Shown: positions 1-64,000 of the stretch, in pieces | Position numbering within the stretch: the stretch's first letter is position 1 | Layout of the letters: every line of letters begins with the position of its first letter | Virus record (IMG/VR): IMGVR_UViG_3300032288_004964 | Location: 124,001 to 188,000 of that record | Reading direction: 5' to 3' (one strand) | DNA: 64,000 nt | Notes under the pieces: model-generated | The model's database searches: none | What the model was told of the DNA's origin: nothing | Seen by the model: the letters and a program-made list of their open reading frames with translations, nothing else | Translations under genes and position numbers: made by a program

Positions 1-1608
1 GGAGGTACTAGTCTAACAGAAGATCCATATTGGTATTCTGGTCAATCTTTACCTTTAATAATTCATAAAGGTGGTGTTGCTGTAATTGGATATAATTGGT
101 ATTGGTCAGGTGTTGCTGATGCTTATTTTGATAGTGCTGTTGGATCATCAACAATATCATTTTTTGATAGTGCTATTGGATTTAGAACAAGACCTGGATC
201 AGGATCTTTTGTTTATAGTATGTTTGTTTATCCAGGATATGTTGTCTTTTCAGATGCTCTAACTAGTGGTTCAACTAAATCTCCTATGATTAGATCTCAA
301 GGATCTACTTCACATTCTACACAAACAACACCAGATTTTACTTGGTACAACAATGATCAAACTGGTATTTTTAGACCATCAGCTAATGTTATAGCTTTTA
401 CTAATGATGGTTCTGAGTCGGCTAGAATTACAGCAGATGGATCTGTTATTATTGGAACATCTACTGTTACTCCTACTCCTATTCATACACTTACTCTTTC
501 TGAATTACTACTTGGTTATTCTAGTATGTTTCCATCTGTTACTCCAAAATTAAATATTCTTGTTGGTAATTCAATCTCAAATTATGAAGAGCTTATGGTT
601 TTAAGAGGACTTAAAGGTTCTGTTAGTAATACATTAACAAGATTAGGTATTATTATGAAACTTTCTGATGAGTATGATGCTAATGAGTCTAGTAAAATGG
701 GTGGTATGATTTTAGAATCAACACAAGGATACTCTAATTCACCATCATTGTATTTGACTACTGCTAATTCAAAAAGATTGGGTATAGATTATTATGGTAA
801 TGTCCTTATTGGAACAACAACTCCATTTTCATTAGGTACTGGTCAGGATTCTTTATTTACTCTTAATGGTACAGCCAGTGTTACTGCTGTATATCATGGC
901 ACTGGAACTAATAATTGGCCATCTATATCTTTTAAAAATGACCAAAGCACTGGTATTTATTGGGCATCTCCTTATACAATTGGTTTCTCTACTGCTGGCT
1001 CTCAAAGAATGACAATCAGTAATAATGTTGGTATTGGTTTATCAAGTCCTACTTATAAACTTACCGTAAATGGTGTAATACAAGGCAAATCTATTACTTC
1101 AAAAGTAGTTAGTGGGACTACATTAAATGTAGGTGGTAGTTTTTATAATGGTGATGTGCATTTATTATTTGGTCAAGTAAATGGGTCTAATAATTCATTT
1201 ATACAATCTACTTCAGGTGATGTGACTTATAGTGGATCTAATATTGGTACAGCTTCTTACACATTGATGTTAAATCCAGGTGGTGGTGTAGTTCAATACT
1301 TGACTGGTAATCTTGTAGCTATATCAGATTCTCGTGAAAAGAGAGATATAAATTATACATTTAATTATGGCTTAGATGAAGTTAATTTATTAAAACCAGC
1401 CACATTCAAATATCTTAACTCTGATGAATCAGTTATGGGATTTGTTGCTCAAGATATTATGGATATAATTCCTGATTTAATTTCTAAATATAAGATATCA
1501 GAAGATGAGGATAGATTATCATTAAAGGAAACTTCAATTATGCCAATTTTAGTAAAGGCTATACAAGAGTTATCAGATAGAGTTAAATACTTAGAATCTA
1601 ATAATTAA
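1..1608 (+). CDS. Tail fibre/spike protein with C-terminal intramolecular chaperone (peptidase S74); 5' partial
   Basis: Frame 1 is open from base 1. Repeated NVGIG/NVLIGTTTP fibre motifs. C-terminal SDSREKRDI...GFVAQD...LVKAIQEL is typical of the S74 autocleavage chaperone. Confidence 0.85.
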   Translation, partial: GGTSLTEDPYWYSGQSLPLIIHKGGVAVIGYNWYWSGVADAYFDSAVGSSTISFFDSAIGFRTRPGSGSFVYSMFVYPGYVVFSDALTSGSTKSPMIRSQGSTSHSTQTTPDFTWYNNDQTGIFRPSANVIAFTNDGSESARITADGSVIIGTSTVTPTPIHTLTLSELLLGYSSMFPSVTPKLNILVGNSISNYEELMVLRGLKGSVSNTLTRLGIIMKLSDEYDANESSKMGGMILESTQGYSNSPSLYLTTANSKRLGIDYYGNVLIGTTTPFSLGTGQDSLFTLNGTASVTAVYHGTGTNNWPSISFKNDQSTGIYWASPYTIGFSTAGSQRMTISNNVGIGLSSPTYKLTVNGVIQGKSITSKVVSGTTLNVGGSFYNGDVHLLFGQVNGSNNSFIQSTSGDVTYSGSNIGTASYTLMLNPGGGVVQYLTGNLVAISDSREKRDINYTFNYGLDEVNLLKPATFKYLNSDESVMGFVAQDIMDIIPDLISKYKISEDEDRLSLKETSIMPILVKAIQELSDRVKYLESNN

Positions 1609-2283
1609 TTATATCTTCTCAAACCACCAATTAAAGTAGATATAATTATCTCCAACTAAGTTGTAATAGTCAGGTCCATATTTTACTATGATTTTATCAT
1701 TATGAGATCTGATTAACTCAATCTCAATTCCTTTTTCCATTTTTAGTTGTTTACCAGTTTCTGTTGAATAACAAACTACTTCATCATTTAAAAGTTTATA
1801 CATTCCTGGCTCGGGTTTTAACCAAGCTTTAATAGTTTTAATTATTAAGCCTTTTGTTTTAATAATCCATTCTTTAGATTGATATAAGTCAAAATCTTTG
1901 AAAACTTCAGATTTGAACTCTGGATTATTCATAATATTTTTAATAACTCCCCAGTATTCTTCTTCTCCTATTATAAAACTAACATAAACATCATAATTAA
2001 TATTATTAGATTTAGAAATTCTAATAACTTTCATGCTTTTTATATCTTGATCCTCAAGAGCTAATTTACTTCTTAGATTTCTATAAACATTTGTACCAGC
2101 AAGTTGATGTAAAATGTCATTAACTCTAGACATCGCTGCTCTAATACCATCTTGAAACTTGTCAAAGGCATTAAGTGATGACTTTGGATCATCAACATGT
2201 GTAGAAGCTTGAGCAGAATCTGGATTCATTCTTTGAAGGTTAAATTCCGTAAATTCTAAAATTAATTTATTCTTGCGTTTCAT
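1609..2283 (-). CDS. Hypothetical protein
   Basis: 224-aa ORF preceded by an AATATATA box. Confidence 0.7.
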   Translation of the reverse strand: MKRKNKLILEFTEFNLQRMNPDSAQASTHVDDPKSSLNAFDKFQDGIRAAMSRVNDILHQLAGTNVYRNLRSKLALEDQDIKSMKVIRISKSNNINYDVYVSFIIGEEEYWGVIKNIMNNPEFKSEVFKDFDLYQSKEWIIKTKGLIIKTIKAWLKPEPGMYKLLNDEVVCYSTETGKQLKMEKGIEIELIRSHNDKIIVKYGPDYYNLVGDNYIYFNWWFEKI

Positions 2284-2318
2284 AATTAAATATATATATT
2301 AAAATCTATAACTATAAA

Positions 2319-2636
2319 ATGAAAATTAGAAAATTTAATGAAGATGAAGAAGTAAATATTTCATCTGAAAGAGTTGATGAAATACTAAAAGAATTAAAAC
2401 AATTCTCATCACAATTAGGTGAAAATTCAAAAATGATGGAATCTCTTATTAATGAGCTTTCTAATTATAAATCAGATACTACTAAAGGTAATGATCAAAT
2501 AGATGATTCTATTGCATCATCACAATTTGTTAAATCAAATATTGATGATGCTATTGATAAAGTAGATAATGTGATAAATAACCTTATGGATTATAATGAT
2601 AAAGGTAGAAAATATTTATACACAGAAAATAAGTAA
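2319..2636 (+). CDS. Coiled-coil hypothetical protein with CTS-like N-terminus
   Basis: Starts MKIRKFNE; heptad pattern. Confidence 0.7.
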   Translation: MKIRKFNEDEEVNISSERVDEILKELKQFSSQLGENSKMMESLINELSNYKSDTTKGNDQIDDSIASSQFVKSNIDDAIDKVDNVINNLMDYNDKGRKYLYTENK

Positions 2637-2641
2637 TTAAT

Positions 2642-3451
2642 ATGAGATTAAAAGAATCATTAAAAGATTTAATAGTAAATTCCGTTTTATATACAATTAC
2701 TTTAATTAGAAGCCTTTTTGGTAAAATGGAAAAGAGTAACTCTAATATTACTTCTAAAATGGAGTTAATATTTGAGGATAATTTTCAATCATTTAATAAA
2801 GATGTTTGGAGAATTGGTCAACCTTGGGGTAAATTTCATCCAGGTTCTCCTTATCAATATTATGGAGATGAATCTGTTTTTATACAAAATGACTGTTTGG
2901 TATTAAATCAGATATATTCACCTAAACAATTAACTACTTGGGAAGATCCTAAAGTATATGATATACCTTACTCTGTTGGATTGATAACATCATATGAAAG
3001 TTATGGATATGGATTTTATGAATTTGAAGTAGAACTACCTTATGGTTCTGGATTATGGCCAGCAGTTTGGTTAAGTTGTGTTGATTCATGGCCTCCTGAA
3101 ATAGATATTATAGAAGCTTACTCTGATAATAAAGCTAATTATAAGAATAACTTACAATCAAATTTTCATTTCAATATGGAAGACAAAAAGGAGTCTTCTG
3201 GTGCTAGAAATCATCCAGTTAATGTTCCATATGATAAATTGAAATTGGGTTGCTGGTGGACTAAGGATTTCATTAAAATCTACTATAATGGACATCTAGT
3301 TAGACAAATTACATCTGATTATATTTTAAAATGGTTTAGAGATAAGAAAATGTTAATTATATTAAACAATGCTATTAGACCAGAATATACTAAGGATATA
3401 GAATCTCAAATTTCAGAATTTAGGATTTATAGTGTAAAAGTATGGAAGTAA
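2642..3451 (+). CDS. Glycoside hydrolase family 16 (laminarinase/beta-glucanase-like)
   Basis: GLWPAVW and WPPEIDIIE (ExDxxE catalytic motif); FEDNF and YGFYE segments. Confidence 0.85.
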   Translation: MRLKESLKDLIVNSVLYTITLIRSLFGKMEKSNSNITSKMELIFEDNFQSFNKDVWRIGQPWGKFHPGSPYQYYGDESVFIQNDCLVLNQIYSPKQLTTWEDPKVYDIPYSVGLITSYESYGYGFYEFEVELPYGSGLWPAVWLSCVDSWPPEIDIIEAYSDNKANYKNNLQSNFHFNMEDKKESSGARNHPVNVPYDKLKLGCWWTKDFIKIYYNGHLVRQITSDYILKWFRDKKMLIILNNAIRPEYTKDIESQISEFRIYSVKVWK

Positions 3452-3714
3452 TCATTGGAAGAAAATCAGATAGTTTGATTGAACAAGGTTATGTTTATGC
3501 TCCTTATATTCCAATTCAAACATCATCTGTTGTAAATGGATATGATTCTAAAAATACAAATAGAAAAAGAAAGATTAATAAGATATTTGGCTTAGGTTTA
3601 AATATTAAAGATGAATTCTTACCAAGTAAATCAATTACAAGTAGATACTCAACAAAGAATATAAATAGTAAATATTACGGAACTATAGAAATTAAAAACA
3701 CCACTCAAATTTGA
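3442..3714 (+). CDS. Small protein resembling the C-terminal segment of T4-like major capsid protein gp23, with an insertion
   Basis: GRK...EQGYVYAPYIP...F.P...ITSRY...YYG matches the gp23 C-terminal pattern GYKG..E.DAG.YYAPY...F.P....TRY (recalled from memory). Confidence 0.65.
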   Translation: MEVIIGRKSDSLIEQGYVYAPYIPIQTSSVVNGYDSKNTNRKRKINKIFGLGLNIKDEFLPSKSITSRYSTKNINSKYYGTIEIKNTTQI

Positions 3715-3725
3715 ATGGTGTTTTT
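3694..3725. terminator. Bidirectional intrinsic terminator
   Basis: AAAAACACCA-CTCAAATTTGAA-TGGTGTTTTT between convergent genes. Confidence 0.75.
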
Positions 3726-3744
3726 AATTTATTTCATATTTTAA

Positions 3745-4083
3745 TTATCTAATATATCCTGTTTTTTCTTCACCAGTTTTAAAGTTATAACAAGTTATTG
3801 AATCATGACCTGGTACAACAATAACATCACCAAATACAAATGGATTCATTATATCATATTCAAAAATAGCAACTTCAATTTTACCGTCTTTTACAATAAG
3901 TACAAACTCTCTACCTTCTTCATCAAATCCTTCTTTTAATTCAGAACCATCTGGTAATTTACTCAAATTTCTTCCAATTTCTATTTCACCTTCTATTTCA
4001 TCTGCTGTTAATGATCCTACTAATTTGAATCCTAAATCATCACCAGATTCCATGTCTTCGTTAAATTTTCTTAAGTGTTTCAT
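3745..4083 (-). CDS. Hypothetical protein with CTS-like N-terminus
   Basis: Starts MKHLRKFNED. Confidence 0.7.
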   Translation of the reverse strand: MKHLRKFNEDMESGDDLGFKLVGSLTADEIEGEIEIGRNLSKLPDGSELKEGFDEEGREFVLIVKDGKIEVAIFEYDIMNPFVFGDVIVVPGHDSITCYNFKTGEEKTGYIR

Positions 4084-4113
4084 ATTATTTTATTTTTTTT
4101 AAGTATTGAATCT

Positions 4114-4392
4114 TTATTTCAAATCACTAAGACTCATAATCATTTTTTTAGCTTTTTCGGAAAGACCATTTAAATATTGGTCAACATCTTGAATACTATT
4201 CACATCAGGATATCCATTTAAATCCATTTGCAAATTATCAAATGTAAACTCACCACTTAAACCTCCTTTTTTTAATCCATGTGCAAGTCCTCTATAATAA
4301 GCTTGTTCTATTAAATCGGAAATGTTTTTAATAGTTCTTTCTTCAGCTCTTACGAAGTTAATATCTTCATTGAATTTCTTTAAGTGTTTCAT
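4114..4392 (-). CDS. Hypothetical protein with CTS-like N-terminus
   Basis: Starts MKHLKKFNED. Confidence 0.7.
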   Translation of the reverse strand: MKHLKKFNEDINFVRAEERTIKNISDLIEQAYYRGLAHGLKKGGLSGEFTFDNLQMDLNGYPDVNSIQDVDQYLNGLSEKAKKMIMSLSDLK

Positions 4393-4409
4393 AATTTATA
4401 TTTTTTTTA

Positions 4410-4976
4410 CTAGAAATAAGTTTGTTCAAAGTAAAGAACTTCAAATTTATTCTCATGATTTACTAACATTATCGCATTTAATAAGTCAGAATATTCAGCA
4501 ACTGCATCATTTTGAATATTAACATATCCTTGAATAAAATTAAATGTAGCTGGATGAACATTAAGCGATGATTTTTGACCTTCTGAATATTTTCCAAAAA
4601 GACCATATTCCATTTCATAAGCTAAACCAACAATCTCAACTAAATTATTAAATGTTTTTGTAGTTGGAGCTTGTGGTATAACTGGAAGTAAGTTCCATTG
4701 TGTTAAATAATCTTGAAGACCTTTAGCATGTTCTAATTCTGAACTAGCTTCGGCTTCAAAGAAAGAAGCAGCTTTTTTATAGTTCATATTTTTACACCAG
4801 TTAGCAGCGTTTCTATAGAAATAGTGAGCAGTATATTCATCTCCAATTCTATCATTTAGCATTTTTTCAATTGCCTCTGGAAGTACATTAGGTTTAACTA
4901 CACCACCTTCCATTTTTGTTTCTTCTTCTTGTTGAACTTGTGCCTGAGCTTGTGTTCCGAATTTTTTAATTTCCAT
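4410..4976 (-). CDS. Ferritin (non-haem, FtnA-like)
   Basis: LNDRIGDEYTAHYFY...A.FF...ASSELEHA four-helix ferroxidase pattern; Q..AVAE helix. Confidence 0.8.
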   Translation of the reverse strand: MEIKKFGTQAQAQVQQEEETKMEGGVVKPNVLPEAIEKMLNDRIGDEYTAHYFYRNAANWCKNMNYKKAASFFEAEASSELEHAKGLQDYLTQWNLLPVIPQAPTTKTFNNLVEIVGLAYEMEYGLFGKYSEGQKSSLNVHPATFNFIQGYVNIQNDAVAEYSDLLNAIMLVNHENKFEVLYFEQTYF

Positions 4977-4987
4977 GTGTTTGTATT

Positions 4988-5518
4988 TTATTTATTGTAA
5001 GTCAATTTATAAATTGTTCTATAAAGTAAAGCAACAACTTCATCAATTAAATTATGTAGATGTGTGTCTTCTTGTTTAATACAAGTTCTTTCTGTTTTAA
5101 CAAACTCAACAACTTGTTTATAATATTCTAATTTATCAGTTGATTTAGTTTCCTTAGTATCAATTACATCATATTCTTCAATAAGACCGTACTGACCTTG
5201 ATAAGTTTCAACTATTTCATCAATGTGTTCAATTACACCAGTGTAATAAGCTTCTAATGCTAAGTGAGCGGCGTGTGAACCCATATCGCCTTTAACAGTC
5301 CAGTGATAAACTTGAGCCATCTCTCTACTTTCTAATAATTTGGAGATAAACTTAGAAACTGATCCAGCTTCTTTACTTTCTTCTTTTTTATCTTCTGCTT
5401 TCTCTTCCGCTTTTTCTTCAGAACCTTCTGGTAGATTTGCTTTTGGCATACCCGCCATCATATCTTGATCCTCATTTAACTTTTTTAGTGGTGTTTTAAA
5501 ATCTGAAAACTTTTTCAT
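4988..5518 (-). CDS. Dps/ferritin-like four-helix protein (phage type) with CTS-like N-terminus
   Basis: YHWTVKG...HLALEAYY...IDEIVE, a Dps-like HW...H...D...E pattern. Confidence 0.7.
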   Translation of the reverse strand: MKKFSDFKTPLKKLNEDQDMMAGMPKANLPEGSEEKAEEKAEDKKEESKEAGSVSKFISKLLESREMAQVYHWTVKGDMGSHAAHLALEAYYTGVIEHIDEIVETYQGQYGLIEEYDVIDTKETKSTDKLEYYKQVVEFVKTERTCIKQEDTHLHNLIDEVVALLYRTIYKLTYNK

Positions 5519-5562
5519 ATTGTTTATTATTTTTAATAGAGTATATATTATTTATTTAAAAT

Positions 5563-5602
5563 AAAAAATCCTCATAAGTATATATTAAAAACTTATGAGG
5601 AT
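5563..5602 (-). terminator. Intrinsic terminator with a late-promoter-like box in its loop
   Basis: 12-bp stem ATCCTCATAAGT/ACTTATGAGGAT followed by a U-tract on the minus strand. Confidence 0.65.
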
Positions 5603-5623
5603 ATATTTAATTAATGTAAAATA

Positions 5624-6106
5624 TTACATTTTTATTCCATTTAACCACTTATTAACTTGTTTTTCCGCCATATCACATATTTGTTCTTTGGTGAATCCCA
5701 TATGAGCCATTATATCGAATATCATTATTAAACAATCTGTGGATTCTAATAGAATATTATAGTTAATTCTACCTTCATCTTCTGTTGTTCTTTTATATCC
5801 TTTTAATTTAAGAATTTCTGCTGACAGTTCGCCATATTCTTCGCCTAATTTAAGACCTCTTTCAATTAAGCCATGTTTTTCATATTTAGAAGCGTTTATA
5901 ACTAAGTCATAAACATAATCAATTAATGTTTCAGAGATTATTTCTTCTTCTACTGGTTTTGACTTTCTTTCAAACTCTTCTATTAAGATTGTTAAAATTG
6001 AAACTTTATTAGACTCTTCTTTAGATAATTCTACTCCGTGAATAGACTCTAAATACTTTTGAGCCTGTTGATAATCATACTGATTTGTTATTGGTTTTAG
6101 TTCCAT
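5624..6106 (-). CDS. HigA-like N-terminal domain fused to MazG-like NTP pyrophosphohydrolase
   Basis: LKPITNQYDYQQA...ILTILIEEFE (HigA N-domain-like); KLGEEYGEL...ESTD (MazG EExxE...ExxD). Confidence 0.7.
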   Translation of the reverse strand: MELKPITNQYDYQQAQKYLESIHGVELSKEESNKVSILTILIEEFERKSKPVEEEIISETLIDYVYDLVINASKYEKHGLIERGLKLGEEYGELSAEILKLKGYKRTTEDEGRINYNILLESTDCLIMIFDIMAHMGFTKEQICDMAEKQVNKWLNGIKM

Positions 6107-6165
6107 AATTTGAAAATGTGAAAATTAAATTTAATATATACTATGTAAAAAATATAAGATTATAT

Positions 6166-6432
6166 ATGAAATATGTAAAAAAGTTTGAGTCATTTGTTTC
6201 TGAGAAGTTAGTTGCTACTCAACCAGCTCCTTCTAAACCAGAAGTTGCTCCTGATACAATTGAGAAGCCTGCAATGCCAGCTACTCCAACACCTATTAAA
6301 AGAGATAGAACATCTCCAGTTCCTGCTCCAGCAAAAATGGTAAAAGCAACTGCAATGGATGTTGCTGAAAGATTTATAGAACTTGTTAACAAATCAGGAG
6401 ATGATATTAAAAAATATACAGAGATAAAATGA
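6166..6432 (+). CDS. Pro-rich hypothetical protein with CTS-like N-terminus
   Basis: Start moved to ATG 6166 (MKYVKKFESFVSE), downstream of AATATATA at 6133-6140. Confidence 0.7.
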   Translation: MKYVKKFESFVSEKLVATQPAPSKPEVAPDTIEKPAMPATPTPIKRDRTSPVPAPAKMVKATAMDVAERFIELVNKSGDDIKKYTEIK

Positions 6433-7946
6433 AAAGCTTTGAACAATTTTTAAAAGAGGAAATTTCTATTAAAGGAAATAAAGGTATACCTTCTGATAAA
6501 ATTTCAGATATTGAAAGACAAGGTGCTGAAAAAATCAGAGGAGTTAACCCACAACAATTAATGGGTCAGATCATGGGATTTCTTAGACAATCTCAATCAT
6601 TTACAAGAGGTAAAGAAAAAGAATTAGAAAAACTTGCAAAAGAAGTTATTGAAGATGCTTTTGGATTAGTTCTTGCTAATGTGGATTTAGACATAAATAT
6701 GTTAAAAGATGGCAACAAAATTGCTGAATTCGCTAAGAAAGAAGATGAAGAGAAAAAAGAGGAAGAAGCTCAAGAAGAAGAGGAAGAAGAGGAAGAATCT
6801 CAAGAAGAACCTGAAAATGAAATTGACTTAGAAGCTCAACCATCAAGAGAAGAAATAAAATTAGCAGTAGATAAAAGAAAGATAATGAATAACATTATCC
6901 AAGGTGAAGCTAAAAACACAAAACATATTTTACACTCTGATAAATGTAAAGAAGGATTAGAAAGAATATATGGTGCTAAATGGAGAGAAATCTTTGATAT
7001 TTGGGACAATATGTCTAAAATAGCTGATAAGTTAGATTGGATTATTCCTATTCAACATAAAGCTAATATGATGGAAAATGCTCCAGGTGGTATGGCTGGT
7101 TGTGTTAGTTGTAGATTTCCTAAAAAGAAAAAGAAAACAAAAGACGAAGAAAAAACAGCTGAAGATATTATTAAATCATTAGAAGATGGTGAAGATATGA
7201 TGGATAAGCAAGAAGATATCAAAAAACTTTTAGGAGTAACTAAACCTACAATTAAAGCTAGAGGTATTGATTTCCCTATGTTATTACATGAAACTGTTAA
7301 AGGTATATATGAAATGATTGCTGATGTTGCAATGCCTAAGGGTAAGAAATTAGCAACAGAAGTTCACAGACAAACTTCTTCATTTGCTGATGAAGCTGAG
7401 GATTTCAGATATGGTCCTTACTTAGCACAAGATTTAACAGATTTTATTGCAAAGAACTCTAAAGTAGACAAATATCCAAATATTAAAGAATATGTATTCG
7501 GTAAATTAATTGATTCTAGTAGATGGTCTGATGAAGAATGTTTATTAAATCTTAAAAATGTATTTTTAGAAAGTCCTGAGGGTAGACAACTAATTGATAG
7601 CTTAATTGATGAGACTATTGAAGAATTAGATGAGTATAATAAACAAATGGCTGAATGGGAAGCTAAAAATAAAGATTATGAAGATTCTAAAAAGAATGAG
7701 CCAAGTATTGAAGAAGTTCCAGAGTGGTGGAAAGAAGAAGGTGATAAATCTGAAGAATCTGAAGAAGTAGATTATTCTAAAATGTCTCAAAGAGAAATTC
7801 AATCAATGATTGATGATGCTTTAGATTCCGGAGATTTTGAAGTAGTTAAAAAACTAAGTCAATATCTTAAAGAAGGAAAAGAAATCTATTTGAAAGAAAT
7901 AGAAAGAATTAATGAAAGTCATAAATTTCATACAAGAATAAAATAA
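6429..7946 (+). CDS. Acidic hypothetical protein with CTS-like N-terminus (candidate internal head protein)
   Basis: Starts MKSFEQFLKEE; poly-Glu tracts; contains LLHETVKG. Confidence 0.75.
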   Translation: MKSFEQFLKEEISIKGNKGIPSDKISDIERQGAEKIRGVNPQQLMGQIMGFLRQSQSFTRGKEKELEKLAKEVIEDAFGLVLANVDLDINMLKDGNKIAEFAKKEDEEKKEEEAQEEEEEEEESQEEPENEIDLEAQPSREEIKLAVDKRKIMNNIIQGEAKNTKHILHSDKCKEGLERIYGAKWREIFDIWDNMSKIADKLDWIIPIQHKANMMENAPGGMAGCVSCRFPKKKKKTKDEEKTAEDIIKSLEDGEDMMDKQEDIKKLLGVTKPTIKARGIDFPMLLHETVKGIYEMIADVAMPKGKKLATEVHRQTSSFADEAEDFRYGPYLAQDLTDFIAKNSKVDKYPNIKEYVFGKLIDSSRWSDEECLLNLKNVFLESPEGRQLIDSLIDETIEELDEYNKQMAEWEAKNKDYEDSKKNEPSIEEVPEWWKEEGDKSEESEEVDYSKMSQREIQSMIDDALDSGDFEVVKKLSQYLKEGKEIYLKEIERINESHKFHTRIK

Positions 7947-7952
7947 AAATAT

Positions 7953-9920
7953 ATGAAACTACATAAGTATAATCAATTTTTAGGTGAAAAGCCATTAAAT
8001 GAAAATCTTGATAAGGCTAAAAAGTTCTTAAAAGATAGATTTATTATATCTACAGCTGTTAAGGATTTAGATTTATTAAAAGGTGAGCTAGCTGCTCAAA
8101 TGGAACATGGTGAAAAAAGAACTTTAAGTTTAAAAGATTTTACACCAGAACAACAAGATGAACTTAGAAAAAAAATCAGAGAGATTAAACTTACTGATGA
8201 ACAGATAAGAAATATTGAAAGAGAACCTGATTTTGTTAAATTAAGAGAATTATTAAAAGATAATTTAGGTTATTTATATAACTTCACTTATATGTATTTT
8301 GTAGAAATGGTTTCTTTTGATGAGATTAAATCTATGTATGATAGAGTTCTTAGTTATGGTCAATTACTAGACAAACTTCCTAAGAAATTTGATGCTAACT
8401 TTATTGATCCAAATGTTCCAAACAATGCTGAAAAGTTAGTTGATGGTTTAGATACATTAGAAGATTATAAAAAGATTAAAAAAGTAGTTGATAAATTAAC
8501 TCCTGAACTTAAAAGAGATTATACAGCAGCTCCTGAAATGATTAAAGATGAATTTGCTCAAGTAGCAAGAGCATTTAATGATTTAGGTAAGAAAAGTGAT
8601 GGTACTATTGATGAGGTTGAAAGAGAAAAGTTATGGAAAACTTTCTTTGGTGAAGTTAGAATTATTGATTCTGATCAAGTAATTCACGGTAAAGCTTATA
8701 AGAAAGGTGATAAAAGGTATTTTGGTCCACTTTTTAGATATAAAAATATTAGAGAGTTTATTAAAGCCGCTCAAAATCACTTAAAAGCATCTGATAATAA
8801 AGATACTATCGCTTTCTATGATAAGATTAATAAATGTAATGAAAAGTTTGGATATTTAGGCGCTGATGTTATGTTTGATGAAGAAGGTATATTAATAATT
8901 GAAGTTAAATCATTCCCAGCTAATGTATTCTTAAACGGTCACACAAGACACTGTATTAAAGATTACATGAGTCAGTGGGATAATTATGTAGGTAATCATA
9001 ATAATAAACAATATTATATTTATAACTTTAATATTCCTCAATATAATAACTTATCTGTTATTGGTGTTACAATTGAACCAGCTCAAAGAATTAGAGCGGC
9101 TCACGCTAAAGATGATAGTAATGTAGCAGGAACAATTAAAAACATTCTAAAGAATTGGGAAAGTGAGTATAAAATAGATACTGATTTATTTACTAATGCT
9201 CTTAAATCAATGACTAAAGAAGAAATTGATAGAAGAGAAAGAGCTAAAGTAGCTGAAAGAGAAATTGTTAGAAAAGGATTAACAATTGAACAAATACTTA
9301 AATATGTAAAAGAAGACGGTGCTAATATTAATAAAGATAATGCTAAGGCACTTGAAAATGCAGTAGAAGAAGGTAATATAGAAAAAGTAAAGGTTTGCTT
9401 AGAATTGGGAGCTTCTCCTAACTTAAAACCTAAAGGACCAGATGCTATTATATCAAAAGCTAAAGGATTAGATATGATTAAATTATTAGTATCTCATGGT
9501 GCTGAATTAACTGGAGATGTATTCAATCAGGTTCTTAGTGATATGGAAGCTCTTGAATATTGCCTTAAAGCTGGATTGGATCCTAACTTTAGTGCATCAC
9601 TTCCTTTTAGAAAAGTTTGTAAAGGTTCTTGGAAAAACAAAGATGAAATTGGAGAAGGTTATTTTGAACCATTTAAAATGTTACTTAAATTTGGTGCTAA
9701 ATTAACTGATGATAGAGGTAGAAATATGATTATTAAATGGGCAGCTGAATATGGTAGGATAGATTTTATTAAGTATTTAGTAGAAAATGGTTTAGATAAA
9801 TCATTTACTGACGGTGACTGGAAAGAAGCTATTACTTGGATTAATCACGCAAGAAAAATGCCAGAGGCTACTAAGAATGAGGTTGTTAAATATTTACAAT
9901 CTAATATAAAAGAAAAATAA
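7953..9920 (+). CDS. Protein with C-terminal ankyrin repeats and CTS-like N-terminus
   Basis: GANIN..ALENAVEEGNIEKVKVCLELGASPN and WAAEYGRIDFIKYLVENG are ankyrin-like. Confidence 0.75.
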   Translation: MKLHKYNQFLGEKPLNENLDKAKKFLKDRFIISTAVKDLDLLKGELAAQMEHGEKRTLSLKDFTPEQQDELRKKIREIKLTDEQIRNIEREPDFVKLRELLKDNLGYLYNFTYMYFVEMVSFDEIKSMYDRVLSYGQLLDKLPKKFDANFIDPNVPNNAEKLVDGLDTLEDYKKIKKVVDKLTPELKRDYTAAPEMIKDEFAQVARAFNDLGKKSDGTIDEVEREKLWKTFFGEVRIIDSDQVIHGKAYKKGDKRYFGPLFRYKNIREFIKAAQNHLKASDNKDTIAFYDKINKCNEKFGYLGADVMFDEEGILIIEVKSFPANVFLNGHTRHCIKDYMSQWDNYVGNHNNKQYYIYNFNIPQYNNLSVIGVTIEPAQRIRAAHAKDDSNVAGTIKNILKNWESEYKIDTDLFTNALKSMTKEEIDRRERAKVAEREIVRKGLTIEQILKYVKEDGANINKDNAKALENAVEEGNIEKVKVCLELGASPNLKPKGPDAIISKAKGLDMIKLLVSHGAELTGDVFNQVLSDMEALEYCLKAGLDPNFSASLPFRKVCKGSWKNKDEIGEGYFEPFKMLLKFGAKLTDDRGRNMIIKWAAEYGRIDFIKYLVENGLDKSFTDGDWKEAITWINHARKMPEATKNEVVKYLQSNIKEK

Positions 9921-9921
9921 T

Positions 9922-9949
9922 AAAAAACCCACTCTAAAGTGGGTTTTTT
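9922..9949 (+). terminator. Intrinsic terminator
   Basis: AAAAAACCCACT-CTAA-AGTGGGTTTTTT. Confidence 0.8.
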
Positions 9950-9966
9950 ATTTGATATATACTTCA

Positions 9967-9974
9967 TATATTTG
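9967..9974 (+). promoter_or_regulatory. Bacteroidota-type -7 box TAnnTTTG
   Basis: TATATTTG 4 nt upstream of ATG 9979; same octamer found at five other gene starts. Confidence 0.55.
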
Positions 9975-9978
9975 TTAA

Positions 9979-10206
9979 ATGAAAACAGGTTCAAGGGATA
10001 TAAATGGTAATTGGGTTGATGAAACACCACAAGCCAAATTAAGAAATATGTTAGGCTCATTTTGGACTTTATCTGAAATTATAAATGATAATCCAGAAAT
10101 TTTAACAGATAAAGAAGGGTTAGAATTGATAAAACAACTAGCTAAAACTTGTGAAGATCATAAAGATATAATTACAAATCTAATTAGCGAAACATGCAAG
10201 AAATAA
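9979..10206 (+). CDS. Hypothetical protein
   Basis: 75-aa ORF with its own promoter-like box. Confidence 0.6.
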   Translation: MKTGSRDINGNWVDETPQAKLRNMLGSFWTLSEIINDNPEILTDKEGLELIKQLAKTCEDHKDIITNLISETCKK

Positions 10207-10253
10207 CTTGGGATATATACGGTAATCCTGTTCTTCTAGATATAGAAGAATAA

Positions 10254-11264
10254 CTACTTTTTAAGTATTTGATGACTCTGAAGTAGTTTATTAAAATCAA
10301 AATAGTCCTTTTCTATTATAAATAGAAAATTATAACCATTCATCACACAATACTTTTCCTTCATTATATTTTTATCCAAATCAATATTATAAGTATAACT
10401 TGATTTTATTTCAATTATCAAATTTAGTTTTTCTATAAAAAAATCAGAATGATATGTGTGATTAGTGTTATTTGATTCTAAGATATATTCAATCGATGGT
10501 CCATTTGAAATTAAATCTATAATATTATTATTTTCACAATAATTCAAAAAATCTAACTCATATGAACCCTGTGTGAATAACTCATCATTATAGTATATTA
10601 TTTTATAAGATGATAGTAATTGTTTTTTAAAAACATTACAATCTTTCATTGGGTTTGTGACACCGTAGTTTAATAAAAAAGAGTTCTTCTTTTTATTCTT
10701 AACCTCTTCTATTTTTGAAACATTATTTACTCCGTAGTTAATTAATAATCTATCAACCATTTTATTTTTTATTTCATCTGATTGACTTGGATGTTTAACT
10801 CCATATCTTCTAATCATTCCTTCGGTCATTAGTTCTCTAATCTTGAAAGGACTATCTACTCCATAATTTAAAAGTGTAGTTTTTGATTTTTTATCTTTTA
10901 TTTCTTTAGATTTAGATGGATTATCTACTCCATAGTTCTTTAAGAAGGTCTTTATTTTTTTATCTTGAAAGTCCTTATTTAGTGATAAGTTATTATTTTT
11001 AAAATAAAATGATCTTTTTTTTAGTCCACAAGTCTTACAACTATAAATTCCATTTCTTTTTACATTTAAATTATATTTTGAATATCTAATTTCAGATTCA
11101 CTATTACATAAATCACAAATAGCAATAATTTTTACTTGAGATGACTTTTTTAAATCAATCACTTTTATTTCAATCTCATCATTTGAAAAGTCATATCCTA
11201 AATTTGAATAGTTTTGTTTTAGACCAGATGTTACTTTAAATTTTATAAATTTATCCTTTATCAT
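10254..11264 (-). CDS. Putative free-standing homing endonuclease (Zn-ribbon, YGV.NP repeats, PD-(D/E)XK-like C-terminus)
   Basis: CDLC and CKTC; five NYGVDNPS-type repeats; YHSDFFI...IIEIKS. Confidence 0.7.
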   Translation of the reverse strand: MIKDKFIKFKVTSGLKQNYSNLGYDFSNDEIEIKVIDLKKSSQVKIIAICDLCNSESEIRYSKYNLNVKRNGIYSCKTCGLKKRSFYFKNNNLSLNKDFQDKKIKTFLKNYGVDNPSKSKEIKDKKSKTTLLNYGVDSPFKIRELMTEGMIRRYGVKHPSQSDEIKNKMVDRLLINYGVNNVSKIEEVKNKKKNSFLLNYGVTNPMKDCNVFKKQLLSSYKIIYYNDELFTQGSYELDFLNYCENNNIIDLISNGPSIEYILESNNTNHTYHSDFFIEKLNLIIEIKSSYTYNIDLDKNIMKEKYCVMNGYNFLFIIEKDYFDFNKLLQSHQILKK

Positions 11265-11281
11265 AAGGTATATATTAAAAC

Positions 11282-11995
11282 CTACATATTCCTTTTGAGG
11301 ATTTGATAGATAGTAAAACTATCATTAACATCCTCATATGGTTTGGGAACTGTTGAGATGCTTAAAATATCTGATTTTACTAACTTACAGTGTTTTGTCC
11401 AATAATCATCCCAGTTTTTATTTTCCACTATGGACATAAACATTTCGGTTTTGGTGAATTTTCCGCCAGAAATTCCTATTGCATTTCTCCAAATGAATTC
11501 CTGTCTCGGTTTCTTACCACCAACCTCTTTAATAATAGGTGGATAAGTTAATTTACAAGATTCTAATTTAAGCGTTGATGGCGAAAGAACTGTGATGTCC
11601 TCAGATACTTTATCAAATAACTTTTTTCTTAAAAGAGTTGAGAATGTAACTAAATCTATAATATCACCTGCAGTTGATGAAAATGAATAACCTTCAATTC
11701 CAATCTTTGTAGGTTTAGTAGGGTCAATATTATCTAAAATGTCTTTGATAATACCATCAGTTATTCTATCATAATCTTTTAACTTTATAAGTTCTCCCTC
11801 TGAATAATCTTCAAATTCTCTATATTCAATAAATCTATAAGTTACATATTGTTCAGCCATTTTGAACCATTTTTTGATTCCGGTTTTACCAAATGCTGAT
11901 GATTCTCTACAATAGTTAAACATCTTGAAAGTATCACCAGAAGTGACAACAAGAGCGGTTGATATTAAAGATGGGTCTATAGCGACAATATTCAT
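11282..11995 (-). CDS. RuvC-like Holliday junction resolvase
   Basis: IVAIDPSL.ST, IGIEGYS and D..DS acidic RNase H-fold motifs. Confidence 0.7.
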   Translation of the reverse strand: MNIVAIDPSLISTALVVTSGDTFKMFNYCRESSAFGKTGIKKWFKMAEQYVTYRFIEYREFEDYSEGELIKLKDYDRITDGIIKDILDNIDPTKPTKIGIEGYSFSSTAGDIIDLVTFSTLLRKKLFDKVSEDITVLSPSTLKLESCKLTYPPIIKEVGGKKPRQEFIWRNAIGISGGKFTKTEMFMSIVENKNWDDYWTKHCKLVKSDILSISTVPKPYEDVNDSFTIYQILKRNM

Positions 11996-12074
11996 AGTCT
12001 ATATAGTAAGATTCTACCCTTCTATCAACAAAGCGTTATTTTTATGATATGTGATTTTTAATATATAGATTATT

Positions 12075-12809
12075 ATGAAGTATATTAAGAATTTTAATCA
12101 AATAAATGAATTAGTTAAAAATGTAACTCTTATCAATAGTTACTGTAAATCAATTTATTCAGAAATTTTGAAAATTAACAGTGATGTTAAGATGGATATA
12201 GAAGATGGTAGTATTAAGAGACGTGCGTCCTTTACCGGTCTTAAAGCTCAAGATTCTTCAAATCTTAAGAGGATTTTAAATAAATGGAAATCTTCTTTAG
12301 AAAAAGAAGATATTATTTTATCTTTTCGTGAGCCAACAGAAGAATGGATATCGGTCAACCAACTTGCCATTTACTTTAAAAATAAAATGACTATTAGAGT
12401 TCATCCAAATAGATGGATATTCCATTTTACAAAAGAATCAAAAAAGAATGATATTATAAAGAATGGATTAATACCACATGCTACTGGTGATCCTGGCTCT
12501 GCAACAAAAGGTGGAAACTGGGAGTATCCAAAATCCATATTTGCTATGAATAGTTATGGTAAATCATGGGGAGGTGGACGTGTAATATTCGCTATTAAAA
12601 CTTCTGGATTAAAAAATAAATGGTGGTATGATTTAAATCTCTACGATTCTTCCTCCGGTACAGATGCTATTATGACATTTGAACCTATATCACCAGATAA
12701 CATATATGAAATAAACCCAGAACAATACCGTAGAATTTGCTCATTACCAATGATGGGGTTCTCTGGTGAATCTCTTGATAGAAAGGTGATGGAAATTTTG
12801 GAAAAATAA
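12075..12809 (+). CDS. CTS-tagged protein with putative ADP-ribosyltransferase-fold (KptA/Tpt1-like) C-terminal domain
   Basis: IFHFT...IIKNGLIP...IFA...IFAIKT...EPISPDNI; starts MKYIKNFNQINE. Confidence 0.5.
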   Translation: MKYIKNFNQINELVKNVTLINSYCKSIYSEILKINSDVKMDIEDGSIKRRASFTGLKAQDSSNLKRILNKWKSSLEKEDIILSFREPTEEWISVNQLAIYFKNKMTIRVHPNRWIFHFTKESKKNDIIKNGLIPHATGDPGSATKGGNWEYPKSIFAMNSYGKSWGGGRVIFAIKTSGLKNKWWYDLNLYDSSSGTDAIMTFEPISPDNIYEINPEQYRRICSLPMMGFSGESLDRKVMEILEK

Positions 12810-12813
12810 ATTA

Positions 12814-13227
12814 TTAGTGTTTTTTATAATTAAATCTGTTTTGATTCTCAGGAACATGACCTATTTTGGATATTACTAATTCATAGTAAGCATCAGTTGA
12901 TCCAAAGTCTGATGTATAAACTTCTAGCCCATATTGTTTTAATTGAGAACTAACATCTGATATTAATTCAAACACTTTTGGCTCAATATAATGAAGAACA
13001 GGCATATCGGATGGAAAATTAATTGTCTTATCATACAATTCAATTACAAAACAATTATCATCTTCTTCTATTAAAGATGATTGTAATGAGCTTTCAACCG
13101 ACCAATCTAAGTTAGGAAATTCATCAGTAATATAATACATTATTTCTCCTAATTCAGCATATGTAATACCAAAGTCATTTTGAAGAGAGAATTTTTCTAC
13201 TATAAACTGGTGAAATTTCTTTATCAT
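12814..13227 (-). CDS. Hypothetical protein with CTS-like N-terminus
   Basis: Start moved to 13227 (MIKKFHQFIVE), 4 nt after AATATATA; this removes the overlap with the next gene. Confidence 0.7.
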   Translation of the reverse strand: MIKKFHQFIVEKFSLQNDFGITYAELGEIMYYITDEFPNLDWSVESSLQSSLIEEDDNCFVIELYDKTINFPSDMPVLHYIEPKVFELISDVSSQLKQYGLEVYTSDFGSTDAYYELVISKIGHVPENQNRFNYKKH

Positions 13228-13264
13228 AATGTATATATTATTTTGATATTCCATATATTTATAG

Positions 13265-13272
13265 TATATTTG
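13265..13272 (+). promoter_or_regulatory. Bacteroidota-type promoter (-7 TATATTTG; TTTG 19 nt upstream)
   Basis: TTTG at 13242-13245 plus TATATTTG at 13265-13272. Confidence 0.65.
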
Positions 13273-13288
13273 TATAAATAAAACCACT

Positions 13289-13741
13289 ATGACAGGACAT
13301 AAATTAAATAACTCAGAAGCTCTTAAATTTATCTTTGCTGGTAAATCAATTGTTACTTTACTTAATTCAAAAACTGGTAATAGATTCACTTTTAAAATAA
13401 AAGCCGCTAAAAATTCTAATCTTTATTTTGTTAGTGTTTTAACTAATCCCGAAACCTACTCCTATATTGGAACTTGCACTGAAGGATTTTTTAGACACGG
13501 TAAGAAATCAGTGATTTCTAAAGAAGCTCAGTCTGTTAAAGTATTTGAATATGTTCTTAATAAATTAAAAATAAATAACCTACCCGACTTTGTTGAGGTT
13601 TGGCATGAAGGAAAGTGTGGAAAATGTGGTAGAACACTTACTGTTCCTTCAAGTATCATCACTGGAATCGGACCAGAATGTGCTAAATCCTTGTCTAAGG
13701 CAGATAAAAGAGACAACTTCCTTAAATTAATACTTTCATGA
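13289..13741 (+). CDS. DUF6011-like Zn-finger protein
   Basis: HEGKCGKCGRTLTVPSSI..GIGPEC. Confidence 0.75.
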   Translation: MTGHKLNNSEALKFIFAGKSIVTLLNSKTGNRFTFKIKAAKNSNLYFVSVLTNPETYSYIGTCTEGFFRHGKKSVISKEAQSVKVFEYVLNKLKINNLPDFVEVWHEGKCGKCGRTLTVPSSIITGIGPECAKSLSKADKRDNFLKLILS

Positions 13742-14196
13742 TAAAATTTATATTCTTAACTATTCCTTTTATTTTTGTTATTTTTTTCTTCTTTCTTAAA
13801 AAGAGGAGAAAATCTATTTCTTTTGAGATTAGATATGGTCTTAAATGTTATTCTTGCATGGAGGATCTAACAGAAGATGGGGATTATTTTTTGGGGTCTC
13901 ATTCTAAAGAAGAGATAAAGATATGTAAAGTTTGTAATAGAGAGGAAAAATTTAATACTTTACATGATAAGTTTAATGTTAATAGAGTAAAAAGATTTCT
14001 TCTTTCTAAAAAATCTGAAAAATTTCAAAATATTATTTTGATGTTATCAATTGTATTTATAGCTATAGATGCTACTTTAATTTACAGATATAATATTAGA
14101 TGGTTTTGGATATTTAATAGTATAGCTAACCTAATATTCTGGTTAATTTTCTTTCTAAGATACTATGTTACTACAATAAAAAAACCCTCTAATTAA
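13738..14196 (+). CDS. Membrane protein with CxxC...CxxC
   Basis: N-terminal TM, CYSC/CKVC, two C-terminal TMs. Confidence 0.65.
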   Translation: MIKFIFLTIPFIFVIFFFFLKKRRKSISFEIRYGLKCYSCMEDLTEDGDYFLGSHSKEEIKICKVCNREEKFNTLHDKFNVNRVKRFLLSKKSEKFQNIILMLSIVFIAIDATLIYRYNIRWFWIFNSIANLIFWLIFFLRYYVTTIKKPSN

Positions 14197-14207
14197 AGAG
14201 GGTTTTT
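14178..14207. terminator. Bidirectional intrinsic terminator
   Basis: AAAAACCCTCT-AATTAA-AGAGGGTTTTT. Confidence 0.8.
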
Positions 14208-14240
14208 AGGGCCGACCAATTTTGCCGACGATCCACCACC

Positions 14241-14453
14241 TTATTTTTCTAAACAAGGAAACTTATTTTTATCAATATAATTGACAACTCCTCTTATGAA
14301 TAACTCTTTTATGACTGATTCACAAGTGTATGTTTTGTCATAATAAAACTCAATGTTTTGTTTGACATTCTCCATACCCACTTTATATAAATCATCGACT
14401 GAAAAGTTTTTAACATTTCTTTGTCTTAGTAGTTCTTGAATTAAATGTCTCAT
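14241..14453 (-). CDS. Hypothetical protein
   Basis: 70-aa ORF co-oriented with uvsX. Confidence 0.5.
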   Translation of the reverse strand: MRHLIQELLRQRNVKNFSVDDLYKVGMENVKQNIEFYYDKTYTCESVIKELFIRGVVNYIDKNKFPCLEK

Positions 14454-14473
14454 TGAATTTAACTTATTTTTTA

Positions 14474-14650
14474 TTATTTTGATGCTTTTCCTTCAGCTGT
14501 TGAAGCCGCTCTATATGGAGTAATTAATTTCTTAATCTCACCTAAAGCCTTACGAGCATCTGCATCAGACTTCTTAGTTGTTTTGTTATGATTAGTATCA
14601 AATGATTCCCATAACTTTTTTAATTCTACATAAAGTTCTTGTTTGTTCAT
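14474..14650 (-). CDS. Histone H1-like (Hc1-family) small basic protein
   Basis: KKSDADARKALGEIKKLITPYRAAS resembles the Bacteroidota Hc1 RARK..L.K..K.YR..S pattern; start moved to MNKQ. Confidence 0.55.
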   Translation of the reverse strand: MNKQELYVELKKLWESFDTNHNKTTKKSDADARKALGEIKKLITPYRAASTAEGKASK

Positions 14651-14694
14651 ATTATTTATTTTATTTTTGTAACCCAATTAAGGGTTTGGTTTTA

Positions 14695-15927
14695 CTAACT
14701 AAAGATATCATCCGCATCTGCTGAATCAACAAATCCATTTGAATCATCATCTTCATCATCACCCATTACTTCATTAAATTTCTTTTCAACTTCTTCAATC
14801 TCATCTAATGATTTAAATCTGAAATAATCATTTACAATTGGTGCCATTTTTTCTAAAACTGTTGGTGTAAATATCTCAGCAGAAAATAGTTGTTTAGTTG
14901 GAACTGATTTATTTAAGTGATTTACATACCATCTGTTACCACCAGGTACAAAAGTCATTTCTCCTGTTTTCTTATCAACATCCATTTTACCACAAGCAAT
15001 TCCTATTTGATCAAAATACTCTGGTCTACAGAATGCGTCTAATCCAGTATATGGATTCATACCATGTGCAAAAGAGATATCAAATCTAATTTTCTTTGGT
15101 TTAGCCATACGGTTTTTTGATGTTTTGAAAAGAACTGAAATACCTGATTGACCTAAATCCATATCATCTTCTTCTCCTGTTTTTAGTTTAGATTTGCTCA
15201 TAAATCCAATTACTGATGCTGAATACAATAAACCATTACCTCCCTTTAATTTCTCGGCTGGATAGAGATCTAAAGTTAAGTATGTATGGTTACAAACGAT
15301 CATAGGTATTTCCAAATATCCTAAATCTGTATTAATAGATCTGAACATAGATCCTAAAGCTTTTGCTTTTGTCATATCTTGTTTAATATCACCTTTTAAT
15401 AAATCTGCTTTTTCTTTATTTGATGCCATTTGACCAAGTGAGTCAAGTACAATCATTAGTTTAGGTATTTCGTATCCATCTAACTTTTGTTGTTTTAAAT
15501 CATCAACTAGTTGTGTTAATAAAATATTAACATCTTCTACTTTATTAGATCTAATTAGTCTGAATTTTTCTAAAGATGGATCAATTCCAAATTTTGGTAA
15601 ATCTTCTAAGTCAATTGCTTGTTCAGTATCAATATAAATAACTGAATATCCTGCTTTCTGTGCGTGTTTAGAAACAGAATAAGCGATAAATGATTTACCT
15701 GCTCCTGATTCTCCAGCGAATGCTGTTATTCTATTAGTAGCCACACCACCACCTAATAATTTACCAGATAAAGCAGCGTCTAATAAATAAACTCCTGTTG
15801 TGATGAATTTCTTTTCTTTAATTTCTTTTTCAATTTGAATAGGAATTGATTTTGCTATATTATCTAAAATCGAACCAATCTTACTGAATTCGAATTTTTT
15901 TACTTCTTTTGCTTCCTTTTTAGCCAT
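14695..15927 (-). CDS. uvsX: UvsX/RecA-like recombinase
   Basis: Walker A GESGAGKS; YIDTE; IVLDSLG; NHTY; GG.GL.YSAS. Confidence 0.9.
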   Translation of the reverse strand: MAKKEAKEVKKFEFSKIGSILDNIAKSIPIQIEKEIKEKKFITTGVYLLDAALSGKLLGGGVATNRITAFAGESGAGKSFIAYSVSKHAQKAGYSVIYIDTEQAIDLEDLPKFGIDPSLEKFRLIRSNKVEDVNILLTQLVDDLKQQKLDGYEIPKLMIVLDSLGQMASNKEKADLLKGDIKQDMTKAKALGSMFRSINTDLGYLEIPMIVCNHTYLTLDLYPAEKLKGGNGLLYSASVIGFMSKSKLKTGEEDDMDLGQSGISVLFKTSKNRMAKPKKIRFDISFAHGMNPYTGLDAFCRPEYFDQIGIACGKMDVDKKTGEMTFVPGGNRWYVNHLNKSVPTKQLFSAEIFTPTVLEKMAPIVNDYFRFKSLDEIEEVEKKFNEVMGDDEDDDSNGFVDSADADDIFS

Positions 15928-15967
15928 TTTTAATTAATTATTTTTATACTTTATATATAAATTTTTC

Positions 15968-16023
15968 ATTCCCCCTTTTAACATTTTTATTAAAATACCT
16001 AAATAAAAATCAAAAGGGGGAAT
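15968..16023. repeat. Perfect 12-bp inverted repeat between divergent uvsX and endonuclease genes
   Basis: ATTCCCCCTTTT (15968-15979) and AAAAGGGGGAAT (16012-16023). Confidence 0.8.
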
Positions 16024-16043
16024 ATATTTTTAATATATACTAT

Positions 16044-17108
16044 ATGACTAAGCAAGAATTTCTATATAGAGCTAGAGAAAAACACGGATATAAATATCAA
16101 TATCCCAATCTAAGTGATAAAATTTTATCAAATGATGATATAGATATAATTTATAATGATGTTTTGTATAAGCAAAAAGTAGTTAAACATATAACTTTGG
16201 GTAGATGTCCTGAAAAAAATACACCTAAAAAAACAACAGAGGATTTTATTAGAGAGGCTGAGGAAGTTTGGGGTAAAGGAAAATATGATTACTCATTAAC
16301 AGAGTACAAGGGAGCTCTTAGAAATATTAAAGTTATATATGATGGTATAGTATTTAACCAAATAGCATCTACACACTTAAGATCTGCTCCTGAATTAAAT
16401 ATGAATAGAGATTGGTTTATTAAGAGGTCTCAAGATAAATGGGGAAAAGATAAATATGATTACTCTTTAGTTGAGTATAAACATTGTAAGTCAAAAGTTA
16501 AAATAATATATAATAAGACAGGAGAGGTATTTGAACAAACTCCACACTTACACTTATATAGAGCACCTGAAAATATTAAATTAGCTGTTAGAAAAACAAC
16601 AGAACAATTTATAAAGGAATCAAATATAGTACATGATAATAAATATTTATATGATAAGACAGAGTATATTAAAAATCAAATAAAAGTTATTATAACTTGT
16701 CCTATACATGGTGACTTCTCTCAAATACCACTTTCTCATATACAAGGTAGTGGATGTCCAAATTGTAATGAATCTAAGGGTGAGAAAGAAATTGCAAAGT
16801 TTCTCAATAAGTATGATATAAATTATGATAGACAACATAAATTTTCAGATTGTAAAAATATATTTCAACTACCTTTTGACTTCTATATTCCTTCTATTCG
16901 TACTTGTATTGAGTTTGATGGTAAACAACATTATGAACCAATTGATTACTTTGGGGGAGTAAAAGCTTATGAGTCACTTAAACTAAATGATAAAATCAAA
17001 TCTGACTATTGTGAAGATAATTATATTAGTTTAATTAGGATTAGATATGATCAGATTGATGATATTTGGAGAATACTTTGGGATAATCTAAAGGAACATA
17101 TTAAATAA
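16044..17108 (+). CDS. Putative free-standing homing endonuclease (KYDYS repeats, C-terminal very-short-patch/PD-(D/E)XK-like nuclease)
   Basis: Repeated F..RA...G.KYDYS.VEY; CPIHG...GCPNC; PFDFY...IEFDGKQH...D..K...LIRI. Confidence 0.75.
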   Translation: MTKQEFLYRAREKHGYKYQYPNLSDKILSNDDIDIIYNDVLYKQKVVKHITLGRCPEKNTPKKTTEDFIREAEEVWGKGKYDYSLTEYKGALRNIKVIYDGIVFNQIASTHLRSAPELNMNRDWFIKRSQDKWGKDKYDYSLVEYKHCKSKVKIIYNKTGEVFEQTPHLHLYRAPENIKLAVRKTTEQFIKESNIVHDNKYLYDKTEYIKNQIKVIITCPIHGDFSQIPLSHIQGSGCPNCNESKGEKEIAKFLNKYDINYDRQHKFSDCKNIFQLPFDFYIPSIRTCIEFDGKQHYEPIDYFGGVKAYESLKLNDKIKSDYCEDNYISLIRIRYDQIDDIWRILWDNLKEHIK

Positions 17109-17661
17109 TTTCCATATCTTCTATATTTCTTGTTACCCACATAGGAACAACAATTCTATCACCAGATTCTATAGTATTTACCTTATGTAAACACCTTTCA
17201 TCACTTGTAAATATAACAATAGAACCTTTTTTTGGAATACTAACATAGTTATCTATAACTGTTTCACCACCTTTGTAATTATCATTTATGTATGTTACTG
17301 ATGAATAATGTCTATTATTAAATTCACTTTGTTCATACCCATTATCTTTATGTAGTTCCATTCTTTTACCACATCTCCATAAAACAATATCTGTGAGAAC
17401 TGGAAATAATACTTCATTATATAAAGATGATGATATATCAGTAACTTTTCTTCTATGGTTGTCTAGAATTTCCTTTACTACTTTATCTTCAACTTTTTTT
17501 ATTGAAATTCTATCACCATCAAACCATGGTAGAGTATCTATGTTATAAGAGTCCTTTTTGCACTTATCTATCATAAAATTTGATAATATATCACATTCTT
17601 GTTCAGTTATAAAGTTATCAAATCTGTGTATTAAAGGATTGTTTGTTTCTACTTTAAACAT
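17101..17661 (-). CDS. 2OG-Fe(II) oxygenase (prolyl-hydroxylase-like)
   Basis: LHKD...YINDNYKGGE...LHKV..I.SGDR. Confidence 0.85.
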   Translation of the reverse strand: MFKVETNNPLIHRFDNFITEQECDILSNFMIDKCKKDSYNIDTLPWFDGDRISIKKVEDKVVKEILDNHRRKVTDISSSLYNEVLFPVLTDIVLWRCGKRMELHKDNGYEQSEFNNRHYSSVTYINDNYKGGETVIDNYVSIPKKGSIVIFTSDERCLHKVNTIESGDRIVVPMWVTRNIEDMEII

Positions 17662-18095
17662 TATTTCTTTTTTTCGTGTCTTTCTTTAGCTTCTTCTACT
17701 TTTCTTTTCATCTTATCTTTATAAGATTCTTCTTTTTCAACACCAAGTTCTTTAGCCTTTTTGTCATATTCTTTTTGAAGTTCTTTGATTCTTTTAGCTA
17801 ATTCTTCAAGTTCTTTTTTACTATTAGCATCAACTGACTCATTGAATTCTTCTTCTTTAACATCTAAGTCAAAATAGTTTTTTAGAACTTTAATAGTGTC
17901 TACATCATTTGCCATATACCATAATTCTGGTGGAAGTAAAGAAACTTTTTGATCAGCTATTAACTCACCTAATTCAGCTTCATTTGAAAATAATTCAGCT
18001 TCAGTTTCATTAATATCTAATTTAGCAGATCCATTTGTTTGAGGTCCGGGAACTTGTTTATTTTCATTTACAAACTGATTGTATTTCTTTATCAT
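17661..18095 (-). CDS. Hypothetical protein with CTS-like N-terminus
   Basis: Starts MIKKYNQFVNE; internal FNE-S. Confidence 0.7.
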   Translation of the reverse strand: MIKKYNQFVNENKQVPGPQTNGSAKLDINETEAELFSNEAELGELIADQKVSLLPPELWYMANDVDTIKVLKNYFDLDVKEEEFNESVDANSKKELEELAKRIKELQKEYDKKAKELGVEKEESYKDKMKRKVEEAKERHEKKK

Positions 18096-18766
18096 AATTC
18101 TAATTTATTTTGTGGCTTTATTTTATAGTATAAAATAACAGCTAATATTAAGATGTTAGTTGCGTAATTTAGAAGTAATGGTAGGTCTAATTTATCATAA
18201 ACATAAGCTAGTGCGAATATTTCACCAAATGCCCAAAGAAGAACAAATCCCCAAGATATACCATCAGAGTGTTTATCTTTATAAGATTGCCAAGCTTGTG
18301 GAATACCACAGATTGCTAAACAGATTGATCCTAACCAACCCATTATTTCAAATATAGTCATATTTTTAGCCATACTTGCTATACCAGCTTCAGTTAGTTC
18401 ATCTTCAACTTTTTGTTCAGGAACATTATATCCATATTCTGATTCAATATGAGAAGCCAATTTACCGTATAATTCAATAAATTTAGCAGAATCTTTACTA
18501 TTAATATTAGATTTAATTTCATCTAATATTTCTGATAATTTCTCATCTTTAGATTTCTCTTTTCTAATTGTAGATATTTCTTCAATTTGATTTTTATAAA
18601 CTTCTACACCATCTTTTTCAGTTTGAACTGACATAGAGGTTGGTGTTGTAGTTTGAGACATTGCTGGTGAAGTTGCGAGAGCACCCATTAGTCCGGCTGC
18701 TGCGATTCCTCTTCTGAAATCTATTTCTTCATTAATGAAGGTTTCATATGTTTTTAATTTCTTCAT
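18092..18766 (-). CDS. CTS-tagged protein with C-terminal PQ-loop (SemiSWEET-like) membrane domain
   Basis: MKKLKTYETFINE; GIPQAWQSYKDKHSDGISWGF plus three TMs. Confidence 0.75.
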   Translation of the reverse strand: MKKLKTYETFINEEIDFRRGIAAAGLMGALATSPAMSQTTTPTSMSVQTEKDGVEVYKNQIEEISTIRKEKSKDEKLSEILDEIKSNINSKDSAKFIELYGKLASHIESEYGYNVPEQKVEDELTEAGIASMAKNMTIFEIMGWLGSICLAICGIPQAWQSYKDKHSDGISWGFVLLWAFGEIFALAYVYDKLDLPLLLNYATNILILAVILYYKIKPQNKLEL

Positions 18767-18776
18767 AGTTTATATA

Positions 18777-20063
18777 TTAAAATTTGTGTGGGAAAATATG
18801 TCTCCATTCATGTCCTTGTGGGACATCTTTAGCTTTAACGCCGAATATCTTTTTTTCTGGACAAGTGTCTTTACCATCCATTAAGAAGTTATTATTACAA
18901 GCCCAAACTTCAGCAGTTCTATTTAGAATTTGACCAACTGAGAAAGGGAATCTCATTCCTGTTTCATTTTCAATATTGGTAATTCTACCGTCAGGATTCT
19001 TTTTAACAGTAATTATTAATCTTGGATTTCTTTTATTAGTGAATACTACTTCTCTTTCATATATAGATTCTTTAATTGGTTCATCACCTATTAAATCAGC
19101 CGCTTTATTCATATTAATTTTAATATTTTCAATTCTTTTAGCTTCTTTATCATTTTCATATACTGATTTAACTAACTCAGATAATTCTTTAAGTATTTTG
19201 GCACTAGCTTTACAATTTTCAGGATCACCCTCACAAATTACTTCTAATTTATAAAACTCTCCACTGTTATACTTACATAGGTTTTTACTTAGTAAAAAAT
19301 CCTGTGATCTGGTGTCAAATCCATTTGGTTTAGTAACACACCATATTCTTATAGGAGTGTCATCAAAATCAACTTTAAATTTATCTATTTGATGACTATT
19401 ATTTCCATATATAGCATATCCGTCATCATTTCTTGTAGTAGATTTTTCTATCTTATAAGGTGAGATACCTTTTACTTTTTTTAAACGAGCTATATACTCT
19501 AAGGCAATTTTATCATCTTCAGTTAATTTCTTAGAAAGGAAGTCAAAAAGACCTTCTTCTAATAAATCAGCAGCTGGGTTTATTTCAGTTTGAATTCTTT
19601 CAATTCTTTTTCTTTCTTTATCCTCTTTATAGATTTTGTCTATTAGATGAAATAGTTTTATGCGATAAGATTCTTTAGATCTAATTCTTTCACACAAACC
19701 AGTGTCATTTCCAATAAATAATTTCCATTTATTTACACATTTTTCTTCTTTTACAAACTCGCCAGTTATGGTGTTTACTAAGTTATGTCTATCATTTGAT
19801 ATAAGCAAATCAACATCATCAAATCTAACAACATATATTACACTGTAATATTCTGATTTAACTCTATTTTCAGTAGTATCTGCGGCATTTTGCATCCAAG
19901 CAGGTAACCTCATATCTTCACTCATTATATCATGAATTTCATATGGATTTTTATCTTTAACTTTTTCAAGACGATGTGTCATATCCAATGTGATTTTATC
20001 ATCATTGGTATCTTTCTTAAAATAATCTAAGAAACCTTCATCATATCTTTTTAAGTGTTTCAT
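18777..20063 (-). CDS. CTS-tagged multidomain protein with internal tandem duplication
   Basis: Start moved to MKHLKRYDEG; EG(F/L)..(Y/F)...DDKI.L...RL.KVK...PY...AADL occurs twice. Confidence 0.7.
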   Translation of the reverse strand: MKHLKRYDEGFLDYFKKDTNDDKITLDMTHRLEKVKDKNPYEIHDIMSEDMRLPAWMQNAADTTENRVKSEYYSVIYVVRFDDVDLLISNDRHNLVNTITGEFVKEEKCVNKWKLFIGNDTGLCERIRSKESYRIKLFHLIDKIYKEDKERKRIERIQTEINPAADLLEEGLFDFLSKKLTEDDKIALEYIARLKKVKGISPYKIEKSTTRNDDGYAIYGNNSHQIDKFKVDFDDTPIRIWCVTKPNGFDTRSQDFLLSKNLCKYNSGEFYKLEVICEGDPENCKASAKILKELSELVKSVYENDKEAKRIENIKINMNKAADLIGDEPIKESIYEREVVFTNKRNPRLIITVKKNPDGRITNIENETGMRFPFSVGQILNRTAEVWACNNNFLMDGKDTCPEKKIFGVKAKDVPQGHEWRHIFPHKF

Positions 20064-20080
20064 TAAACTATATATTATTT

Positions 20081-20953
20081 TTAGAAACAAGAAAGATATC
20101 TTTCACCTCTATCACATAATATAGTTATGATATTTCCTTCCATTTCTGGATATTTTTCTAACAATCTTTCTGATGCTAAGATATTAGCACCTGAGCTAAT
20201 TCCTACAAATAAACCTTGTTCTTTAGCTAATCTTATAGCTCTTTCTTTAGCATCCTCAGTTGAGATAACCATAATATCATCAACTTCTTTTAGATCAACT
20301 AAGAATTTAGAACCATCACCAATCCCTTGAATACCATGAAGTCCTGGTTGACCACCTGACATAACTGGCGATTCCGCTGGTTCAACTGCTACAACTTTCA
20401 TTTCGTGATTATACATCTTTAAAACACGAGAAGTGCCCATAAGAGTTCCTCCAGTTCCTGTTCCATCTACAAAAGCCGCAATTCTTCCTTTACTTTGGTG
20501 TAAGATTTCAACACCTGTTCCTTTTTCATGAGCTTCTATGTTTAGTGGGTTATGAAATTGATTAGGGTTAAAGTATCCATTTTCATAAGCCATTTTATCT
20601 CTTAAAGCAATAGCATCATCAAATTTACCATCTGGTACTTCAATTAGTTCAGCACCATAAAGTCTTAACATTTGTTTTCTTTCTTCGCTCATATTAGAAG
20701 GCATAATGATTATACATTTATATCCTCTTTCAGCTGCTATGAAAGCAAATGCGATTCCAGAGTTTCCAGATGTTGCTTCAATAATTGTATCACCTTTTTT
20801 AATAAGGTTATTCTTTTCAGCGTCATTTATTATATAAGATGCCATTCTGTCCTTTATTGAACCACTTGGGTTTTGACCTTCAAACTTTGCGAATATTCTT
20901 TCAGAGATTTTTATAAGTGGTGTTTGACCAACTACAGAGGATAATTTTTCCAT
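20081..20953 (-). CDS. cysK: Cysteine synthase (O-acetylserine sulfhydrylase)
   Basis: NPSGSIKDR (PLP lysine); EATSGNSG; GTGGT; HGIQGIG; GISSGAN; DRGERYLS. Confidence 0.92.
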   Translation of the reverse strand: MEKLSSVVGQTPLIKISERIFAKFEGQNPSGSIKDRMASYIINDAEKNNLIKKGDTIIEATSGNSGIAFAFIAAERGYKCIIIMPSNMSEERKQMLRLYGAELIEVPDGKFDDAIALRDKMAYENGYFNPNQFHNPLNIEAHEKGTGVEILHQSKGRIAAFVDGTGTGGTLMGTSRVLKMYNHEMKVVAVEPAESPVMSGGQPGLHGIQGIGDGSKFLVDLKEVDDIMVISTEDAKERAIRLAKEQGLFVGISSGANILASERLLEKYPEMEGNIITILCDRGERYLSCF

Positions 20954-21061
20954 TAATATGTTTATTTTTATGTTTTATATATCTAAATTATCATAGTTTA
21001 ATCAAAAAAAATTCCATGAGTAAAAGTTAAAAGGGAAAGTCCTTTTTATAATATATAACTT

Positions 21062-21892
21062 ATGAAATGGACAGACGAAGAAATTGAAATTTTAAAAAAC
21101 AACTATGAACAAGGTGCTAATTATCTGACTTCTTTATTAGAAAGAGATAGATCTTCTATACAACATAAATTAAATAGATTGAGACTCTTTGTATCTAAAG
21201 AAACAAAGTCAAAGATATCAAAAGTGAATTCATCTAAAAGAAAATTTGATGATTCATTTTATTCAGTTTGTGATATAACAAAAAATATTAATGAATACTC
21301 AGCTTATATTTTAGGATTCCTATGGACTGATGGATTTCTTCTGAAAAATAGAAAAACTACAGGTATTACAATTATTAAAGATGATATGATTGAGATAAAT
21401 TGGATATTTAACAAGTTTGGAACTTGGTATTCTCAAGATAGAGTTAGAAAGAATAAAAGAGAGTCTAGTACCTTAACCGCATATAATCCATATCTATTAG
21501 ATAGTTTAATTTCATATGACTTTGATAAAAAATCATATATATCTCCTGAAAAGTTATTTAGTTTAATACCACAAAAGTATTTAAAATATCTAATTAGAGG
21601 TATAATAGATGGTGATGGTTGCTTCTATCTGAATACAAAGAGATATACCTATCAATTAACTATTGCTTCTACATATGAACAGGATTGGTCATTTTATATA
21701 GACTTTTTTAATAAATTAGGATTTGAATTTAAAATACAAAAGAGAATAAATAAAAAAAGTAAATCTTCTATAATAAGATTATGTCAACGCCAAAAGATAT
21801 CTGATCTTTCTAAGTGGTTATATGATGGGTATGAGTTTGATAAAATTGGACTCTCAAGAAAATACAACAAATCTATTTTATTTGATAAATAA
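21062..21892 (+). CDS. Free-standing LAGLIDADG endonuclease
   Basis: AYILGFLWTDG and YLIRGIIDGDG; N-terminal WTDEE HTH-like segment. Confidence 0.85.
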   Translation: MKWTDEEIEILKNNYEQGANYLTSLLERDRSSIQHKLNRLRLFVSKETKSKISKVNSSKRKFDDSFYSVCDITKNINEYSAYILGFLWTDGFLLKNRKTTGITIIKDDMIEINWIFNKFGTWYSQDRVRKNKRESSTLTAYNPYLLDSLISYDFDKKSYISPEKLFSLIPQKYLKYLIRGIIDGDGCFYLNTKRYTYQLTIASTYEQDWSFYIDFFNKLGFEFKIQKRINKKSKSSIIRLCQRQKISDLSKWLYDGYEFDKIGLSRKYNKSILFDK

Positions 21893-21898
21893 TATCCT

Positions 21899-21906
21899 TA
21901 TATTTG
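21899..21906 (+). promoter_or_regulatory. Bacteroidota-type -7 box
   Basis: TATATTTG 4 nt before ATG 21911. Confidence 0.6.
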
Positions 21907-21910
21907 TAAT

Positions 21911-22516
21911 ATGAATATATGGTTTACATCAGACACACATTTTGGACACACTAACATTGCTGGTCCTAAAATTTCTAATTGGTCTTCAGGATACAGAAAC
22001 TTTAACTCTGTACATGAAATGAATATGACACTTGTTGATGGTATCAACAAATATGTTAAAGAAGATGATATACTTTATCATCTTGGTGATTGGAGCTTTG
22101 GAGGATCTCAAAATATATTTCAATTCAGAAATTATCTTATATGTAAGAATATACACTTGATTTTAGGCAACCATGATCAACATATAGTTGATAAAGAGAT
22201 AAACTATCATGATACATCATTTAATCCAGTTGAACTTTTCTCATCTGTTCAAGATGTTCTAACTTTAGATATTGGTAAAACAAAACTATTTTTATCACAT
22301 TATTCACATAGAGTTTGGTTGGGTAGTCATAAGGGTGTTATACATCTTTATGGCCACTCACACGGATCTATTCCCGATTATGGAAAATCTATGGATGTTG
22401 GTGTTGATGTTGCTTTTAAGAAGTTTGGAGAATATAGACCTTTTAATATTGGCGACATCACTAATATTATGTCAAAGAGAAGTATAGAGAAAATTGATCA
22501 CCACGGAGATATGTAG
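21911..22516 (+). CDS. Calcineurin-like metallophosphoesterase
   Basis: SDTH, LGD, GNHD, SHY, GHSH. Confidence 0.9.
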   Translation: MNIWFTSDTHFGHTNIAGPKISNWSSGYRNFNSVHEMNMTLVDGINKYVKEDDILYHLGDWSFGGSQNIFQFRNYLICKNIHLILGNHDQHIVDKEINYHDTSFNPVELFSSVQDVLTLDIGKTKLFLSHYSHRVWLGSHKGVIHLYGHSHGSIPDYGKSMDVGVDVAFKKFGEYRPFNIGDITNIMSKRSIEKIDHHGDM

Positions 22517-22517
22517 T

Positions 22518-22682
22518 ATGAGAAAATTAGAATCTGAATTATCCTATTATAAAGTTTTAATTAATTCTCAGTATGGTACAAATACCAGTACAACAATGTT
22601 AGATAAAGCCTATCAACTAAGAAGAAAAATTATCACTGTAAAAAATAGAAAAAATAAAATTAAAAAGATATTTAATATATGA
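22518..22682 (+). CDS. Small protein containing family-B DNA polymerase motif B plus R-tag
   Basis: KVLINSQYG (KxxxNSxYG); C-terminal NRKNKIKKIF; start moved to ATG 22518. Confidence 0.55.
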   Translation: MRKLESELSYYKVLINSQYGTNTSTTMLDKAYQLRRKIITVKNRKNKIKKIFNI

Positions 22683-23008
22683 TAGATAGATGGGATTGTC
22701 AAAGAGTTGTTTGTATAAAAGAATATAAAACTCTTAAAATAGGTAGTCATTATGATATTAAGGGTAGAGGTAATTTAGAATTTAATGCTGATAAAGAAGT
22801 TGGTGATAAAAGAGGATATGGATATTGTGTAGAAGATGGTCTCTATGGTTCCTACTCTGGTAAAAAAGATTGGTGGAAATTACCATATGCTGAGAAAGTT
22901 AAGTGGTATTATTTTACTGAGGAAGAAATGTCTGAATATTTTATAACAGAAGAAGAAGATTATAAAGTATATTTAAGAGACGAAAAACTAAAACAATTGC
23001 TTAATTAA
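22679..23008 (+). CDS. Hypothetical protein with C-terminal R-tag
   Basis: Ends LRDEKLKQLLN. Confidence 0.7.
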   Translation: MIDRWDCQRVVCIKEYKTLKIGSHYDIKGRGNLEFNADKEVGDKRGYGYCVEDGLYGSYSGKKDWWKLPYAEKVKWYYFTEEEMSEYFITEEEDYKVYLRDEKLKQLLN

Positions 23009-23009
23009 C

Positions 23010-23882
23010 ATGAAAGATATAAAAGGATTTTGTAAATTATTTGATTTAAGTATTCCCGAACATGATGAGTTTGATTATTATATCAATCAATTTGTTCGGT
23101 TAGAAAAGTTTAAACATATTAAAGATATGATTCCTCTCTATGAGAAAGCTGAAGAGGAATTTGGTGATATTTTTGCCTTAAAAATTGAAAAGTCTAATCA
23201 GATTGTTCAATTTTTACAATCAACTCGTGCCTTAAATGAGTTAAATGATGATAATTTAATACCTGATCTTCCTACTACAAAGAGCTTTCAATATTCAGAA
23301 GATAAAAAATATATCTCTATTGATATGAGAATGGCTAATTGGCAAGTTCTTAAAAAGTATGATCCTCACTTTGAGAATGAGTTAGGAGATAGTTATATTG
23401 AACTACTTAAAAAGTTTGATGTACCTGAGGTATTTTGGAATTCTAAGCAATTTAGACAATATATCTTTGGTAATATTAATCCTAAGCGACAAGGAAAAGC
23501 TCAAAGAGTAATGATTCAAGAAATACTTGATAAGTATAGTCATTTGAATTTAGAAGTAGCTTGTATTAAGAATGATGAGGTTATTTACTCATTTGACTCA
23601 TTTGATGATATTATTCAAATTATAAATGAAATAGATAGTAAAAGGTTTAAGATTAAACTTTTCACAGTAAAAAGAGTACAAGATTTTCGAATTAATTCTT
23701 ATATGGATGAAAGTGGAAACTTTCTATATAAAGAAATGATTGGATGTAACGGAAATTCATTCTTCTTATTACTTAAACAGTATATTTTTAATGAACCTTT
23801 AGACATAAGAGACCTTTATTTTAGGATGGATGGTAATTTAGCCATTTGGAAAGTAGATGGTCTAAAATTAGAACTAAAATGA
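23010..23882 (+). CDS. Hypothetical protein, possibly polymerase-palm-like
   Basis: ISIDMRMAN and IKNDE acidic motifs; functional call weak. Confidence 0.45.
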   Translation: MKDIKGFCKLFDLSIPEHDEFDYYINQFVRLEKFKHIKDMIPLYEKAEEEFGDIFALKIEKSNQIVQFLQSTRALNELNDDNLIPDLPTTKSFQYSEDKKYISIDMRMANWQVLKKYDPHFENELGDSYIELLKKFDVPEVFWNSKQFRQYIFGNINPKRQGKAQRVMIQEILDKYSHLNLEVACIKNDEVIYSFDSFDDIIQIINEIDSKRFKIKLFTVKRVQDFRINSYMDESGNFLYKEMIGCNGNSFFLLLKQYIFNEPLDIRDLYFRMDGNLAIWKVDGLKLELK

Positions 23883-24502
23883 TAGATATTTTTGATAAGA
23901 AACCGATTGATTTGGCAAATATTATTTGTCACTCTGGTGGTGCTGAAGGCTCAGATACTGCTTGGGAGAAAATTGGTGAAAAGTTTGGTGTTAAAACAAA
24001 AGCTTACTCATATAAAACTAAGGTACATACTTCACCAAACAAAGTAGAAATATCTGATGAAGATTATAAAGAAGGTATTTCTGAAGTCAATAAGGCAAAT
24101 AAGTTTTTGAATAGATATGGAATCCATAAATATATGAATCTCTTAGCACGTAACTGGGCACAAGTTAAATATTCTAAACAAATATTTGCAATAGGAACTA
24201 TTATTAAACCAGGTGAGAAGAATTCAAAGGGTTACTACAATAAAGGTAAGTATGATATAATTGATGGTGGTACTGGATACGCTGTTCAAATGGGTATTAA
24301 TAATGAAAGAGAAGTTTTTGTTTTTGATCAAGTAAGAGATAAATGGTTTAGATGGTCTTATTCTACTCTAAAATTTGTAGAGATTAAAGATATTCCTACT
24401 ATAACTAATAATGATTTTGCCGGTATAGGAACAAGAGAATTAGAACCAAACGGGTTGAAGGCAATTCGTGATGTATATGATAAATCCATAAAAAATAAAT
24501 AA
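23879..24502 (+). CDS. SLOG-superfamily (DprA/YpsA-like Rossmannoid) protein
   Basis: HSGGAEGSD...LLARN...GGTGYAV...VFVFDQ; start moved to ATG 23879. Confidence 0.65.
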   Translation: MIDIFDKKPIDLANIICHSGGAEGSDTAWEKIGEKFGVKTKAYSYKTKVHTSPNKVEISDEDYKEGISEVNKANKFLNRYGIHKYMNLLARNWAQVKYSKQIFAIGTIIKPGEKNSKGYYNKGKYDIIDGGTGYAVQMGINNEREVFVFDQVRDKWFRWSYSTLKFVEIKDIPTITNNDFAGIGTRELEPNGLKAIRDVYDKSIKNK

Positions 24503-24506
24503 TATA

Positions 24507-24977
24507 ATGACAAAGATGATTTTAACATCAGAAGGTAAAAAGAAGCTATTAGAAGAACTACACTTTTTATCAACAACAGAAAAAACAAGAATGATAAATG
24601 AACTTGCTGATGCTAGAGATAGAGGTGGTGTTTCTGAAAACTCAGAGTATGAAATTGCTAAAGATGAATATCAAAAACTACAAGTTAAAATAGTTAATTT
24701 AGAGGAAAAAATTGCCAATTCGGTTTTGATTAGCACTGCCGGTATTGATACTGAACAAGTTTCTGTTTTATCAACTGTAAAAGTTCTTAATAAGAAAACT
24801 AATACCGAAGTTAAATTCACAATAGTTACTGAAACAGAGATTGATATTAAAGCTGGTAAAATATCCTTAAATAGTCCTATTGCGGTTGGACTGTTAGGAA
24901 AAAAAGTAGGTGAAACTGCAAAAGTTGTTATCCCTGCTGGAACACTTGAGTTTGAAATTTTAGAAATAACTGCGTAA
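24507..24977 (+). CDS. greA: Transcription elongation factor GreA-like
   Basis: LT.EG..KL.EEL; ARDRGGVSENSEY; ISL.SPIA.GLLGKKVG...P.G. Confidence 0.9.
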   Translation: MTKMILTSEGKKKLLEELHFLSTTEKTRMINELADARDRGGVSENSEYEIAKDEYQKLQVKIVNLEEKIANSVLISTAGIDTEQVSVLSTVKVLNKKTNTEVKFTIVTETEIDIKAGKISLNSPIAVGLLGKKVGETAKVVIPAGTLEFEILEITA

Positions 24978-24978
24978 T

Positions 24979-25374
24979 ATGAAGATAAGTTTTGATTTTG
25001 ACGGAACACTAGATGATGAGTTTGATGGTGGATATAACATCTCAAAGGAAGAGATTCAATCACTTGCTAAAAAATATGTTGATGAAGGAAATGATGTTTG
25101 TATCATAACTAAAAGATATGACTCTAATAATAGACATATGGGTAAAGGAAATGAACACATTATTGTTTATGACTTAGCCAAAGAATTAGGAATTACTAAA
25201 ATTTATTTCACTAACAGAGAAATGAAGTTCTCACATATTCTAAATTTAGGAATTGAAATGCACTTTGAAAACTCTGAATATGAGGTTAGTTTGATAAATC
25301 TAGCTTGTAAACAGAAGGATCATAACTGTATAGTTGTTCACGTGGAAAACCCAAATTGGAGAGAATCTTTATGA
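24979..25374 (+). CDS. HAD-superfamily protein
   Basis: ISFDFDGTL. Confidence 0.7.
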   Translation: MKISFDFDGTLDDEFDGGYNISKEEIQSLAKKYVDEGNDVCIITKRYDSNNRHMGKGNEHIIVYDLAKELGITKIYFTNREMKFSHILNLGIEMHFENSEYEVSLINLACKQKDHNCIVVHVENPNWRESL

Positions 25375-26225
25375 AGATAATTAAAGCAAAATATTCTAAG
25401 GTAGATGTTACTGATATTATAAAACAAAAAGTTGTAAATGATAGACTTGTTATTAAAGTAGATAACAACATCTGTGGTGATCCTGAAGTTGGAGTTGTTA
25501 AGTCACTAACTATTGATTATGAATTAGAAGGTAAGTTGCTAACAAAATCATGTTTGGAAAACTCTATTTTGTCAATTCCTGATTCTAAATATGACAGACT
25601 TGGTATATTTTATTCTAATAATAACAATCCTGCAACTTATAAAACAATTAATGATTCTTTAGAGTCTATTAAAATTGCTAGTGAGGGAAAAGCTGATATT
25701 TTAACCTGTGTTTGGAATTCAATTCCAACAAATCCATTTATTCAAATAATTGCACAGACTAAAACATCATCACATCTAAATCAAGTTTTACAGATACTAC
25801 AATTACTATATACCGCTAGAAATATCAATCAGTATAAATATGTTTCCTTTTTAGAACATGATTGTTTATATCCTGTTGGTGTATTTGATTACCCTGACTT
25901 TGAAGAAGGATTAATATGTAATATGAATTATATCGGAGTTTGTAAAGGTGGTTGGCAAAAAAGAAATCAAGATGATAAACCTCTATCTCAAATTACTATG
26001 AAGTTTGATGATGCTATTAAACACTTTGAATCTATTTTACCCAATGCTATTTTAACAAACTCTGGATTAGTTGAACCTCAATTAAAAATCAAAGAATGGA
26101 GAAGTGAGAATTCATCGGTTCATGTTAATCACGGTCATCATTTTACATCACATTTTAGTATTTATAGTAAGAATAATTTAATTGAAGAACACTCTTATTG
26201 GGGAAGTTGGAGAAAATATTTATAA
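25371..26225 (+). CDS. Putative glycosyltransferase (GT-A-like) with N-terminal lectin-like domain
   Basis: AKY..DVT...GDP..GVVKSL.IDY N-domain; FLEHDCLY DxD-like motif. Confidence 0.55.
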   Translation: MKIIKAKYSKVDVTDIIKQKVVNDRLVIKVDNNICGDPEVGVVKSLTIDYELEGKLLTKSCLENSILSIPDSKYDRLGIFYSNNNNPATYKTINDSLESIKIASEGKADILTCVWNSIPTNPFIQIIAQTKTSSHLNQVLQILQLLYTARNINQYKYVSFLEHDCLYPVGVFDYPDFEEGLICNMNYIGVCKGGWQKRNQDDKPLSQITMKFDDAIKHFESILPNAILTNSGLVEPQLKIKEWRSENSSVHVNHGHHFTSHFSIYSKNNLIEEHSYWGSWRKYL

Positions 26226-26255
26226 ATAGTATCTTTGAATAATAATATATAATGT

Positions 26256-26732
26256 ATGATTAAATTCAGTCATATGATAAATGAAAGTGAAAGTTATAAA
26301 TTTAAATTAGGTTTAGATTTACATGGTGTTATTGATTCAATGCCTAAAGAATTTGCATTTCTAACAAATGCTATTGTTTCTGCTGGTGGTGAAGTACACA
26401 TATTAACAGGTGGTTCTTGGACACCTGAATTGGAAAACCAAGTAAAATCATATGGTATAAAATGGACTCACAGTTTTTCAGTTTATGACCATTTGATAAA
26501 AACTGCTAAAACTGTTGGTGAAATACAATTCCCGGATGGTACTATTCAAAAGAAATTTGAGAATGGTGTTTGGGATCATGTAAAAGCTGATTATTGTAGA
26601 GAGAACGGTATATCATTGCATATAGATGATACACTAATTTACAATGATTTCTTTACTACACCATTTGCTAGATTATGGACTCATACTAATACACCAAAGG
26701 GGTCACATAAAGATGTAAGACATTTAGATTAA
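26256..26732 (+). CDS. HAD-like protein with CTS-like N-terminus
   Basis: LGLDLHGVI...ILTG...K...HIDD; starts MIKFSHMINES. Confidence 0.65.
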   Translation: MIKFSHMINESESYKFKLGLDLHGVIDSMPKEFAFLTNAIVSAGGEVHILTGGSWTPELENQVKSYGIKWTHSFSVYDHLIKTAKTVGEIQFPDGTIQKKFENGVWDHVKADYCRENGISLHIDDTLIYNDFFTTPFARLWTHTNTPKGSHKDVRHLD

Positions 26733-26733
26733 T

Positions 26734-27210
26734 ATGATTAGTAGATGGTTTGATTTTGATCCGTTTGAAAGTAAGATGAAGAAGTCTGCGGGAGTTATTA
26801 TTATATTAAATGGACAAAAGGTTCTACTTTGTCATCCAACTAACTCAAGATGGTTTGGTACTTACTCATTTCCTAAAGGTGGACTAAATAAAGGAGAAAC
26901 AGAAATAGATGCTGCTATTAGAGAATTAAGAGAAGAATCATCAATTGTTATTGATAAATCTAAAATTACAAATCCAAATAGTCCTATTATTGTTGATTAT
27001 GTCAATAAAAAAGGTGAAAAAAAGTATAAACAACTTTATTTATATACAGTTTATATAAATGATATTTCTGAAATTGGATTAGATTCTGAAATAATTCCAA
27101 AAGAAAAACTACAACTATCCGAGATTGATTGGTGTGGATTTTTACCTAAACAAGAAGCCAAACATAGAATTTTCTATAGAGTTGTTCATCTGTTAGATAT
27201 GATAAACTAA
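26734..27210 (+). CDS. Nudix hydrolase
   Basis: PKGGLNKGETEIDAAIRELREES Nudix box. Confidence 0.88.
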   Translation: MISRWFDFDPFESKMKKSAGVIIILNGQKVLLCHPTNSRWFGTYSFPKGGLNKGETEIDAAIRELREESSIVIDKSKITNPNSPIIVDYVNKKGEKKYKQLYLYTVYINDISEIGLDSEIIPKEKLQLSEIDWCGFLPKQEAKHRIFYRVVHLLDMIN

Positions 27211-27246
27211 ATACTATTTTATAGTATAATAAATAAAAATATTATT

Positions 27247-27591
27247 ATGCTTGATAAAATTGAATTAGATTTAAATAATCCTATATTTGTCGCTTATGTT
27301 GATGTTAAAAATATGAGTAGACAATCGGCAGAAGAATATCTTATCAGAACTAAAGAAAATTTTGAAATTTACAAAAATATCACCGTTTGGACAATTGCTT
27401 CTGATCAAACTAAAATTGAATGTGTTTATGATGGTAAGTCCAAAATTAGAGAAAAAGAATTAAATGACTTAATAAAAGAAATAAATACAAGAATAGATAT
27501 AATGTCTCAATCACATTCTTTTGAAGATTTTAAGATAAATATCAGAGATTGGAGAATAAATAATATTATAGATGGCGATAACCAAAAATAA
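27247..27591 (+). CDS. Small protein with T4 portal (gp20)-like segment plus R-tag
   Basis: IFVAYVDVKNMSRQSAEEYL versus gp20 (V/I)(W/F)Y(V/I)D.GN(M/L)P..KAE.(Y/H); C-terminal IRDWRINNII. Confidence 0.55.
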   Translation: MLDKIELDLNNPIFVAYVDVKNMSRQSAEEYLIRTKENFEIYKNITVWTIASDQTKIECVYDGKSKIREKELNDLIKEINTRIDIMSQSHSFEDFKINIRDWRINNIIDGDNQK

Positions 27592-27977
27592 AACCGAATT
27601 AATTGATAGAACCATATCATTAGAATCCGCTATTGAAGAATACTTTAGTGAAGGATATGATGATTACTATTATGATGATTTTTACTATGGTTGTTGTTGC
27701 TCAGCCTGTAATGGTTATTATACTGATGATTTTGAATATTTAGAAGATGAGAAGTGTAATCTAATTTATTTATTTATTTAGAAGAGGTATATTAATGTCT
27801 TTTGGCAAAAAACCTCAGATTGGTAGAATGATTGATATGAAAACGGTTTATTCAAAGGATATAATGAGACAAAAAAATATAGATATAGTATTAGGTTTGT
27901 CAAAAGAGTTTCAAAAAATAACAATAGGTGATTTATATGAAGAATATAGAAATATTCAGGGGAAGTTGGACAGTTGA
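27572..27977 (+). pseudogene. Gene split by a (TTTA)4 tract (ORFs 27572-27781 and 27795-27977)
   Basis: Removing one TTTA unit at 27765-27780 fuses the two ORFs in frame (LIYLFRRGILMSFGK). Confidence 0.55.
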
Positions 27978-29031
27978 TTATGTTAGAAACAACCCTGATA
28001 AAATATTTGTTTATAGTGATAATACATTTAAACAAGGTAAAGTAGGTCAATCTATAATCCGTGATTTACCAAATACTGTTGGTCTTAGAATCAAAAAAGG
28101 ACCAAACACTAAATCGGCCGCTTTTTATACAGACACTGAATTTATACAAAATAGAAAATATATCTTTGAGGATATATTAAAGATTAAAAATTATTTGATG
28201 TTAGGTAAAACAATAGTTTTATCAGAACAAGGGTATGGTAAATTAGATGGGTTAGAAACTAAATGTCCAATAACTTACAAATATATTTGTAGATGTTTGA
28301 AAGACCACTTTCAATATGATAATGAAACTGGTAGAACTTGGATGAGAATTCCATCACATTCTGAGATAATGAATGCAAAAGAGTTTATAATTGAAACTCT
28401 GACATATCAAAAAAACTCAAAAATATTATTAGAAATAGGAATCAATAAAATATTTGATTCTATAAAAGAAAGAAAAAAGATAGCTGTTTCACATGAAGAG
28501 ATATTTAATAATGGTGATATAGTAAAATTTATTTCTAAATGGGGAAATGAATGTATTATTTGTAAAGTAGTAACTGAGTCATATCCAGTTATCTCTATTC
28601 CAAAAGAATATTGGTCATCTTTTGAAGGAATTCCTTATAACTTTTCATATGAAGATGCTAAAACCCAATATCAATTTCAATTTCAATATATTTGCACTGT
28701 AGATATTGCTGGAACTATGACATTTAGTGAAGAATTATTCACTGATCCTGATCCATCAAAAGCTCCTAAAAGAGAAGAACCTAAGAAAGAAAAACCAAAG
28801 GAAAAAGAAAAAATTAAAAAGGAAAATAAAGAAATTGAAAACCAAGTAGCTGCTTCTGATGTTGTATTTTTATTTAATAAATTACAATCAAAAATTGATA
28901 CATTAATAGAACAAAAAAATTCTATTACAATTGATAGTGATGTTTATGATAAGTTAAAAGAACATCTAAAAGATAAGAATATCAGTATAAAAGACTACAT
29001 AGAAAATCTAATAAAAACTTCTTTAAGTTAG
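27928..29031 (+). CDS. Multidomain hypothetical protein (phage FV(F/Y)xDN domain, ASCH-like middle, RHH-like C-terminus)
   Basis: IFVYSDN...GQSIIR; SITIDSDVYDKLKEHLKDKNISIKDYIENLI. Confidence 0.55.
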   Translation: MIYMKNIEIFRGSWTVDYVRNNPDKIFVYSDNTFKQGKVGQSIIRDLPNTVGLRIKKGPNTKSAAFYTDTEFIQNRKYIFEDILKIKNYLMLGKTIVLSEQGYGKLDGLETKCPITYKYICRCLKDHFQYDNETGRTWMRIPSHSEIMNAKEFIIETLTYQKNSKILLEIGINKIFDSIKERKKIAVSHEEIFNNGDIVKFISKWGNECIICKVVTESYPVISIPKEYWSSFEGIPYNFSYEDAKTQYQFQFQYICTVDIAGTMTFSEELFTDPDPSKAPKREEPKKEKPKEKEKIKKENKEIENQVAASDVVFLFNKLQSKIDTLIEQKNSITIDSDVYDKLKEHLKDKNISIKDYIENLIKTSLS

Positions 29032-29041
29032 AAAAATTCCT

Positions 29042-29049
29042 TATATTTG
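29042..29049 (+). promoter_or_regulatory. Bacteroidota-type -7 box for the tRNA
   Basis: TATATTTG 10 nt before the tRNA 5' end. Confidence 0.6.
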
Positions 29050-29059
29050 TATAAATAAT

Positions 29060-29129
29060 GGTCCGGTGGCCGAGTGTTAGGCGGAGGCTCGCAAAGCCTC
29101 ATACGGTAGCTCACAACTATCCCGGACCT
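29060..29129 (+). tRNA. tRNA-Cys(GCA), atypical
   Basis: Acceptor GGTCCGG/CCGGACC with U73; anticodon stem GAGGC/GCCTC with loop TC-GCA-AA; T stem GGTAG/CTATC; no encoded CCA. Confidence 0.75.
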
Positions 29130-29142
29130 CTAAATAATATTT

Positions 29143-29535
29143 ATGGGTAAGAAATTTAATAAGATAGAAAATTGGGCAAAATCTCATGGTTATACTGTAA
29201 GATTTTCAATACGTGATGAAGTCAATTATACCGACAAGGAAATAACTCTCCGTAATCACAAGAATAAAGATAAAATGATGTATTCACTTTTGCATGAGTG
29301 TGGACATATAATAGTATCTGATAAAAAATCCTATAACAAAAACTATAAAATCCTTAATAAAGGATATGTAGATGGTAGACACACTAAAGGTCTTCTTTAT
29401 AAGTATAAACAATTAAGAGAGGAGATACAAGCTTGTGAAAGTGGATTTAAGCTTTCTAAGAAACTTGGAATAAAAATAAACAAAGAAGACTATGATAAAT
29501 ATGCTTCTGTTTGTTTTAATACTTACACTAAATAA
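29143..29535 (+). CDS. Zinc metallopeptidase-like (HExxH, ImmA/IrrE-like)
   Basis: LLHECGH...EEIQA. Confidence 0.65.
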   Translation: MGKKFNKIENWAKSHGYTVRFSIRDEVNYTDKEITLRNHKNKDKMMYSLLHECGHIIVSDKKSYNKNYKILNKGYVDGRHTKGLLYKYKQLREEIQACESGFKLSKKLGIKINKEDYDKYASVCFNTYTK

Positions 29536-29537
29536 AA

Positions 29538-30104
29538 ATGGATAGATGGTATAGATTAACTCCAGATGAGTTAAAAAAGGAATTTAGAGATTTCAAGCTA
29601 AAAGTTATGGATGATGTTATTGTTTTTAACATCACCAATGATGCTATTGATAATTTAAGTGAAGAATTAGACTTTGTGAAAAATACATTTAGAGAAGATG
29701 ATATTTTAACTGGGTCTATAGCTCTTAGATTATTTGGCCTTTTACATAGAAGATCTAGCGATGTTGACATTCTAATCAAAGATAAGAATAGATACTCTGG
29801 ATATATTAAAGAAAGATATGGTGATGATGAAACATCTACACCAAATAGACTAGGATATCTAAATTTTAAATATAAGCCAGGTATTTTTTATAAAACAAAA
29901 GAATATGAGGTTGATTTTTTTGAAGATTTAGGATCTAATTTTACTGAAATACCTGTTGGTGATTTTTTATATACTAGATATATTAGAATTCATAATCCTA
30001 TTGAGATTTTGGATTTTAAAATGAAAATGGCTATTGATGGTAAATCTGACAAACACAATGAGGATTTAACTAATATATTTCTTGGAACTACCAGTTTAAT
30101 TTAG
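29538..30104 (+). CDS. Nucleotidyltransferase-fold protein
   Basis: LTGSIAL...SDVDIL...EVDFF (hG[GS]...DxD...D). Confidence 0.7.
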   Translation: MDRWYRLTPDELKKEFRDFKLKVMDDVIVFNITNDAIDNLSEELDFVKNTFREDDILTGSIALRLFGLLHRRSSDVDILIKDKNRYSGYIKERYGDDETSTPNRLGYLNFKYKPGIFYKTKEYEVDFFEDLGSNFTEIPVGDFLYTRYIRIHNPIEILDFKMKMAIDGKSDKHNEDLTNIFLGTTSLI

Positions 30105-30115
30105 TATATTTGTGT

Positions 30116-30754
30116 ATGCCAAAATATACAAACTATCGATATATTTACCCACCCCGTCCTAGAAATGCAATCCCTGATACAGAGTTAGATTTCTGGGACA
30201 ATGGATCTTTAGTTGCTCAACCAAAGTTAAATGGTTCAAATACTACCATCTATACTAATGGTGTTAAGCATATTGTTATGAACCGTCATAGTCAAAGACT
30301 GACCAACTTCCAACTTACTGATAATGAGATTAAAGATATTTACCGTGGAACTGGTGAATGGATGGTTATCAATGGTGAATATATGAATAAATCAAAATCT
30401 GATGAAAATAATCAGGTATTTAATCATAAGTTTGTTATCTTTGATATTCTAACATTTGATGGTGAGTATTTAGTTGGTGATACTTTTGAACAAAGAATTC
30501 AACTATTGGATAAATTATATGGTCAAGTAGATTCTGAAAAAGACTATCTTTATAAGATATCTCAAAATGTTTATCGCGTTAAATCTTATTATAATGGATT
30601 CAAACCTTTATTTGATAAATTGACTCAAATTGATATGATTGAAGGATTAGTGATGAAAAGAAAGAATGCTAAATTAGAATTAGGTACTTCTGAAAACAAC
30701 AATACTAAAAGTCAATTGAAGTCTAGAAAGTCTACAAAAAACTATAAATACTAA
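30116..30754 (+). CDS. ATP-dependent ligase adenylation domain (no OB-fold)
   Basis: QPKLNG (I), INGE (III), FVIFDIL (IIIa), EGLVMK (IV); TATATTTG box at 30105-30112. Confidence 0.75.
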   Translation: MPKYTNYRYIYPPRPRNAIPDTELDFWDNGSLVAQPKLNGSNTTIYTNGVKHIVMNRHSQRLTNFQLTDNEIKDIYRGTGEWMVINGEYMNKSKSDENNQVFNHKFVIFDILTFDGEYLVGDTFEQRIQLLDKLYGQVDSEKDYLYKISQNVYRVKSYYNGFKPLFDKLTQIDMIEGLVMKRKNAKLELGTSENNNTKSQLKSRKSTKNYKY

Positions 30755-30778
30755 CCACCTGAAATAGGTGGTTTTTTT
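30753..30778 (+). terminator. Intrinsic terminator
   Basis: AACCACCT-GAAAT-AGGTGGTTTTTTT. Confidence 0.8.
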
Positions 30779-30809
30779 ATTTTAATATATAAGAAAAACT
30801 TATATTTTA

Positions 30810-31376
30810 ATGAAAAGGTTCAGTAGTTTAAAACCAAAGGATGAATTTAAAGAAGGGAAAGAAAAGGTTCTTTTTTCTGATAAAAATCTAAAAATTGTTC
30901 AATTTGAAGATTGGTCTGTAATAAAAGACCGTGATATTGCTGTTTGTATTCCTTACTTAATTGATACTAATCAAATAATTCTAAGATATGAGTATATTCC
31001 TACATTTAAGTATGTAGATGGTCAAGAATATCATGTTACTTTAATCGGTGGTGGTATAGAAGTTGGAGAAAGTCCAGAAAAAGCTATTGTTAGAGAGTTA
31101 GAAGAAGAAGCTGGTATTGTTTTAAGAGAAGATTTTAAATTAGAAGAAATGAAACCTCTTTTTATGACTAAGGGAACAGCTAATAAATATTATCCTTATA
31201 TTTTAACTTTAACTGAAAGAGATTATCATGAAGTTGTTGCTAAAGGCGATGGTTCTAAAGTTGAAGATATTAGTAAATCAGTAAAGGTAGATGCTAAATA
31301 TATTAAGTCACTTAATCCATCAGATTTAATAACAGATTATATGTTAATGAAAATAAAAGAATATCTTAATCAATAA
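30810..31376 (+). CDS. Nudix hydrolase (ADP-ribose pyrophosphatase-like)
   Basis: GGGIEVGESPEKAIVRELEEEAG. Confidence 0.85.
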   Translation: MKRFSSLKPKDEFKEGKEKVLFSDKNLKIVQFEDWSVIKDRDIAVCIPYLIDTNQIILRYEYIPTFKYVDGQEYHVTLIGGGIEVGESPEKAIVRELEEEAGIVLREDFKLEEMKPLFMTKGTANKYYPYILTLTERDYHEVVAKGDGSKVEDISKSVKVDAKYIKSLNPSDLITDYMLMKIKEYLNQ

Positions 31377-32729
31377 TTATTTAGATAAGTATCTCTTTAA
31401 GTCTGAATTAATATCTTTATTTAAAGCTACTGAATCCACATCTCCCCAATCCGAAAAGTGTGGTTCCATAGAATAGTTAAAACCCATTTCTCCGCAATAC
31501 TCCTTGAATAAGTCTACTAAGTCTCTACCCTTTAAATATTCAGCATCTGTATTTTCAGTCCAATCATTATTAAATTGAATTATATAGAATGTCACCATTT
31601 CTTTATACTCTTTTCTGGTTTGATTGCCTTCGGCATCTTTTGTTGTATAATATTTAGTAACTTCTTTTTCTGTTTTAGTGTATGAAAATTCTTTTTCAAC
31701 TATTTCATCAAATTCATCAAGAATTTCTTTATAGTTTGAATCAACATGAGCATTCATTTCCCAGTCTCCAATAGTTTGTCTTACTTCTTGACAGATTTCA
31801 GAATCCTTACATAATTGCTTTAATGTTGTATAAAATCTTTCCTTTAATAAAAAATCAATAACTTCATCTTCTGATTTATCTTTAACACTTTCATATGCTT
31901 CATCTGAACACTCATCACCAATATGATTAATCATACTTTCTAATCCACCAACTTCTTTAATCATAGATTTTACTAATAAAACTCCATTTTCCTTATTTAA
32001 TGTATATTCAAACATTGATAGTGTATCTGGTTGATAATCATGACCATAGTAATTATCATACATATTCTCTTCACCTTTTATTAAAATATCTTTATAATCT
32101 GATTTTCTTGATAACATAGCATCTGCCATATCTTCTATATCAACATGAATATAAACATTATCACCTTTTACTTCACAACTACTTTCCCATTCATAATAAT
32201 CAACTAAGTCAGCTTGTGTGAATTTAACTAATTCTTTTTGTTTAACAAATAGTGCTATATAACCATCAGCTTCTAACAATTCTGGTTCAGATGAATTCCA
32301 ATTATCTGTAAAGAATAAACCTCCTTTAACTTGTATGCCTTCTATATCTCCAATACCACCATCTGTATCATGTATAGATATATCAGCATTAGCTTTTTCT
32401 TTTATTATACTATAAGCAAATTTGATAGAATCACTAACATCTTCATTAGATACTCTATCACTTTCAGATATTCTAATCCAGTAAGCAGGTCTAATAGAAT
32501 CACCGGCTAAAACTTTTTCAGTAAAGACATCTTTTTCGGTTGATGGTTTATTGTAATGATGTTGAGTTACTTTTTGACAAAAGCCAAATTCAACTTCTAT
32601 AATATATCCTTCATCATCTAAATCTCTTAGATAATCTTGAATCTCATCTTCTGTTATTTTCCAGATAGATTGTTCTTCTATATCTTCTTTAATAGATTCT
32701 TTTATGAAGTCTAAATACTTTTTAATCAT
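31377..32729 (-). CDS. Acidic hypothetical protein with CTS-like N-terminus
   Basis: Starts MIKKYLDFIKESIKE. Confidence 0.75.
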   Translation of the reverse strand: MIKKYLDFIKESIKEDIEEQSIWKITEDEIQDYLRDLDDEGYIIEVEFGFCQKVTQHHYNKPSTEKDVFTEKVLAGDSIRPAYWIRISESDRVSNEDVSDSIKFAYSIIKEKANADISIHDTDGGIGDIEGIQVKGGLFFTDNWNSSEPELLEADGYIALFVKQKELVKFTQADLVDYYEWESSCEVKGDNVYIHVDIEDMADAMLSRKSDYKDILIKGEENMYDNYYGHDYQPDTLSMFEYTLNKENGVLLVKSMIKEVGGLESMINHIGDECSDEAYESVKDKSEDEVIDFLLKERFYTTLKQLCKDSEICQEVRQTIGDWEMNAHVDSNYKEILDEFDEIVEKEFSYTKTEKEVTKYYTTKDAEGNQTRKEYKEMVTFYIIQFNNDWTENTDAEYLKGRDLVDLFKEYCGEMGFNYSMEPHFSDWGDVDSVALNKDINSDLKRYLSK

Positions 32730-32740
32730 AAACTATATAT

Positions 32741-32773
32741 AAAAAAAGAGAGACTATTTTGTCTCTCTTTTTT
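32741..32773 (-). terminator. Intrinsic terminator
   Basis: AAAAAAAGAGAGAC-TATTTT-GTCTCTCTTTTTT. Confidence 0.8.
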
Positions 32774-32794
32774 AGCTGTTCACTTTATTTAATT

Positions 32795-33796
32795 TTATAT
32801 TTTAGATAATAATTCTGCTTTTTTTGTTGAGAATTCTTCATCTGTTAGGATACCTGCTGAATGTAAATCGGCTAATTTTTTGATTAGATCGATAACATCA
32901 TCAGATTCTCTTTTTAAGATATCTTTTAACTTAACTCCATTTACTTTTACCTTACCTTGTAAGTTAATTTCCTGTTCTTTAATATCCTTAGTTTCAACTG
33001 GTTTTCTACTTTCAGGTAATATCTGAATAATAGTAGAAGCGATATAATTATTTTCAAAGTCCATATCAATTTCAGTGAATTTCTGCGAAGATGATGAACC
33101 CTTTTCAACTCTACCTGTTTCCATATCTGATAACATGTGAGCTGATATAGGAATTGTATTAAGGTTTGAATTATTTAATACATTACTTAAATTTACCGTA
33201 TTTGATGTATAAGTGCAATTTATATTATCACTGCTTGAATACATAGCTGTATCAGAAGTTGTGAATGTGTTATTTGTACCATACAAATTTCCACCAGTTG
33301 TTATTGTAGTACCAATTATTGGTGATGTTGTTCCATACCAAAGTGGTCTATATGATGGATAATAGGTTGGATAATATACAGGATACCATTTTTCAACAAT
33401 GATTTTATCCATTTTAGTTTTCCAATTATCTAAAGTGATAATATCCTCTTTATAGAAGAACACTTCTAAAAGACCATTGTTTTGAGTCGCATCTAATGAC
33501 TCTTGACTTCCATCTATTTGATATGTAGAAAAGATGAATTTCTTTTTATCATCAATAAAACAATCAAGATAGAATCTTTGACCTGGTTTTAAAACTAGTC
33601 CAGTTTTTGAGATTGATTGGCCGTTTAATTTAATATCAGCGAGAACTGAAACGGTTAGTGGGTTAAACAATTCAATTTCGAATTCTTCTCCGTCATTTAA
33701 GAATGTTTTTCCGTTTTTAATTGATTTTCTGCCTCGATCCTTAGGAGAGACAATCCATGCACTTGGTTTAGTGCTACTTTGAGCAATTTTTGCCAT
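32795..33796 (-). CDS. Hypothetical protein with C-terminal SHOCT domain
   Basis: IKKLADLHSAGILTDEEFSTKKAELL; ETGRVEKG. Confidence 0.75.
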   Translation of the reverse strand: MAKIAQSSTKPSAWIVSPKDRGRKSIKNGKTFLNDGEEFEIELFNPLTVSVLADIKLNGQSISKTGLVLKPGQRFYLDCFIDDKKKFIFSTYQIDGSQESLDATQNNGLLEVFFYKEDIITLDNWKTKMDKIIVEKWYPVYYPTYYPSYRPLWYGTTSPIIGTTITTGGNLYGTNNTFTTSDTAMYSSSDNINCTYTSNTVNLSNVLNNSNLNTIPISAHMLSDMETGRVEKGSSSSQKFTEIDMDFENNYIASTIIQILPESRKPVETKDIKEQEINLQGKVKVNGVKLKDILKRESDDVIDLIKKLADLHSAGILTDEEFSTKKAELLSKI

Positions 33797-33911
33797 AGTT
33801 ATTCATTTTATTTTTGACCTATATCTTTGATTCTTTTCAAAATCTCAGCGATATCCAATTGATACCCGACATAAGTTGTAGCGAACAGCTAATATTATAT
33901 ATTGAAAAAGT

Positions 33912-34457
33912 TTATTCTTGTTGTAAACTTGTTCCACATTTTGGACAAAATTTAAAATTATTATTTTCAGTTCCACAATTATAACAGAACTTAATTTCAA
34001 CCGTTGATAATTTTGTTTCCTTAATAGGAGTAATCAAATTCTTTTTTCTTGTCATAAATATTCCATTTGTTGGAATTGTTATTCTACCATCTCTTTTACC
34101 TGGAATAAATACTTGTGGATTTGATACAACCTGATAATCCCAGTAATCCTTTATCCATCTAGTAAATATTTTTGTTTTTTGATTAATTTGTTCTCTATTT
34201 TCACCATTTATAAAAATAATAGCATTTTGGATATTATTCATTTCAGCATATCCCATACTTAACTCTATTAATGTATTCATAATAGTAAAAACTTCTCTAG
34301 CATCACCATCTTCTTTTGATAATTTTATAAAATCAATTGTCCAAAAGCCGGATCCTGGTGCAGTTTCATGTATTTTTGCCATATACGAAATACCAGAATC
34401 GGTGGTATATTTGTAAATACCATCCCATTCCATTCCTCTATCAATAACATAACTCAT
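33912..34457 (-). CDS. Hypothetical protein with C-terminal zinc ribbon
   Basis: FCYNCGTE...FCPKCGTSL. Confidence 0.7.
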   Translation of the reverse strand: MSYVIDRGMEWDGIYKYTTDSGISYMAKIHETAPGSGFWTIDFIKLSKEDGDAREVFTIMNTLIELSMGYAEMNNIQNAIIFINGENREQINQKTKIFTRWIKDYWDYQVVSNPQVFIPGKRDGRITIPTNGIFMTRKKNLITPIKETKLSTVEIKFCYNCGTENNNFKFCPKCGTSLQQE

Positions 34458-34515
34458 ATATCTATATATTATTTATTTATTGTTACTAATAATTTTGTTT
34501 TTAGTGAAAATTCCG

Positions 34516-34523
34516 TATATTTG
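34516..34523 (+). promoter_or_regulatory. Bacteroidota-type -7 box
   Basis: TATATTTG with TTTG about 18 nt upstream. Confidence 0.6.
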
Positions 34524-34543
34524 TATAATTAATCTAAATAAAA

Positions 34544-35728
34544 GTGATAAACAAAGATAACTTCATATTTGAAACATTTTTGAAACTAACATCAAATACA
34601 TATCCATATGGATATGAAGAAGTATTAGCAGAAGAAATGATTAAATCAGGTCTTTTTCCCGAACAAATTCAAAAAGACCAACACGGTAACTATTTTATAA
34701 AAATTGGTGAATCTAGAACTGTATTTACCTCTCATTTAGATACCGCTTGTAAAGACCACACTTCTGTATCTCATGTTTTAAGAGGTAACATGATTGAGAC
34801 AGATGGTAAAACTATTTTAGGTGCTGATGATAAAGCTGGTATGACTATTATGTTATGGATGATGTTACATAATATTCCAGGTCTTTATTACTTTTTTATT
34901 GGTGAAGAAGTTGGTTGTATTGGATCTGGATTAGCTTCTAAATACGGAGATTTCAAAGGTAAATATGATAGAATGATTTCATTTGACCGTAGAGGTTTAG
35001 ATTCTGTAATCACTTATCAATCTTCTTCAAGATGTTGTTCAGATGATTTTGGTAAACAATTAGCAAAACAATTAAATAAATCAGGATTAGGATTAGCTTA
35101 TAAAACAGATGATACTGGTGTTTATACAGACTCTGCTGAGTTTGTTGATATTATTCCAGAGTGTACTAATTTATCAGTTGGTTACTATAAAGAACATACT
35201 ACAGGTGAGAAACAAGATATAGAACATTTAAAGAAATTAGCAAAAGCTTGTTTATTAGTTAATTGGGAAGAATTAGTTACCAAGAGAGATATGACTAAAA
35301 CCGAGTATAAATCTCATAACTATGGATATGGTTCATATGGAAGAAAAACAACACCATCACATAGATGGTCTTATGATAATGATAATGATAATTGGAGGAG
35401 TCGTGACTTTGGGACTAAAAAATCGGCTAGAAGAGATTATGGATATCATGATGATTGGTATGACCAAAGTGAGTCTTTTAAGAAACAAGGTAAGAAATAC
35501 TATGACAATGGAAGTGGACTAATTGATATCACTGAAAATAAAAAGATTGTTAATACAAACTCTAATAAAAGAGGAGATTCTTATGAGTGGATTATGTCTA
35601 AATTTGTTGGTAAACTAACAGAAGATGATTTAGATATTATAAAAGAACAATATTTGGATTTAGATAATAACTCAGATAAATTATTTTATACTTACTTAGT
35701 TCAGTATGTTAGCGAGCAAGATCAATAA
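34544..35728 (+). CDS. M20/M28-like zinc peptidase
   Basis: SHLDT, LGADDKAG, GEEVG, SFDRRG, YYKEHT. Confidence 0.85.
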   Translation: MINKDNFIFETFLKLTSNTYPYGYEEVLAEEMIKSGLFPEQIQKDQHGNYFIKIGESRTVFTSHLDTACKDHTSVSHVLRGNMIETDGKTILGADDKAGMTIMLWMMLHNIPGLYYFFIGEEVGCIGSGLASKYGDFKGKYDRMISFDRRGLDSVITYQSSSRCCSDDFGKQLAKQLNKSGLGLAYKTDDTGVYTDSAEFVDIIPECTNLSVGYYKEHTTGEKQDIEHLKKLAKACLLVNWEELVTKRDMTKTEYKSHNYGYGSYGRKTTPSHRWSYDNDNDNWRSRDFGTKKSARRDYGYHDDWYDQSESFKKQGKKYYDNGSGLIDITENKKIVNTNSNKRGDSYEWIMSKFVGKLTEDDLDIIKEQYLDLDNNSDKLFYTYLVQYVSEQDQ

Positions 35729-35921
35729 TATCTTTTGTCTTTATTATTTCATCTGGAGCATTCTTAATTTTAGAATTAGGAATGTTGTGTGTAACTTTAT
35801 AGGATTGTTTAGATACTTTCTCAAGTATTTTAACAGGTGTAATCATATCATTATACCAATATTCTATAAGAATGATATCACCTTCATTGTAAAAAGATTT
35901 ATATTCAAGTAAAAACTTCAT
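35709..35921 (-). CDS. Small SH3-like protein with CTS-like N-terminus
   Basis: MKFLLEYKSFYNE; AATATATA-GTTT-ATG. Confidence 0.6.
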   Translation of the reverse strand: MKFLLEYKSFYNEGDIILIEYWYNDMITPVKILEKVSKQSYKVTHNIPNSKIKNAPDEIIKTKDIIDLAR

Positions 35922-35935
35922 AAACTATATATTAA

Positions 35936-36865
35936 ATGTTCAAACGGCTTATTTTTAATTCAGAAATGATTGACTTCCTATCAGTTACTTCAGATAGAAT
36001 ATCTGATATTTTATTACATGGTGGTGGTGATTTAATTTCAGAAGAAGGAAACTTTATTAAAAAAGAAGATGATGATTTTCTATCTTATTTACCAAAATCA
36101 AAGTATAGTAAGGTAGATGAATTTGACCCTTATGATAAAGGTATAGGTAGAGTTAAAATAAGAATAGGTAGATTTATTAGAAAGTTTATTTCAGAAAAGG
36201 CTTTTAGTTCCTTTGCAATCAATGACCAATTGATTGAATCTTTTGTTAATTCTTTTAAGTCATATTTCAACTCTACTACAGACTCTATTAAAATAATAGA
36301 AGGTGATGAAATATTAAAATGGTATTTAGAGGAAAATTACTATACACCAAGTGGTAATAGATTTGGATCTTTATGGAATTCCTGTATGAGATATTATGAT
36401 CGTAATAATTATATGAGAATTTATGCTAAGAATTCTAATATCAAAATGGCTGTATTTTTAGTTGATGATAAAGTAAGATGTAGAGCTTTACTTTGGGATA
36501 ATGCTTTTGATCTTGATGGTAATAAACATAAGATAATGGATAGAATTTATTCTGTTTATGACCATGATGTTATCCTATTTAAAAAATGGGCAAGTGAAAA
36601 TGGATATATTCCAAAATGGGTTCAAAGTGCCAAATCCGAAAAGATTTTTGATGTTGGTGGTGTTGCAACTACAATTGATTTAATTGTTAAGTTAGAAAAT
36701 TCTAATTTTAGATACTATCCTTATTTAGATACATTTAAGTATTATAATGAATATAAAGGAACTTTCTCTAATAGTAGAAAGTGGAGTTATGATTATACAC
36801 TAGTTCAAAGTAATGGTTCTGTTGAACCAGAGCCTGAGCCAGATACAGAGTTTGATGAAAATTAA
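35936..36865 (+). CDS. Conserved phage hypothetical protein
   Basis: SCMRY...RALLW...MDRIY...PYLDTF. Confidence 0.7.
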   Translation: MFKRLIFNSEMIDFLSVTSDRISDILLHGGGDLISEEGNFIKKEDDDFLSYLPKSKYSKVDEFDPYDKGIGRVKIRIGRFIRKFISEKAFSSFAINDQLIESFVNSFKSYFNSTTDSIKIIEGDEILKWYLEENYYTPSGNRFGSLWNSCMRYYDRNNYMRIYAKNSNIKMAVFLVDDKVRCRALLWDNAFDLDGNKHKIMDRIYSVYDHDVILFKKWASENGYIPKWVQSAKSEKIFDVGGVATTIDLIVKLENSNFRYYPYLDTFKYYNEYKGTFSNSRKWSYDYTLVQSNGSVEPEPEPDTEFDEN

Positions 36866-36867
36866 AT

Positions 36868-36894
36868 AAAAAACCCACTTTTTAAGTGGGTTTT
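36868..36894. terminator. Bidirectional intrinsic terminator
   Basis: AAAACCCACTT-TTT-AAGTGGGTTTT. Confidence 0.75.
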
Positions 36895-36897
36895 ATT

Positions 36898-37707
36898 TTA
36901 TAAATTATTTTGATATTTATATTTTTCATATCTATCTACTAGATCTATTAAGAATTTATTTCTTACAATATCTTCTACTTCAAATCTATGACTATAAACT
37001 TCCTTTAATTGTGTCTTATAGTTTTGTTGGCTTTTTGTATCATCGGCTTTATAATCATATTCACCAGTTACAATTGAAATAAAATCTAAGAATTTAGAAT
37101 CTCTTTTTTTAATATCATATTGAGAAATATCACCCATCATTATTGCTTTAGAGTTTTTACCTAAACGGGTAGACCATAACATTAATTGATGCATGGTGCA
37201 GTTTTGAGCTTCATCTAATAACATAATAGCATCATCATAAGTAGTTCCTCTCATATAAGCGATTGGTTCAACAACAATTTCACCTATTGATTTCATAAAT
37301 TCAAATGTTTGTTTTCCAATAATTTTTTGAAATGTAGAAAAGTAAGATTGCATATATGGATCAGTCTTTTCTTCAATTGTTCCTGGTAAAAATCCTAAAT
37401 TCTCACCACTTTCTTGAATCGGTTTTGTTAAGATAATTCTTTCTATTTTTTTATCTGCTAATAAACCAAGTGCTGCATAACAAGCAACAAATGTTTTTGC
37501 TGTACCTGCTGGTCCTTGACAGATTGTTAAAGTGTTATTTCTAACTCCTTTATAAAGTTCAAGTTGTTTAGGAGTTAAAGAAATAATATTTTTAACTTTT
37601 TCCCATTCGGTTTTATTAATTCCTGTTTTTCTAGGAGTTCTACTTCGGTTAAAATCATCAACCATGCTGTCTATTTCCCTTTGGTTTTTTTGTTTTTCTT
37701 TACTCAT
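36898..37707 (-). CDS. phoH: PhoH-like ATPase
   Basis: GPAGTAKT; LGFLPG; AYMRGTTY; LDEAQN; GDISQYD; DIVRN. Confidence 0.92.
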   Translation of the reverse strand: MSKEKQKNQREIDSMVDDFNRSRTPRKTGINKTEWEKVKNIISLTPKQLELYKGVRNNTLTICQGPAGTAKTFVACYAALGLLADKKIERIILTKPIQESGENLGFLPGTIEEKTDPYMQSYFSTFQKIIGKQTFEFMKSIGEIVVEPIAYMRGTTYDDAIMLLDEAQNCTMHQLMLWSTRLGKNSKAIMMGDISQYDIKKRDSKFLDFISIVTGEYDYKADDTKSQQNYKTQLKEVYSHRFEVEDIVRNKFLIDLVDRYEKYKYQNNL

Positions 37708-37813
37708 TAGAAAGATTATTTTTTATTATATATTGGTGTTAATCAATTACCTTTTATATGTTGATAAGAAGTATAAAGTTTTAATATATAAGATAAAATT
37801 TGGCTTTTTATAG

Positions 37814-38029
37814 GTGAAAAGTGAAGATGATTTAATATATGATTTGATTTTTTCAGATAAAGTTGATTATAATATAGATATATCTGATTATTCTTCAGAT
37901 ATCTATAAACATAATGAATTTGTTGATAGAATTAAATCTATTCTGAAAAAATCAAAAGTTAAAATTTTAAAAAGTGCGGTTTTATTGGATAGTAAAACTG
38001 TAGTATGGGAATTAAAAGTAAAAAAATAA
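37814..38029 (+). CDS. Hypothetical protein
   Basis: GTG start after AATATATA. Confidence 0.55.
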   Translation: MKSEDDLIYDLIFSDKVDYNIDISDYSSDIYKHNEFVDRIKSILKKSKVKILKSAVLLDSKTVVWELKVKK

Positions 38030-38032
38030 CAT

Positions 38033-41000
38033 ATGTGGAAATTAGACGAATACAATAAGTGGTATAGACAAACAGACTCACTAACTAAAGAAAATTATGA
38101 CTATCTAAAACAAACATTAGATAGTGTTAGATTTTATAGTAAATGCTTAAGCGGTGCTACCTATTATCCAGTTAATGATTTAAATAATATCTATGATATA
38201 TTAGGATATTATGTTCCTAGGAATTGGTATGTAGTTAGTCCTTATGGTACACCTACTATACCTGCTACCTATCCAAGAGCAATTTCAGCCACGACTTCAA
38301 CAGAATATTTTGACAAATACTCCGAAGAATATGGACTAACATTAAAAAATCTATTTACTCCAAAAAGATTAATTGATGATTCTCTTAATAACTTTATATA
38401 TGTTGATGTTTGTAGCACTGAGGAAATTCAAAATATAGCTGATGTAAAGATTGGATTAATTATAGATGGTGTTACTTTAAAAGAAGGTCATAGAGTCTTA
38501 GTTAAAGATCAAAGAACAAATGTTACTTTATCTAATCTTATTGACCCTGATTCTTATTTTTATCCAACTAATTATTATGGAGCTGATAATCAAGCTGTTG
38601 GTTCTGTAGATACAGATTACTATTACTATAATGAGTTTAATGGTATTTATATTTATAAAAATAGTAAGTTGGTTAAAGAAACCGACTTAGATGTTTATGC
38701 TGATTGTGTAAGATATAGTATTTGTGTTAAGTTAGGTAGCACAAATAAAGATAAACAGTTTCATTTAACTAGAATGAGAGATGGTTATTATCCCACAACT
38801 TCAGAAAATTTACCAATTGAGTTTAAGGAAAAACACAATTGGATTATAAGAAATAAAGTTGATTACAATAATGTTCTTGATTTAAATTATTATGATATAC
38901 TAAAACATTCTACACAGACATATTATGATTCTGTAACAGATTTCACATATAGTATACCTGAAAGATTAATCGCAGTTGGAGAATTTGGTGGTATTATTAA
39001 CTATCAAAATGAAATAGAACACATTATAAATAATAAGTATAAAGTTAATATAAGAAGTATTACTGAAGTTAATGGGTATTATTGGACTTGTGGTGATGAA
39101 GGAACATTGTTAAAAGTTTCTAAAATAGACTTTAGTATAGAAAAATCAAATATTAATGTTTTATCATCACTTAGATCTATTTCATTTTTTAATGATTTAA
39201 GAGGTGTTTTAGTAGGTGATTTTAATATTATCTATTATACTGATGATGGTGGTCATAATTGGAATCAGATTAATGTAGATGATTTTTCTGGATATAGTTA
39301 CAATAAAGTTATTTACTATTCAATAAATAAATTTTATGTAGGTGGTGATTCTGGAGTTTTCTTAGAATTTATATTGACTAGCGGTGAATGGACAATAAAT
39401 AAGAAAAGAGTTGCCAAGTATATAGATGATGATGATGAGTATATATTAGTTGAAGATATTAATTCAATTGTTCCTTTTACTAGTAGTAATTGGGGATTAA
39501 CTTATTCTTATGGTACATCAAGTATACCATCTTATAAAGAAGGTTTAATGTTAGTTACTAATAATAATCATTTTATTGTTTATAATCTTAATGGGTTTGT
39601 GGATTATGACTTTCTTTATTTAGATTTTGGACCAACTTATAGTTACGGTGATATTAATTCAGTTACTTGGAAATCAGATACTAATGAGTTTTATTTTGCT
39701 GGTCAAGAAATATATTCTTTTGATATTAATAACTTTCAAACTATTGGAAGTTCAATGTCTAATATAATTTATGGTGCAACCGGAGCTACATTGTCACAAA
39801 ATGTTTATGCTAATTCAATTAGAGATTATAATCAATCTGTTCTATTAGTAGCTGGTAATAATTCTTTATTTGATTATGCTACTTATAGTTATTTAATAGA
39901 TGAGGTTTTAGATTCTACTTTTGGTGTTAGATTAAAATCTAAGTTATTATTTTTAGATTATGATATTGCTTCTAAGTTAAACTTCTTTGATGATCAACAA
40001 AACTATAGACTTCCTGATTCTGTTACTTTTTCAACATATTCAACATTCTCTACATCAACTTATCTTAACCTAAAACCTCTTAGTGGTGAAACTAATTGGT
40101 TAACTTACTGGTCTGATAGATTGAAAACATTTGAATATTATAGTAATTCTCCTTTAAGTGATTCATCTAAGGTAGAAATGTCTTTTACATTTAGTCATAC
40201 AAATAAAAATACATCTGTAACATTTACATCATCTATAGTTACAATAAGTTATAATGATATTTATAATTTAGCACCTCATATTGGAGACACCTCAACTTTT
40301 GGACCTGGTGTTACGGGATCTCCACAATTAAGTAGATATAATGGATATGGACTAACTGCTGTATCCGCACCAACATCATCACATTCTTTATTTCTATATG
40401 ATTATCTAATGATAATTAAATCTAATAGTTTAAATTACGTTGGAGTTGGTGATTTGGTTAGATTTGAGTCTGATGTTGTATCTGATAACTTCATTATTAA
40501 TAAAAAAGTTATAATAGGAACTCATAGTTATTTATATTTATACACTGAATTCAATCAAAATATATTAAATGATATTAAATCAAGTACTCAGTCTATTACT
40601 ATTACAAATTTAAATAAGTATGGTAACCTAAGTGAGTTAGAAACTAGATTTAATTTACATCCAATATCAAATGCTTATGAATTTTCTTACACAACAGCAT
40701 CTGTTACAGGTACATCATCATTGTTAAATCATATACAAATTAGTCCTAAGTTTAATTACTTAACATCATATTATAACTTAGCTTCGGAAGTTAATTTTTC
40801 AGGAATAACATATAGCATGTCTTATGAGGATACTTTCTTGAAATTTGGATATAAGCCAACTTATGATATATCCTCGTATTTAGAAAATATCAATAGTTTA
40901 TTATTTAGTCCATCCAAAGAATTTTTAGCTATGCCTAATTACAACTCTATTCCAGGTGTTGACTATCAATACTATACAGGATTTTCGGGATTAACTGCTG

Positions 41001-43183
41001 GTAATATTTATATAGATACTAACTCTTCAACAAATAAATTAGTATTTGGTGAAGATTTAAAATTAGAATGGCAAAGTTTATTACAATATACATATGTTGA
41101 TGTTAGTTTATCAGCTTGGTCTAATATATTGACATCTACCGGTTCTACAACATTTAATACTGATAAATTATTAATTATTAATAAATATGAAACAGATAAT
41201 TTCTTAGGAGGTGGTCAAAAAGCTTATATTATAGAATTTCATAAGAAATTAAATTATAGTTTATACTATGATATTGAGTTTGTTTCTATTACATCTAGAA
41301 GATTTTTATCACAGATTAGTAGTGATTTACAAGATTTGTCTAATACTCAAAGATCATCTTCTACTAAACAAATAGCTACTGGATATACTTATTCTAATTA
41401 TGAATCCGATTTAAACTTTAAGTTTCCTACAGATTCATATGCTAAGATTTTATTATCTGATTCAGATGTTATTGAGAATCTAAGTGGTGTTATATACACT
41501 GACTATAAAAATGAATTAGCACTTAATATAACTAAATTAGATAAAGAAGTTGAGGTTTCTATATTATCAACTACTAATTTTGCAACAGGTTCAAATAACT
41601 ATCTTTATATCGCATGTTCTGATAAACACGGTCTGAAAGAAGGAGATGGTGTTGTTTTAGAATTTACTGGAGGAACTGGTTCTTCTCAAGATTTAAATCC
41701 TCAGTATTTTGGATTTAATACAGTTGGTACTTTTCCCGGTGATGACTATAACTTATTTGTTTATACTCAATTTGGTGTACCTTCTTTAATAGGATCTGAT
41801 CCTGGTACTATTAAATATGTTAGAAAAGATCCTTTCTTTAACTATCAACCTGTTGATTTAATTGACTTAGGTGTTGATAGAAAAACTAAAATATCTATTA
41901 ATTTACAACCAGAAAATACTGATTTGGTTGGAAGTGTACATAAATTAGTTGATGTTGATTATACTAATTATAAATTTAAATTACTTGATGGATTAACACT
42001 TGATATTATTACTACCTTATATCCTTGGTTATTAGAAGCTGAGATATCAGATGCTATTATAGGAATGGATGCTAATATGAATTTAATTTGGTATACTGGT
42101 ATATGGTATTGTGGTAGATGGTTTGGTAGTTCTAATGGTAAATTAGCTACTTGGGTATCTGGTATATGGATATCAGGTGATTGGTATGGTGGTATTTGGA
42201 AATCAAATTCAATTACTAATAAGCTTATTTCAGTGGATATTCAAAAAGTATCAAATACTACAAATTCTAAATGGTATGATGGTAGATGGTATGATGGTGT
42301 TTGGGAAAATGGTACTTGGGAAAATGGTAGATGGTATGGTGGTACTTGGAGTACAGGTAACTGGTTTAATGGTATTTGGAATGATGGTACTTGGATAGAT
42401 GGTAACTTTACCGGTGGTGTTTGGGTTTTAGGAAAATGGAAGAATGGTATATTCAACACAAATAACAAACCTGCTTATTGGTTAGATGGAACTTGGGATG
42501 GTGGTGATTTTGAAAATGGCATTTGGTATAATGGTATCTGGGACCAAAAAAATAACAAAAAATCTAGATTTGGTGTTAAATCATTTAATAGCAGAACTTC
42601 TACATGGCATGCTGGTAAATGGGTCACTGGTGAATTTCATAGTAGATTAAATTTAAATGATCAAGGGTTACCTGATGTCTCATCTGTTCATAAGTTATCT
42701 ATTTGGAGAACAGGAATATGGTCAAGTGGTGATTGGTATGGTGGGATTGCATATAATATTAATTTTAGATCTGGTACATGGCATGGTGGTATTTTAGAAG
42801 ATATACAAATATGTGGTGTAGATACAACTGATAATACATTTCAGTTAAATGGTATATTTAAATTTAATATTGGAGATACCATAAAAGTCATAGATAATCA
42901 ATATGGAGGGTCTTTTTCAGTTTATGGTAGTAATGACATACCAACTACATATACGGTTTTATATCAAACAGAAGACGCTGCTGGTAAATTCTCAACAATT
43001 TATGTTGATGAAAATTTAACAGGAACTTATTCAATAACTGAAAAAGATTTGAATTTAAGAATTGCTAGTTACTTTGAAGGTTCTAATTGGAATTCTGGTA
43101 TCTGGATGAATGGAATATTTAATAATGGATTATGGGATGGTGGTATTTGGTACAATGGTGTATTTAATGGTACTTGGGGATAA
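38033..43183 (+). CDS. Large virion structural protein (BNR/YCF48-like propeller plus GxWxx pentapeptide repeats)
   Basis: IDGVTLKEGHRVLVKDQ; YTDDGGHNW Asp-box; many G-x-W-x-x repeats near the C-terminus. Confidence 0.7.
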   Translation: MWKLDEYNKWYRQTDSLTKENYDYLKQTLDSVRFYSKCLSGATYYPVNDLNNIYDILGYYVPRNWYVVSPYGTPTIPATYPRAISATTSTEYFDKYSEEYGLTLKNLFTPKRLIDDSLNNFIYVDVCSTEEIQNIADVKIGLIIDGVTLKEGHRVLVKDQRTNVTLSNLIDPDSYFYPTNYYGADNQAVGSVDTDYYYYNEFNGIYIYKNSKLVKETDLDVYADCVRYSICVKLGSTNKDKQFHLTRMRDGYYPTTSENLPIEFKEKHNWIIRNKVDYNNVLDLNYYDILKHSTQTYYDSVTDFTYSIPERLIAVGEFGGIINYQNEIEHIINNKYKVNIRSITEVNGYYWTCGDEGTLLKVSKIDFSIEKSNINVLSSLRSISFFNDLRGVLVGDFNIIYYTDDGGHNWNQINVDDFSGYSYNKVIYYSINKFYVGGDSGVFLEFILTSGEWTINKKRVAKYIDDDDEYILVEDINSIVPFTSSNWGLTYSYGTSSIPSYKEGLMLVTNNNHFIVYNLNGFVDYDFLYLDFGPTYSYGDINSVTWKSDTNEFYFAGQEIYSFDINNFQTIGSSMSNIIYGATGATLSQNVYANSIRDYNQSVLLVAGNNSLFDYATYSYLIDEVLDSTFGVRLKSKLLFLDYDIASKLNFFDDQQNYRLPDSVTFSTYSTFSTSTYLNLKPLSGETNWLTYWSDRLKTFEYYSNSPLSDSSKVEMSFTFSHTNKNTSVTFTSSIVTISYNDIYNLAPHIGDTSTFGPGVTGSPQLSRYNGYGLTAVSAPTSSHSLFLYDYLMIIKSNSLNYVGVGDLVRFESDVVSDNFIINKKVIIGTHSYLYLYTEFNQNILNDIKSSTQSITITNLNKYGNLSELETRFNLHPISNAYEFSYTTASVTGTSSLLNHIQISPKFNYLTSYYNLASEVNFSGITYSMSYEDTFLKFGYKPTYDISSYLENINSLLFSPSKEFLAMPNYNSIPGVDYQYYTGFSGLTAGNIYIDTNSSTNKLVFGEDLKLEWQSLLQYTYVDVSLSAWSNILTSTGSTTFNTDKLLIINKYETDNFLGGGQKAYIIEFHKKLNYSLYYDIEFVSITSRRFLSQISSDLQDLSNTQRSSSTKQIATGYTYSNYESDLNFKFPTDSYAKILLSDSDVIENLSGVIYTDYKNELALNITKLDKEVEVSILSTTNFATGSNNYLYIACSDKHGLKEGDGVVLEFTGGTGSSQDLNPQYFGFNTVGTFPGDDYNLFVYTQFGVPSLIGSDPGTIKYVRKDPFFNYQPVDLIDLGVDRKTKISINLQPENTDLVGSVHKLVDVDYTNYKFKLLDGLTLDIITTLYPWLLEAEISDAIIGMDANMNLIWYTGIWYCGRWFGSSNGKLATWVSGIWISGDWYGGIWKSNSITNKLISVDIQKVSNTTNSKWYDGRWYDGVWENGTWENGRWYGGTWSTGNWFNGIWNDGTWIDGNFTGGVWVLGKWKNGIFNTNNKPAYWLDGTWDGGDFENGIWYNGIWDQKNNKKSRFGVKSFNSRTSTWHAGKWVTGEFHSRLNLNDQGLPDVSSVHKLSIWRTGIWSSGDWYGGIAYNINFRSGTWHGGILEDIQICGVDTTDNTFQLNGIFKFNIGDTIKVIDNQYGGSFSVYGSNDIPTTYTVLYQTEDAAGKFSTIYVDENLTGTYSITEKDLNLRIASYFEGSNWNSGIWMNGIFNNGLWDGGIWYNGVFNGTWG

Positions 43184-43211
43184 AATTAAATTAGAAATTA
43201 ATATATAGTTT

Positions 43212-43568
43212 ATGATTAAAAAGTATTTTGAATATATTAAGGAATCTCAAGATGACAATAAATATCAAGAATTAGAGGATAAAGTTATTTCTTTAATTCA
43301 AGATACTGTTGATACTGAAAAACAATATGATTCTGTTGATTCTTTTGTTGATGCCTTTATAAAAAAAGGTGATGTTGAGATAAGAGGTTTGATAAAACAA
43401 GATGATCTTTATCAGTTTTACTTAGATTGGAGAAATGATATAGATGAAATACTAAATAATATCAATTTCTTTGATGAGGTACCAAGTAAGATGAATTCTA
43501 TTGGACTTTATGACTATATCATAGCTGGTGTTAAAAGAGCTGTTAAAGAAGTAGTTAAAATGATTTAG
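43212..43568 (+). CDS. Hypothetical protein with CTS-like N-terminus
   Basis: MIKKYFEYIKES; AATATATA-GTTT-ATG. Confidence 0.7.
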   Translation: MIKKYFEYIKESQDDNKYQELEDKVISLIQDTVDTEKQYDSVDSFVDAFIKKGDVEIRGLIKQDDLYQFYLDWRNDIDEILNNINFFDEVPSKMNSIGLYDYIIAGVKRAVKEVVKMI

Positions 43569-44002
43569 AATATCATTTTAATATAACTCCAAGTATCAAG
43601 ATGTAAATGATAATGATTTATAACTAAATATAAATATATTAATAGTTTTGATAAGATAACTATAAATCCTAAAATTTTATCAATAAGTGTAAATTCTATC
43701 GGTCTTTTTACTAAGTTTATAATTAGAGTAATTATAAATAAAGAAAGAAATACATACCAACTATTTGTTAGTAACCCTAAAATGGACCAAGTGAATTCAA
43801 ACATCATAAGTGATGAAAATGAGTTATATAGAATAGACTCTTCTTTACTTCTAAAATCTCTTTCTTTAGGTGTTTTACCAGTTACTTTTTTGAATTTTGT
43901 ATACCACTCTTTAATATTTGTTATTTGTTTAAATTTAACTAATATGGTAAGTAATGATACTACTATGATTAGTCCAAATGTGTAATATATGTGTCCTAGC
44001 AT
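43565..44002 (-). CDS. Membrane protein
   Basis: About four hydrophobic segments. Confidence 0.7.
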   Translation of the reverse strand: MLGHIYYTFGLIIVVSLLTILVKFKQITNIKEWYTKFKKVTGKTPKERDFRSKEESILYNSFSSLMMFEFTWSILGLLTNSWYVFLSLFIITLIINLVKRPIEFTLIDKILGFIVILSKLLIYLYLVINHYHLHLDTWSYIKMIF

Positions 44003-44111
44003 CTTAAATGATTTTTTATTTTATATATAAATAAGAAGAATAGTTTGCTATTTTTAATACAAACAGAAGTGTGAAATAAATATATATAGATAATAAAATT
44101 AATTTAATTAG

Positions 44112-46871
44112 ATGGCAAGTACACCACTTTATAAGAAACTTAAAGATAATGGCACAACCTTTTATTGTTTTCCAGGTGCTGCAGAAGATATATCAGCAGC
44201 TTATCAGAATCAAAATTATAAAATGTATTTTTCTAAATATGCTTTATTGAATTTTCCAAAACAAAATTTACAAAACATAGGTGGTACACAAGCTACTCCA
44301 ATTTATTGGGATTTTGATGTATTTAAAAAATCATCAAATGCTTCAATTTCAACAGACTACTCTGAGCAATTAGTTGAGTCATTAAGAAACTATGTGGCTA
44401 ACCAAGAGGTGGTTGTAAAAGAATCTAGATTGAATAATAGTCAGTACTATTATGATAATAATGAACCATATACTACCACCGAGAAAATATTTTGGAAGTG
44501 GTGTAAGAAATTAAATGTTATTCAGTTTGAACCTGCTTCTCCAAGTGATGAATACTTTTCAAATTTAGATGAGTTTTCAAGTGCTGATCCAAATGATGAT
44601 ACTTACTTTCCAGAGTATATTTGGAAAGAAAGAGAGATTGTAGATTGGCCTGTTTATACATTTTATGAAAGTTCAAATCAACCTGGGTATTTAGAAGCCG
44701 AATTTTATGCAACAACAAATTTTAGAGTAGGTGATATTGTTAAATTTACTGGTATAAGTTCTTTAACTAATACGGAAATACCTGGTATAGAATCAGATAC
44801 TTTACAAACAACTGTTACTGAATTAATAGCTGCTGGTGCTACACAAGGTCAAAAAGTTATCTTTGATATACCAACAAATGGCTTAGTTTCTGGAACTTAT
44901 TTTGAAAATGGTGATGGCTCTATTGGCTTAGTTTATAACAGATTAGTTCAGTATATTGGTGAGGTAAATGGTATTAATAATGTTCAAGAGGCTAACAGAT
45001 CATATACAGAAGTTTATGCTTTAGTTCCAGATCATACTGGTCAAACTCCTGATATTTTATTTAGATTACATAGTGATAATAATTATAAACCCAATTTAAC
45101 GTTCCCAATTATACCTAGTCAATATCAGCCTGAGATTATAGGAGCTGAATTATTCACATCTCCGATTGTTAACACTCCTCAAAATTACCCTGGTTCATAT
45201 TTTGGTCAGTTTGATACTGAAGATTACACATATGAAGTTTCTAATGGTGACTCTATTAGAAGAAGTGGAGATTATTATGGTGTTAGTGGTGATATAAATA
45301 ATCCTGTTATTGATGGATCAACAATAGATGGTGCTATTTTAGACTTTAATACTACACATTATGTTAAAATGAATATTAATAGTGGAACTATTCAAACATT
45401 TGACCAGTTCAATGCTATGGAGGTTAATAATTTACCACCTAATGATTTTGAATTTAATGCTATTCTATGGTATTATACTATTGAAGATATTAATGGAAAT
45501 ATTTCAACCAATTTATATGGTATATCATTTTTAGATAATCCAATGAATAATCCTGTTACAGAGGAAATTGGCATAAAACTACCAATTTATAAAAAGTTAG
45601 TTTCTAATGGAGTCCATGATGGTACTTCTTATGCTTTTAGTTTAAATTTAAGTTTTAATATAATTAATGAGAATCCACAAGATTCCTATAATCCACAATC
45701 AATTAATACTTTATTTGGTATGGATTTATTTAATACAGCTATGACTAGGTTGGCTTCAATTAATGATACATTCTTAACAATGGTTGCTGAAAATATTGAT
45801 ATTAAGACAGAGATAGATAATATCAGACAATTACTTTATACACAAACTGAACTTGATACAATAAACGCCAAGATTAAAAATCTTGAAAATTTACTAATAC
45901 TTTACAAGACAAATCAATTACAAACTTCGGATACAATTAAAGTTGTTCAACAAGAAACTCCAAGTTTTACAGTTCTAACTTTAGAAAACATTGATACTGG
46001 ATATAAAACAATTACATCAGTTAAAACTACTGACTTATATACAACAACTGGAGTAATTCCTATTAATGTATCAGTTCCTGAGAATAAGGATTTTTTTGTT
46101 AAAATAATTAACAATGATGAGGTTAATTTAACTCTACCCAATGAGGATAGATTAGTTGTTGTTTTAGATAAAGATTTGTCTTATAGACAATCGTGTCAGT
46201 TTGTAATTGATTCAACATCCACATCAACACAAAATAAAAAGCTTGATATTTATATTAAATATGTCTATAATCCTAACTCCAATATTTCAGCAGGTGAAAC
46301 AATTTATATAACTAACACTAATGTATTACCGGTTGAGACACCATTGATAACAAATATTGATTTACCGGTTGCTTTTAATAGTGTTACTCAACAAGCTAAC
46401 TTCTCATATGTAAGTGATAAGTTCAACTTTAATGTTGATTTAAATAATCCTATTATATTAAATGCTGGTAGTATTCTACAAGTTCCTCTTGATACAAATT
46501 ATGTGTTATTAAATAATACATTAAAGTCTGGAGATACACTTATGATGAATGACTTCTTAGTTGGTACTACTTCCGTGTTTAATTTCTCTGGTCAGTATGA
46601 TATTTCAAGTGTTGGTACTACAAGTTCCTATATTTATTTAGATATATCTAGTAATAATGAACTGGTTGCTTATGGAGCAAGTGCTACGCCAAAATATATT
46701 CATGATCCTAACGGATTTATGACACTTGGTACTTATTCAACAGAATTGTCAAATATTCCCTACTTTAGTTTAAATAAAGGATATAGATTTACAATTACTA
46801 GAATATCAGATTCAGATATTTCTTCAATAACTGATAGATATTTAATTCAAACTGAACATCTTTTAAAATAA
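44112..46871 (+). CDS. Putative virion structural (tail/baseplate) protein
   Basis: 919 aa; N/T/S-rich; short coiled coil; in the structural cluster behind a late box. Confidence 0.55.
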   Translation: MASTPLYKKLKDNGTTFYCFPGAAEDISAAYQNQNYKMYFSKYALLNFPKQNLQNIGGTQATPIYWDFDVFKKSSNASISTDYSEQLVESLRNYVANQEVVVKESRLNNSQYYYDNNEPYTTTEKIFWKWCKKLNVIQFEPASPSDEYFSNLDEFSSADPNDDTYFPEYIWKEREIVDWPVYTFYESSNQPGYLEAEFYATTNFRVGDIVKFTGISSLTNTEIPGIESDTLQTTVTELIAAGATQGQKVIFDIPTNGLVSGTYFENGDGSIGLVYNRLVQYIGEVNGINNVQEANRSYTEVYALVPDHTGQTPDILFRLHSDNNYKPNLTFPIIPSQYQPEIIGAELFTSPIVNTPQNYPGSYFGQFDTEDYTYEVSNGDSIRRSGDYYGVSGDINNPVIDGSTIDGAILDFNTTHYVKMNINSGTIQTFDQFNAMEVNNLPPNDFEFNAILWYYTIEDINGNISTNLYGISFLDNPMNNPVTEEIGIKLPIYKKLVSNGVHDGTSYAFSLNLSFNIINENPQDSYNPQSINTLFGMDLFNTAMTRLASINDTFLTMVAENIDIKTEIDNIRQLLYTQTELDTINAKIKNLENLLILYKTNQLQTSDTIKVVQQETPSFTVLTLENIDTGYKTITSVKTTDLYTTTGVIPINVSVPENKDFFVKIINNDEVNLTLPNEDRLVVVLDKDLSYRQSCQFVIDSTSTSTQNKKLDIYIKYVYNPNSNISAGETIYITNTNVLPVETPLITNIDLPVAFNSVTQQANFSYVSDKFNFNVDLNNPIILNAGSILQVPLDTNYVLLNNTLKSGDTLMMNDFLVGTTSVFNFSGQYDISSVGTTSSYIYLDISSNNELVAYGASATPKYIHDPNGFMTLGTYSTELSNIPYFSLNKGYRFTITRISDSDISSITDRYLIQTEHLLK

Positions 46872-46914
46872 AGATTTTTAATTTTAATATATACATTAAA
46901 ATTATTAATAACTT

Positions 46915-48060
46915 ATGGCAGGATGTGGATCATCATTATTTGGAAACAGTAGTCAATTCATTAAAATAAATGGTGGTGACTTTGTAGCTATACAAGGTTC
47001 CGATACAAGAGAAAGGCTTATAACATCTGATTTAAGAATGCCTTATAAGCAAATTTTAAAAAGCAGAGTAATCTTAAAAGTAGGACAAACAAATTATTTA
47101 CTTAATCATTTAGGTCTTGGTGATAATGCTACTTTTCTTTGTCTTAGAGCTACTTATGACCCAAAATCAGTAAATGAAGAAGATAACTATATTAACTGGA
47201 GCTATTATGATGATCCAACTAGAATAAATACATTTGCTCAAATGATGGTTCTAACTGGAAATTCAACACATAGAATTCCTCAACTTTATTTAACAAATCC
47301 AAGTACTAAATATACTGTTTTTATTGATGTTATGGTTGCTGTTATTGATGAAGAATATTCATTCTTCGGTGATGTATTAAATCAATCAGGTACATCTTTC
47401 ACAGGCTTAGAATATACAGATATTAAATCACATATTATTGGAGAATCAATAGTAATTAATGATAAAAATTCACCACCTAGACCTTTAATTTATATACTAT
47501 TAAACAGTATAAATTCTATAGAGAAAAGTGGAACTATATTAATAATTGATAACACAACATATGGTACTTTATTTTTGCAGTTCCTAACTGAGAATGATGC
47601 TTTTCAAGCACATTCATTATTAAATTATATACTTGAAAATCCATCTGTTGATATTGATAGTTTAAGTCCGGTGGGTGATTTAGTTGATCCGGTTCTTCAT
47701 TTTTATAGTAATGTAGGAGCATCTGCTTCTTTAGACTATATTGCATTTAATGGTGATATATATGGTGTTCCTTATAATACTTCAGATGGTTTTACTTTTT
47801 CTACTACTATATCATTGGCACAATCTGGTGTTTCTGGTTCTATAACTAGATCTAGATTAATTGACTTATTAATTGACTACATAGAAGATAATAGAGATGG
47901 TTATATGAACATGAATACATATAATTTAATTATTACTGGAACTAGCGGTGTTGTTACTACAGTTTCAAATCCTGGTACATATTCATTAACATTTGACTTC
48001 TCTGATATAGCACAAAACTATTTAGATGGAGTTATAGTAGATTTAAATATAACAGCTTAA
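46915..48060 (+). CDS. Putative structural protein
   Basis: 381 aa; beta-rich; structural cluster. Confidence 0.5.
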   Translation: MAGCGSSLFGNSSQFIKINGGDFVAIQGSDTRERLITSDLRMPYKQILKSRVILKVGQTNYLLNHLGLGDNATFLCLRATYDPKSVNEEDNYINWSYYDDPTRINTFAQMMVLTGNSTHRIPQLYLTNPSTKYTVFIDVMVAVIDEEYSFFGDVLNQSGTSFTGLEYTDIKSHIIGESIVINDKNSPPRPLIYILLNSINSIEKSGTILIIDNTTYGTLFLQFLTENDAFQAHSLLNYILENPSVDIDSLSPVGDLVDPVLHFYSNVGASASLDYIAFNGDIYGVPYNTSDGFTFSTTISLAQSGVSGSITRSRLIDLLIDYIEDNRDGYMNMNTYNLIITGTSGVVTTVSNPGTYSLTFDFSDIAQNYLDGVIVDLNITA

Positions 48061-48076
48061 AAAATAAATAATAGAA

Positions 48077-50365
48077 ATGAGTTATAGTTACGATAGATTC
48101 TTAAGACCGATAACATCAACCGATAGAAATATACAAATCTTAGATAATACTGGTATTATTAAATATACTATTAATCCATTTTCTGTCGTTGAGTCGATGG
48201 TTTCTAATAATTTATTAAAAATTAATATAAAGGGTGCTAGAATTATAACTATAAACTTTTCTACATCCAATGAAGCTAAGTTAGCTTTACCTAGATTACA
48301 ACAGCAAATTGATACATTAACTCAGAAAGTACCACTTGTAATTGATAAAGATATAAAAAATTATATAGATAGTGTAGTTGGAAATACTGGCACAAGTGGT
48401 TCATCTGGATCATCTGGTACATCTGGTGTTGATGGTACTTTTTATGGGTCAAGTGGATCTTCTGGTGTAAATGGCACATCTGGTGTTTCTGGTGCTACTG
48501 GTGCTACTGGATCTAATGGATCATCTGGTACATCTGGTACATCTGGTATATCTGGTGGATCTTATGATTATAGTAATGGAATAACTTTAACTGGATTAAC
48601 TGTTAGTTTAGGTGGTACACTTAGTCAAACCGTGATATTAAATGGTGATCTAAATGATTTACTTTTCACAGGATTTGATAACTTGGTTTTTACTAGTTCT
48701 GTATTTGATGTTGTTTCTGATCTTATTAGTTTAGATTCAAATGATTCTACTCAAATATTATCTATTAATGATATTACAATAAATGCTGGTGGTCAAATAT
48801 CTTTAAGTGGTGATTCTGGATTGGTTTCCATTGGAAATACACAAGGTTTAGTTTATCAATCTGATTATAAATTAGGATTTGTAACACACTCATTAGTTGA
48901 TAAGGGTTATGTGGATTTCGCAATTGAAGGTGTGTCTAAATACAGAGGAACTTCTAGTACTCAAATTGTTGTACCTGAAGCTGGATATGTTGTAACATTT
49001 ACTACACAAACTAATTTAGCTTATACACCTGGTGAAACTATTGTAATGTATGATACCTATCCAAACCTATATATGATTGATGATTATGTAGAAGATGGTG
49101 TTAGTGGTAATATAATAGGTACAGTTGATTCATATAATATACTTACTGGTAGTATATCAGTTGTTGTTGATTATTCAGAATCTATTGGTAATACATATAG
49201 TTATTGGTATATAAATTTAAGTGGTAAAACTGGTGTTGGTTTAATTGGAGCTACTGGAGCTACAGGTTTCAGTGGTACTAATGGTACTTCTGGTACAAGT
49301 GGGTCATCTGGTACAAGTGGATCATCTGGTACAAGTGGATCATCTGGGACATCAGGTTCTAGTGGAACATATGGTTCTAGTGGATCATCTGGGACATCAG
49401 GTTCTTCTGGTCCTTCTGGTTTATCTGGTACTTCTGGTACATCCGGTACTTCTCAAAATGTTTCTGCTAGTTATATGAGAGGTTCTCGTTCTACTCAACA
49501 AACCACTAATTTAACTATTAATAGTTTAGTTGCCTTTACCCAAACTGATAATTCAACTGGATCTGATATATCATTGAACACATCAACTGGTCAAATTACA
49601 CTTGCTGCAAATAGAACTTATAGATTATTAGCTCAAGTACCAACTTGGGAAGGATTGAGTGGTGCTAGACCATCTTTTAGATGGTATGATGAAACGTCAG
49701 CCTCTTATATAGGTAGTTTATCAGCCGCTTATAATCCAGGTGATGCTGGTGCTTATGGTGCATTTGGTGGCACATCCGATGTTGTTATCACAACAACACA
49801 AACAACAGTTGTTTCTTTTAGAATAGTTAATGGTACTAACTTATCTGGACTAGGTGGTAACGGTGATTTTAGTACAGGTGGTTCTTATCCTTGGTTTGAT
49901 ATTGAAGTTATATCTGGATATGTACCAATAGTTAATGATACAAGTTTATCTTTATCAGAAACACTTACAGTTACTGGTACTGCTTCTTTTAATGGATTAA
50001 CTGTTTTACAAGAAGTATCTGAAGTTATAAATTCAACACCTGGGGCTACTGCATCAACTGTTATATATGACTTCTCAACAGGTTCTAATTGGTATCATTC
50101 ATCTGCTACTACTAACTATACTGCTAATTTTACAAATATTCCAACAGATAATAATAGAGCAACAACTGTTACTATAGTTATAAATCAAGGTTCAACTGCT
50201 TATATACCAACTGCTGTTCAAATAGGTGGTACTCCATCAACTGTTAAATGGGCTGGTGGTACTGCTTCTGGGAATGCTAATCAAGTCGATATAGTTGGAT
50301 TTACATTTATTAGAAGTGGTAATGCCTGGGCTCAAGTCTTAGGACAAATAAACACTTTTGATTAA
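48077..50365 (+). CDS. Collagen-like (Gly-Thr/Ser-Ser) fibre protein
   Basis: Two G-X-Y tracts (GTS/GSS/GAT); C-terminal VKWAGG..GNANQVDIVG..QVLGQ domain. Confidence 0.75.
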   Translation: MSYSYDRFLRPITSTDRNIQILDNTGIIKYTINPFSVVESMVSNNLLKINIKGARIITINFSTSNEAKLALPRLQQQIDTLTQKVPLVIDKDIKNYIDSVVGNTGTSGSSGSSGTSGVDGTFYGSSGSSGVNGTSGVSGATGATGSNGSSGTSGTSGISGGSYDYSNGITLTGLTVSLGGTLSQTVILNGDLNDLLFTGFDNLVFTSSVFDVVSDLISLDSNDSTQILSINDITINAGGQISLSGDSGLVSIGNTQGLVYQSDYKLGFVTHSLVDKGYVDFAIEGVSKYRGTSSTQIVVPEAGYVVTFTTQTNLAYTPGETIVMYDTYPNLYMIDDYVEDGVSGNIIGTVDSYNILTGSISVVVDYSESIGNTYSYWYINLSGKTGVGLIGATGATGFSGTNGTSGTSGSSGTSGSSGTSGSSGTSGSSGTYGSSGSSGTSGSSGPSGLSGTSGTSGTSQNVSASYMRGSRSTQQTTNLTINSLVAFTQTDNSTGSDISLNTSTGQITLAANRTYRLLAQVPTWEGLSGARPSFRWYDETSASYIGSLSAAYNPGDAGAYGAFGGTSDVVITTTQTTVVSFRIVNGTNLSGLGGNGDFSTGGSYPWFDIEVISGYVPIVNDTSLSLSETLTVTGTASFNGLTVLQEVSEVINSTPGATASTVIYDFSTGSNWYHSSATTNYTANFTNIPTDNNRATTVTIVINQGSTAYIPTAVQIGGTPSTVKWAGGTASGNANQVDIVGFTFIRSGNAWAQVLGQINTFD

Positions 50366-50366
50366 T

Positions 50367-52847
50367 ATGTTTAGTAGATTATCATCATTTTCAGGACCAT
50401 TATCGCCTGTTTTTAGACTACCAGGTGGATTTACACTTAATGGTTTAATTTTAAGATATGTTATAGGAGATACTAACTCTTATTCAGGAACTAGTAGTGT
50501 CATCGACTTACAAGGTAATTCTAATGGAACTTTATACAATGGACAAGATATTGTTGGTATTGGTCCAACATATTCACTTAATGGTTACTTAAATTTTGAT
50601 GGAGTCAATGATTATATTATGACAAATACATCACTTAATTCTAAATTGTCACCAGCAAATACATCAACAATAATATCACATTTTATTTGGATATATCCTC
50701 AGGATAATGGTGTTATTGTCACTGAACAAGGTGATACATCTTTAAATGGTGTTGGTTGGCATGATTCACAAATTGAAATAGTTTCAGGAACATTAAAGTT
50801 TGGTGTTTGGAATGGTATAATTATATCTTCGTCTATTTCAATATCTTTATATAATTGGTACTATGTTGGCTTAACTTATGATGGAATAACACTAAGAGGT
50901 TATGTAAATGGTCAACTTGCCGGATCTATTACTGGTAGTAGATCAACTCCTCAATCAGCTGGTAATGGACTACATTATGCTATTGGTGCTAATGATGGTA
51001 CAAGTTTAGGTGACGGTAGTTATGCTAAAATGAAACTTGGTGATTTTCATGTTTATAATACAGCTCTTAGTCAACAACAAATTCTTAATAATTACAATGC
51101 TACTAAAAATGATTATATTTATACAGGTAGTATGTCTATTTGGATTGATGCGAATGACCCAGCGAGTTTTTCAGGTGGTTCAATTAGTGATTTGAGTGGT
51201 AATGGTTATACACACTCTTTAGTTGCTACTTCATCTACAATATTTGGTTTCAAGTCTTTTAATTGCACAGCGGTGTCAAATAATTATATAAGAGTAAACG
51301 GAACAGGTCCATTATTACCTACATCAGGTTATACATATGTTGCTTGGGCAAGAATTTCAGCAGATTCTTCTACATATAGAACATTATATAGAAGTTCTCC
51401 AAATGATCATGCTCTTTTAGTTCAAATAAATACTGATAATTTAGGATTTTGGGATAATGATTCAAATTCTTTTAAAGATTCTGGTTATGATGTAAGCTCA
51501 ATTGAAGAAAAATGGGTTCAATATTCGGTAGTTGGTGATTCATCTAGTAGTATATTCTATATAAATGATGTAGAAGTTGGTGCAACCAATTCCGGTGCTA
51601 GTGGTAATAGACATGATTACTTTGGTGGTATTGATGGACAACCTTTTGGTTATGTTGGTAATATGATGTTATATAATAAAAAATTATCTCAATCTGAAAT
51701 TAAACAAAATTATGATGCTCTTAAAAATGTTTATAAGAATGGTGATTTTGTAATTAGTAATATAGGTATATCTTTACTACCGTCTAATGCTGGTAGTACT
51801 ATTTGGTCCGATTCAAAAGGCAATTTTAATGCCACAATGTCAGGATCGCCATCATATAATAATACTGGTTATACATTTAATGGAACTTCTCAGTATGGTA
51901 GAATTGTTAGTTCTACAGGTATTACCGATTTTACAAATACAAATAATTATACTATCGAGGTATGGACTAAACCATCTTCAGGACAACCAAATTCAACAAC
52001 AACCATTTTGGAAAAATGGAATTTAGGAAATTCATCAAATTATCCTTATACATTAAGATTTACTGAAGGTTCAAGTACTGCTTATTTTGCTTGTTATGAT
52101 GGAACTAATTTCCCTCAAGGTACTTTAACCGGAGTTTCAGTAGGTAACTGGTATCAATTAGTTGGTGTTTTTAATTTCACCACTGATGTTTTAACAGTTT
52201 ATAAAAATGGTATTTCTGCTGGAACTGCAAGTTTAGTTGGGGTTGGTGGTTTAAGTAATACAAGTCCTGTGGGAATTGCTCATAGAGTAAGTATTGACGG
52301 ATCATCTGCTGAGTTTATGTTTAAGGGTTCAATTGGTATTATAAGAATTTATAGTTCTGCTCTCAGCGCCTCTGATGTATCTAAAAACTTTGAGGCAAAT
52401 AGAAATATTTATGGAATTTCAGACTCGATCACTACAACTACTACGACTGTTGCTCCGACAACTACAACTACTACGACTGTTTTTCAAGGTGGTCCAATAA
52501 GTGAAATCTCCGTTAATCTTGGAATTAATGGTGTTGTTTATACACTAGCTGATGGACATGATTTTGAAAGTGGTCCTTTCGAACAAATGTTTTCAACAAC
52601 TACACTAAATATGTTTACTGCGTTAACCAATTATTTAGGTGATACACCTAATGCTGAATTTAATTTAGATATTACTCAAGTATTTGATAATCAAGGAAAT
52701 CTAGATGGTTATTCAATTAATTTATATCTAAGTACCCCAGGGAATGGATACAATGTTGGTGATATTATAACCATACCTGGAAGTGAAATTGGTGGAACCG
52801 ATAACACTGATGATGACTTAATAATAACTGTTACTTCAATATCATAG
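50367..52847 (+). CDS. Multi-LamG (concanavalin A-like) adhesin/fibre tip protein
   Basis: Three repeats of FDG..DY/FNG..Y...W..V...Y.NG...YN.ALS..I..NY; Thr-rich linker; start at MFSRLS (or 50358). Confidence 0.8.
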   Translation: MFSRLSSFSGPLSPVFRLPGGFTLNGLILRYVIGDTNSYSGTSSVIDLQGNSNGTLYNGQDIVGIGPTYSLNGYLNFDGVNDYIMTNTSLNSKLSPANTSTIISHFIWIYPQDNGVIVTEQGDTSLNGVGWHDSQIEIVSGTLKFGVWNGIIISSSISISLYNWYYVGLTYDGITLRGYVNGQLAGSITGSRSTPQSAGNGLHYAIGANDGTSLGDGSYAKMKLGDFHVYNTALSQQQILNNYNATKNDYIYTGSMSIWIDANDPASFSGGSISDLSGNGYTHSLVATSSTIFGFKSFNCTAVSNNYIRVNGTGPLLPTSGYTYVAWARISADSSTYRTLYRSSPNDHALLVQINTDNLGFWDNDSNSFKDSGYDVSSIEEKWVQYSVVGDSSSSIFYINDVEVGATNSGASGNRHDYFGGIDGQPFGYVGNMMLYNKKLSQSEIKQNYDALKNVYKNGDFVISNIGISLLPSNAGSTIWSDSKGNFNATMSGSPSYNNTGYTFNGTSQYGRIVSSTGITDFTNTNNYTIEVWTKPSSGQPNSTTTILEKWNLGNSSNYPYTLRFTEGSSTAYFACYDGTNFPQGTLTGVSVGNWYQLVGVFNFTTDVLTVYKNGISAGTASLVGVGGLSNTSPVGIAHRVSIDGSSAEFMFKGSIGIIRIYSSALSASDVSKNFEANRNIYGISDSITTTTTTVAPTTTTTTTVFQGGPISEISVNLGINGVVYTLADGHDFESGPFEQMFSTTTLNMFTALTNYLGDTPNAEFNLDITQVFDNQGNLDGYSINLYLSTPGNGYNVGDIITIPGSEIGGTDNTDDDLIITVTSIS

Positions 52848-52986
52848 GAACTGATGAATCTGTTAAATAAAAAATTTATTTTTTAATTGATACTTATAAT
52901 ATAATGATATAGCAATTGTCAAGTAGCAAAAAATAGAAAAAATTAATATTTGAAATATAATATATAATAAAAAATAACAATAAAAT

Positions 52987-53220
52987 ATGCAAATATCATT
53001 AACAAATCCGAAGAAAGTAGTTTTACAAGAAGAAAAAAGTAAAACAGTAACGACACTAACAGTATCACGAATTGTGGACTTACCGAAGAAGAAAATGGTT
53101 AGAGCTTTTGTAGAAGAATTAGACGAGCCTGTAGTATTATGGGAAGGCGCGGCTTATGATTCAATTGGTCAATGGACTGATGCAAATGTTGAAGCTAGAT
53201 TAGCTGAATTGTATTCATAA
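52987..53220 (+). CDS. Small hypothetical protein (possibly fibre-associated)
   Basis: 77 aa with a late box and its own terminator. Confidence 0.6.
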   Translation: MQISLTNPKKVVLQEEKSKTVTTLTVSRIVDLPKKKMVRAFVEELDEPVVLWEGAAYDSIGQWTDANVEARLAELYS

Positions 53221-53238
53221 TCTCTTTTGAAACTAATT

Positions 53239-53265
53239 AAAACCCTCTTAAAAAGAGGGTTTTTT
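53239..53265 (+). terminator. Intrinsic terminator
   Basis: AAAACCCTCTT-AAA-AAGAGGGTTTTTT. Confidence 0.8.
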
Positions 53266-53270
53266 ATTTT

Positions 53271-53297
53271 AAACTAAATTGTAATAAATCATATAAT
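53271..53297 (+). promoter_or_regulatory. AAACTA-N15-TATAAT putative promoter
   Basis: Same architecture at 27204-27230, 44020-44046(-), 56273-56299(-) and 20974-20999(-). Confidence 0.55.
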
Positions 53298-53313
53298 AAA
53301 TAAAACTTTTTTA

Positions 53314-54195
53314 ATGTATTCAATATTTCACATAGAAGGAGGAATTGGTAAGAATATTTTAGCAACCGCAGTTATTGATTCCCTCAAGAAAACAGACCCA
53401 GAAAGAAAAATCATTTTAGTTTCAGCTTGGCCTCAAGTTTGGTTTAACAACCCAAACATTGAACAAATATTCCCAATGGGTCAAGTCGCTAACTTTTATA
53501 AAAACTTTATCAAAGACCAAGATGTAAAAATATTCCGTGTTGATCCTTATCATACAGAAGATTATATCCTAAATAAAAAACATTTAATTGAAATTTGGTG
53601 TGATTTAGTTGGAGCTAAATATGATGGAGAACTACCTAAACTTTACTTTTCACCTTTAGAGTTGGAAGGAATTAGATCAAAAATTTTACAAGGAGTAAGT
53701 AAACCTATTTTTTTACTACACACAAATGGTGGTGGTTCTGGTCCTAAATCAAGACCTTATTCTTGGTATAGAGACATACCAATGCAAAATGCTGTAGATA
53801 TTGTTAACTACTTCAAAAATGATTATCATATCTATCAACTTGGATATCAAGGACAATCTTTAATACCAGGTTGTAATAAATTAACTTTAGAAACTAGAGA
53901 AATTTTAGCAGCTCCTCTTTTTTCTAAAAAGAGATTATTAATTGATTCTTTTTCTCAACATGCTTCAGTTGCACTTGGTATGCAATCAGTTGTTTGTTGG
54001 GTTGGAAATAAACCTGAGGTTTTAGGTTATGATAGTCATCTTAATATAAAACCTGTTGCTAAACCCGTATTTGACACTTACCACTCATCTTACTTAGATG
54101 ATTTTGATATTGGAGGTAATCCAGTTCAATTCCCTTATGATAAATTGAAAGTATTTGATTCAAACGAAATAATAAATAAATTATTAACATTATGA
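53314..54195 (+). CDS. Glycosyltransferase, GT9/heptosyltransferase-like (GT-B)
   Basis: GGIGKNILAT.VI..LK...P; F.NNPNI; LLIDSFSQHASVALG. Confidence 0.7.
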   Translation: MYSIFHIEGGIGKNILATAVIDSLKKTDPERKIILVSAWPQVWFNNPNIEQIFPMGQVANFYKNFIKDQDVKIFRVDPYHTEDYILNKKHLIEIWCDLVGAKYDGELPKLYFSPLELEGIRSKILQGVSKPIFLLHTNGGGSGPKSRPYSWYRDIPMQNAVDIVNYFKNDYHIYQLGYQGQSLIPGCNKLTLETREILAAPLFSKKRLLIDSFSQHASVALGMQSVVCWVGNKPEVLGYDSHLNIKPVAKPVFDTYHSSYLDDFDIGGNPVQFPYDKLKVFDSNEIINKLLTL

Positions 54196-54998
54196 GAAAA
54201 ATTCATTATATAGGTGGTCTACCGAGAAGTGGGTCAACTTTATTAACAAACATTCTTTTACAGAATCCAAAATTTGCTACAACAGCAACATCTTCTCTTT
54301 TAGACTTTCTCTTACAAGTAAGAGATAATTGGAATAAATTAGAAGGACATAAAGTTTATGAAGAAGGCCAGGATAAATGGGCAGTTATCAGAGCAATTAT
54401 GTATAACTATCACAAAACTGATAAAGAAGTTATCTTCGATAAAAACAGAGGTTGGTCTACACATATTGAATTTATGGAAAAAGCAACTGGTGAAGGAGTT
54501 AAAATAATTGCTTGTGTTAGAAATCTTGAAGATATCTGTTCTTCTTTTGAAAAACTATTTAGAAAGAATAGAGCTGATGGTGAAATACACGGTGAATTTT
54601 CTAATCCTAAAATGAAAAATAGAGAAGGTAGAGTTGGTGTTTGGACATCAGATGAAGGAGTTATAGGAAGACCTTATATTTCTTTATTAGATACAATCCA
54701 AAGAGGTTTAGGTGATAGAATATTATTCTTCCCATATGAAGAATGGTCATCTAATCCTGACTTCTGGTTTAAGAAATTATATGAGTTTGTAGGTGAAGAA
54801 TATTACCAACATGATTTTAATAATATCGAACAAGTTATTAGAGAAAATGATGCTGGTTATGGTTGGGGATCTGATTTGCATGAAATTAAAAATGGTAGAT
54901 TATTACCAGCTAAATCAGATGCTATTGAAATATTAGGTAGAGATTGGTTTGTTAAATTACATGACACAGAATTCTGGAAGACTAAGAAAAAGAAATAA
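54192..54998 (+). CDS. PAPS-dependent sulfotransferase
   Basis: 5'-PSB loop GLPRSGSTLL; 3'-PB IIACVRN..DI.SS; YEE...P. Confidence 0.85.
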   Translation: MRKIHYIGGLPRSGSTLLTNILLQNPKFATTATSSLLDFLLQVRDNWNKLEGHKVYEEGQDKWAVIRAIMYNYHKTDKEVIFDKNRGWSTHIEFMEKATGEGVKIIACVRNLEDICSSFEKLFRKNRADGEIHGEFSNPKMKNREGRVGVWTSDEGVIGRPYISLLDTIQRGLGDRILFFPYEEWSSNPDFWFKKLYEFVGEEYYQHDFNNIEQVIRENDAGYGWGSDLHEIKNGRLLPAKSDAIEILGRDWFVKLHDTEFWKTKKKK

Positions 54999-54999
54999 T

Positions 55000-55032
55000 A
55001 AAAAAACCTCTCAAATTTGAGAGGTTTTTTTT
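55000..55032. terminator. Bidirectional intrinsic terminator
   Basis: AAAAAACCTCTCAAATTTGAGAGGTTTTTT palindrome. Confidence 0.85.
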
Positions 55033-55237
55033 ATTCATCCATTTTAATAAATTTATACCAAAATCTTTCATGTATAAAGTAGATAATAGGTTTTAAGACT
55101 AACTCACTAACACCTAATAAAGAAGCAATTTTAAGAGGTGCCCCTAACAATGTAGCTGTTATAACTGTTGTTAAAGTTCCTAAAATTCTATATGTTATAG
55201 TTTTATAAAGGTGTCTCTTTATAGCTTTATCCTTCAT
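55031..55237 (-). CDS. DUF2061-like small membrane protein
   Basis: RHLYKTITYRILGT...K.IIYFIHER.W. Confidence 0.8.
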   Translation of the reverse strand: MKDKAIKRHLYKTITYRILGTLTTVITATLLGAPLKIASLLGVSELVLKPIIYFIHERFWYKFIKMDE

Positions 55238-55685
55238 TTACCATTAGATTTTTTATTACATCTTCTTGTATAGACTCGTGAACCATTGTTCTCCAAGAAT
55301 CATCACCATTCTTAATAGAATCTCTGATTTTTGTAGCTGAGATAAATGCGATGTCACCTGGAGGTGTAAACTCATTTATTTCATAACCAACACCTCTTCC
55401 ATAATTAACAGATTCAATATCAGGGATAATCATTACTTTAACATCATCATTTTTAGCAGCATGATACTTCTCAATCATTTCTACTGTTTGTTCAGTTGTA
55501 AAAGGATTCTTTTCATCTGGTTCGATGTCTCTAACCATAATTAAAGCTGGTATACCTGCATCTAATTTTTGTTGAATTAATTCAATATGTCCATAATGAT
55601 AAGGTTGGTATCTACCTACAAAGATAGCATACTTTTTATCTGGATTCTTAGTGGGTTCTCCACCGTGATTTACTTTTGACCACAT
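55227..55685 (-). CDS. HxGH nucleotidyltransferase (cytidylyltransferase-like)
   Basis: FVGRYQPYHYGH; NPF; YGRGVGY; ISATKIR. Confidence 0.8.
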   Translation of the reverse strand: MWSKVNHGGEPTKNPDKKYAIFVGRYQPYHYGHIELIQQKLDAGIPALIMVRDIEPDEKNPFTTEQTVEMIEKYHAAKNDDVKVMIIPDIESVNYGRGVGYEINEFTPPGDIAFISATKIRDSIKNGDDSWRTMVHESIQEDVIKNLMVNEG

Positions 55686-55686
55686 A

Positions 55687-56268
55687 TTATTTGTTATTTT
55701 TTAATATTAACTCAGTAAGAAAGTTTACATTTTTTTCTAAATCTTCTTCTGTGTTATTTTTTAGTACTGTTGCATTTTGAGGAGTTTCAAAAGGAGATGA
55801 GATTCCTGTAAATTCTTTAATTTCACCAGCTCTTGCTTTTTTGTAAAGACCTTTAGGGTCTCTAGTTTCACAAGTAGAAAGTTCAGCATCAATGAAAATT
55901 TCCATAAATCCTTCACCAATAATTTCTTTAGCTTGGTTTCTATTCTTTTCAAATGGAGAGATAAAAGAACAGATTACAATTAGACCAGCATCATTCATAA
56001 GTTTACAAACTTCTGAAACCCTTCTAATGTTTTCTACTCTTGCTTCTTCTGAGAATCCTAAATCTTTGTTAAGACCCATTCTAGTGTTATCACCATCTAA
56101 AATATAGGTGTGATATCCCAAACTGATTAGTTTTTCTTCAACTAAATTAGCAATAGTTGATTTTCCTGAACCGGATAATCCAGACATCCAAATGGTACAA
56201 GCCTTTTGATTTTTGATAGATTCACGGTTTTCTTTTGTTGTTTTAAAATTGTGCGTAGTTATATTCAT
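55687..56268 (-). CDS. cysC: Adenylyl-sulfate (APS) kinase
   Basis: GLSGSGKST; LDGD..R; R.ENIRR; FISP; RDPKGLY.KAR.GEI..FTGI. Confidence 0.95.
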   Translation of the reverse strand: MNITTHNFKTTKENRESIKNQKACTIWMSGLSGSGKSTIANLVEEKLISLGYHTYILDGDNTRMGLNKDLGFSEEARVENIRRVSEVCKLMNDAGLIVICSFISPFEKNRNQAKEIIGEGFMEIFIDAELSTCETRDPKGLYKKARAGEIKEFTGISSPFETPQNATVLKNNTEEDLEKNVNFLTELILKNNK

Positions 56269-56371
56269 ATGAATTATATTTTACAGAGTCTATTTGTTTT
56301 AAAAAATCACATAAAAGAATTTTTTTACATTATAATTTTAATATATACTCTATAAAAAATATTTTTTAACT

Positions 56372-59300
56372 ATGCCAACACAAAGTTTAGTACTTAGAGG
56401 TTTAATCGGAAGAAGACTAACCATCGAAGAAATGGATGGAAACTTCACATATTTAGAGTCATTAGCTCAAGAACAAGGAGATCAACCAAATCATCAAATT
56501 GCAATAGGAACAGGCACTGGTCTGACTTCATCTGAAAATTTTACATTTGATTATGAGTGTAATAATTTAATATCAGGTAATAATACCATTTGTTCTTGTT
56601 CATCAGAATCTAGTATCATTGGTGGTAATAACAATTGTGTTACTTGTTCTTATGAATCTAGTATCATTGGTGGTCATAACAATTGTGTTGTTTGTTCAGG
56701 TGGATCAACAATCATTGGTGGTTTTAATAACACGGTTACCTACTGTGCTGATTATTCTTCAATTGTTGGTGGTAGAAATAATACTATAAATGGTAGTTGT
56801 TATTATAATACTTATTACTCTTCTATAGTTGGTGGTGAGTATAATACTATTGGTTTAGGATCTTGTGATGCTAGTATAATAGGTGGTTCAGATAATTCTG
56901 TTGATTATTCTTGTAAAGCTGGTATCTTTTCTGGTGTTAGTAGTCATATATGTGATTATTCAGAAAGATCTACTATCTTAGGAGGTTCTCAAGATAGAAT
57001 ATCAAATGAATCTTGTAGATCTACTATTGTTGGTGGTTTTAGAAACTGTATTGTTGATGGTTCTTGTAATTCATCTGTTATGTCTGGATGTTGTAATGAT
57101 ATCTGTTATGGATCAGACAACTCTGTGATATCTGGTGGTTATTGTAATGAGATATGTTGTTACTCTTGTGAGTCTTCTATTATTGGTGGTATTCGTAATA
57201 CAATTAATTGTCAAACTTGTCAATCTACTATTGTTGGTGGGTATTGTAATAGAATTTCAAGCAATGAAGGTTCTGTGGTTTTGGGTGGTCGTTATAATGA
57301 TGTTTGTTGTAGTTCAAACTACACTGTAATATCAGGTTCTAATAATAAAATTTGTTGTGAATCTTGTAATTCATCTATTCTTGGTGGTAATTTTAATATA
57401 GTAGACGGATATTCTTGTAATTCATCTATTATCGGTGGTCAATCTAACTGCATTTGTGGTTCTAATTATGTATCTGGTCCTTATTCTTGTAAGTGTGATT
57501 ATGGTTCTTGTAATTCAGTTATTCTTGGTGGATGTTGTAATCAAATAATTTGTGATTCAGACAACACATCAATTATTGGTGGATGTTGTAATCAAGTTGT
57601 TGGTGATGGTGGTTCTGGAAGAAACTCTATTGTAGGTGGTGCTGATAACACAATTTGTTATTCAGATCACTCGGCAATTATTGGAGGTGAACAAAACAAA
57701 ATTTATGGAGAATCAGATTATTCTGTTATTATTGGTGGATGTTATGGTTTTATTTATGAAACACAATACTCTGCTATAATTGGTGGATGTTGTAATACAA
57801 TATGTATAGGTGGTAATAATGGCAATGGATATGGTGTTATTTTAGGTGGTGGTTCCAATACTTTAAATTGCTATTCTAATAATTCTGGAATTCTAGGTGG
57901 ATATTGTAATACTATAGATTGTTACTCAACTAAATCATCAATTATTGGAGGTGAATCAAATTTAATTATTACAAGTGGTCTTACTGCTAGTGATAATTAT
58001 GGTGTTTATAATGTTTGTCTTGGTGGTAACTCAATTATTGGTGGTCTTACAAATAGTATCATTGATTCTGAAAACTCAGTTATCTTAGGTGGTACTGGTT
58101 TAACATTAGCTACTCAAAGTAACACTGTTTTAGTTCCTCACTTAAAAATTAATAATTTAGATGTTTGTAACTCAGATGATAGAATATTAGTATCTGATGC
58201 TTTTGGTAATATTAATTATAGAGAAGCTTCTACATTAGGTGGAGGTGGTTCATTCTATTCTTGTTGTAATACATTGGATAATACTTCGGTTTCAAATATT
58301 ATAGGCGGTTGTTATAACACAATATGTAATTCTTTTGAGAGTACTATAATCGGTGGTGAAAATAACTATTTATGTGAAGTTGGATTAGGATCTACTATTG
58401 TAGGTGGTATTTGTAATACAATTAATAATGGCGTAGATGCTTCTGGTATTTTTGCTGGTAGATGTAATAAAATTTGTGGAAATAGTGATGGAAATTATTA
58501 TTCAGCTATTATTGGTGGTTATTGTAACTTAATATCAGATGGTAATGAAAGTTCTGTAATCTTAGGTGGTTGTCGTAACTGTATATGTGATTATTCTTAC
58601 AATTCTATGATATCATCTGGGTGTTGTAATTATATATGTGAGTCTGATAGAACATCTATTATAGCGGGGCGTTGTAATACAATTTGTTGTTCTTCAGAGG
58701 ATTCTGTAATTATGGGTGGTTGTTATAATAGAATTGATAGAAACTCTGATAGATCATCTATTGTTGGTGGTGGTTGGAACTCAATTTGTACATATTCTTC
58801 TAGATCAGGTATTCTTGCTGGTTCTGGTAATCATATTTATGATGGATCTTGTCATTCTACAATTGTAGGTGGTCATTGTAACCATATTTATAATTATTCT
58901 TGTCATTCTACAATTGTAGGTGGTGAATGTAACACATTATATAATGACGCTATTAACTCTACAATCAATGGTGGATTTAGAAACTGCTTAGATAGTGTTT
59001 ATAACTCATCAATCTTAGGTGGATATAGAAACTGTGCTCACTATACAATCAACTCAACAATTGTTGGTGGATGTAGAAATATGATATATTATGGTTCTAA
59101 TGAAGGTGCTATATTAGGTGGTGGTTGTAATTCTATTTCTGGTAGTTCTTATCAAGCATCAATTGTTGGTGGTAGATGTAATGAAATAAACAATCATTCT
59201 CATGACTCTTCAATAATTGGGGGTTATAATAACTCAATTTATAGTTGTTCGGAAAAATCTACAATTGTTGGTGGTTTTGATAACTGTATTTGTTGTTCAA

Positions 59301-61402
59301 ATAACTCTGGTATAATTGGTGGTTATAATAATGAGATTTTTGAATCAAGTAGATCTTTAATCTTAGGTGGTTCAAATATGACTCTTAATAATGAAGATGA
59401 TACAGTTTTAGTAAATCGTCTTAAAATTGATACTCTTCAAAATGAACCAGGTGATACTAGAATTGTTACTGCTGATTCTGATGGTAGAATTAGATACAGA
59501 ACAGTTTCTGGTTTAGTTCCAGAATTTGGAGGTATTGTAAATGGCGCTACTAATTCAATGACTGGATTTATGAATAGTATTTATAACTCTAATAATGGTT
59601 CAGTTGTTGGTGGTTCTTATAATGGTGTAACATCTTCAAATTCATCTTCAATAATTGGAGGTGATGCTGGTGTAATTAGTTGTTCACCTGAATCAAGTAT
59701 TATTGGAGGTCAATGTAACACTATATGTTGTTACTCTTGTGACTCATCAATTATAGGTGGTTGTAACAACCACCTAAATTGTAGTTCTAGTTTATCATCT
59801 ATAATTGGTGGTGGTTGTAACACTATAAATTGTTTTTCTATTAGCTCAGCAGTAATTGGTGGTTATCGTAACTTTACATGTAATTACGCAATTGAATCAT
59901 CTGTAATTGGTGGTAGATGTAATAGTGTTTATAACACCTCTTGTAAATCATCTGTAATTGGTGGTTACTATAACTGTATTTATAATGGATCTTGTGAATC
60001 ATCTATTATTGGAGGTCGTGATAACTGTATTTATAACGGAGCTTGTGATTCATCTATCATCGGTGGTGAATGGAACAGAGTTGCTTGGGGTACTTATAAC
60101 TCAACAGTTATTGGCGGTGATTGGAATAGAGTATTCGATTCTTGTGGGGCATCAGTAGTTGGTGGAGCTGGTAATAGAGTAAATGAAACTTATAGATCTG
60201 GTATTTTTGAAGGACATTGTAATCATATTTGTTGTTATTCTGATGATTCTACTATTGTAGGTGGTCACTATAACTGTATTGAGTATTATTCTTGCCAATC
60301 TTCTATAATTGGTGGATGTTGTAATGAAATCTGTTGTACTAATTACGCTTCTATTGTAGGTGGTGCTTGTAACCATATCTGTCAGCGTTCTTATTATTCA
60401 TCTATACTTGGTGGATGTTATAACTGCGTTGTTGATTATTCTTGTTATTCATCTATCTTAGGTGGTGGAAGAAACTGTATTTATAACTCTGATTATACAT
60501 CTATAATTGGTGGTAGATACACTTGTTTAGATAACTCTGATTACTCATCTGTAATTGGTGGATGTTGTAATGGTATGTATAATTCAAGCTACTCATCTGT
60601 AATTGGTGGATGTTGTAATAGACAAACATATTCCGATTTAGCATCTATTGTTGGTGGATATTGTAACTGTATCTGGTCAGGTGATTGCTCAAGTATCATT
60701 GGTGGTTATGGTAATCGATTATGTGGTGGTTATTACGGTGATGACTCAAGAGGATCTTCAATTTTCGGTGGTAATTATAACTGTATGTATAATGGTGTTT
60801 GTAGATCTTCAATTATTGGCGGTTATAGTAATGAAATAAAATGTTACTCTTGTGATTCATCAATAATTGGTGGTTGTAATAATGGAATTTGTTGTGCTTC
60901 TTGTCAATCTTCTATTATTGGTGGTTGTAACAATTATATGTGCTGTTCTTGTAACTCAGTTATATTAGGTGGACAAGATTTAGATGTTTGTAATATAGAC
61001 AATACAGTATTCATGAATGGTACAACTTGGTTAAAACAAACAGTTGAGACATCATTTGAAACTACTGTAAGTGCTGCCACTTTTAGTGTTAACTTTTTAG
61101 AGGGTGGTATTAAATACTTATCATCATTAAGTAATGACTTCCAAGTTGACTTTACAAACTTTCCTGATCCTACTATTGCCAACTCTGTTATAACTTATAC
61201 ATTAATCTTAAATCAAGGTGTTACTCCTTATATGATTACTGGATTAACTATAAATGGTGGTGGTACTCAAACAATTAAGTGGAATGGTGGAAATGTTCCT
61301 ACCGGTAACGCTAATCAAGTTGATACAATAGGTTTAATGTTTGTTTATAATAGTACAGGTTTATTAAGTCAAGTATTGGGTCAAGTTGGAACATTTGCAT
61401 AA
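56372..61402 (+). CDS. Giant cysteine-rich repeat fibre protein (S-x-I-x-GG-x-x-N beta-solenoid)
   Basis: Dozens of 16-17-aa repeats; N-terminal LT..EMDGNF; C-terminal IKWNGG..GNANQVD..QVLGQ domain. Confidence 0.8.
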   Translation: MPTQSLVLRGLIGRRLTIEEMDGNFTYLESLAQEQGDQPNHQIAIGTGTGLTSSENFTFDYECNNLISGNNTICSCSSESSIIGGNNNCVTCSYESSIIGGHNNCVVCSGGSTIIGGFNNTVTYCADYSSIVGGRNNTINGSCYYNTYYSSIVGGEYNTIGLGSCDASIIGGSDNSVDYSCKAGIFSGVSSHICDYSERSTILGGSQDRISNESCRSTIVGGFRNCIVDGSCNSSVMSGCCNDICYGSDNSVISGGYCNEICCYSCESSIIGGIRNTINCQTCQSTIVGGYCNRISSNEGSVVLGGRYNDVCCSSNYTVISGSNNKICCESCNSSILGGNFNIVDGYSCNSSIIGGQSNCICGSNYVSGPYSCKCDYGSCNSVILGGCCNQIICDSDNTSIIGGCCNQVVGDGGSGRNSIVGGADNTICYSDHSAIIGGEQNKIYGESDYSVIIGGCYGFIYETQYSAIIGGCCNTICIGGNNGNGYGVILGGGSNTLNCYSNNSGILGGYCNTIDCYSTKSSIIGGESNLIITSGLTASDNYGVYNVCLGGNSIIGGLTNSIIDSENSVILGGTGLTLATQSNTVLVPHLKINNLDVCNSDDRILVSDAFGNINYREASTLGGGGSFYSCCNTLDNTSVSNIIGGCYNTICNSFESTIIGGENNYLCEVGLGSTIVGGICNTINNGVDASGIFAGRCNKICGNSDGNYYSAIIGGYCNLISDGNESSVILGGCRNCICDYSYNSMISSGCCNYICESDRTSIIAGRCNTICCSSEDSVIMGGCYNRIDRNSDRSSIVGGGWNSICTYSSRSGILAGSGNHIYDGSCHSTIVGGHCNHIYNYSCHSTIVGGECNTLYNDAINSTINGGFRNCLDSVYNSSILGGYRNCAHYTINSTIVGGCRNMIYYGSNEGAILGGGCNSISGSSYQASIVGGRCNEINNHSHDSSIIGGYNNSIYSCSEKSTIVGGFDNCICCSNNSGIIGGYNNEIFESSRSLILGGSNMTLNNEDDTVLVNRLKIDTLQNEPGDTRIVTADSDGRIRYRTVSGLVPEFGGIVNGATNSMTGFMNSIYNSNNGSVVGGSYNGVTSSNSSSIIGGDAGVISCSPESSIIGGQCNTICCYSCDSSIIGGCNNHLNCSSSLSSIIGGGCNTINCFSISSAVIGGYRNFTCNYAIESSVIGGRCNSVYNTSCKSSVIGGYYNCIYNGSCESSIIGGRDNCIYNGACDSSIIGGEWNRVAWGTYNSTVIGGDWNRVFDSCGASVVGGAGNRVNETYRSGIFEGHCNHICCYSDDSTIVGGHYNCIEYYSCQSSIIGGCCNEICCTNYASIVGGACNHICQRSYYSSILGGCYNCVVDYSCYSSILGGGRNCIYNSDYTSIIGGRYTCLDNSDYSSVIGGCCNGMYNSSYSSVIGGCCNRQTYSDLASIVGGYCNCIWSGDCSSIIGGYGNRLCGGYYGDDSRGSSIFGGNYNCMYNGVCRSSIIGGYSNEIKCYSCDSSIIGGCNNGICCASCQSSIIGGCNNYMCCSCNSVILGGQDLDVCNIDNTVFMNGTTWLKQTVETSFETTVSAATFSVNFLEGGIKYLSSLSNDFQVDFTNFPDPTIANSVITYTLILNQGVTPYMITGLTINGGGTQTIKWNGGNVPTGNANQVDTIGLMFVYNSTGLLSQVLGQVGTFA

Positions 61403-61419
61403 AAAAAATTAAGAAATAG

Positions 61420-64000
61420 ATGTTAAGTAAACTATCAACGCATTTAGGACCAGGTTCTCTCTTTTCAGGAGATGAACCACTAGTATTGGAATTTAGTAAT
61501 TCAACTTGGATAAGTACAAATGTTGGTACTTATTCATTAGTTGATGCTTGGAATGAATTTTTTGTAACCATAGAAACACCATTCAAAGATGTAAGTATTG
61601 ATGGTAATAAAATTTCACTAATTGGTGGTAAAGATTTAGAATTAAAAACTAGTTGTTTTAGTAGTAGTGACTTAGTTTCAATTAAAGATAATTCTAGAAT
61701 AATTACAACATTAGGTACTTATTCATTTGATGATTGTTCATTATTAACAGATGCTACCTTAAAAGGAGTTACTTATTCGTATGGTGGATCTTTTAGAGAT
61801 AATGTGAGTTTAACAACTATAATTCTTCCTAATTTACAAGAGATTTTAGGTGATGGTTATTTCTTTTATAATTGTGGATCTGTTAGTAACTTCAATTTAC
61901 CTTTACTTAATAGTATATCAGGTGTTTCTAACTTTTATAATTGTAATAGTATGTCAACTTTAAATTTACCTGTTTGTACTACTTTAGGTGATACAGTACT
62001 TAATAATGATAACTTTGATTCTATTACTGGTAAAACAATAGATTTGACAGTAACTCCTGAATTACTTACTTGTAATGGTGGTACTCCAGATGTTGATATA
62101 CAATATCTACAATCTAATAACACAGTAACTATTCATATACCAACTTCAATTACTTCATTTACTCCAACATCAGCTACTTTCTCAGGTACAACTGTTAGTG
62201 TTGTGGGTAAAGGATTCTACGCCATTGATTCAGTAAAAATAGGTGGAGTTGAAGTTGCGACTTATTCACTTGATAGTTTTACTAATTTAAGTTTAGTTAC
62301 AGGTACTGTTTCAGATGGTTCTGTTTCAATTACTGGTACTTATGGTTCAGCTTCCAAATCTGGATTTGAATGGGATGCTACCGTTAAGTTTAGTTATATT
62401 GCCACTCCTTTAAATGTTTTACCAAATACTTGGACTGATTTATCGTCTTACTATAAAGATTTAGAAATTAAATCAGGCGTATCACTTGATACACTATATT
62501 CAGTTTTATTTGATGGTAGTAATTCAGGATATGGAACTTCAAGTCAAATGACTGTAAAATACACAAATGGATTTACAATAGAAACTTGGGTTAATTTCTC
62601 ATCATTAACATCTGCTAATTATATAATGCAGTTTGTTGATCAAGATTATACAAATACTAATCCAGATTTAACTCTACTTACTATTGATAATGATTTAAGA
62701 ATTCAATCAAGTAATTCTGTTAGTTTTTCTACTAATATAACTGCTAATAAATTCATCAAGGCTGTTGTTACATATGATTCATCAAATGGTGAAACTAAAA
62801 CATATATAAATGGTCAATTAACAAATACTAGTACACTTAATTTATCCACAAGCTATAAGAAAACAATTGGTAAACTTTTTGTTGGTAATATAGGATCTAA
62901 TCAACCTATGAGAATAGGCATGTTAAACTTTGTAAATTATATACAAGATTCAACAACTATTCTTAATAATTATAACAATGAAAGAAACACTTATGATGAA
63001 GCTAAAGGAAGTTTCTTATTTAATTCATCAAGTAGTCAATACTTATCATCTAGCTCACCTGATTATGTAATTGGTACAAATAGCTTTACTTTAGAAGCAT
63101 TTGTTAAAACAACATCTCAAAGCGGTTATGATGGTGTGATTTCAATGTTAGATAACAATGCTCCATTTAATGGTGTTTCTATTAATATTTTTGATGGTAA
63201 TTTTGACTTCTATTCTAAAGGTGGTCAATATACTTCATATACTGCTTCTAATGATACATGGTACCATGTTGCTATAGCAAGAGATAATGGAACTATAAGT
63301 TATTTTGCTAATGGTAGATTGGTAGCTCAATACTCTGATTCTTATAATTATACTCTTCAAGATTTAGTTATAGGTAGATATTATACAGATCTTAATGACC
63401 ACTATATAGATGGTGTTATTGCACAACCTAGATTAACAATAGGCACTGCATTATATAATGGTACATTTAGTGTAACTCCTCCATTAACAAGCGGTTCTAA
63501 TACTAAATTATTATTATTAGATGCTTATAATAACCAATTATTAGATTCTTCTGGACTTACACACTCTGTTATCTCTAATAATAATGTTGGTTGGACAAGT
63601 AGTTTACCTTCAACTATAGGAAGTACTTATGTACAAGATGCTCTTCAGTTTTATGTAGATGCTTCATTAAATACATCTTATCCTGGTTCAGGTACAATTT
63701 GGTATGATATATCAGGAAACTCAAGAGATCTTTCTTGGGGTTATGGATTAACTTATGATTCTGCAAATGGTGGTAATATTCATTTTGATGGTACTAATAG
63801 AGCACTAAGTGGTTCTAACTATACAATTAACTTCTCTAATGGAATTACGGTTGAGGCGGTTGCTAAATATCATTCAGGTTTTTATGGTGGTGTATTTGCA
63901 TTCAATGGTGGTGGTGACTATATTAATGTTCAATTTATGTCTTCTGGTACACAACTTAGATTTGAGCTTGATGCGGGTCAATCCTTATACACAACTGGAG
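61420..64000 (+). CDS. Adhesin/fibre tip protein: BspA-like LRR, IPT/TIG and LamG domains; 3' partial (absent from the ORF track)
   Basis: ATG 61420 (MLSKLSTHLGP), frame open to window end; F.NC..L....LP repeats; ITSFTPTS...G..VSVVGKGF; FTIETWV/FTLEAFV...WYHVA. Confidence 0.8.
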   Translation, partial: MLSKLSTHLGPGSLFSGDEPLVLEFSNSTWISTNVGTYSLVDAWNEFFVTIETPFKDVSIDGNKISLIGGKDLELKTSCFSSSDLVSIKDNSRIITTLGTYSFDDCSLLTDATLKGVTYSYGGSFRDNVSLTTIILPNLQEILGDGYFFYNCGSVSNFNLPLLNSISGVSNFYNCNSMSTLNLPVCTTLGDTVLNNDNFDSITGKTIDLTVTPELLTCNGGTPDVDIQYLQSNNTVTIHIPTSITSFTPTSATFSGTTVSVVGKGFYAIDSVKIGGVEVATYSLDSFTNLSLVTGTVSDGSVSITGTYGSASKSGFEWDATVKFSYIATPLNVLPNTWTDLSSYYKDLEIKSGVSLDTLYSVLFDGSNSGYGTSSQMTVKYTNGFTIETWVNFSSLTSANYIMQFVDQDYTNTNPDLTLLTIDNDLRIQSSNSVSFSTNITANKFIKAVVTYDSSNGETKTYINGQLTNTSTLNLSTSYKKTIGKLFVGNIGSNQPMRIGMLNFVNYIQDSTTILNNYNNERNTYDEAKGSFLFNSSSSQYLSSSSPDYVIGTNSFTLEAFVKTTSQSGYDGVISMLDNNAPFNGVSINIFDGNFDFYSKGGQYTSYTASNDTWYHVAIARDNGTISYFANGRLVAQYSDSYNYTLQDLVIGRYYTDLNDHYIDGVIAQPRLTIGTALYNGTFSVTPPLTSGSNTKLLLLDAYNNQLLDSSGLTHSVISNNNVGWTSSLPSTIGSTYVQDALQFYVDASLNTSYPGSGTIWYDISGNSRDLSWGYGLTYDSANGGNIHFDGTNRALSGSNYTINFSNGITVEAVAKYHSGFYGGVFAFNGGGDYINVQFMSSGTQLRFELDAGQSLYTTG

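What the first reader, a model, noticed from the sequence alone, without database searches (positions are those of the whole stretch)
2284..56371. AATATATA late-promoter-like box, usually exactly 4 nt before ATG (leaderless mRNAs?)
AATATATA-N4-ATG occurs at starts 11264(-), 13227(-), 16044, 18766(-), 21062, 26256, 35921(-) and 43212, with near-matches at 32729(-) and 11995(-). Spacing is N5 at 20063(-) and 34457(-). Longer leaders occur at 5518(-), 6166, 30810, 37814, 44112, 46915, 52987 and 56372. It is analogous to the T4 late box TATAAATA read by a gp55-type sigma. The fixed 4-nt spacing puts the expected +1 on or next to the ATG, and no SD is present. All three endonuclease genes have acquired the box.
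Basis: partly seen in the sequence, partly recalled or inferred. Interest (0 to 1): 0.6.

Follow-up and report, generated by a model that had tools for sequence, protein, structure and literature searches.

The report
Phage promoter box abutting start codons
A 385-kb phage that probably infects Bacteroidota carries a conserved TAATATATA box in front of about 40% of its genes, half the time only 4-5 bases before the ATG, so many of its messages probably have no leader, which is rare in such hosts.

Summary
The window lies in a 385-kb, 28.7% GC phage contig.

Genome-wide, a TATATA core (extended consensus tTAATATATA, no -35 partner, no Shine-Dalgarno) precedes 164 of 439 genes. The spacing to the ATG is bimodal:
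- 4-7 nt in 79 genes
- about 14-30 nt in 85 genes
- almost nothing between

The core is about 4-fold enriched over the AT-rich intergenic background. The pattern recurs in 60 related loci and in five 344-483-kb relatives. Orthologous genes keep the same promoter class.

A second box, the Bacteroidota sigma-A -7 element TAnnTTTG, shows the same 4-5 nt spacing. That is the published box-to-start-site distance in Flavobacterium, so the A of ATG would be +1.

The phage has no RNA polymerase beta subunit. It encodes a 121-aa gp55-family late sigma and an ECF-type sigma. Head genes carry the box, but so do uvsX and a helicase.

Best reading: a gp55-type single-element phage promoter, roughly half of whose transcription units are leaderless. 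No RNA data could be obtained, so start sites, timing and the sigma assignment remain inferred.

The parts
2291..2296 (-). TATATA box, spacer 7, before start 2283(-); shares a palindromic TATATATA with the next entry
2293..2298 (+). TATATA box, spacer 20 (leadered), before start 2319(+)
   Evidence: orthologues leadered 10/10
5542..5547 (-). TATATA box, spacer 23, before start 5518(-)
   Evidence: orthologues leadered 13/14
6135..6140 (.). One palindromic TATATA serving divergent starts 6106(-) (spacer 28) and 6166(+) (spacer 25)
9967..9974 (+). Host-type sigma-A -7 box TATATTTG, spacer 4, before start 9979(+)
11269..11274 (-). TATATA box, spacer 4, before start 11264(-) (DUF7487 protein)
12000..12005 (-). 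TATATA box (cTATATA variant), spacer 4, before start 11995(-), RuvC-like resolvase
   Evidence: box at spacer 4-7 in 19 of 27 distinct orthologous upstream regions
12062..12067 (+). TATATA box, spacer 7, before start 12075(+)
13232..13237 (-). TATATA box, spacer 4, before ATG 13227(-), an internal ATG of the ORF that opens at 13254 and the likely true start
13265..13272 (+). Host-type TATATTTG box, spacer 16 (leadered), before start 13289(+)
   Evidence: orthologues 18 leadered and 4 abutting the ATG
15952..15957 (-). TATATA box, spacer 24, before uvsX/recA-like start 15927(-)
   Evidence: box kept in most orthologues while the flanks diverge; 33/39
16034..16039 (+). TATATA box, spacer 4, before HNH endonuclease start 16044(+)
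   Evidence: 17 orthologues with spacer 4-6
18771..18776 (-). TATATA box, spacer 4, before start 18766(-); the TAA in front of the box is the stop codon of the upstream gene
20069..20074 (-). TATATA box, spacer 5, before start 20063(-)
20976..20981 (-). TATATA box, spacer 22, before start 20953(-)
   Evidence: orthologues leadered 8/8
21052..21057 (+). TATATA box, spacer 4, before LAGLIDADG-like endonuclease start 21062(+)
21899..21906 (+). Host-type TATATTTG box, spacer 4, before phosphoesterase start 21911(+)
   Evidence: orthologues 17 abutting the ATG and 8 leadered
26246..26251 (+). TATATA box, spacer 4, before start 26256(+); a TATCTTTG box lies 18 nt upstream of the ATG
30105..30112 (+). 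Host-type TATATTTG box, spacer 3, before ligase-like start 30116(+)
30786..30791 (+). TATATA box, spacer 18, before start 30810(+), directly after a terminator hairpin at 30753-30773
32734..32739 (-). TATATA box, spacer 4, before start 32729(-), directly after a hairpin and T-run
34463..34468 (-). TATATA box, spacer 5, before start 34457(-)
35926..35931 (.). Single palindromic TATATA in a 14-bp divergent intergenic region, 4 nt from both ATG 35921(-) and ATG 35936(+)
37727..37732 (-). TATATA box, spacer 19, before PhoH-like start 37707(-)
37785..37790 (+). TATATA box, spacer 23, before a small ORF (GTG at 37814) that heads the 1716-aa gene
43202..43207 (+). TATATA box, spacer 4, before start 43212(+)
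44022..44027 (-). TATATA box, spacer 19, before start 44002(-)
44083..44088 (+). TATATA box, spacer 23, before the 919-aa gene start 44112(+)
46888..46893 (+). TATATA box, spacer 21, before start 46915(+), head of the operon with the collagen-repeat and LamG proteins
52961..52966 (+). TATATA box, spacer 20, before start 52987(+)
56342..56347 (+). TATATA box, spacer 24, before the 1676-aa gene start 56372(+)

Best explanation
The box (consensus tTAATATATA; core TATATA at about -10..-5) is the main phage-specific promoter of a clade of 340-480-kb jumbo phages that most likely infect Bacteroidota. It is a single -10-region element with no -35 partner. It is most likely read by host core RNA polymerase carrying the phage's 121-aa gp55-family sigma.

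Transcription is inferred to start 5 (sometimes 6) nt after the box. In about half of the boxed genes that nucleotide is the A of the ATG, so the mRNA has no 5' leader, or at most 1-3 nt. In the other half an A-rich, G-poor leader of about 15-20 nt follows.

A smaller set of genes uses the host sigma-A -7 box TAnnTTTG with the same two geometries. These are probably early genes.

Shown: the motif, its enrichment, the bimodal spacing, conservation across relatives and orthologues, the sigma genes, and the absence of an RNA polymerase beta-subunit match. Inferred: the start site, the sigma assignment and the timing.
For: 1. Enrichment and position. AATATATA-N4-ATG is 8 against 0.5 expected in the window. 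Intergenic TATATA is 226 against 58.5 +/- 7.7.

2. Bimodal spacing genome-wide. TATATA lies within 60 nt upstream of 181 of 439 genes, with spacers of 4-7 nt or about 14-30 nt and spacers 8-13 nearly empty. After start refinement, 79 genes have the box abutting the ATG and 85 have a leader.

3. Anatomy. Extended consensus T-A-A-TATATA, no conserved -35, no SD. The base after the box is rarely T (6 of 76), which gives the palindromic core a direction. Position -1 is T in 67% of the genes whose box abuts the ATG, against 47% of unboxed genes. In leadered genes the 5th nt after the box is A in 74%.

4. Same geometry for a known promoter element. TAnnTTTG peaks at N4-5 before ATGs, 11 + 8 in this genome and 40 + 25 in relatives. 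In Flavobacterium that element spans -12..-5 and bona fide promoters have 4 or 5 nt to the start site (PMC9723704; PMC6847099).

5. No room for a leader. One palindromic box sits in a 14-bp divergent intergenic region, 4 nt from both ATGs (35921-/35936+). Boxes also directly follow terminator hairpins.

6. Conservation. The same spacing profile appears in 60 related loci, N4 = 170, N5 = 69, N6 = 86, including a 41% GC locus. Five near-complete relatives have 21-40 AATATATA-N4-ATG each against 1-3 in the reversed control and 1-3 at N10. Promoter class is kept gene by gene across orthologues while the flanks and the 4-nt spacer vary.

7. Factor. No RNA polymerase beta match. A gp55-family protein is present (phrog_234, E = 4e-7; Pfam Sigma70_r2 weak; BLASTP to T4 gp55 E = 0.003 over the NF-E-K-N-AY-T core). 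It is 80-98% identical in four relatives.

8. Targets. The major head protein, prohead protease, portal and large terminase are boxed. Genes behind the host-type box are enzymes: NAD-dependent ligase, NUDIX-kinase, peptidases, phosphoesterase, ligase.

9. mRNA start. The first 40 nt of the coding sequence are less structured in genes whose box abuts the ATG (-1.29 against -2.20 kcal/mol, p = 6e-4).
Against: No transcript 5' ends: no RNA run was listed for this phage.

The box also precedes uvsX, a helicase, a resolvase and PhoH, so it is not a clean 'late' class.

The gp55 assignment rests on a moderate profile hit over about 55 residues. The fold model was poor (pLDDT 63), and the PDB sequence and fold searches were uninformative.

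No T4-type gp45 clamp was found.

The T4 consensus TATAAATA shows no signal here.

Seventeen genes whose box abuts the ATG lie 20 nt or less behind a same-strand gene, so they could also be read through from upstream.

In the window alone the host-type box at N4 is not above chance (2 against 1.6).

Leaderless mRNAs are rare in the presumed host phylum, 3.7-5.5%, so efficient leaderless translation there is unproven.
Confidence: 0.65

Rival explanations
1. The box is a promoter with the same leaderless geometry, but it is read by something other than the gp55-like protein. Candidates are the phage's ECF-type sigma (202 aa, regions 2 and 4) or host sigma-A redirected by a phage appropriator protein.
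For: An ECF-type sigma is clearly encoded (Sigma70_r2 E = 4e-15, r4_2 E = 4e-11). The gp55 assignment is only moderately supported. One relative with many boxes gave no phrog_234 hit (G005).
Against: ECF sigmas use a bipartite -35/-10 promoter, and no -35 conservation accompanies the box. The box lacks T-7 and G-5, which are nearly invariant in host sigma-A promoters. G005 is only 91% complete.
Confidence: 0.15
2. The box is an RNA-level signal, not a promoter. It would be either a translation-initiation enhancer for SD-blind Bacteroidota ribosomes (possibly with the phage's own bS21) or a cleavage site for an endoribonuclease that trims polycistronic RNA to leaderless messages.
For: Seventeen genes whose box abuts the ATG lie 20 nt or less downstream of a same-strand gene, in three cases with the upstream stop codon forming the TAA of the box. 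The phage encodes bS21. There is no SD.
Against: A ribosome-binding signal would not also sit 20-25 nt upstream in an equal number of genes with nothing between. One palindromic box serves divergent genes. Boxes follow terminators. The known DNA-level sigma-A element shows the identical spacing.
Confidence: 0.1
3. The pattern is a by-product of AT-rich, compact intergenic DNA, and the box has no function.
For: AATATATA as a bare word is not enriched in the whole window (26 against 23). The genome is 28.7% GC.
Against: There is about 4-fold enrichment over a Markov model of the intergenic DNA itself, sharp positional peaks, and conservation across orthologues and in a 41% GC relative. Reversed and N10 controls are near zero.
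Confidence: 0.02

Closest known systems
T4-type late promoters read by gp55 (Straboviridae; T4 consensus TATAAATA, starting at -13)
   Same: A single A/T box in the -10 region with no -35 element, used in both orientations (PMC2988020). It precedes head genes. A small sigma of the gp55 family lacking region 4 is encoded. The major head protein is gp23-like.
   Different: The consensus is TAATATATA, not TATAAATA, which shows no positional signal here. The box probably lies one position closer to the start site. No gp45-type clamp was detected. The sigma is 121 aa against 185 aa in T4. The box precedes about 40% of genes, including recombination and replication genes. Half of the boxes abut the ATG.
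Leaderless genes with a -10 box at a fixed distance from the ATG (Actinobacteria, Deinococcus-Thermus, archaea; GeneMarkS-2 leaderless classes)
   Same: A promoter element a few nt upstream of the ATG, no SD, and a bimodal split into leaderless and leadered genes (PMC3160421 and PMC6028130, listed).
   Different: Here it is a phage of a phylum where only 3.7-5.5% of host mRNAs are leaderless. The element is phage-specific rather than the host -10 box. Start sites have not been mapped.
Bacteroidota sigma-A promoters (-7 TAnnTTTG, -33 TTTG)
   Same: The minor promoter class in this phage matches the element and its 4-5 nt distance to the start site.
   Different: The TATATA box lacks the near-invariant T-7 and G-5 and has no upstream TTTG. 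In the phage the host-type box also often abuts the ATG, which is uncommon in host genes.
bS21-encoding freshwater Bacteroidetes phages (Chen et al. 2022, PMC9723584)
   Same: Large phages with predicted Bacteroidetes hosts and a phage bS21 expressed with late genes. This genome also encodes bS21, behind a TATATA box.
   Different: That paper's main text mentions no promoter, leaderless, motif, sigma or UTR terms. Here bS21 is not next to the head-gene block. Relatedness to those clades was not tested.

Membership tests
T4-type late transcription (gp55 late promoter) | Single -10-region A/T box, no -35 element | tested here: met
   An alignment of 181 boxed upstream regions shows information only at T-A-A-TATATA, with nothing conserved around -35.
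T4-type late transcription (gp55 late promoter) | Consensus TATAAATA | tested here: not met
   TATAAATA (177 copies) shows no spacing peak before ORF starts in this genome or in relatives. The box here is TAATATATA.
T4-type late transcription (gp55 late promoter) | Phage encodes a gp55-family sigma (region-2-like only, no region 4) | tested here: met
   phrog_234 E = 4e-7 (T4 gp55 scores 3e-69 in the same family). The protein is 121 aa with no region 4. BLASTP to T4 gp55 gives E = 0.003. The support is moderate: fold and PDB searches were uninformative.
T4-type late transcription (gp55 late promoter) | gp45 sliding clamp and gp33 co-activator | tested here: not met
   phrog_223 (the family T4 gp45 hits at 7e-85) has no match in the genome at E <= 1. 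gp33 was not searched. A divergent or host clamp is not excluded.
T4-type late transcription (gp55 late promoter) | Drives late (virion) genes after replication starts | tested here: inconclusive
   The major head protein, protease, portal and terminase are boxed, but so are uvsX, a helicase, a resolvase and PhoH. Timing cannot be tested without RNA.
Leaderless mRNA genes | Promoter element at the fixed distance that places +1 on the A of AUG; no SD | tested here: met
   Spacer N4 in 43 genes and N5 in 22. This equals the 4-5 nt distance from box to start site in Flavobacterium. G is 3-9% upstream of starts.
Leaderless mRNA genes | Mapped primary 5' end at the start codon | not testable with these tools
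   No RNA run was listed for this sequence, so no reads could be laid.
Bacteroidota sigma-A promoter | TAHHTTTG at -12..-5 with T-7 and G-5 near-invariant | tested here: not met
   This applies to the TATATA box, which has A at -7 and A at -5. The feature is met by the separate minor class of 30 genes.
ECF-sigma promoter | Bipartite -35/-10 elements | tested here: not met
   No -35 conservation accompanies the box. The ECF-type sigma gene itself is present.

The most novel reading that the evidence does not exclude
This phage clade may run its own translation-initiation regime in a host whose ribosomes ignore SD sequences. Phage sigma-driven transcripts begin at, or about 15-20 A-rich nt before, the AUG. 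Ribosomes carrying the phage-encoded bS21, which is itself transcribed behind a TATATA box, would preferentially initiate on these 5'-terminal or short-leader AUGs. That would give the physical basis for the selective translation of late phage mRNAs proposed for bS21 phages.
Probability: 0.15. Interest if true: 0.85.

Novelty: new variant of a known kind. Interest (0 to 1): 0.55.

Why it matters
These uncultured 340-480-kb phages, and their 630-735-kb relatives, are among the largest known, and nothing is known about how they are transcribed. A simple, conserved promoter grammar has several uses:
- It gives correct start-codon calls and operon maps.
- It suggests a provisional early (host-type box) versus phage-sigma gene classification.
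- It supports Bacteroidota as host, together with the absence of SD sequences, the cultured relatives' hosts and the phage bS21 gene.

If about half of the transcription units really are leaderless in a phylum where leaderless mRNAs are 3.7-5.5% of the total, it raises a testable question: how do SD-blind ribosomes, possibly modified by phage bS21, select phage messages?

The box-N4-ATG cassette would also be a compact expression signal that depends on the phage sigma.

Tried and rejected
- RNA evidence: the look-up of sequencing runs listed no run, so read laying could not be used.
- Motif discovery by expectation-maximisation collapsed into a generic A/T-rich profile. I kept the strict core instead.
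- A GGGG element 11-13 nt upstream of the box looked like a -30 partner at uvsX/HNH. It occurs at only 5 of 181 boxes, so it is local.
- I first read the gp55-like gene as frameshifted. Relatives show a plain 121-codon gene whose ATG is ATC here, so the frameshift idea is withdrawn.
- Structural confirmation of the gp55-like protein failed. The model had pLDDT 63. Foldseek gave no hit at E <= 0.001. VIA-align gave only generic helical bundles with Z <= 8. The PDB profile search gave no hit. hhalign to T4 gp55 gave probability 1.4%.
- Cultured relatives as test systems: Tenacibaculum PTm1, Chryseobacterium MA9V-2 and Flavobacterium MaF61 show no enrichment of TATATA-N4-ATG (12 against 6, 2 against 1, and 4 against 1 in the reversed control). 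Lak-B5 is weakly enriched (87 against 50).
- Sigma-70-type -35/-10 sites are fewer than in shuffles (121 against 154).
- No third promoter motif was visible by eye in the 56 unboxed genes with gaps of 45 nt or more.
- An alternative genetic code is not needed.

Full report
**What the window is.** The window is bases 124001-188000 of a single 385,333-bp virus contig. The contig is 28.7% GC, densely coding under the standard code, and carries 37 tRNA genes. Its proteins are those of a phage:
- a UvsX/RecA-like recombinase, an HNH endonuclease, and collagen-repeat and LamG proteins
- a major head protein, prohead protease, portal and large terminase

The head protein is closest (52-72% aa identity) to the 630-735-kb uncultured huge phages. 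Next, at about 25%, come jumbo phages of Tenacibaculum, Chryseobacterium and Flavobacterium, and at about 30% over part of its length the Prevotella Lak phages. Several hundred cyanophage records also match at under 60% identity. This fits the jumbo-phage group that Iyer et al. define by phage sigma factors and a gp23-type capsid (PMC7824862).

**The observation.** The core TATATA-N4-ATG occurs 15 times against 4.2 expected. All other listed cases are present. The bare 8-mer is not enriched in the window as a whole. The signal lies in where it sits. Intergenic TATATA is 226 against 58.5 +/- 7.7 under a Markov model of the intergenic DNA itself, and AATATATA is 61 against 8.7.

**Genome-wide anatomy.** Without using any gene calls, the distance from AATATATA to an ATG that opens an ORF of at least 60 aa is bimodal. 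N4 = 36, N5 = 17 and N6-7 = 9. N8-17 is almost empty, and a second mode follows at N18-27. With my own gene calls (439 genes), a TATATA lies within 60 nt upstream of 181 genes. After start refinement, which changed only 4 starts:
- 79 genes have the box at 4-7 nt
- 85 genes have it at 12-32 nt
- 30 genes carry a different box (see below)
- 245 genes have none and are mostly operon-internal

The extended consensus is T-A-A-TATATA. Nothing is conserved near -35, and G is only 3-9% where an SD would lie. The base after the box is rarely T (6 of 76), which gives the palindromic core a direction. In leadered genes the 5th base after the box is A in 74% of cases. The leader is A-rich (56% A, 4% G) with an inferred length mode of 15-20 nt.

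**A second promoter class with the same geometry.** The hexamer TATTTG also piles up 4 nt before starts. The full element is TAT(A/C)TTTG, often with TTTG or TTG upstream. This is the Bacteroidota sigma-A -7/-33 promoter. It peaks at N4-5 before ATGs, 11 + 8 here and 40 + 25 in relatives. It has a second, leadered group.

Published start-site maps place TAnnTTTG at -12..-5 in Flavobacterium psychrophilum (PMC9723704). In F. johnsoniae, bona fide promoters have 4 or 5 nt between the element and the start site (PMC6847099). So a box 4-5 nt before the ATG puts +1 on the A of ATG. The phage-specific TATATA box obeys the same rule, which is the strongest indirect argument for leaderless transcripts.

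In the window alone, however, this second class is not above chance (2 against 1.6). Its support comes from the genome-wide profile and from orthologues.

**Structural arguments.**
- At 35921(-)/35936(+), the whole divergent intergenic region is 14 bp. It is a single palindromic TATATA, 4 nt from each ATG.
- Ten further divergent pairs lie 24-45 bp apart with a TATATA box between them.
- Boxes follow terminator hairpins directly, as at 30753-30773 followed by the box at 30786 and at 32729(-).
- The first 40 nt of the coding sequence are less structured in genes whose box abuts the ATG (mean -1.29 against -2.20 kcal/mol, p = 6e-4).

**Conservation.**
- Sixty IMG/VR loci encode UvsX relatives. 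Fifty-eight are 72-97% identical and two are distant (48% and 37%). Their contigs reach 483 kb.
- Pooled, the 60 loci show the same profile: N4 = 170, N5 = 69, N6 = 86, and a second mode at N19-26. One of them is a 41% GC locus.
- Five near-complete relatives carry 21-40 AATATATA-N4-ATG each, against 1-3 for the reversed control and 1-3 at N10.
- Upstream of uvsX, the box is kept about 22-26 nt before the ATG while the flanks diverge.
- Promoter class is conserved gene by gene. The RuvC-like gene has the box abutting the ATG in 19 of 27 distinct upstream regions, and the HNH gene in 17. The uvsX gene is leadered in 33 of 39. The phosphoesterase has the host-type box abutting the ATG in 17 and leadered in 8. 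Unboxed genes stay unboxed.
- Where orthologues of the phosphoesterase switch between the two states, none of the boxed upstream regions printed shows a spacer of 7-15 nt.
- Cultured flavobacterial jumbo phages lack the signal, and the 635-kb relative and Lak-B5 show it only weakly.

**Who reads the box.** The genome has no match to the RNA polymerase beta-subunit domain. It encodes two sigma-like proteins.
- One is an ECF-type sigma with regions 2 and 4.
- The other matches PHROG 234, 'late sigma transcription factor', at E = 4e-7. T4 gp55 itself hits that family at 3e-69. It aligns to T4 gp55 over the conserved core.

The second protein is 121 aa, has no region 4, and is 80-98% identical in four relatives. 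A sigma without region 4 fits a promoter without a -35 element, so it is my preferred reader.

The assignment is moderate, not strong. The fold model was poor, and the structure and PDB searches said nothing. No T4-type clamp was found. The T4 consensus TATAAATA has no positional signal here.

**Timing.** The major head protein, protease, portal and terminase carry the TATATA box, with leaders. So do the large putative fibre genes in the window. Genes behind the host-type box are enzymes: NAD-dependent ligase, NUDIX-kinase, peptidases, phosphoesterase and a ligase. That fits 'host polymerase early, phage sigma later'. But uvsX, a helicase, a resolvase and PhoH are also boxed. The box is therefore better called the phage-sigma promoter than strictly 'late'.

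**Comparison and novelty.** The system works like T4 late transcription joined to the leaderless gene architecture known from Actinobacteria, Deinococcus-Thermus and archaea. It differs in four ways:
- the consensus sequence
- the apparent lack of a gp45-type clamp
- the share of genes covered
- the share of predicted leaderless units, 95 of 194 predicted transcription-unit heads, in a phylum where 3.7-5.5% of host mRNAs are leaderless

My literature searches found no description of this box or of leaderless organisation in these phages. Those searches cover open-access papers only.

The genome also encodes ribosomal protein bS21, in an operon behind a TATATA box. Chen et al. proposed that phage bS21 biases ribosomes towards late phage messages (PMC9723584). 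The unusual 5' ends inferred here could be what is being selected. That is speculation.

**Limits.**
- The gene calls are my own simple dicodon caller.
- Start sites, timing and sigma specificity are inferred.
- No RNA data could be reached.

Noticed in passing
L004:1402-1764 (-) = G000:C1:41344-41706, outside the window: In this genome the gp55-like sigma gene has ATC where three relatives have the ATG start codon, and a fourth relative has ATT. The reading frame is otherwise intact at 121 codons. A near-cognate start could keep the sigma level low or put it under control of the initiation machinery.
   Followed up: partly
G000:C1:195490-195681 (+), outside the window (L094): A phage-encoded ribosomal protein bS21 (Pfam PF01165, 41.5 bits, above the cut-off). 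It is the third gene of an operon headed by a leadered TATATA box at 194554.
   Followed up: partly
G000:C1:235740-236348 (+) (L001:1417-2025): An ECF-type sigma factor (regions 2 and 4_2) with neither box upstream. Its target promoters were not identified.
   Followed up: no
G000:C1:370132-370204: A tRNA with anticodon CUA, which ARAGORN calls 'Pyl' and which looks like an amber suppressor, among 37 tRNA genes. The genome nevertheless reads well in the standard code: 91% of it lies in ORFs of at least 100 aa.
   Followed up: no
window about 15965-16022: An inverted repeat, CCCCCTTTT ... AAAAGGGGG, lies between the divergent uvsX and HNH genes. Each G-run sits 11-13 nt upstream of that gene's TATATA box. 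It is conserved in most relatives but found at only 5 of 181 boxes genome-wide. It may be a gene-specific operator or a bidirectional hairpin.
   Followed up: partly
window 35922-35935: A 14-bp divergent intergenic region made of one palindromic box and two 4-nt spacers. It is the most compact bidirectional promoter candidate in the genome.
   Followed up: yes
L002:116-1207 (+) = G000:C1:40085-41176: A glutamine synthetase-like gene (Gln-synt_C, E = 2e-17) lies next to the gp55-like gene.
   Followed up: no
window 7953-9920, 32795-33796, 36898-37707, 48077-52847: An ankyrin-repeat protein, a protein with a SHOCT domain, a PhoH-like ATPase, and adjacent collagen-repeat and LamG/concanavalin-like proteins (probable fibres).
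   Followed up: no
loci L049-L051, L019, L022, L062, L064: This set of relatives has no TATATA upstream of uvsX, and several of them have fewer TATATA overall. L051's genome still encodes a gp55-like protein (80% identical) and has 21 AATATATA-N4-ATG. It could be used to test co-variation of sigma and box.
   Followed up: partly
window 26001-46000: Sigma-70-type -35/-10 promoter-like sites are fewer than in shuffles (121 against 154 +/- 11), while terminator-like hairpins are enriched (14 against 4.3).
   Followed up: no

Follow-up and report, generated by a model that had tools for sequence, protein, structure and literature searches.

A capsid-targeting-like N-terminal tag on sixteen proteins of a huge freshwater bacteriophage

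Phage T4 loads a small set of proteins into its head by means of a capsid targeting sequence (CTS), carried by the internal proteins IPI, IPII and IPIII and by the Alt propeptide and cut by the gp21 prohead protease. T4 ipII and ipIII begin MKTYQEFIAE, with the tag core YQEFIAE, and ipI begins MKTFKEF...ITE. Within the CTS, residues 4 and 7 are the targeting determinants, residues 8 and 10 direct processing, and gp21 cuts after L/I-x-E. In the giant phages phiKZ, 201phi2-1 and SPN3US, many different head, inner-body and ejection proteins are packed in a large head and are processed after Glu by a diverged gp21-like protease; in SPN3US gp47 a propeptide precedes a transmembrane segment. The propeptides of these giant phages are mostly 80-270 residues long and are not a shared short tag, their motif is S/A/G-x-E, about 8-19 proteins are processed, and the phages belong to a different capsid lineage.

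Here, we analysed a window of 64,000 nucleotides (positions 124,001 to 188,000 of IMG/VR record IMGVR_UViG_3300032288_004964) from a Mahaphage-type huge phage of freshwater origin. The initial annotation had proposed that about 16 diverse proteins of this window begin with a T4 CTS-like N-terminus, and this observation is confirmed. All 16 N-termini are present (Table 1; genes are referred to by the position of their start codon). Three of the starts (6166, 13227, 20063) are internal ATGs of longer, mechanically called ORFs, and the gene caller of the source assembly also uses the 6166 start. The pattern [FY]xx[FYM][ILVY]xE occurs within residues 2-15 of 10 of 71 genes, while shuffling the same residues yields 0.17 on average and at most 3 in 5000 trials. 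Of the 28 six-frame matches in the window, 10 lie directly behind a start Met. A matrix trained only on LR756502, the complete genome of a relative, places 13 window genes above the 99.9th percentile of internal sites, against 0.4 expected, and all 13 belong to the set of 16. The remaining three (4083, 4392, 20063) belong to a sub-class, MKHL[KR][KR][FY][ND]E, which lacks the second aromatic and recurs about 34 times in LR756502. All 16 N-termini contain hydrophobic-x-Glu ending at residue 8-16, compared to 14 of 55 untagged genes (p = 5e-8).

Table 1. Tagged genes and late-type boxes in the 64-kb window, with the start of the LR756502 orthologue or homologue where one was identified.
Coordinates	Strand	Product	N-terminus	Late box or position relative to a box-led gene	Further observations
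2319..2636	+	Tagged gene, 105 aa	MKIRKFNED; sub-class without a second aromatic; FNE ends at residue 8	2289-2296	LR756502 orthologue keeps the tag (MKKIRKFNES)
3745..4083	-	Tagged gene, 112 aa	MKHLRKFNED	No box of its own; downstream of 5518	LR756502 homologue starts MKHLKKYNES
4114..4392	-	Tagged gene, 92 aa	MKHLKKFNED	Same - strand run as 5518	No LR756502 homologue
4988..5518	-	Tagged Dps-like protein, 176 aa	MKKFSDFK...KKLNE, then an acidic disordered linker and a four-helix bundle	5542-5549	Pfam DUF5856, 8.7e-15; PHROG 858 covers residues 45-175; AF2 pLDDT below 50 for residues 1-50, confident bundle for 50-174; Foldseek finds Dps structures; N-terminus conserved in 120 relatives
6166..6432	+	Tagged gene, 88 aa	MKYVKKFESFVSE, then a Pro-rich linker	6133-6140	Matrix score 15.4
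6429..7946	+	Tagged gene, 505 aa, no assigned function	MKSFEQFLKEE; same register as the T4 tag (aromatics at residues 4 and 7)		LR756502 orthologue starts MKNFSKFLEE
7953..9920	+	Tagged ankyrin-repeat protein, 655 aa	MKLHKYNQFLGE		Pfam Ank_2, 9e-10; LR756502 orthologue starts MGIFKYNQFIGK (first Glu lost, second L-x-E kept)
12075..12809	+	Tagged gene, 244 aa	MKYIKNFNQINE	12060-12067, 15 nt from the ATG	No LR756502 homologue
12814..13227	-	Tagged gene, 137 aa	MIKKFHQFIVE	13232-13239, 12 nt from the ATG	
17661..18095	-	Tagged gene, 144 aa	MIKKYNQFVNE, then a Gly/Pro/Gln linker	Downstream of 18766	Top matrix score, 20.6; LR756502 orthologue starts MIKKWNQFINE
18092..18766	-	Tagged PQ-loop membrane protein, 224 aa	MKKLKTYETFINEE, then a hydrophobic, signal- or TM-like segment	18771-18778	Pfam PQ-loop, 6.3e-13; LR756502 orthologue starts MRNIKSYKDFANEE
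18777..20063	-	Tagged gene, 428 aa	MKHLKRYDEGFLDYF (sub-class)	20069-20076	LR756502 homologue starts MKHLKSYNEGLLDYF
26256..26732	+	Tagged gene, 158 aa	MIKFSHMINE, directly before a DLHGV motif	26244-26251	HAD assignment not confirmed; PHROG 13623 (function unknown); LR756502 orthologue 81% identical, starts MIKFSNMINE
31377..32729	-	Tagged gene, 450 aa, no assigned function	MIKKYLDFIKE	Variant TTATATATAG, 4 nt before the ATG	No LR756502 homologue
35709..35921	-	Tagged gene, 70 aa	MKFLLEYKSFYNE	35926-35933	LR756502 orthologue has FYNV (that Glu lost, LLE kept)
43212..43568	+	Tagged gene, 118 aa	MIKKYFEYIKE	43200-43207	Directly before the structural block; LR756502 orthologue starts MIKRYSQFIKE
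44079..44086	+	Late-type box before the untagged 919-aa conserved structural gene (44112-46871)			Similar boxes at 46886, 52959 and 56340 precede other large, untagged, structural-looking genes; orthologous genes in LR756502 carry the box or a close variant

With the T4 CTS, the tag shares the form of a 10-19-residue N-terminal leader starting MK, an aromatic pair at i/i+3 corresponding to the targeting residues, a terminal aliphatic-x-Glu corresponding to the processing determinant, and its attachment to unrelated, fast-turnover accessory proteins. It differs in its variable register, with the first aromatic at residue 4-7, in the frequent Asn at P2 (x-N-E), in the sub-class without a second aromatic, in the late box only 12-16 nt before the ATG of many tagged genes, and in a protease fused to a repeat scaffold whose unit resembles the tag (see below). 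It also differs in scale, with 16 tagged genes in this window and about 140-150 genes tagged above background in LR756502, against 3-4 in T4. The initial annotation had interpreted the shared N-terminus as part of a portable promoter-plus-tag module that recruits arbitrary effectors into the head, on a much larger scale than in T4, and this interpretation is partly supported by our in silico analysis.

The association with a promoter box, claimed in the initial annotation, holds. The sequence AATATATA is a positional promoter box, found within 35 nt upstream on the same strand in ten of the 16 genes; 32729 carries the variant, and the other five lie downstream, on the same strand, of a box-led gene. 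In LR756502 the box precedes the portal, protease, capsid and terminase genes, and 37% of box-led genes are tagged, against 8% behind host-type boxes. An equal frequency of the motif in early genes had been named beforehand as evidence against the packaging reading, and the tag is instead rare behind host-type promoters. In the window's own contig, tail-fibre-like genes carry the box, and replication genes carry neither box nor tag. The promoter-plus-tag unit is not obligatory, however, as about half of the tagged genes in LR756502 have no box of their own.

Since the box often lies close to the start codon, we considered whether the conserved first codons reflect translation initiation or leaderless mRNA, with a box 12-13 nt before the ATG giving transcripts that start at or near the AUG and selection acting on the RNA for ribosome loading rather than on the peptide. 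The box lies 12-16 nt from the ATG in most box-led tagged genes but 25-37 nt from it in structural genes, and N-termini in general are richer in A/T codons than gene bodies. Against this reading, shuffling destroys the pattern, as described above, and synonymous codon usage in tags equals that of untagged N-termini, with both synonymous codons in use. Conserved positions exchange L, I and V, or F, Y and W, which share little at the nucleotide level, and orthologues keep the pattern through amino-acid changes. Several untagged genes have the box at 12 nt, while half of the tagged genes have no adjacent box. Moreover, the tag is absent from the sampled 50 kb of Tenacibaculum phage PTm1, which has 29% GC and a Bacteroidetes host, and is therefore not a general AT-rich start bias. 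We consider an RNA-level effect very unlikely; the tag is selected as a peptide.

With the tag removed, the proteins are mostly unrelated. Of the domains proposed in the initial annotation, ankyrin (7953), Dps-like (5518) and PQ-loop (18766) are confirmed, while ART-like and HAD were not recovered from Pfam, PHROGs or the ESM Atlas. These observations bear on the possibility that the shared N-terminus is merely inherited, either within a very old, fast-diverging paralogous family or through gene starts spread by recombination between conserved promoter-start cassettes, and has no targeting role. In favour of this, the 0-110 kb part of LR756502 is an array of about 60 small tagged genes, with an 11-member BLAST cluster, such that part of the tagged set is a paralogous expansion, and with a second shared helix motif. 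About 100 genes carry the box 12-16 nt before the ATG, and most of those are tagged. In contrast, 74 of 90 trimmed proteins have no detectable relative among the others, the tags form N-terminal extensions on independently recognisable folds, and the Dps-like protein has a 50-residue leader, predicted to be disordered, before its folded bundle. The tag also occurs at different registers from the Met, and it is maintained by purifying selection across lineages with 42-88% identical proteases. Simple inheritance therefore appears unlikely.

New evidence on the possible role of the tag comes from the head module of LR756502. This genome encodes a T4-type portal (1e-57), a gp23-type capsid protein (4e-28) and, between them, a 699-aa protein that shares invariant NRNxRxY, GExxHP and SSR blocks with T4 gp21. 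A profile of this protein hits the T4 prohead protease (PDB: 5JBL) at 3.9e-7. The gp21-type protease is fused to a helical scaffold with 11 tandem 14-mers, YSEY[IL]AENLDKNI, which resemble the tag. The protein accounts for 11 of the 57 internal matches to the tag pattern in the whole 203,000-aa proteome, spaced 14 residues apart in a region modelled, at low confidence, as one long helix. All 120 nearest homologues and LR756501 have 9-14 such units. Under an unbiased matrix, however, the scaffold repeats rank only in the top 0.1-3.4% of internal sites and not at the very top, and the dominant LR756502 tag (MKHLKxYKIFES) is less like the repeat than the tags of the window are. In the window genome itself, the protease-scaffold gene was not recovered, and its presence is inferred from relatives.

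We postulate that the shared N-terminus is a T4-type capsid-targeting propeptide, which is the best explanation of the data and, in our estimate, slightly more likely than not. In this view, the tagged genes are transcribed from, or in operons behind, the late promoter box TAATATATA, together with the head and tail genes. Their first 8-16 residues, with basic residues after the Met followed by the aromatic pair and aliphatic-x-Glu, are predicted to be flexible, or helical when bound, and imitate one unit of the repeat Y-S-E-Y-[IL]-A-E-N-L-D-K-N-I-x that makes up the scaffold half of the protease-scaffold protein of this lineage. The tag would dock on this coiled-coil core while the prohead is built, thereby enclosing the attached protein; the protease would then cut after the Glu, as it is expected to cut the scaffold repeats, and free the cargo inside the head, from where it would enter the next host cell with the DNA. 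The existence of these parts, the promoter association, the composition of the tag and its likeness to the repeat are shown in the sequence, whereas docking, enclosure, cleavage, release and injection, and hence presence in virions, are inferred by analogy with T4. As the proposal rests on sequence alone, with no RNA run listed, these phages may, rather than do, pre-load their capsids with a very large protein cargo.

Several properties of the tagged set fit less well with packaging. A set of about 140-150 tagged genes per genome is far beyond any known cargo set, and the multi-pass PQ-loop membrane protein fits poorly with free capsid cargo; several other tagged proteins have a TM- or signal-like segment behind the tag. 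In LR756502, hydrophobic-x-Glu follows 68% of tags, against 26% of internal aromatic pairs, but 32% of tags lack it nearby, and the Glu is lost in some orthologues. The size of the set and its membrane or TM-like proteins could point to a late-protein interaction or processing handle that is not for packaging, recruiting proteins to some other late structure such as an assembly site, the membrane or the tail, or acting as a pro-peptide that lets the head protease activate or destroy proteins on schedule without their ending up in the virion. The late-promoter link and the protease-site-like motif fit this reading as well as they fit packaging. However, the only protein with multiple internal copies of the motif is the head protease-scaffold, and T4 provides a direct precedent for packaging, so that we regard this alternative as unlikely, although it is the strongest of those considered.

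The same design is seen in the cultured Sphingomonas phage PAU (GenBank: JQ362498), a relative by capsid protein (26% identity), for which we found no paper describing it. The PAU tag differs in sequence, with L-Y-E rather than an aromatic pair, and protease and scaffold are separate genes. Within the 42 kb sampled, the tagged genes were clustered at the head module rather than spread over the genome. There, 13 proteins around the portal, protease, scaffold and capsid genes share an N-terminal MK[TS][LI]xxL[YF]E[AS](KLNE[AS]). The scaffold itself carries this tag, and two further tagged proteins, gp142 and gp154, are annotated as internal capsid protein, which speaks against a handle unrelated to packaging.

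The window has a G+C content of 28% and codes on both strands. TAA, TAG and TGA all serve as stops (52, 10 and 9 times, respectively), giving no sign of recoding. Its closest DNA relatives are the uncultured phages LR745206 (635 kb) and LR756502 (642 kb), and Al-Shayeb et al. placed the 634-735 kb genomes in the 'Mahaphage' clade with predicted Bacteroidetes hosts. The window is part of the ENA scaffold KRAE22-1 scaffold_4, which comprises 207 kb, and near-identical DNA occurs in freshwater, groundwater and plankton metagenomes. The first 44 kb of the window (1-44 kb) are syntenic with LR756502 at 272-314 kb.

The initial annotation had described about 16 diverse proteins with an N-terminus like the T4 capsid targeting sequence, and this observation holds: all 16 N-termini are located at the start Met where they had been placed. 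Gene calls in our analysis are mechanical, but the gene caller of the source assembly independently uses the same starts where the two could be compared. The pattern [FY]xx[FYM][ILVY]xE lies in residues 2-15 of 10 of 71 genes, while shuffling of the same residues yields 0.17 on average. A position matrix trained only on LR756502 places 13 window genes above the 99.9th percentile of internal sites, against 0.4 expected, and all 13 belong to the originally listed set. The remaining three belong to a recurrent sub-class, MKHL[KR][KR][FY][ND]E. Further weak tag candidates outside this set, for example MKRKNKLILEFTEFNLQ with a box 17 nt upstream, score below our threshold. In T4, the targeting determinants are hydrophobic or aromatic residues spaced i/i+3 (residues 4 and 7); 12 of the 16 tags show [FY]xx[FYMI], and the four of the KFNE/KRYDE sub-class do not. 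The processing determinant of T4, L/I-x-E, has its counterpart in all 16 tags, as each carries hydrophobic-x-Glu ending at residue 8-16, against 14 of 55 other genes. P3 is L, I or V in 12 and F or Y in 4, and the enrichment is confirmed in LR756502.

The tag behaves as a peptide rather than as an RNA or composition signal. Synonymous codon choice inside the tags matches that of untagged N-termini, with both synonymous codons in use. The information lies in codon positions 1 and 2, and conserved positions exchange L, I and V, or F, Y and W. Orthologues keep the pattern through substitutions, as exemplified by MKKLKTYETFINEE against MRNIKSYKDFANEE. A 50-kb sample of Tenacibaculum phage PTm1 (29% GC, Bacteroidetes host, same capsid lineage) shows no such tag. 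Our detection rule fires on 3-5% of genes in the PTm1, Lak-A2, LR756500 and T4 controls, which in T4 includes all three real IP genes. A leaderless-mRNA or translation effect is weakened by the shuffle and codon tests, and by tagged genes inside operons. The tags also differ from Sec/Tat signal peptides, as they are amphipathic and acidic at their end and lack a hydrophobic h-region; in the PQ-loop protein and a few LR756502 proteins a hydrophobic segment comes only after the tag. This segment is part of a recurrent architecture, in which a tag ending NEE[IV] is followed by xW[RK]KG and then by a hydrophobic signal- or TM-like segment, one with a lipobox-like LLATAC. The arrangement recalls the SPN3US ejection protein gp47, where a propeptide precedes a TM helix.

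With 16 residues trimmed, the 16 proteins of the window give only two weak BLAST pairs. In LR756502, 90 trimmed tagged proteins fall into 74 BLAST components, the largest with 11 members. The tagged proteins thus do not constitute a single paralogous family. Of the domains proposed in the initial annotation, ankyrin, PQ-loop and Dps-like are confirmed, whereas the ART-like and HAD assignments were not recovered from Pfam or PHROGs, and ESM Atlas searches with two large tagged proteins gave only unnamed viral clusters. For the Dps-like protein, which has a 44-50 aa extension before the family domain, an AF2 model with 36 homologues predicts residues 1-50 as disordered and residues 50-174 as a confident four-helix bundle that matches Dps structures. 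Across 120 relatives this family keeps MKKFSDFK, then a variable spacer, then [IL]-[NF]-E, followed by an acidic linker, a two-part layout that parallels T4 IPI (MKTFKEF...ITE). The adjacent gene encodes a second ferritin-superfamily protein, Ferritin (Pfam 1.5e-19). Both have N-terminal extensions, but only the Dps-like DUF5856 protein carries a clear tag, the Ferritin protein starting MEIKKFG. Four tagged genes have no LR756502 homologue, so the set turns over quickly. Common descent or the spread of a cassette as the origin of the shared N-terminus is weakened by tags on independently recognisable folds.

The putative late promoter box AATATATA is not over-represented in the window as a whole (26 copies against 23 expected), and only its position and orientation are significant. 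It is the most enriched 8-mer in the 80 nt upstream of genes, preceding 22 of 71 window genes and 199 of 976 LR756502 genes. In LR756502 the box, or a one-base variant, precedes the portal, protease, capsid, terminase, sheath-like and other structural genes at 25-37 nt. In the window it precedes large untagged structural-looking genes, and in the window's own contig it precedes tail-fibre-like genes, while the DNA polymerase, helicases, RNR and ThyA have neither box nor tag. A second upstream motif, TAnnTTTG (for example TATATTTGTAAT), marks a different set of genes, 65 in LR756502. It resembles the Bacteroidetes housekeeping -7 promoter box, probably marks early genes and supports a Bacteroidetes host. 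In LR756502, 37% of box-led genes are tagged, against 8% behind TAnnTTTG and 10% with neither, although half of the tagged genes have no box of their own. In tagged genes the box usually lies 12-16 nt before the ATG, and in many of them it ends only 4-5 nt before it, against 25-37 nt in structural genes. If the geometry matches that of T4 late promoters, these mRNAs would be nearly leaderless. As searches of sequencing runs listed only DNA runs, both leaderless transcripts and late expression remain inferences, the former from the spacing and the latter from the strong association with the box. T4 gp55, the late sigma factor, was not found by phmmer. A 121-aa LR756502 ORF near the head genes aligns only weakly with it (25% identity over 111 aa, pairwise E = 5e-4), and this possible late sigma factor for the TAATATATA box is not relied on here.

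LR756502, the nearest complete relative, encodes a T4-type terminase, sheath, portal (Pfam 1e-57) and gp23-type capsid protein (4e-28). Between the portal and capsid genes lies a 699-aa protein, whose first ~200 residues share the invariant blocks NRNxRxY, GExxHP and SSR with T4 gp21 and with the annotated 'prohead core scaffolding protein and protease' of PTm1. A phmmer search of the 699-aa protein against PDB found nothing, and only a profile of these domains hits the T4 prohead protease structure 5JBL, at 3.9e-7. In that crystal sequence the aligned His and Ser are both Ala, which we read as mutated catalytic residues. The rest of the protein contains 11 tandem 14-residue units, Y-S-E-Y-[IL]-A-E-N-L-D-K-N-I-[AS] (repeat region at residues 277-450), and is the only place in the proteome with more than two internal matches to the tag pattern (11 of 57). 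This region is predicted as one long helix by a single-sequence AF2 model, which is of low confidence (pLDDT 41) and is used for this prediction only. All 120 nearest database homologues carry 9-14 such units at period 14, as does the 735-kb LR756501. The T4 tag core is Y-Q-E-F-I-A-E. With an unbiased matrix the repeats rank in the top 0.1-3.4% of aromatic-anchored internal sites; the resemblance is clear but not extreme. In the window's own genome, five steps of walking over 47 kb of its contig reached replication and glycosyltransferase genes but neither the head module nor a protease-scaffold gene. No protease was found in the sampled Lak-A2 locus. Small ORFs resembling parts of the major capsid protein were observed as well. 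A 165-aa protein of LR756502 has an N-terminus (KWKPIIQSLGVTGSRADW) like the leader of the capsid protein (KWGPVLENMGVTGDRIDW), and a separate 67-aa ORF in the window's own contig has a Pfam Gp23 hit; these may be capsid-leader-like accessory proteins.

By our two rules, which were tuned on these genomes, 181 of 976 LR756502 genes are tagged, which is 140-150 above background. They are spread along the genome and are densest at 0-100 kb; a stretch of roughly 100 kb (11-110 kb) holds about 60 small tagged genes, MK[HY]LKxYK[IL]FES, many with a second shared acidic helix motif (xxDILLELxD), constituting a large lineage-specific expansion. Eighty IMG/VR loci holding the protease show tags next to the head module, including lineages only 42-49% identical, with tags such as MKNLQTFSEFINE and MIHLKTFEEFINE. 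As these distant lineages also have repeats and tags, a contrast between lineages with and without canonical repeats could not be drawn, and no clean test of co-variation emerged. Chryseobacterium phage MA9V-2 has MKNFFSFINEA and MKTFTYFINEA beside a 1207-aa protease-scaffold studded with xINE[SA]. In Sphingomonas phage PAU, 13 proteins around the head genes begin MK[TS][LI]xxL[YF]E, including the scaffold gp152, as well as gp142 and gp154, which the depositors annotated 'internal capsid protein'.

We postulate that the tag is expressed late and docks on the repeat scaffold by imitating one of its units, and that the attached protein is enclosed, cut after the Glu by the gp21-type protease and released into the head for delivery with the DNA. 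The parts and their associations are shown by the sequences, whereas docking, cleavage, packaging and injection are inferred from T4, where the 10-residue tag alone packages foreign proteins at 20-200 copies per head; no proteome was found for this uncultured phage. The initial annotation's proposal that a portable promoter-plus-tag module recruits arbitrary effectors into the head is supported in part. A late interaction or processing handle that is not for packaging cannot be excluded, and is favoured by the sheer number of tagged genes and by membrane-protein cargo. The T4 tag, its portability and its presence on varied proteins in T-even phages are established, and giant phiKZ-like phages pack many processed proteins but use long, dissimilar propeptides. 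We found no paper describing such tags in Mahaphage-type or PAU-type phages, the only prior hint being the GenBank annotation of PAU. New here are the scale, the lineage, the tag-like scaffold repeat and the short-leader late cassette.

In T4 the targeting tag is a classic tool, but only three or four natural cargo proteins are known. If our reading holds, the largest known phages use the same principle on a scale one to two orders of magnitude larger, which would help explain what some of their many unknown genes are for, namely early-acting, injected proteins such as DNA-binding Dps-like, ankyrin and membrane proteins. In its most far-reaching form, which we regard as unlikely on present evidence, Mahaphage-type huge phages would load well over a hundred different proteins, around 15% of their coding repertoire, into the prohead by a short tag imitating one unit of the coiled-coil repeat of the protease-scaffold, and the same protease that dismantles the scaffold would then release the cargo. 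The capsid would therefore deliver a pre-made proteome, and the binding partner of a T4-type targeting tag would be identified. The resemblance between the tag and the tandem scaffold repeat also suggests a concrete, testable docking mechanism. Furthermore, the tag gives a simple sequence rule for predicting virion-borne proteins in uncultured phage genomes, and cultured relatives that show the same design (PAU, MA9V-1/2) make the idea testable at the bench.

Locations of the features described in the window, in its contig and in LR756502. L001, L004-L006 and L008 are loci of LR756502, and L030 is a locus of the window's own contig.
Feature	Sequence	Position	Strand
Ferritin gene	window	4410-4976	-
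Tagged Dps-like (DUF5856) gene	window	4988-5518	-
Tagged ankyrin gene	window	7953	
Tagged PQ-loop gene, with tag, xW[RK]KG and hydrophobic segment	window	18092-18766	-
Further genes with tag, xW[RK]KG and hydrophobic segment	LR756502	56658, 395896, 544849 and 580926	
Late-type boxes ending 4-5 nt before the ATG of tagged genes	window	13232-13239, 18771-18778, 26244-26251, 35926-35933 and 43200-43207	
Large untagged structural-looking genes preceded by the box	window	44112, 46915 and 56372	
TAnnTTTG motif, upstream 15-25 nt	window	9979, 21911 and 34544	
Weak tag candidates	window	1609-2283	-
Weak tag candidates	window	11264	-
Weak tag candidates	window	26734	+
Weak tag candidates	window	30810	+
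Structural-looking block	window	44112-61402	+
Long untagged run	window	21-31 kb	+
PhoH gene	window	36898-37707	
165-aa capsid-leader-like ORF	LR756502	L001:25256-25753 (about 315.8 kb)	
67-aa ORF with Gp23 hit	window's own contig	L030:4531-4734	
121-aa ORF weakly similar to gp55	LR756502	L008:17128-17493	
Array of about 60 small tagged genes	LR756502	11-110 kb (L004-L006)	

The structural-looking block behind late boxes comprises 919-aa and 381-aa proteins that are conserved in LR756502 with no family hit, a 762-aa collagen-repeat protein, an 829-aa Laminin_G_3/ConA-like protein and a 1676-aa protein, which are probably tail or fibre components. The long untagged run encodes Metallophos, GreA/GreB-like, two NUDIX, DUF7831 and RNA-ligase proteins, and the PhoH gene lies behind a late-type box.

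What the first reader, a model, noticed from the sequence alone, without database searches (positions are those of the whole stretch)
3442..27977. Recurrent short R-[DEKQ]-x-[KR]-[ILF]-x-x-[IL] tag on at least seven unrelated small proteins
Instances: RKRKINKIF (3442), RDNFLKLIL (13289, C-terminal), REEKFNTL (13738), RKNKIKKIF (22518, C-terminal), RDEKLKQLL (22679, C-terminal), RDWRINNII (27247), RQKNIDIVL (27795). It is an amphipathic helix, mostly terminal. It is absent from the CTS-tagged set and lies mostly in operons behind non-late promoter boxes. Inference: a docking motif for one hub (phage or host protein, protease adaptor or membrane complex).
Basis: partly seen in the sequence, partly recalled or inferred. 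Interest (0 to 1): 0.7.

Follow-up and report, generated by a model that had tools for sequence, protein, structure and literature searches.

The report
Shared C-terminal tag on phage proteins
About one in ten proteins of this huge Bacteroidota phage, all unrelated and mostly small non-late-class proteins, end in the same ten-residue tag (R-D/E/N-x-K-I/L-x-x-I/L-L/G-x), which looks like an undescribed address or destruction label read by one common, still unidentified receptor.

Summary
In the 385-kb genome that holds the window, 44-47 of 479 ORFs end in R-[DEN]-x-K-[IL]-x-x-[IL]-[LGIF]-x-COOH, against about 0.1 expected from shuffles. The Arg lies exactly 10 residues from the end in most cases.

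Two related huge phages carry it too: LR756502 on 133-150 of 987 ORFs, and LR756504 on 118 of 947 ORFs as a variant, R-K-x-[KRI]-I-x-x-L-L-COOH. The 735-kb phage LR756501, Prevotella phage Lak-A1 and T4 have none.

- The signal is in the protein, not the DNA: synonymous codons vary, all three stop codons are used, and downstream DNA differs.
- The tagged proteins are unrelated to each other.
- In a 110-member orthologous family the tag's R and K are among the best conserved residues.
- Arg is never replaced by Lys (R in 105 of 107, K in 0).
- The tag is helical in two AlphaFold models.
- Tagged genes avoid the late promoter box (1 of 44) and sit behind host-type TAnnTTTG boxes.

The receptor is unknown. 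The best lead is co-occurrence with a phage ClpS and an N-domain-less ClpC-like unfoldase that has a ClpP-docking loop. This suggests a degradation tag for non-late (presumably early) proteins. That step is inference only.

The parts
13709..13741 (+). C-terminal tag RDNFLKLILS plus stop, on ORF 13289-13741 (150 aa)
   Evidence: Matrix score 13.6 bits, R at -10. The ORF was left out of my greedy gene set because it overlaps a minus-strand ORF.
22647..22682 (+). C-terminal tag RKNKIKKIFNI plus stop, on ORF 22494-22682 (62 aa). It belongs to the R-K...IF subtype.
   Evidence: 18.9 bits, R at -11.
22976..23008 (+). C-terminal tag RDEKLKQLLN plus stop, on ORF 22679-23008 (109 aa)
   Evidence: 24.9 bits, R at -10. 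Among 110 homologues R is kept in 107 and K in 108, and ...ILN and ...LGI endings interchange. AlphaFold gives pLDDT 91.9 with the tag inside helix 91-108.
27544..27591 (+). C-terminal tag RDWRINNII followed by six residues (DGDNQK) and the stop, on ORF 27247-27591 (114 aa)
   Evidence: 18.6 bits, R at -15. The tag is kept at -15 in 119 of 120 homologues, some of which JGI names 'antirestriction protein'. AlphaFold places it in helix 93-111 at low pLDDT, so it is not packed on the core.
27448..27474 (+). Second, internal tag-like helix REKELNDLI in the same ORF 27247-27591
   Evidence: 13.6 bits. R, E, L and the spacing are conserved in the family. It lies in helix 66-88.
3562..3588 (+). Internal tag-like copy RKRKINKIF (residues 41-49 of 90) in ORF 3442-3714
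   Evidence: 16.9 bits, but 50 residues from the C-terminus. It is one of about 24 internal copies in the genome, against about 2.6 expected.
13939..13962 (+). Not a member.
   Evidence: Matrix score -6.8 bits, internal.
27867..27893 (+). Doubtful.
   Evidence: 9.9 bits (below the threshold), internal, in a 60-aa ORF that overlaps ORF 27928-29031.

Best explanation
The tag is a protein-level, helical short linear motif at the extreme C-terminus: R-[D/E/N]-x-K-[I/L]-x-x-[I/L]-[L/G/I/F]-x-COOH. It has been added to many unrelated, fast-evolving, mostly small proteins of the non-late class. All of them can therefore be recognised by one common receptor that is specific to this phage lineage.

Shown:
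- the motif, its position and its selection;
- its modular spread over unrelated proteins;
- its restriction to one subclade of huge Bacteroidota phages, with a lineage-specific variant;
- its exclusion from late genes.

Inferred, as the most likely mechanism: the tag is a degradation or hand-over signal for the phage's own Clp set. That set comprises a ClpC-like unfoldase that lacks the N-domain but keeps a ClpP-docking VGF loop, ClpP in the larger relatives, and a ClpS adaptor behind a late-type promoter box. Under this model, proteins made from host-type promoters (presumably early) are removed once the phage-specific programme starts.

Confidence is about 0.85 that this is a docking or recognition tag for a common receptor. 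It is about 0.3-0.35 that the receptor is the Clp system. The figure given below refers to the full statement.
For: Enrichment and position:
- 44-47 tagged ORFs in this genome against about 0.1 expected, with R exactly at -10 in most.
- The same holds in LR756502 (133-150 of 987 ORFs), and as a variant in LR756504 (118 of 947).

Protein level, not DNA level:
- I/L codons vary (ATA, ATT, TTA, CTA, CTT), all three stop codons occur, and downstream DNA is unrelated.

Modular spread and selection:
- The cores are unrelated.
- Only 3 of 82 tagged proteins have a Pfam domain. One is a riboflavin kinase with the tag on a C-terminal extension.
- In one orthologous family R is kept in 107 of 110 and K in 108 of 110.
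- The tag is kept in 12 of 19 full-length G000/LR756502 homologue pairs at 33-50% identity. By eye a sub-threshold tag variant is kept in 4 of the other 7.

Specific recognition:
- Arg is present in 105 of 107 cases and Lys in none, although Lys is 2.4 times commoner in the proteome.
- The tag is helical in two models and flexible in one.

Gene class:
- Only 1 of 44 tagged genes has its own late box (the AATATATA box that precedes the capsid, portal and terminase genes). 22 of 44 lie behind TAnnTTTG.
- There is 1 tag in 1377 ORFs of 80 late-region loci of the same clade.

Clp link:
- ClpS (PF02617) is found in all four tag-bearing genomes and in neither LR756501 nor Lak-A1 at E<=1. BLASTP also found no T4 homologue.
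- The Hsp100 protein of the tag-bearing genomes lacks Clp_N and has a VGF loop. The LR756501 homologue has an N-domain and no such loop, and Lak's is ClpX-like.
- ClpP is present three times each in LR756502 and LR756504.
- ClpS carries a late-type box.

The tag pattern is not enriched in four Bacteroidota genomes, so it is a phage-specific code.
Against: - No physical or predicted contact between the tag and any Clp protein has been shown.
- The co-occurrence reflects a single evolutionary branch, and 21 other genes share the same profile.
- ClpS is known as an N-degron reader, and the phage copy keeps the N-degron pocket residues (compared from memory with E. coli ClpS). A C-terminal tag is therefore not its expected ligand.
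- No ClpP was found in this genome, which is 95% complete.
- About a quarter to a third of matches are internal or N-proximal. That fits a docking motif better than a pore-engaged C-terminal degron.
- In one model the tag is part of a well-ordered helix, whereas classical degrons are disordered.
- The timing of expression is inferred from promoter-like boxes only.
Confidence: 0.35

Rival explanations
1. It is a sorting or encapsulation signal. The tag docks the proteins onto a phage-built scaffold, compartment or replication factory, like the encapsulation peptides of microcompartments, the cargo-loading peptides of encapsulins or the T4 capsid-targeting sequence. It does not mark them for proteolysis.
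For: - A short terminal helix sits on many unrelated cargo proteins, including enzymes (riboflavin kinase, BtpA).
- It can sit at the C-terminus, near the N-terminus or between domains, as encapsulation peptides do (my knowledge).
- It shows a lineage-specific variant.
- The hydrophobic i, i+3, i+4 pattern with basic residues is typical of helix-in-groove docking.
Against: - No BMC shell or encapsulin gene occurs in three tag-bearing genomes.
- Tagged genes are not co-expressed with capsid genes, judged by promoter boxes. Packaging into the virion is therefore unlikely.
- No compartment protein is known for this clade.
Confidence: 0.2
2. It is a docking motif for a host hub, for example the host ClpA/ClpC N-domain, RNA polymerase, the ribosome or a chaperone. 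Many host-takeover proteins would then be concentrated on one host machine.
For: - The tagged proteins are made from host-type promoters.
- One tagged family is named antirestriction protein by a source.
- The lineage variants could track different host genera.
Against: - The tag pattern is not enriched among proteins of four Bacteroidota genomes, so no native clients of such a hub are visible.
- It is hard to see why 10-15% of a proteome of unrelated proteins should bind one host enzyme.
- The closest tag-free relative, LR756501, shares host-like genes but has no tag.
Confidence: 0.15
3. It is a membrane-targeting amphipathic helix of the MinD/FtsA kind that brings these proteins to the inner membrane.
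For: It is a terminal helix of 9-10 residues with basic and aliphatic residues. Its size and position are similar to the MinD membrane-targeting sequence (my knowledge).
Against: - Arg is never replaced by Lys, and Asp/Glu/Asn is required next to it.
- There are only three hydrophobic residues.
- Membrane helices tolerate conservative swaps and are not this invariant.
- In the LR756504 variant position 2 changes from acidic to Lys in concert across more than 100 proteins. That points to a co-evolving protein partner.
Confidence: 0.07
4. It is a recognition site for a modifying enzyme: Arg-specific ADP-ribosylation or phosphorylation, or C-terminal processing by the phage M16 or DUF2201 metallopeptidase.
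For: - The Arg is invariant, at a fixed distance from the C-terminus.
- The phage encodes an M16 peptidase with an intact HxxEH site, and a DUF2201 metallopeptidase-VWA protein.
Against: - M16 is also present twice in the tag-free LR756501.
- I did not look for an Arg-modifying enzyme.
- Nine conserved positions are more than most modification sites need.
Confidence: 0.06
5. It is chance, AT-rich composition, or a DNA/RNA element (promoter, terminator or coupling signal) that happens to be translated.
For: The genome has 28.7% GC, so K, I, N and L are abundant. Genes are tightly packed.
Against: - The enrichment is more than 100-fold over shuffles.
- There are zero hits in equally AT-rich Lak-A1 and in LR756501 and T4.
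- Synonymous codons, stop codons and downstream sequence all vary.
- The tag is conserved at amino-acid level in diverged orthologues.
Confidence: 0.01

Closest known systems
C-terminal degradation tags read by Clp/AAA+ proteases and their adaptors (ssrA tag with SspB/ClpX/ClpA; MuA-type C-motif 2)
   Same: Both are a short peptide at the extreme C-terminus that is transferable in principle and marks unrelated proteins for one machine. A Clp unfoldase with a ClpP-docking loop, ClpP (in the relatives) and a Clp adaptor are encoded by the tag-bearing phages.
   Different: The sequence is unrelated to ssrA or MuA tags. This tag is genetically encoded on 10-15% of the proteome rather than added by tmRNA, and no tmRNA is present. 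It is helical, the last residue is variable, and internal copies exist. Degradation has not been shown.
T4 capsid-targeting sequence, encapsulin cargo-loading peptides and microcompartment encapsulation peptides
   Same: All are a terminal peptide of about 10-18 residues shared by unrelated proteins and docking into a groove of one scaffold or shell protein. Some members are enzymes.
   Different: Tagged genes are not in the late class. No BMC or encapsulin shell is present. The consensus differs. The number of tagged proteins (47-150 per genome) is far larger.
Hub-docking boxes on expanded viral or effector families (poxvirus ankyrin PRANC/F-box; PIP-box clamp binders)
   Same: Both place a conserved C-terminal box on many otherwise diverse proteins, linking them to one hub. 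The spacing of key residues (positions 1, 4, 7, 8) equals that of a PIP-box (my knowledge).
   Different: There is no Gln or aromatic pair as in a PIP-box. Replication enzymes carry no tag. The cores here are not one repeat family but unrelated folds.
Phage-encoded ClpS in other jumbo phages (Iyer et al. 2021, PMC7824862; Agrobacterium phage Atu_ph07 gp708, PMC6102473)
   Same: Both are a ClpS adaptor gene captured from the host phylum. Here the nearest homologues are all Bacteroidota at 45-61% identity.
   Different: Those reports describe no proteome-wide tag. Here ClpS co-occurs with the tag and with an N-domain-less ClpC-like unfoldase. The N-terminal extension of the phage ClpS is basic, whereas those of cellular Bacteroidota ClpS are acidic.

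Membership tests
Short linear docking motif (generic SLiM) | Short (3-10 residue) conserved pattern on otherwise unrelated proteins, under selection | tested here: met
   Nine informative positions with no conservation upstream. The cores are unrelated. R and K are conserved in 107 and 108 of 110 orthologues.
Short linear docking motif (generic SLiM) | A defined binding partner | tested here: inconclusive
   There are 22 lineage-matched candidate genes, including ClpS. The one complex prediction gave no answer.
C-terminal Clp degron (ssrA-like) | Located at the extreme C-terminus | tested here: met
   R lies at -9 to -11 in 140 of 177 tags. However, about 20-35% of all matches are internal.
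C-terminal Clp degron (ssrA-like) | Cognate unfoldase-peptidase present | tested here: inconclusive
   A ClpC-like protein with a VGF loop is present in all tag-bearing genomes tested. ClpP is present in LR756502 and LR756504 but not found in this genome.
C-terminal Clp degron (ssrA-like) | The tag is sufficient and necessary for degradation | not testable with these tools
   This needs half-life or in-vitro degradation assays.
ClpS N-degron substrate | N-terminal Leu/Phe/Tyr/Trp presented to the ClpS pocket | tested here: not met
   The motif is C-terminal or internal and begins with Arg.
Capsid-targeting or encapsulin cargo-loading peptide | Cargo co-expressed with the shell or capsid and carrying the shell-binding consensus | tested here: not met
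   Only 1 of 44 tagged genes has the late box that precedes the capsid, portal and terminase genes. No Linocin_M18 gene is present.
Microcompartment encapsulation peptide | BMC shell proteins encoded | tested here: not met
   PF00936 is absent from this genome, LR756502 and LR756504 at E<=0.1.
Membrane-targeting amphipathic helix (MinD/FtsA type) | Degenerate amphipathic pattern that tolerates K/R and hydrophobic swaps | tested here: not met
   Arg in 105 of 107 cases and Lys in none. An acidic or amide residue is fixed at position 2.
PIP-box or clamp-binding motif | Q-x-x-[ILM]-x-x-[FY]-[FY], present on replication enzymes | tested here: not met
   Position 1 is D/E/N and positions 7-8 are aliphatic. 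Tagged proteins are small proteins of unknown function, with no Pfam replication domains among 82 scanned.

The most novel reading that the evidence does not exclude
A virus-encoded, proteome-wide peptide code. One genetically encoded C-terminal decapeptide marks 10-15% of the phage's proteins, namely its non-late (presumably early) accessory and host-takeover set. A dedicated phage machine reads it, most plausibly the N-domain-less ClpC-like/ClpP protease with ClpS. This would give the phage a programmed, collective removal or relocation of that protein set. The code itself drifts between lineages (R-D..K.. to R-K..) together with its reader.
Probability: 0.25. Interest if true: 0.88.

Novelty: new variant of a known kind. 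Interest (0 to 1): 0.8.

Why it matters
Huge phages carry hundreds of small genes of unknown function, and nothing links them. A shared, strongly selected tag defines a functional class: about 47 proteins here and more than 100 in each of two relatives. It says that these proteins are handled together by one receptor.

If the receptor is the phage's Clp set, this would be, to my knowledge, the first phage with a built-in degradation code for its own early proteins.

The tag also gives practical handles:
- a ten-residue bait to fish out the receptor;
- a predictor for non-late accessory and anti-defence genes in uncultured phages;
- possibly a portable tag for Bacteroidota.

I found no description of it in the papers on these phages.

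Tried and rejected
- **Complex prediction.** The phage ClpS plus the 109-aa tagged protein gave no answer (score 0.00, mark 0.32). This is neither support nor evidence against.
- **M16 peptidase as receptor.** It has an intact HLMEH site and is present in the tag-bearing genomes. It is also present twice in the tag-free LR756501, so it does not track the tag.
- **DNA-level element.** Rejected on codon, stop-codon and downstream variation.
- **Paralogous family.** Rejected by all-against-all BLASTP with the tags removed.
- **Pfam and PHROGs on 82 tagged proteins.** Three Pfam domains and only unnamed PHROGs, with no domain covering the tag.
- **Foldseek of the 109-aa model against the PDB.** No match at E<=0.001.
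- **tmRNA that might encode the tag.** None in the genome.
- **BMC shell and encapsulin genes.** None.
- **Host clients of the tag.** The pattern is not enriched in four Bacteroidota genomes.
- **Broader, independent co-occurrence of ClpS and the tag in IMG/VR.** The 80 loci returned are all close relatives and cover the late region, which holds 1 tag in 1377 ORFs. This served only as a negative control.
- **A strict DNA proxy pattern.** It wrongly suggested that LR756504 lacks the tag. Protein-level analysis showed a variant there.
- **Identity as a 'Jug' gut phage (PMC12880540).** Size and GC fit, but this is unverified. The nearest relatives are LR756502 and LR745206, and the nearest ClpS homologues are from Marinilabiliales, Flavobacteriales and other Bacteroidota orders rather than mainly gut Bacteroides.
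- **Atlas look-ups of two lineage-specific candidates.** They gave only a weak HAD-like lead and a viral family of proteins with a UVR (UvrB/UvrC) motif.
- **Similarity between the phage ClpS N-terminal extension (KVDQILS) and the second half of the tag.** I noted it but did not count it as evidence.

Full report
**Setting**

The window is bases 124,001-188,000 of a single 385,333-bp virus contig with 28.7% GC. It is an IMG/VR record, linear, and 95% complete by CheckV.

- A simple greedy ORF set gives 479 genes covering 94% of the contig under the standard code. Reading TAG as Gln does not improve coverage.
- By its UvsX-like protein, the nearest relatives in the phage collection are the uncultured huge phages LR756502 (642 kb, 89% identity) and LR745206 (635 kb, 82%). 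Then come LR756504 (636 kb, 54%), LR756501 (735 kb, 48%) and the Prevotella Lak phages (33%).
- From my own knowledge, these belong to the 'Mahaphage' group of Al-Shayeb et al. 2020.
- The host phylum is very probably Bacteroidota. The phage ClpS is closest to Bacteroidota ClpS at 45-61% identity. One class of promoter-like boxes is the Bacteroidota TAnnTTTG type.

**The observation**

Its coordinates are the starts of the ORFs that hold them.

- Four are genuine C-terminal tags: window 13709-13741, 22647-22682, 22976-23008 and 27544-27591.
- One (3562-3588) is a good internal copy.
- REEKFNTL is noise.
- RQKNIDIVL is below threshold and lies in a doubtful ORF.

**Enrichment**

It occurs 22 times in the last 15 residues against 0.18.
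- A position matrix built from the terminal copies finds 68 sites against 2.7 expected, 44 of them terminal against 0.07.
- With genome-specific refinement, 47 of 479 ORFs are tagged. That is 17% of all ORFs of 200 aa or fewer.
- The logo from 177 terminal tags (this genome plus LR756502) is R-[D55% E19% N19%]-x-K(70%)-[L/I]-[N/D/K/E/S]-[K/E/Q]-[I/L]-[L59% G19% I14%]-x-COOH. R is exactly ten residues from the end in 94 of the 177. There is almost no information upstream.
- An unseeded expectation-maximisation search on C-terminal 16-mers recovers the same motif in LR756502. It recovers more diffuse versions of it in this genome and in LR756504. Mid-protein 16-mers give nothing comparable.

**It is a protein signal**

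- At the two aliphatic positions the codons are ATA, ATT, TTA, CTA, CTT, TTG and ATC.
- TAA, TGA and TAG all follow the tag.
- The DNA behind the stop codon is unrelated from gene to gene.
- Real proteomes of comparable composition serve as negative controls. Lak-A1 (26% GC, read with TAG=Gln because table 11 covers only 72% of it), LR756501 (32% GC) and T4 have zero terminal matches. Their total counts equal the shuffle expectation.

**Who carries it**

- With the tags cut off, the 44 tagged proteins of this genome are 44 BLASTP singletons. The 133 of LR756502 fall into 129 groups.
- Their median length is 114 aa.
- Of 82 scanned, only three have a Pfam domain: a riboflavin kinase, DUF6011 and BtpA. 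In the riboflavin kinase of LR756502 the tag closes an extension of about 86 residues behind the enzyme domain. The tag has therefore been added to a captured enzyme.
- Most tagged genes have no homologue outside the closest relative. They are the fast-evolving accessory set.
- One tagged family of the window (27247-27591) is called 'antirestriction protein' by a source.

**Selection**

- The family of window ORF 22679-23008 has 110 aligned members at 48-85% identity. In it the tag's R (107 of 110) and K (108 of 110) are as conserved as the core Gly, Cys and Tyr residues. The endings ...[IL][LI]N and ...LG[IV] replace each other within this one family, so they are equivalent forms.
- Among 19 full-length homologue pairs between this genome and LR756502 in which this genome's protein is tagged, 12 keep the tag by the matrix. 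Four more keep a visible variant, at only 33-50% overall identity.
- Given the rest of the motif at a C-terminus, position 1 is Arg in 105 of 107 cases and Lys in none. Yet Lys is 2.4 times more frequent in these proteomes.
- Such strictness argues for a specific protein (or ligand) contact rather than general charge or membrane affinity.

**Structure**

- AlphaFold2 with family alignments puts the tag in a C-terminal helix in both proteins tried.
- In the 109-aa protein it is helix 91-108 at high confidence.
- In the 114-aa protein it is helix 93-111 at low confidence, behind a well-predicted core. That suggests a helix not packed on the domain.
- On a helix, R1, K4, I/L5, I/L8 and L9 fall on one face. 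This is my own geometric reading.

**Distribution and variants**

- LR756502 has 133-150 tagged ORFs of 987. Many lie in long arrays at both ends of the record.
- LR745206 has the tag by a DNA proxy, 20 hits against 0 for the control.
- LR756504 has 118 tagged ORFs of 947 with a shifted consensus, R-[K/Q]-x-[R/K/I]-I-[E/D/N]-x-L-[L/I]-COOH, and R at -9.
- LR756501, Lak-A1 and T4 have none.
- The concerted change of position 2 from acidic or amide to Lys across more than 100 proteins suggests a co-evolving reader.
- The pattern is not enriched in four Bacteroidota genomes, so it is a phage code.

**Expression class**

- A box (TT)AATATATA lies 4-5 nt or 18-26 nt before the ATG of 107 genes. These include the major capsid protein, portal and large terminase genes, identified by their T4 homologues.
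- Only 1 of 44 tagged genes has this box, against 106 of 435 untagged genes (p = 2e-4).
- The nearest upstream box of 22 of 44 tagged genes is TAnnTTTG, against 77 of 435 untagged (p = 5e-6). The bias holds among small proteins only.
- In 80 late-region loci of the same clade from IMG/VR there is 1 tag in 1377 ORFs.
- That TAnnTTTG units are early and host-transcribed is an inference from what is known of Bacteroidota promoters.

- Twenty-two genes of this genome have BLASTP homologues in LR756502 and LR756504 but not in LR756501, Lak-A1 or T4.
- One is a 94-aa ClpS (PF02617, E = 4.5e-18).
- A profile search finds ClpS in LR756502, LR745206 and LR756504. It finds none in LR756501 or Lak-A1, even at E<=1.
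- The ClpS gene has a late-type box and lies next to the terminase gene.
- The genome also encodes a 711-aa Hsp100 protein with AAA, AAA_lid_9, UVR, AAA_2 and ClpB_D2-small domains.
- In the tag-bearing genomes this protein lacks the Clp_N domain and has a VGF loop of the kind that docks ClpP.
- The LR756501 homologue has an N-domain and no such loop. Lak's is ClpX-like.
- ClpP is present three times each in LR756502 and LR756504 and twice in Lak-A1. It was not found in this genome or in LR756501.
- A small protein with a UVR (UvrB/UvrC) motif is also lineage-specific.
The evidence is one shared evolutionary branch plus functional plausibility.
- ClpS is classically an N-degron reader. The phage copy keeps the N-D-D-Y...H pocket residues (compared from memory).
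- The one complex prediction allowed gave no answer.

**Rejected or weakened alternatives**

- The M16 peptidase does not track the tag.
- There are no microcompartment or encapsulin shells.
- There is no tmRNA.
- Virion packaging is unlikely on promoter class.
- A membrane helix is unlikely on the strict Arg requirement.
- Chance and a DNA element are excluded.

**Literature**

Searches of the held library, and the papers on huge, Lak and Jug phages, mention no such motif. Phage ClpS genes are known (PMC7824862, PMC6102473), but not in connection with a tag.

**Verdict**

This is a real, strongly selected, lineage-specific C-terminal recognition tag on roughly a tenth of the proteome. Its reader is unidentified. 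A degradation or hand-over signal for the phage's own Clp set is the leading hypothesis, and a sorting signal is the main rival.

Noticed in passing
Outside the window: genome 370132-370204 (+) (L019:10132-10204): A tRNA with anticodon CTA (an amber suppressor; ARAGORN labels it tRNA-Pyl) occurs in a genome that otherwise reads as standard code. 49 of 479 ORFs end in TAG, some directly behind a tag. The related Lak phage clearly recodes TAG. About 37 tRNA genes lie in arrays at genome 236-283 kb.
   Followed up: partly
Whole genome; in the window for example 12075, 16044, 21062 and 26256 (+) (genome 136075, 140044, 145062, 150256): There are two promoter-like boxes. (TT)AATATATA lies 4-5 nt or 18-26 nt before the ATG of 107 genes, including the capsid, portal and terminase genes. 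TAnnTTTG (Bacteroidota type) often lies only about 4 nt before the ATG. Both spacings imply many leaderless or near-leaderless mRNAs.
   Followed up: partly
Outside the window: genome 48848-49132 (+), 285157-287292 (+), 223110-223517 (-): The phage has a Clp set: a ClpS with a basic N-terminal extension (cellular Bacteroidota ClpS extensions are acidic), a ClpC-like unfoldase without the N-domain but with a VGF loop, and a small protein with a UVR (UvrB/UvrC) motif. ClpP was not found in this genome, but three copies are present in each of two relatives.
   Followed up: partly
Outside the window: genome 210181-211299 (-) and 373966-375462 (+): There is a 372-aa M16 (insulinase-type) peptidase with an intact HLMEH zinc site, and a DUF2201 metallopeptidase plus VWA-like protein. 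The latter sits inside a region rich in tagged genes.
   Followed up: partly
window 14695-15927 (-), 16044-17108 (+), 10254-11264 (-): A UvsX-like recombinase gene is flanked by HNH/homing-endonuclease genes. Only the first ~254 residues of the 410-aa ORF match UvsX profiles, so the gene may be interrupted or fused.
   Followed up: no
window 27247-27591 (+): This tagged protein (family named 'antirestriction protein' by JGI for some members) carries two tag-like helices 32 residues apart. The internal one is R-[DE]-x-E-[IL]-x-D-L-[IV]. It lies just downstream of a NUDIX gene (26734-27210) and a possible HAD-like gene (26256-26732).
   Followed up: partly
Outside the window: genome 81791-81994 (+): A 67-aa ORF has 37% identity over 43 residues to T4 gp23 (major capsid protein) and a tag-like RKKSINKIFK near its end, far from the capsid gene at 30982-32664. 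It may be a gene fragment.
   Followed up: no
Outside the window: genome 264465-265922 (+), 109780-112332 (+), 318609-319574 (-): The phage encodes a class I Glu/Gln-type aminoacyl-tRNA synthetase and both subunits of a class I ribonucleotide reductase.
   Followed up: no
L246 (JALOAD010000112.1, 4,955 bp, binned as 'Candidatus Muiribacterium halophilum'): The best 'bacterial' ClpS match (67% identity) lies on a very short MAG contig. It is probably a fragment of a related phage that was binned by mistake.
   Followed up: no
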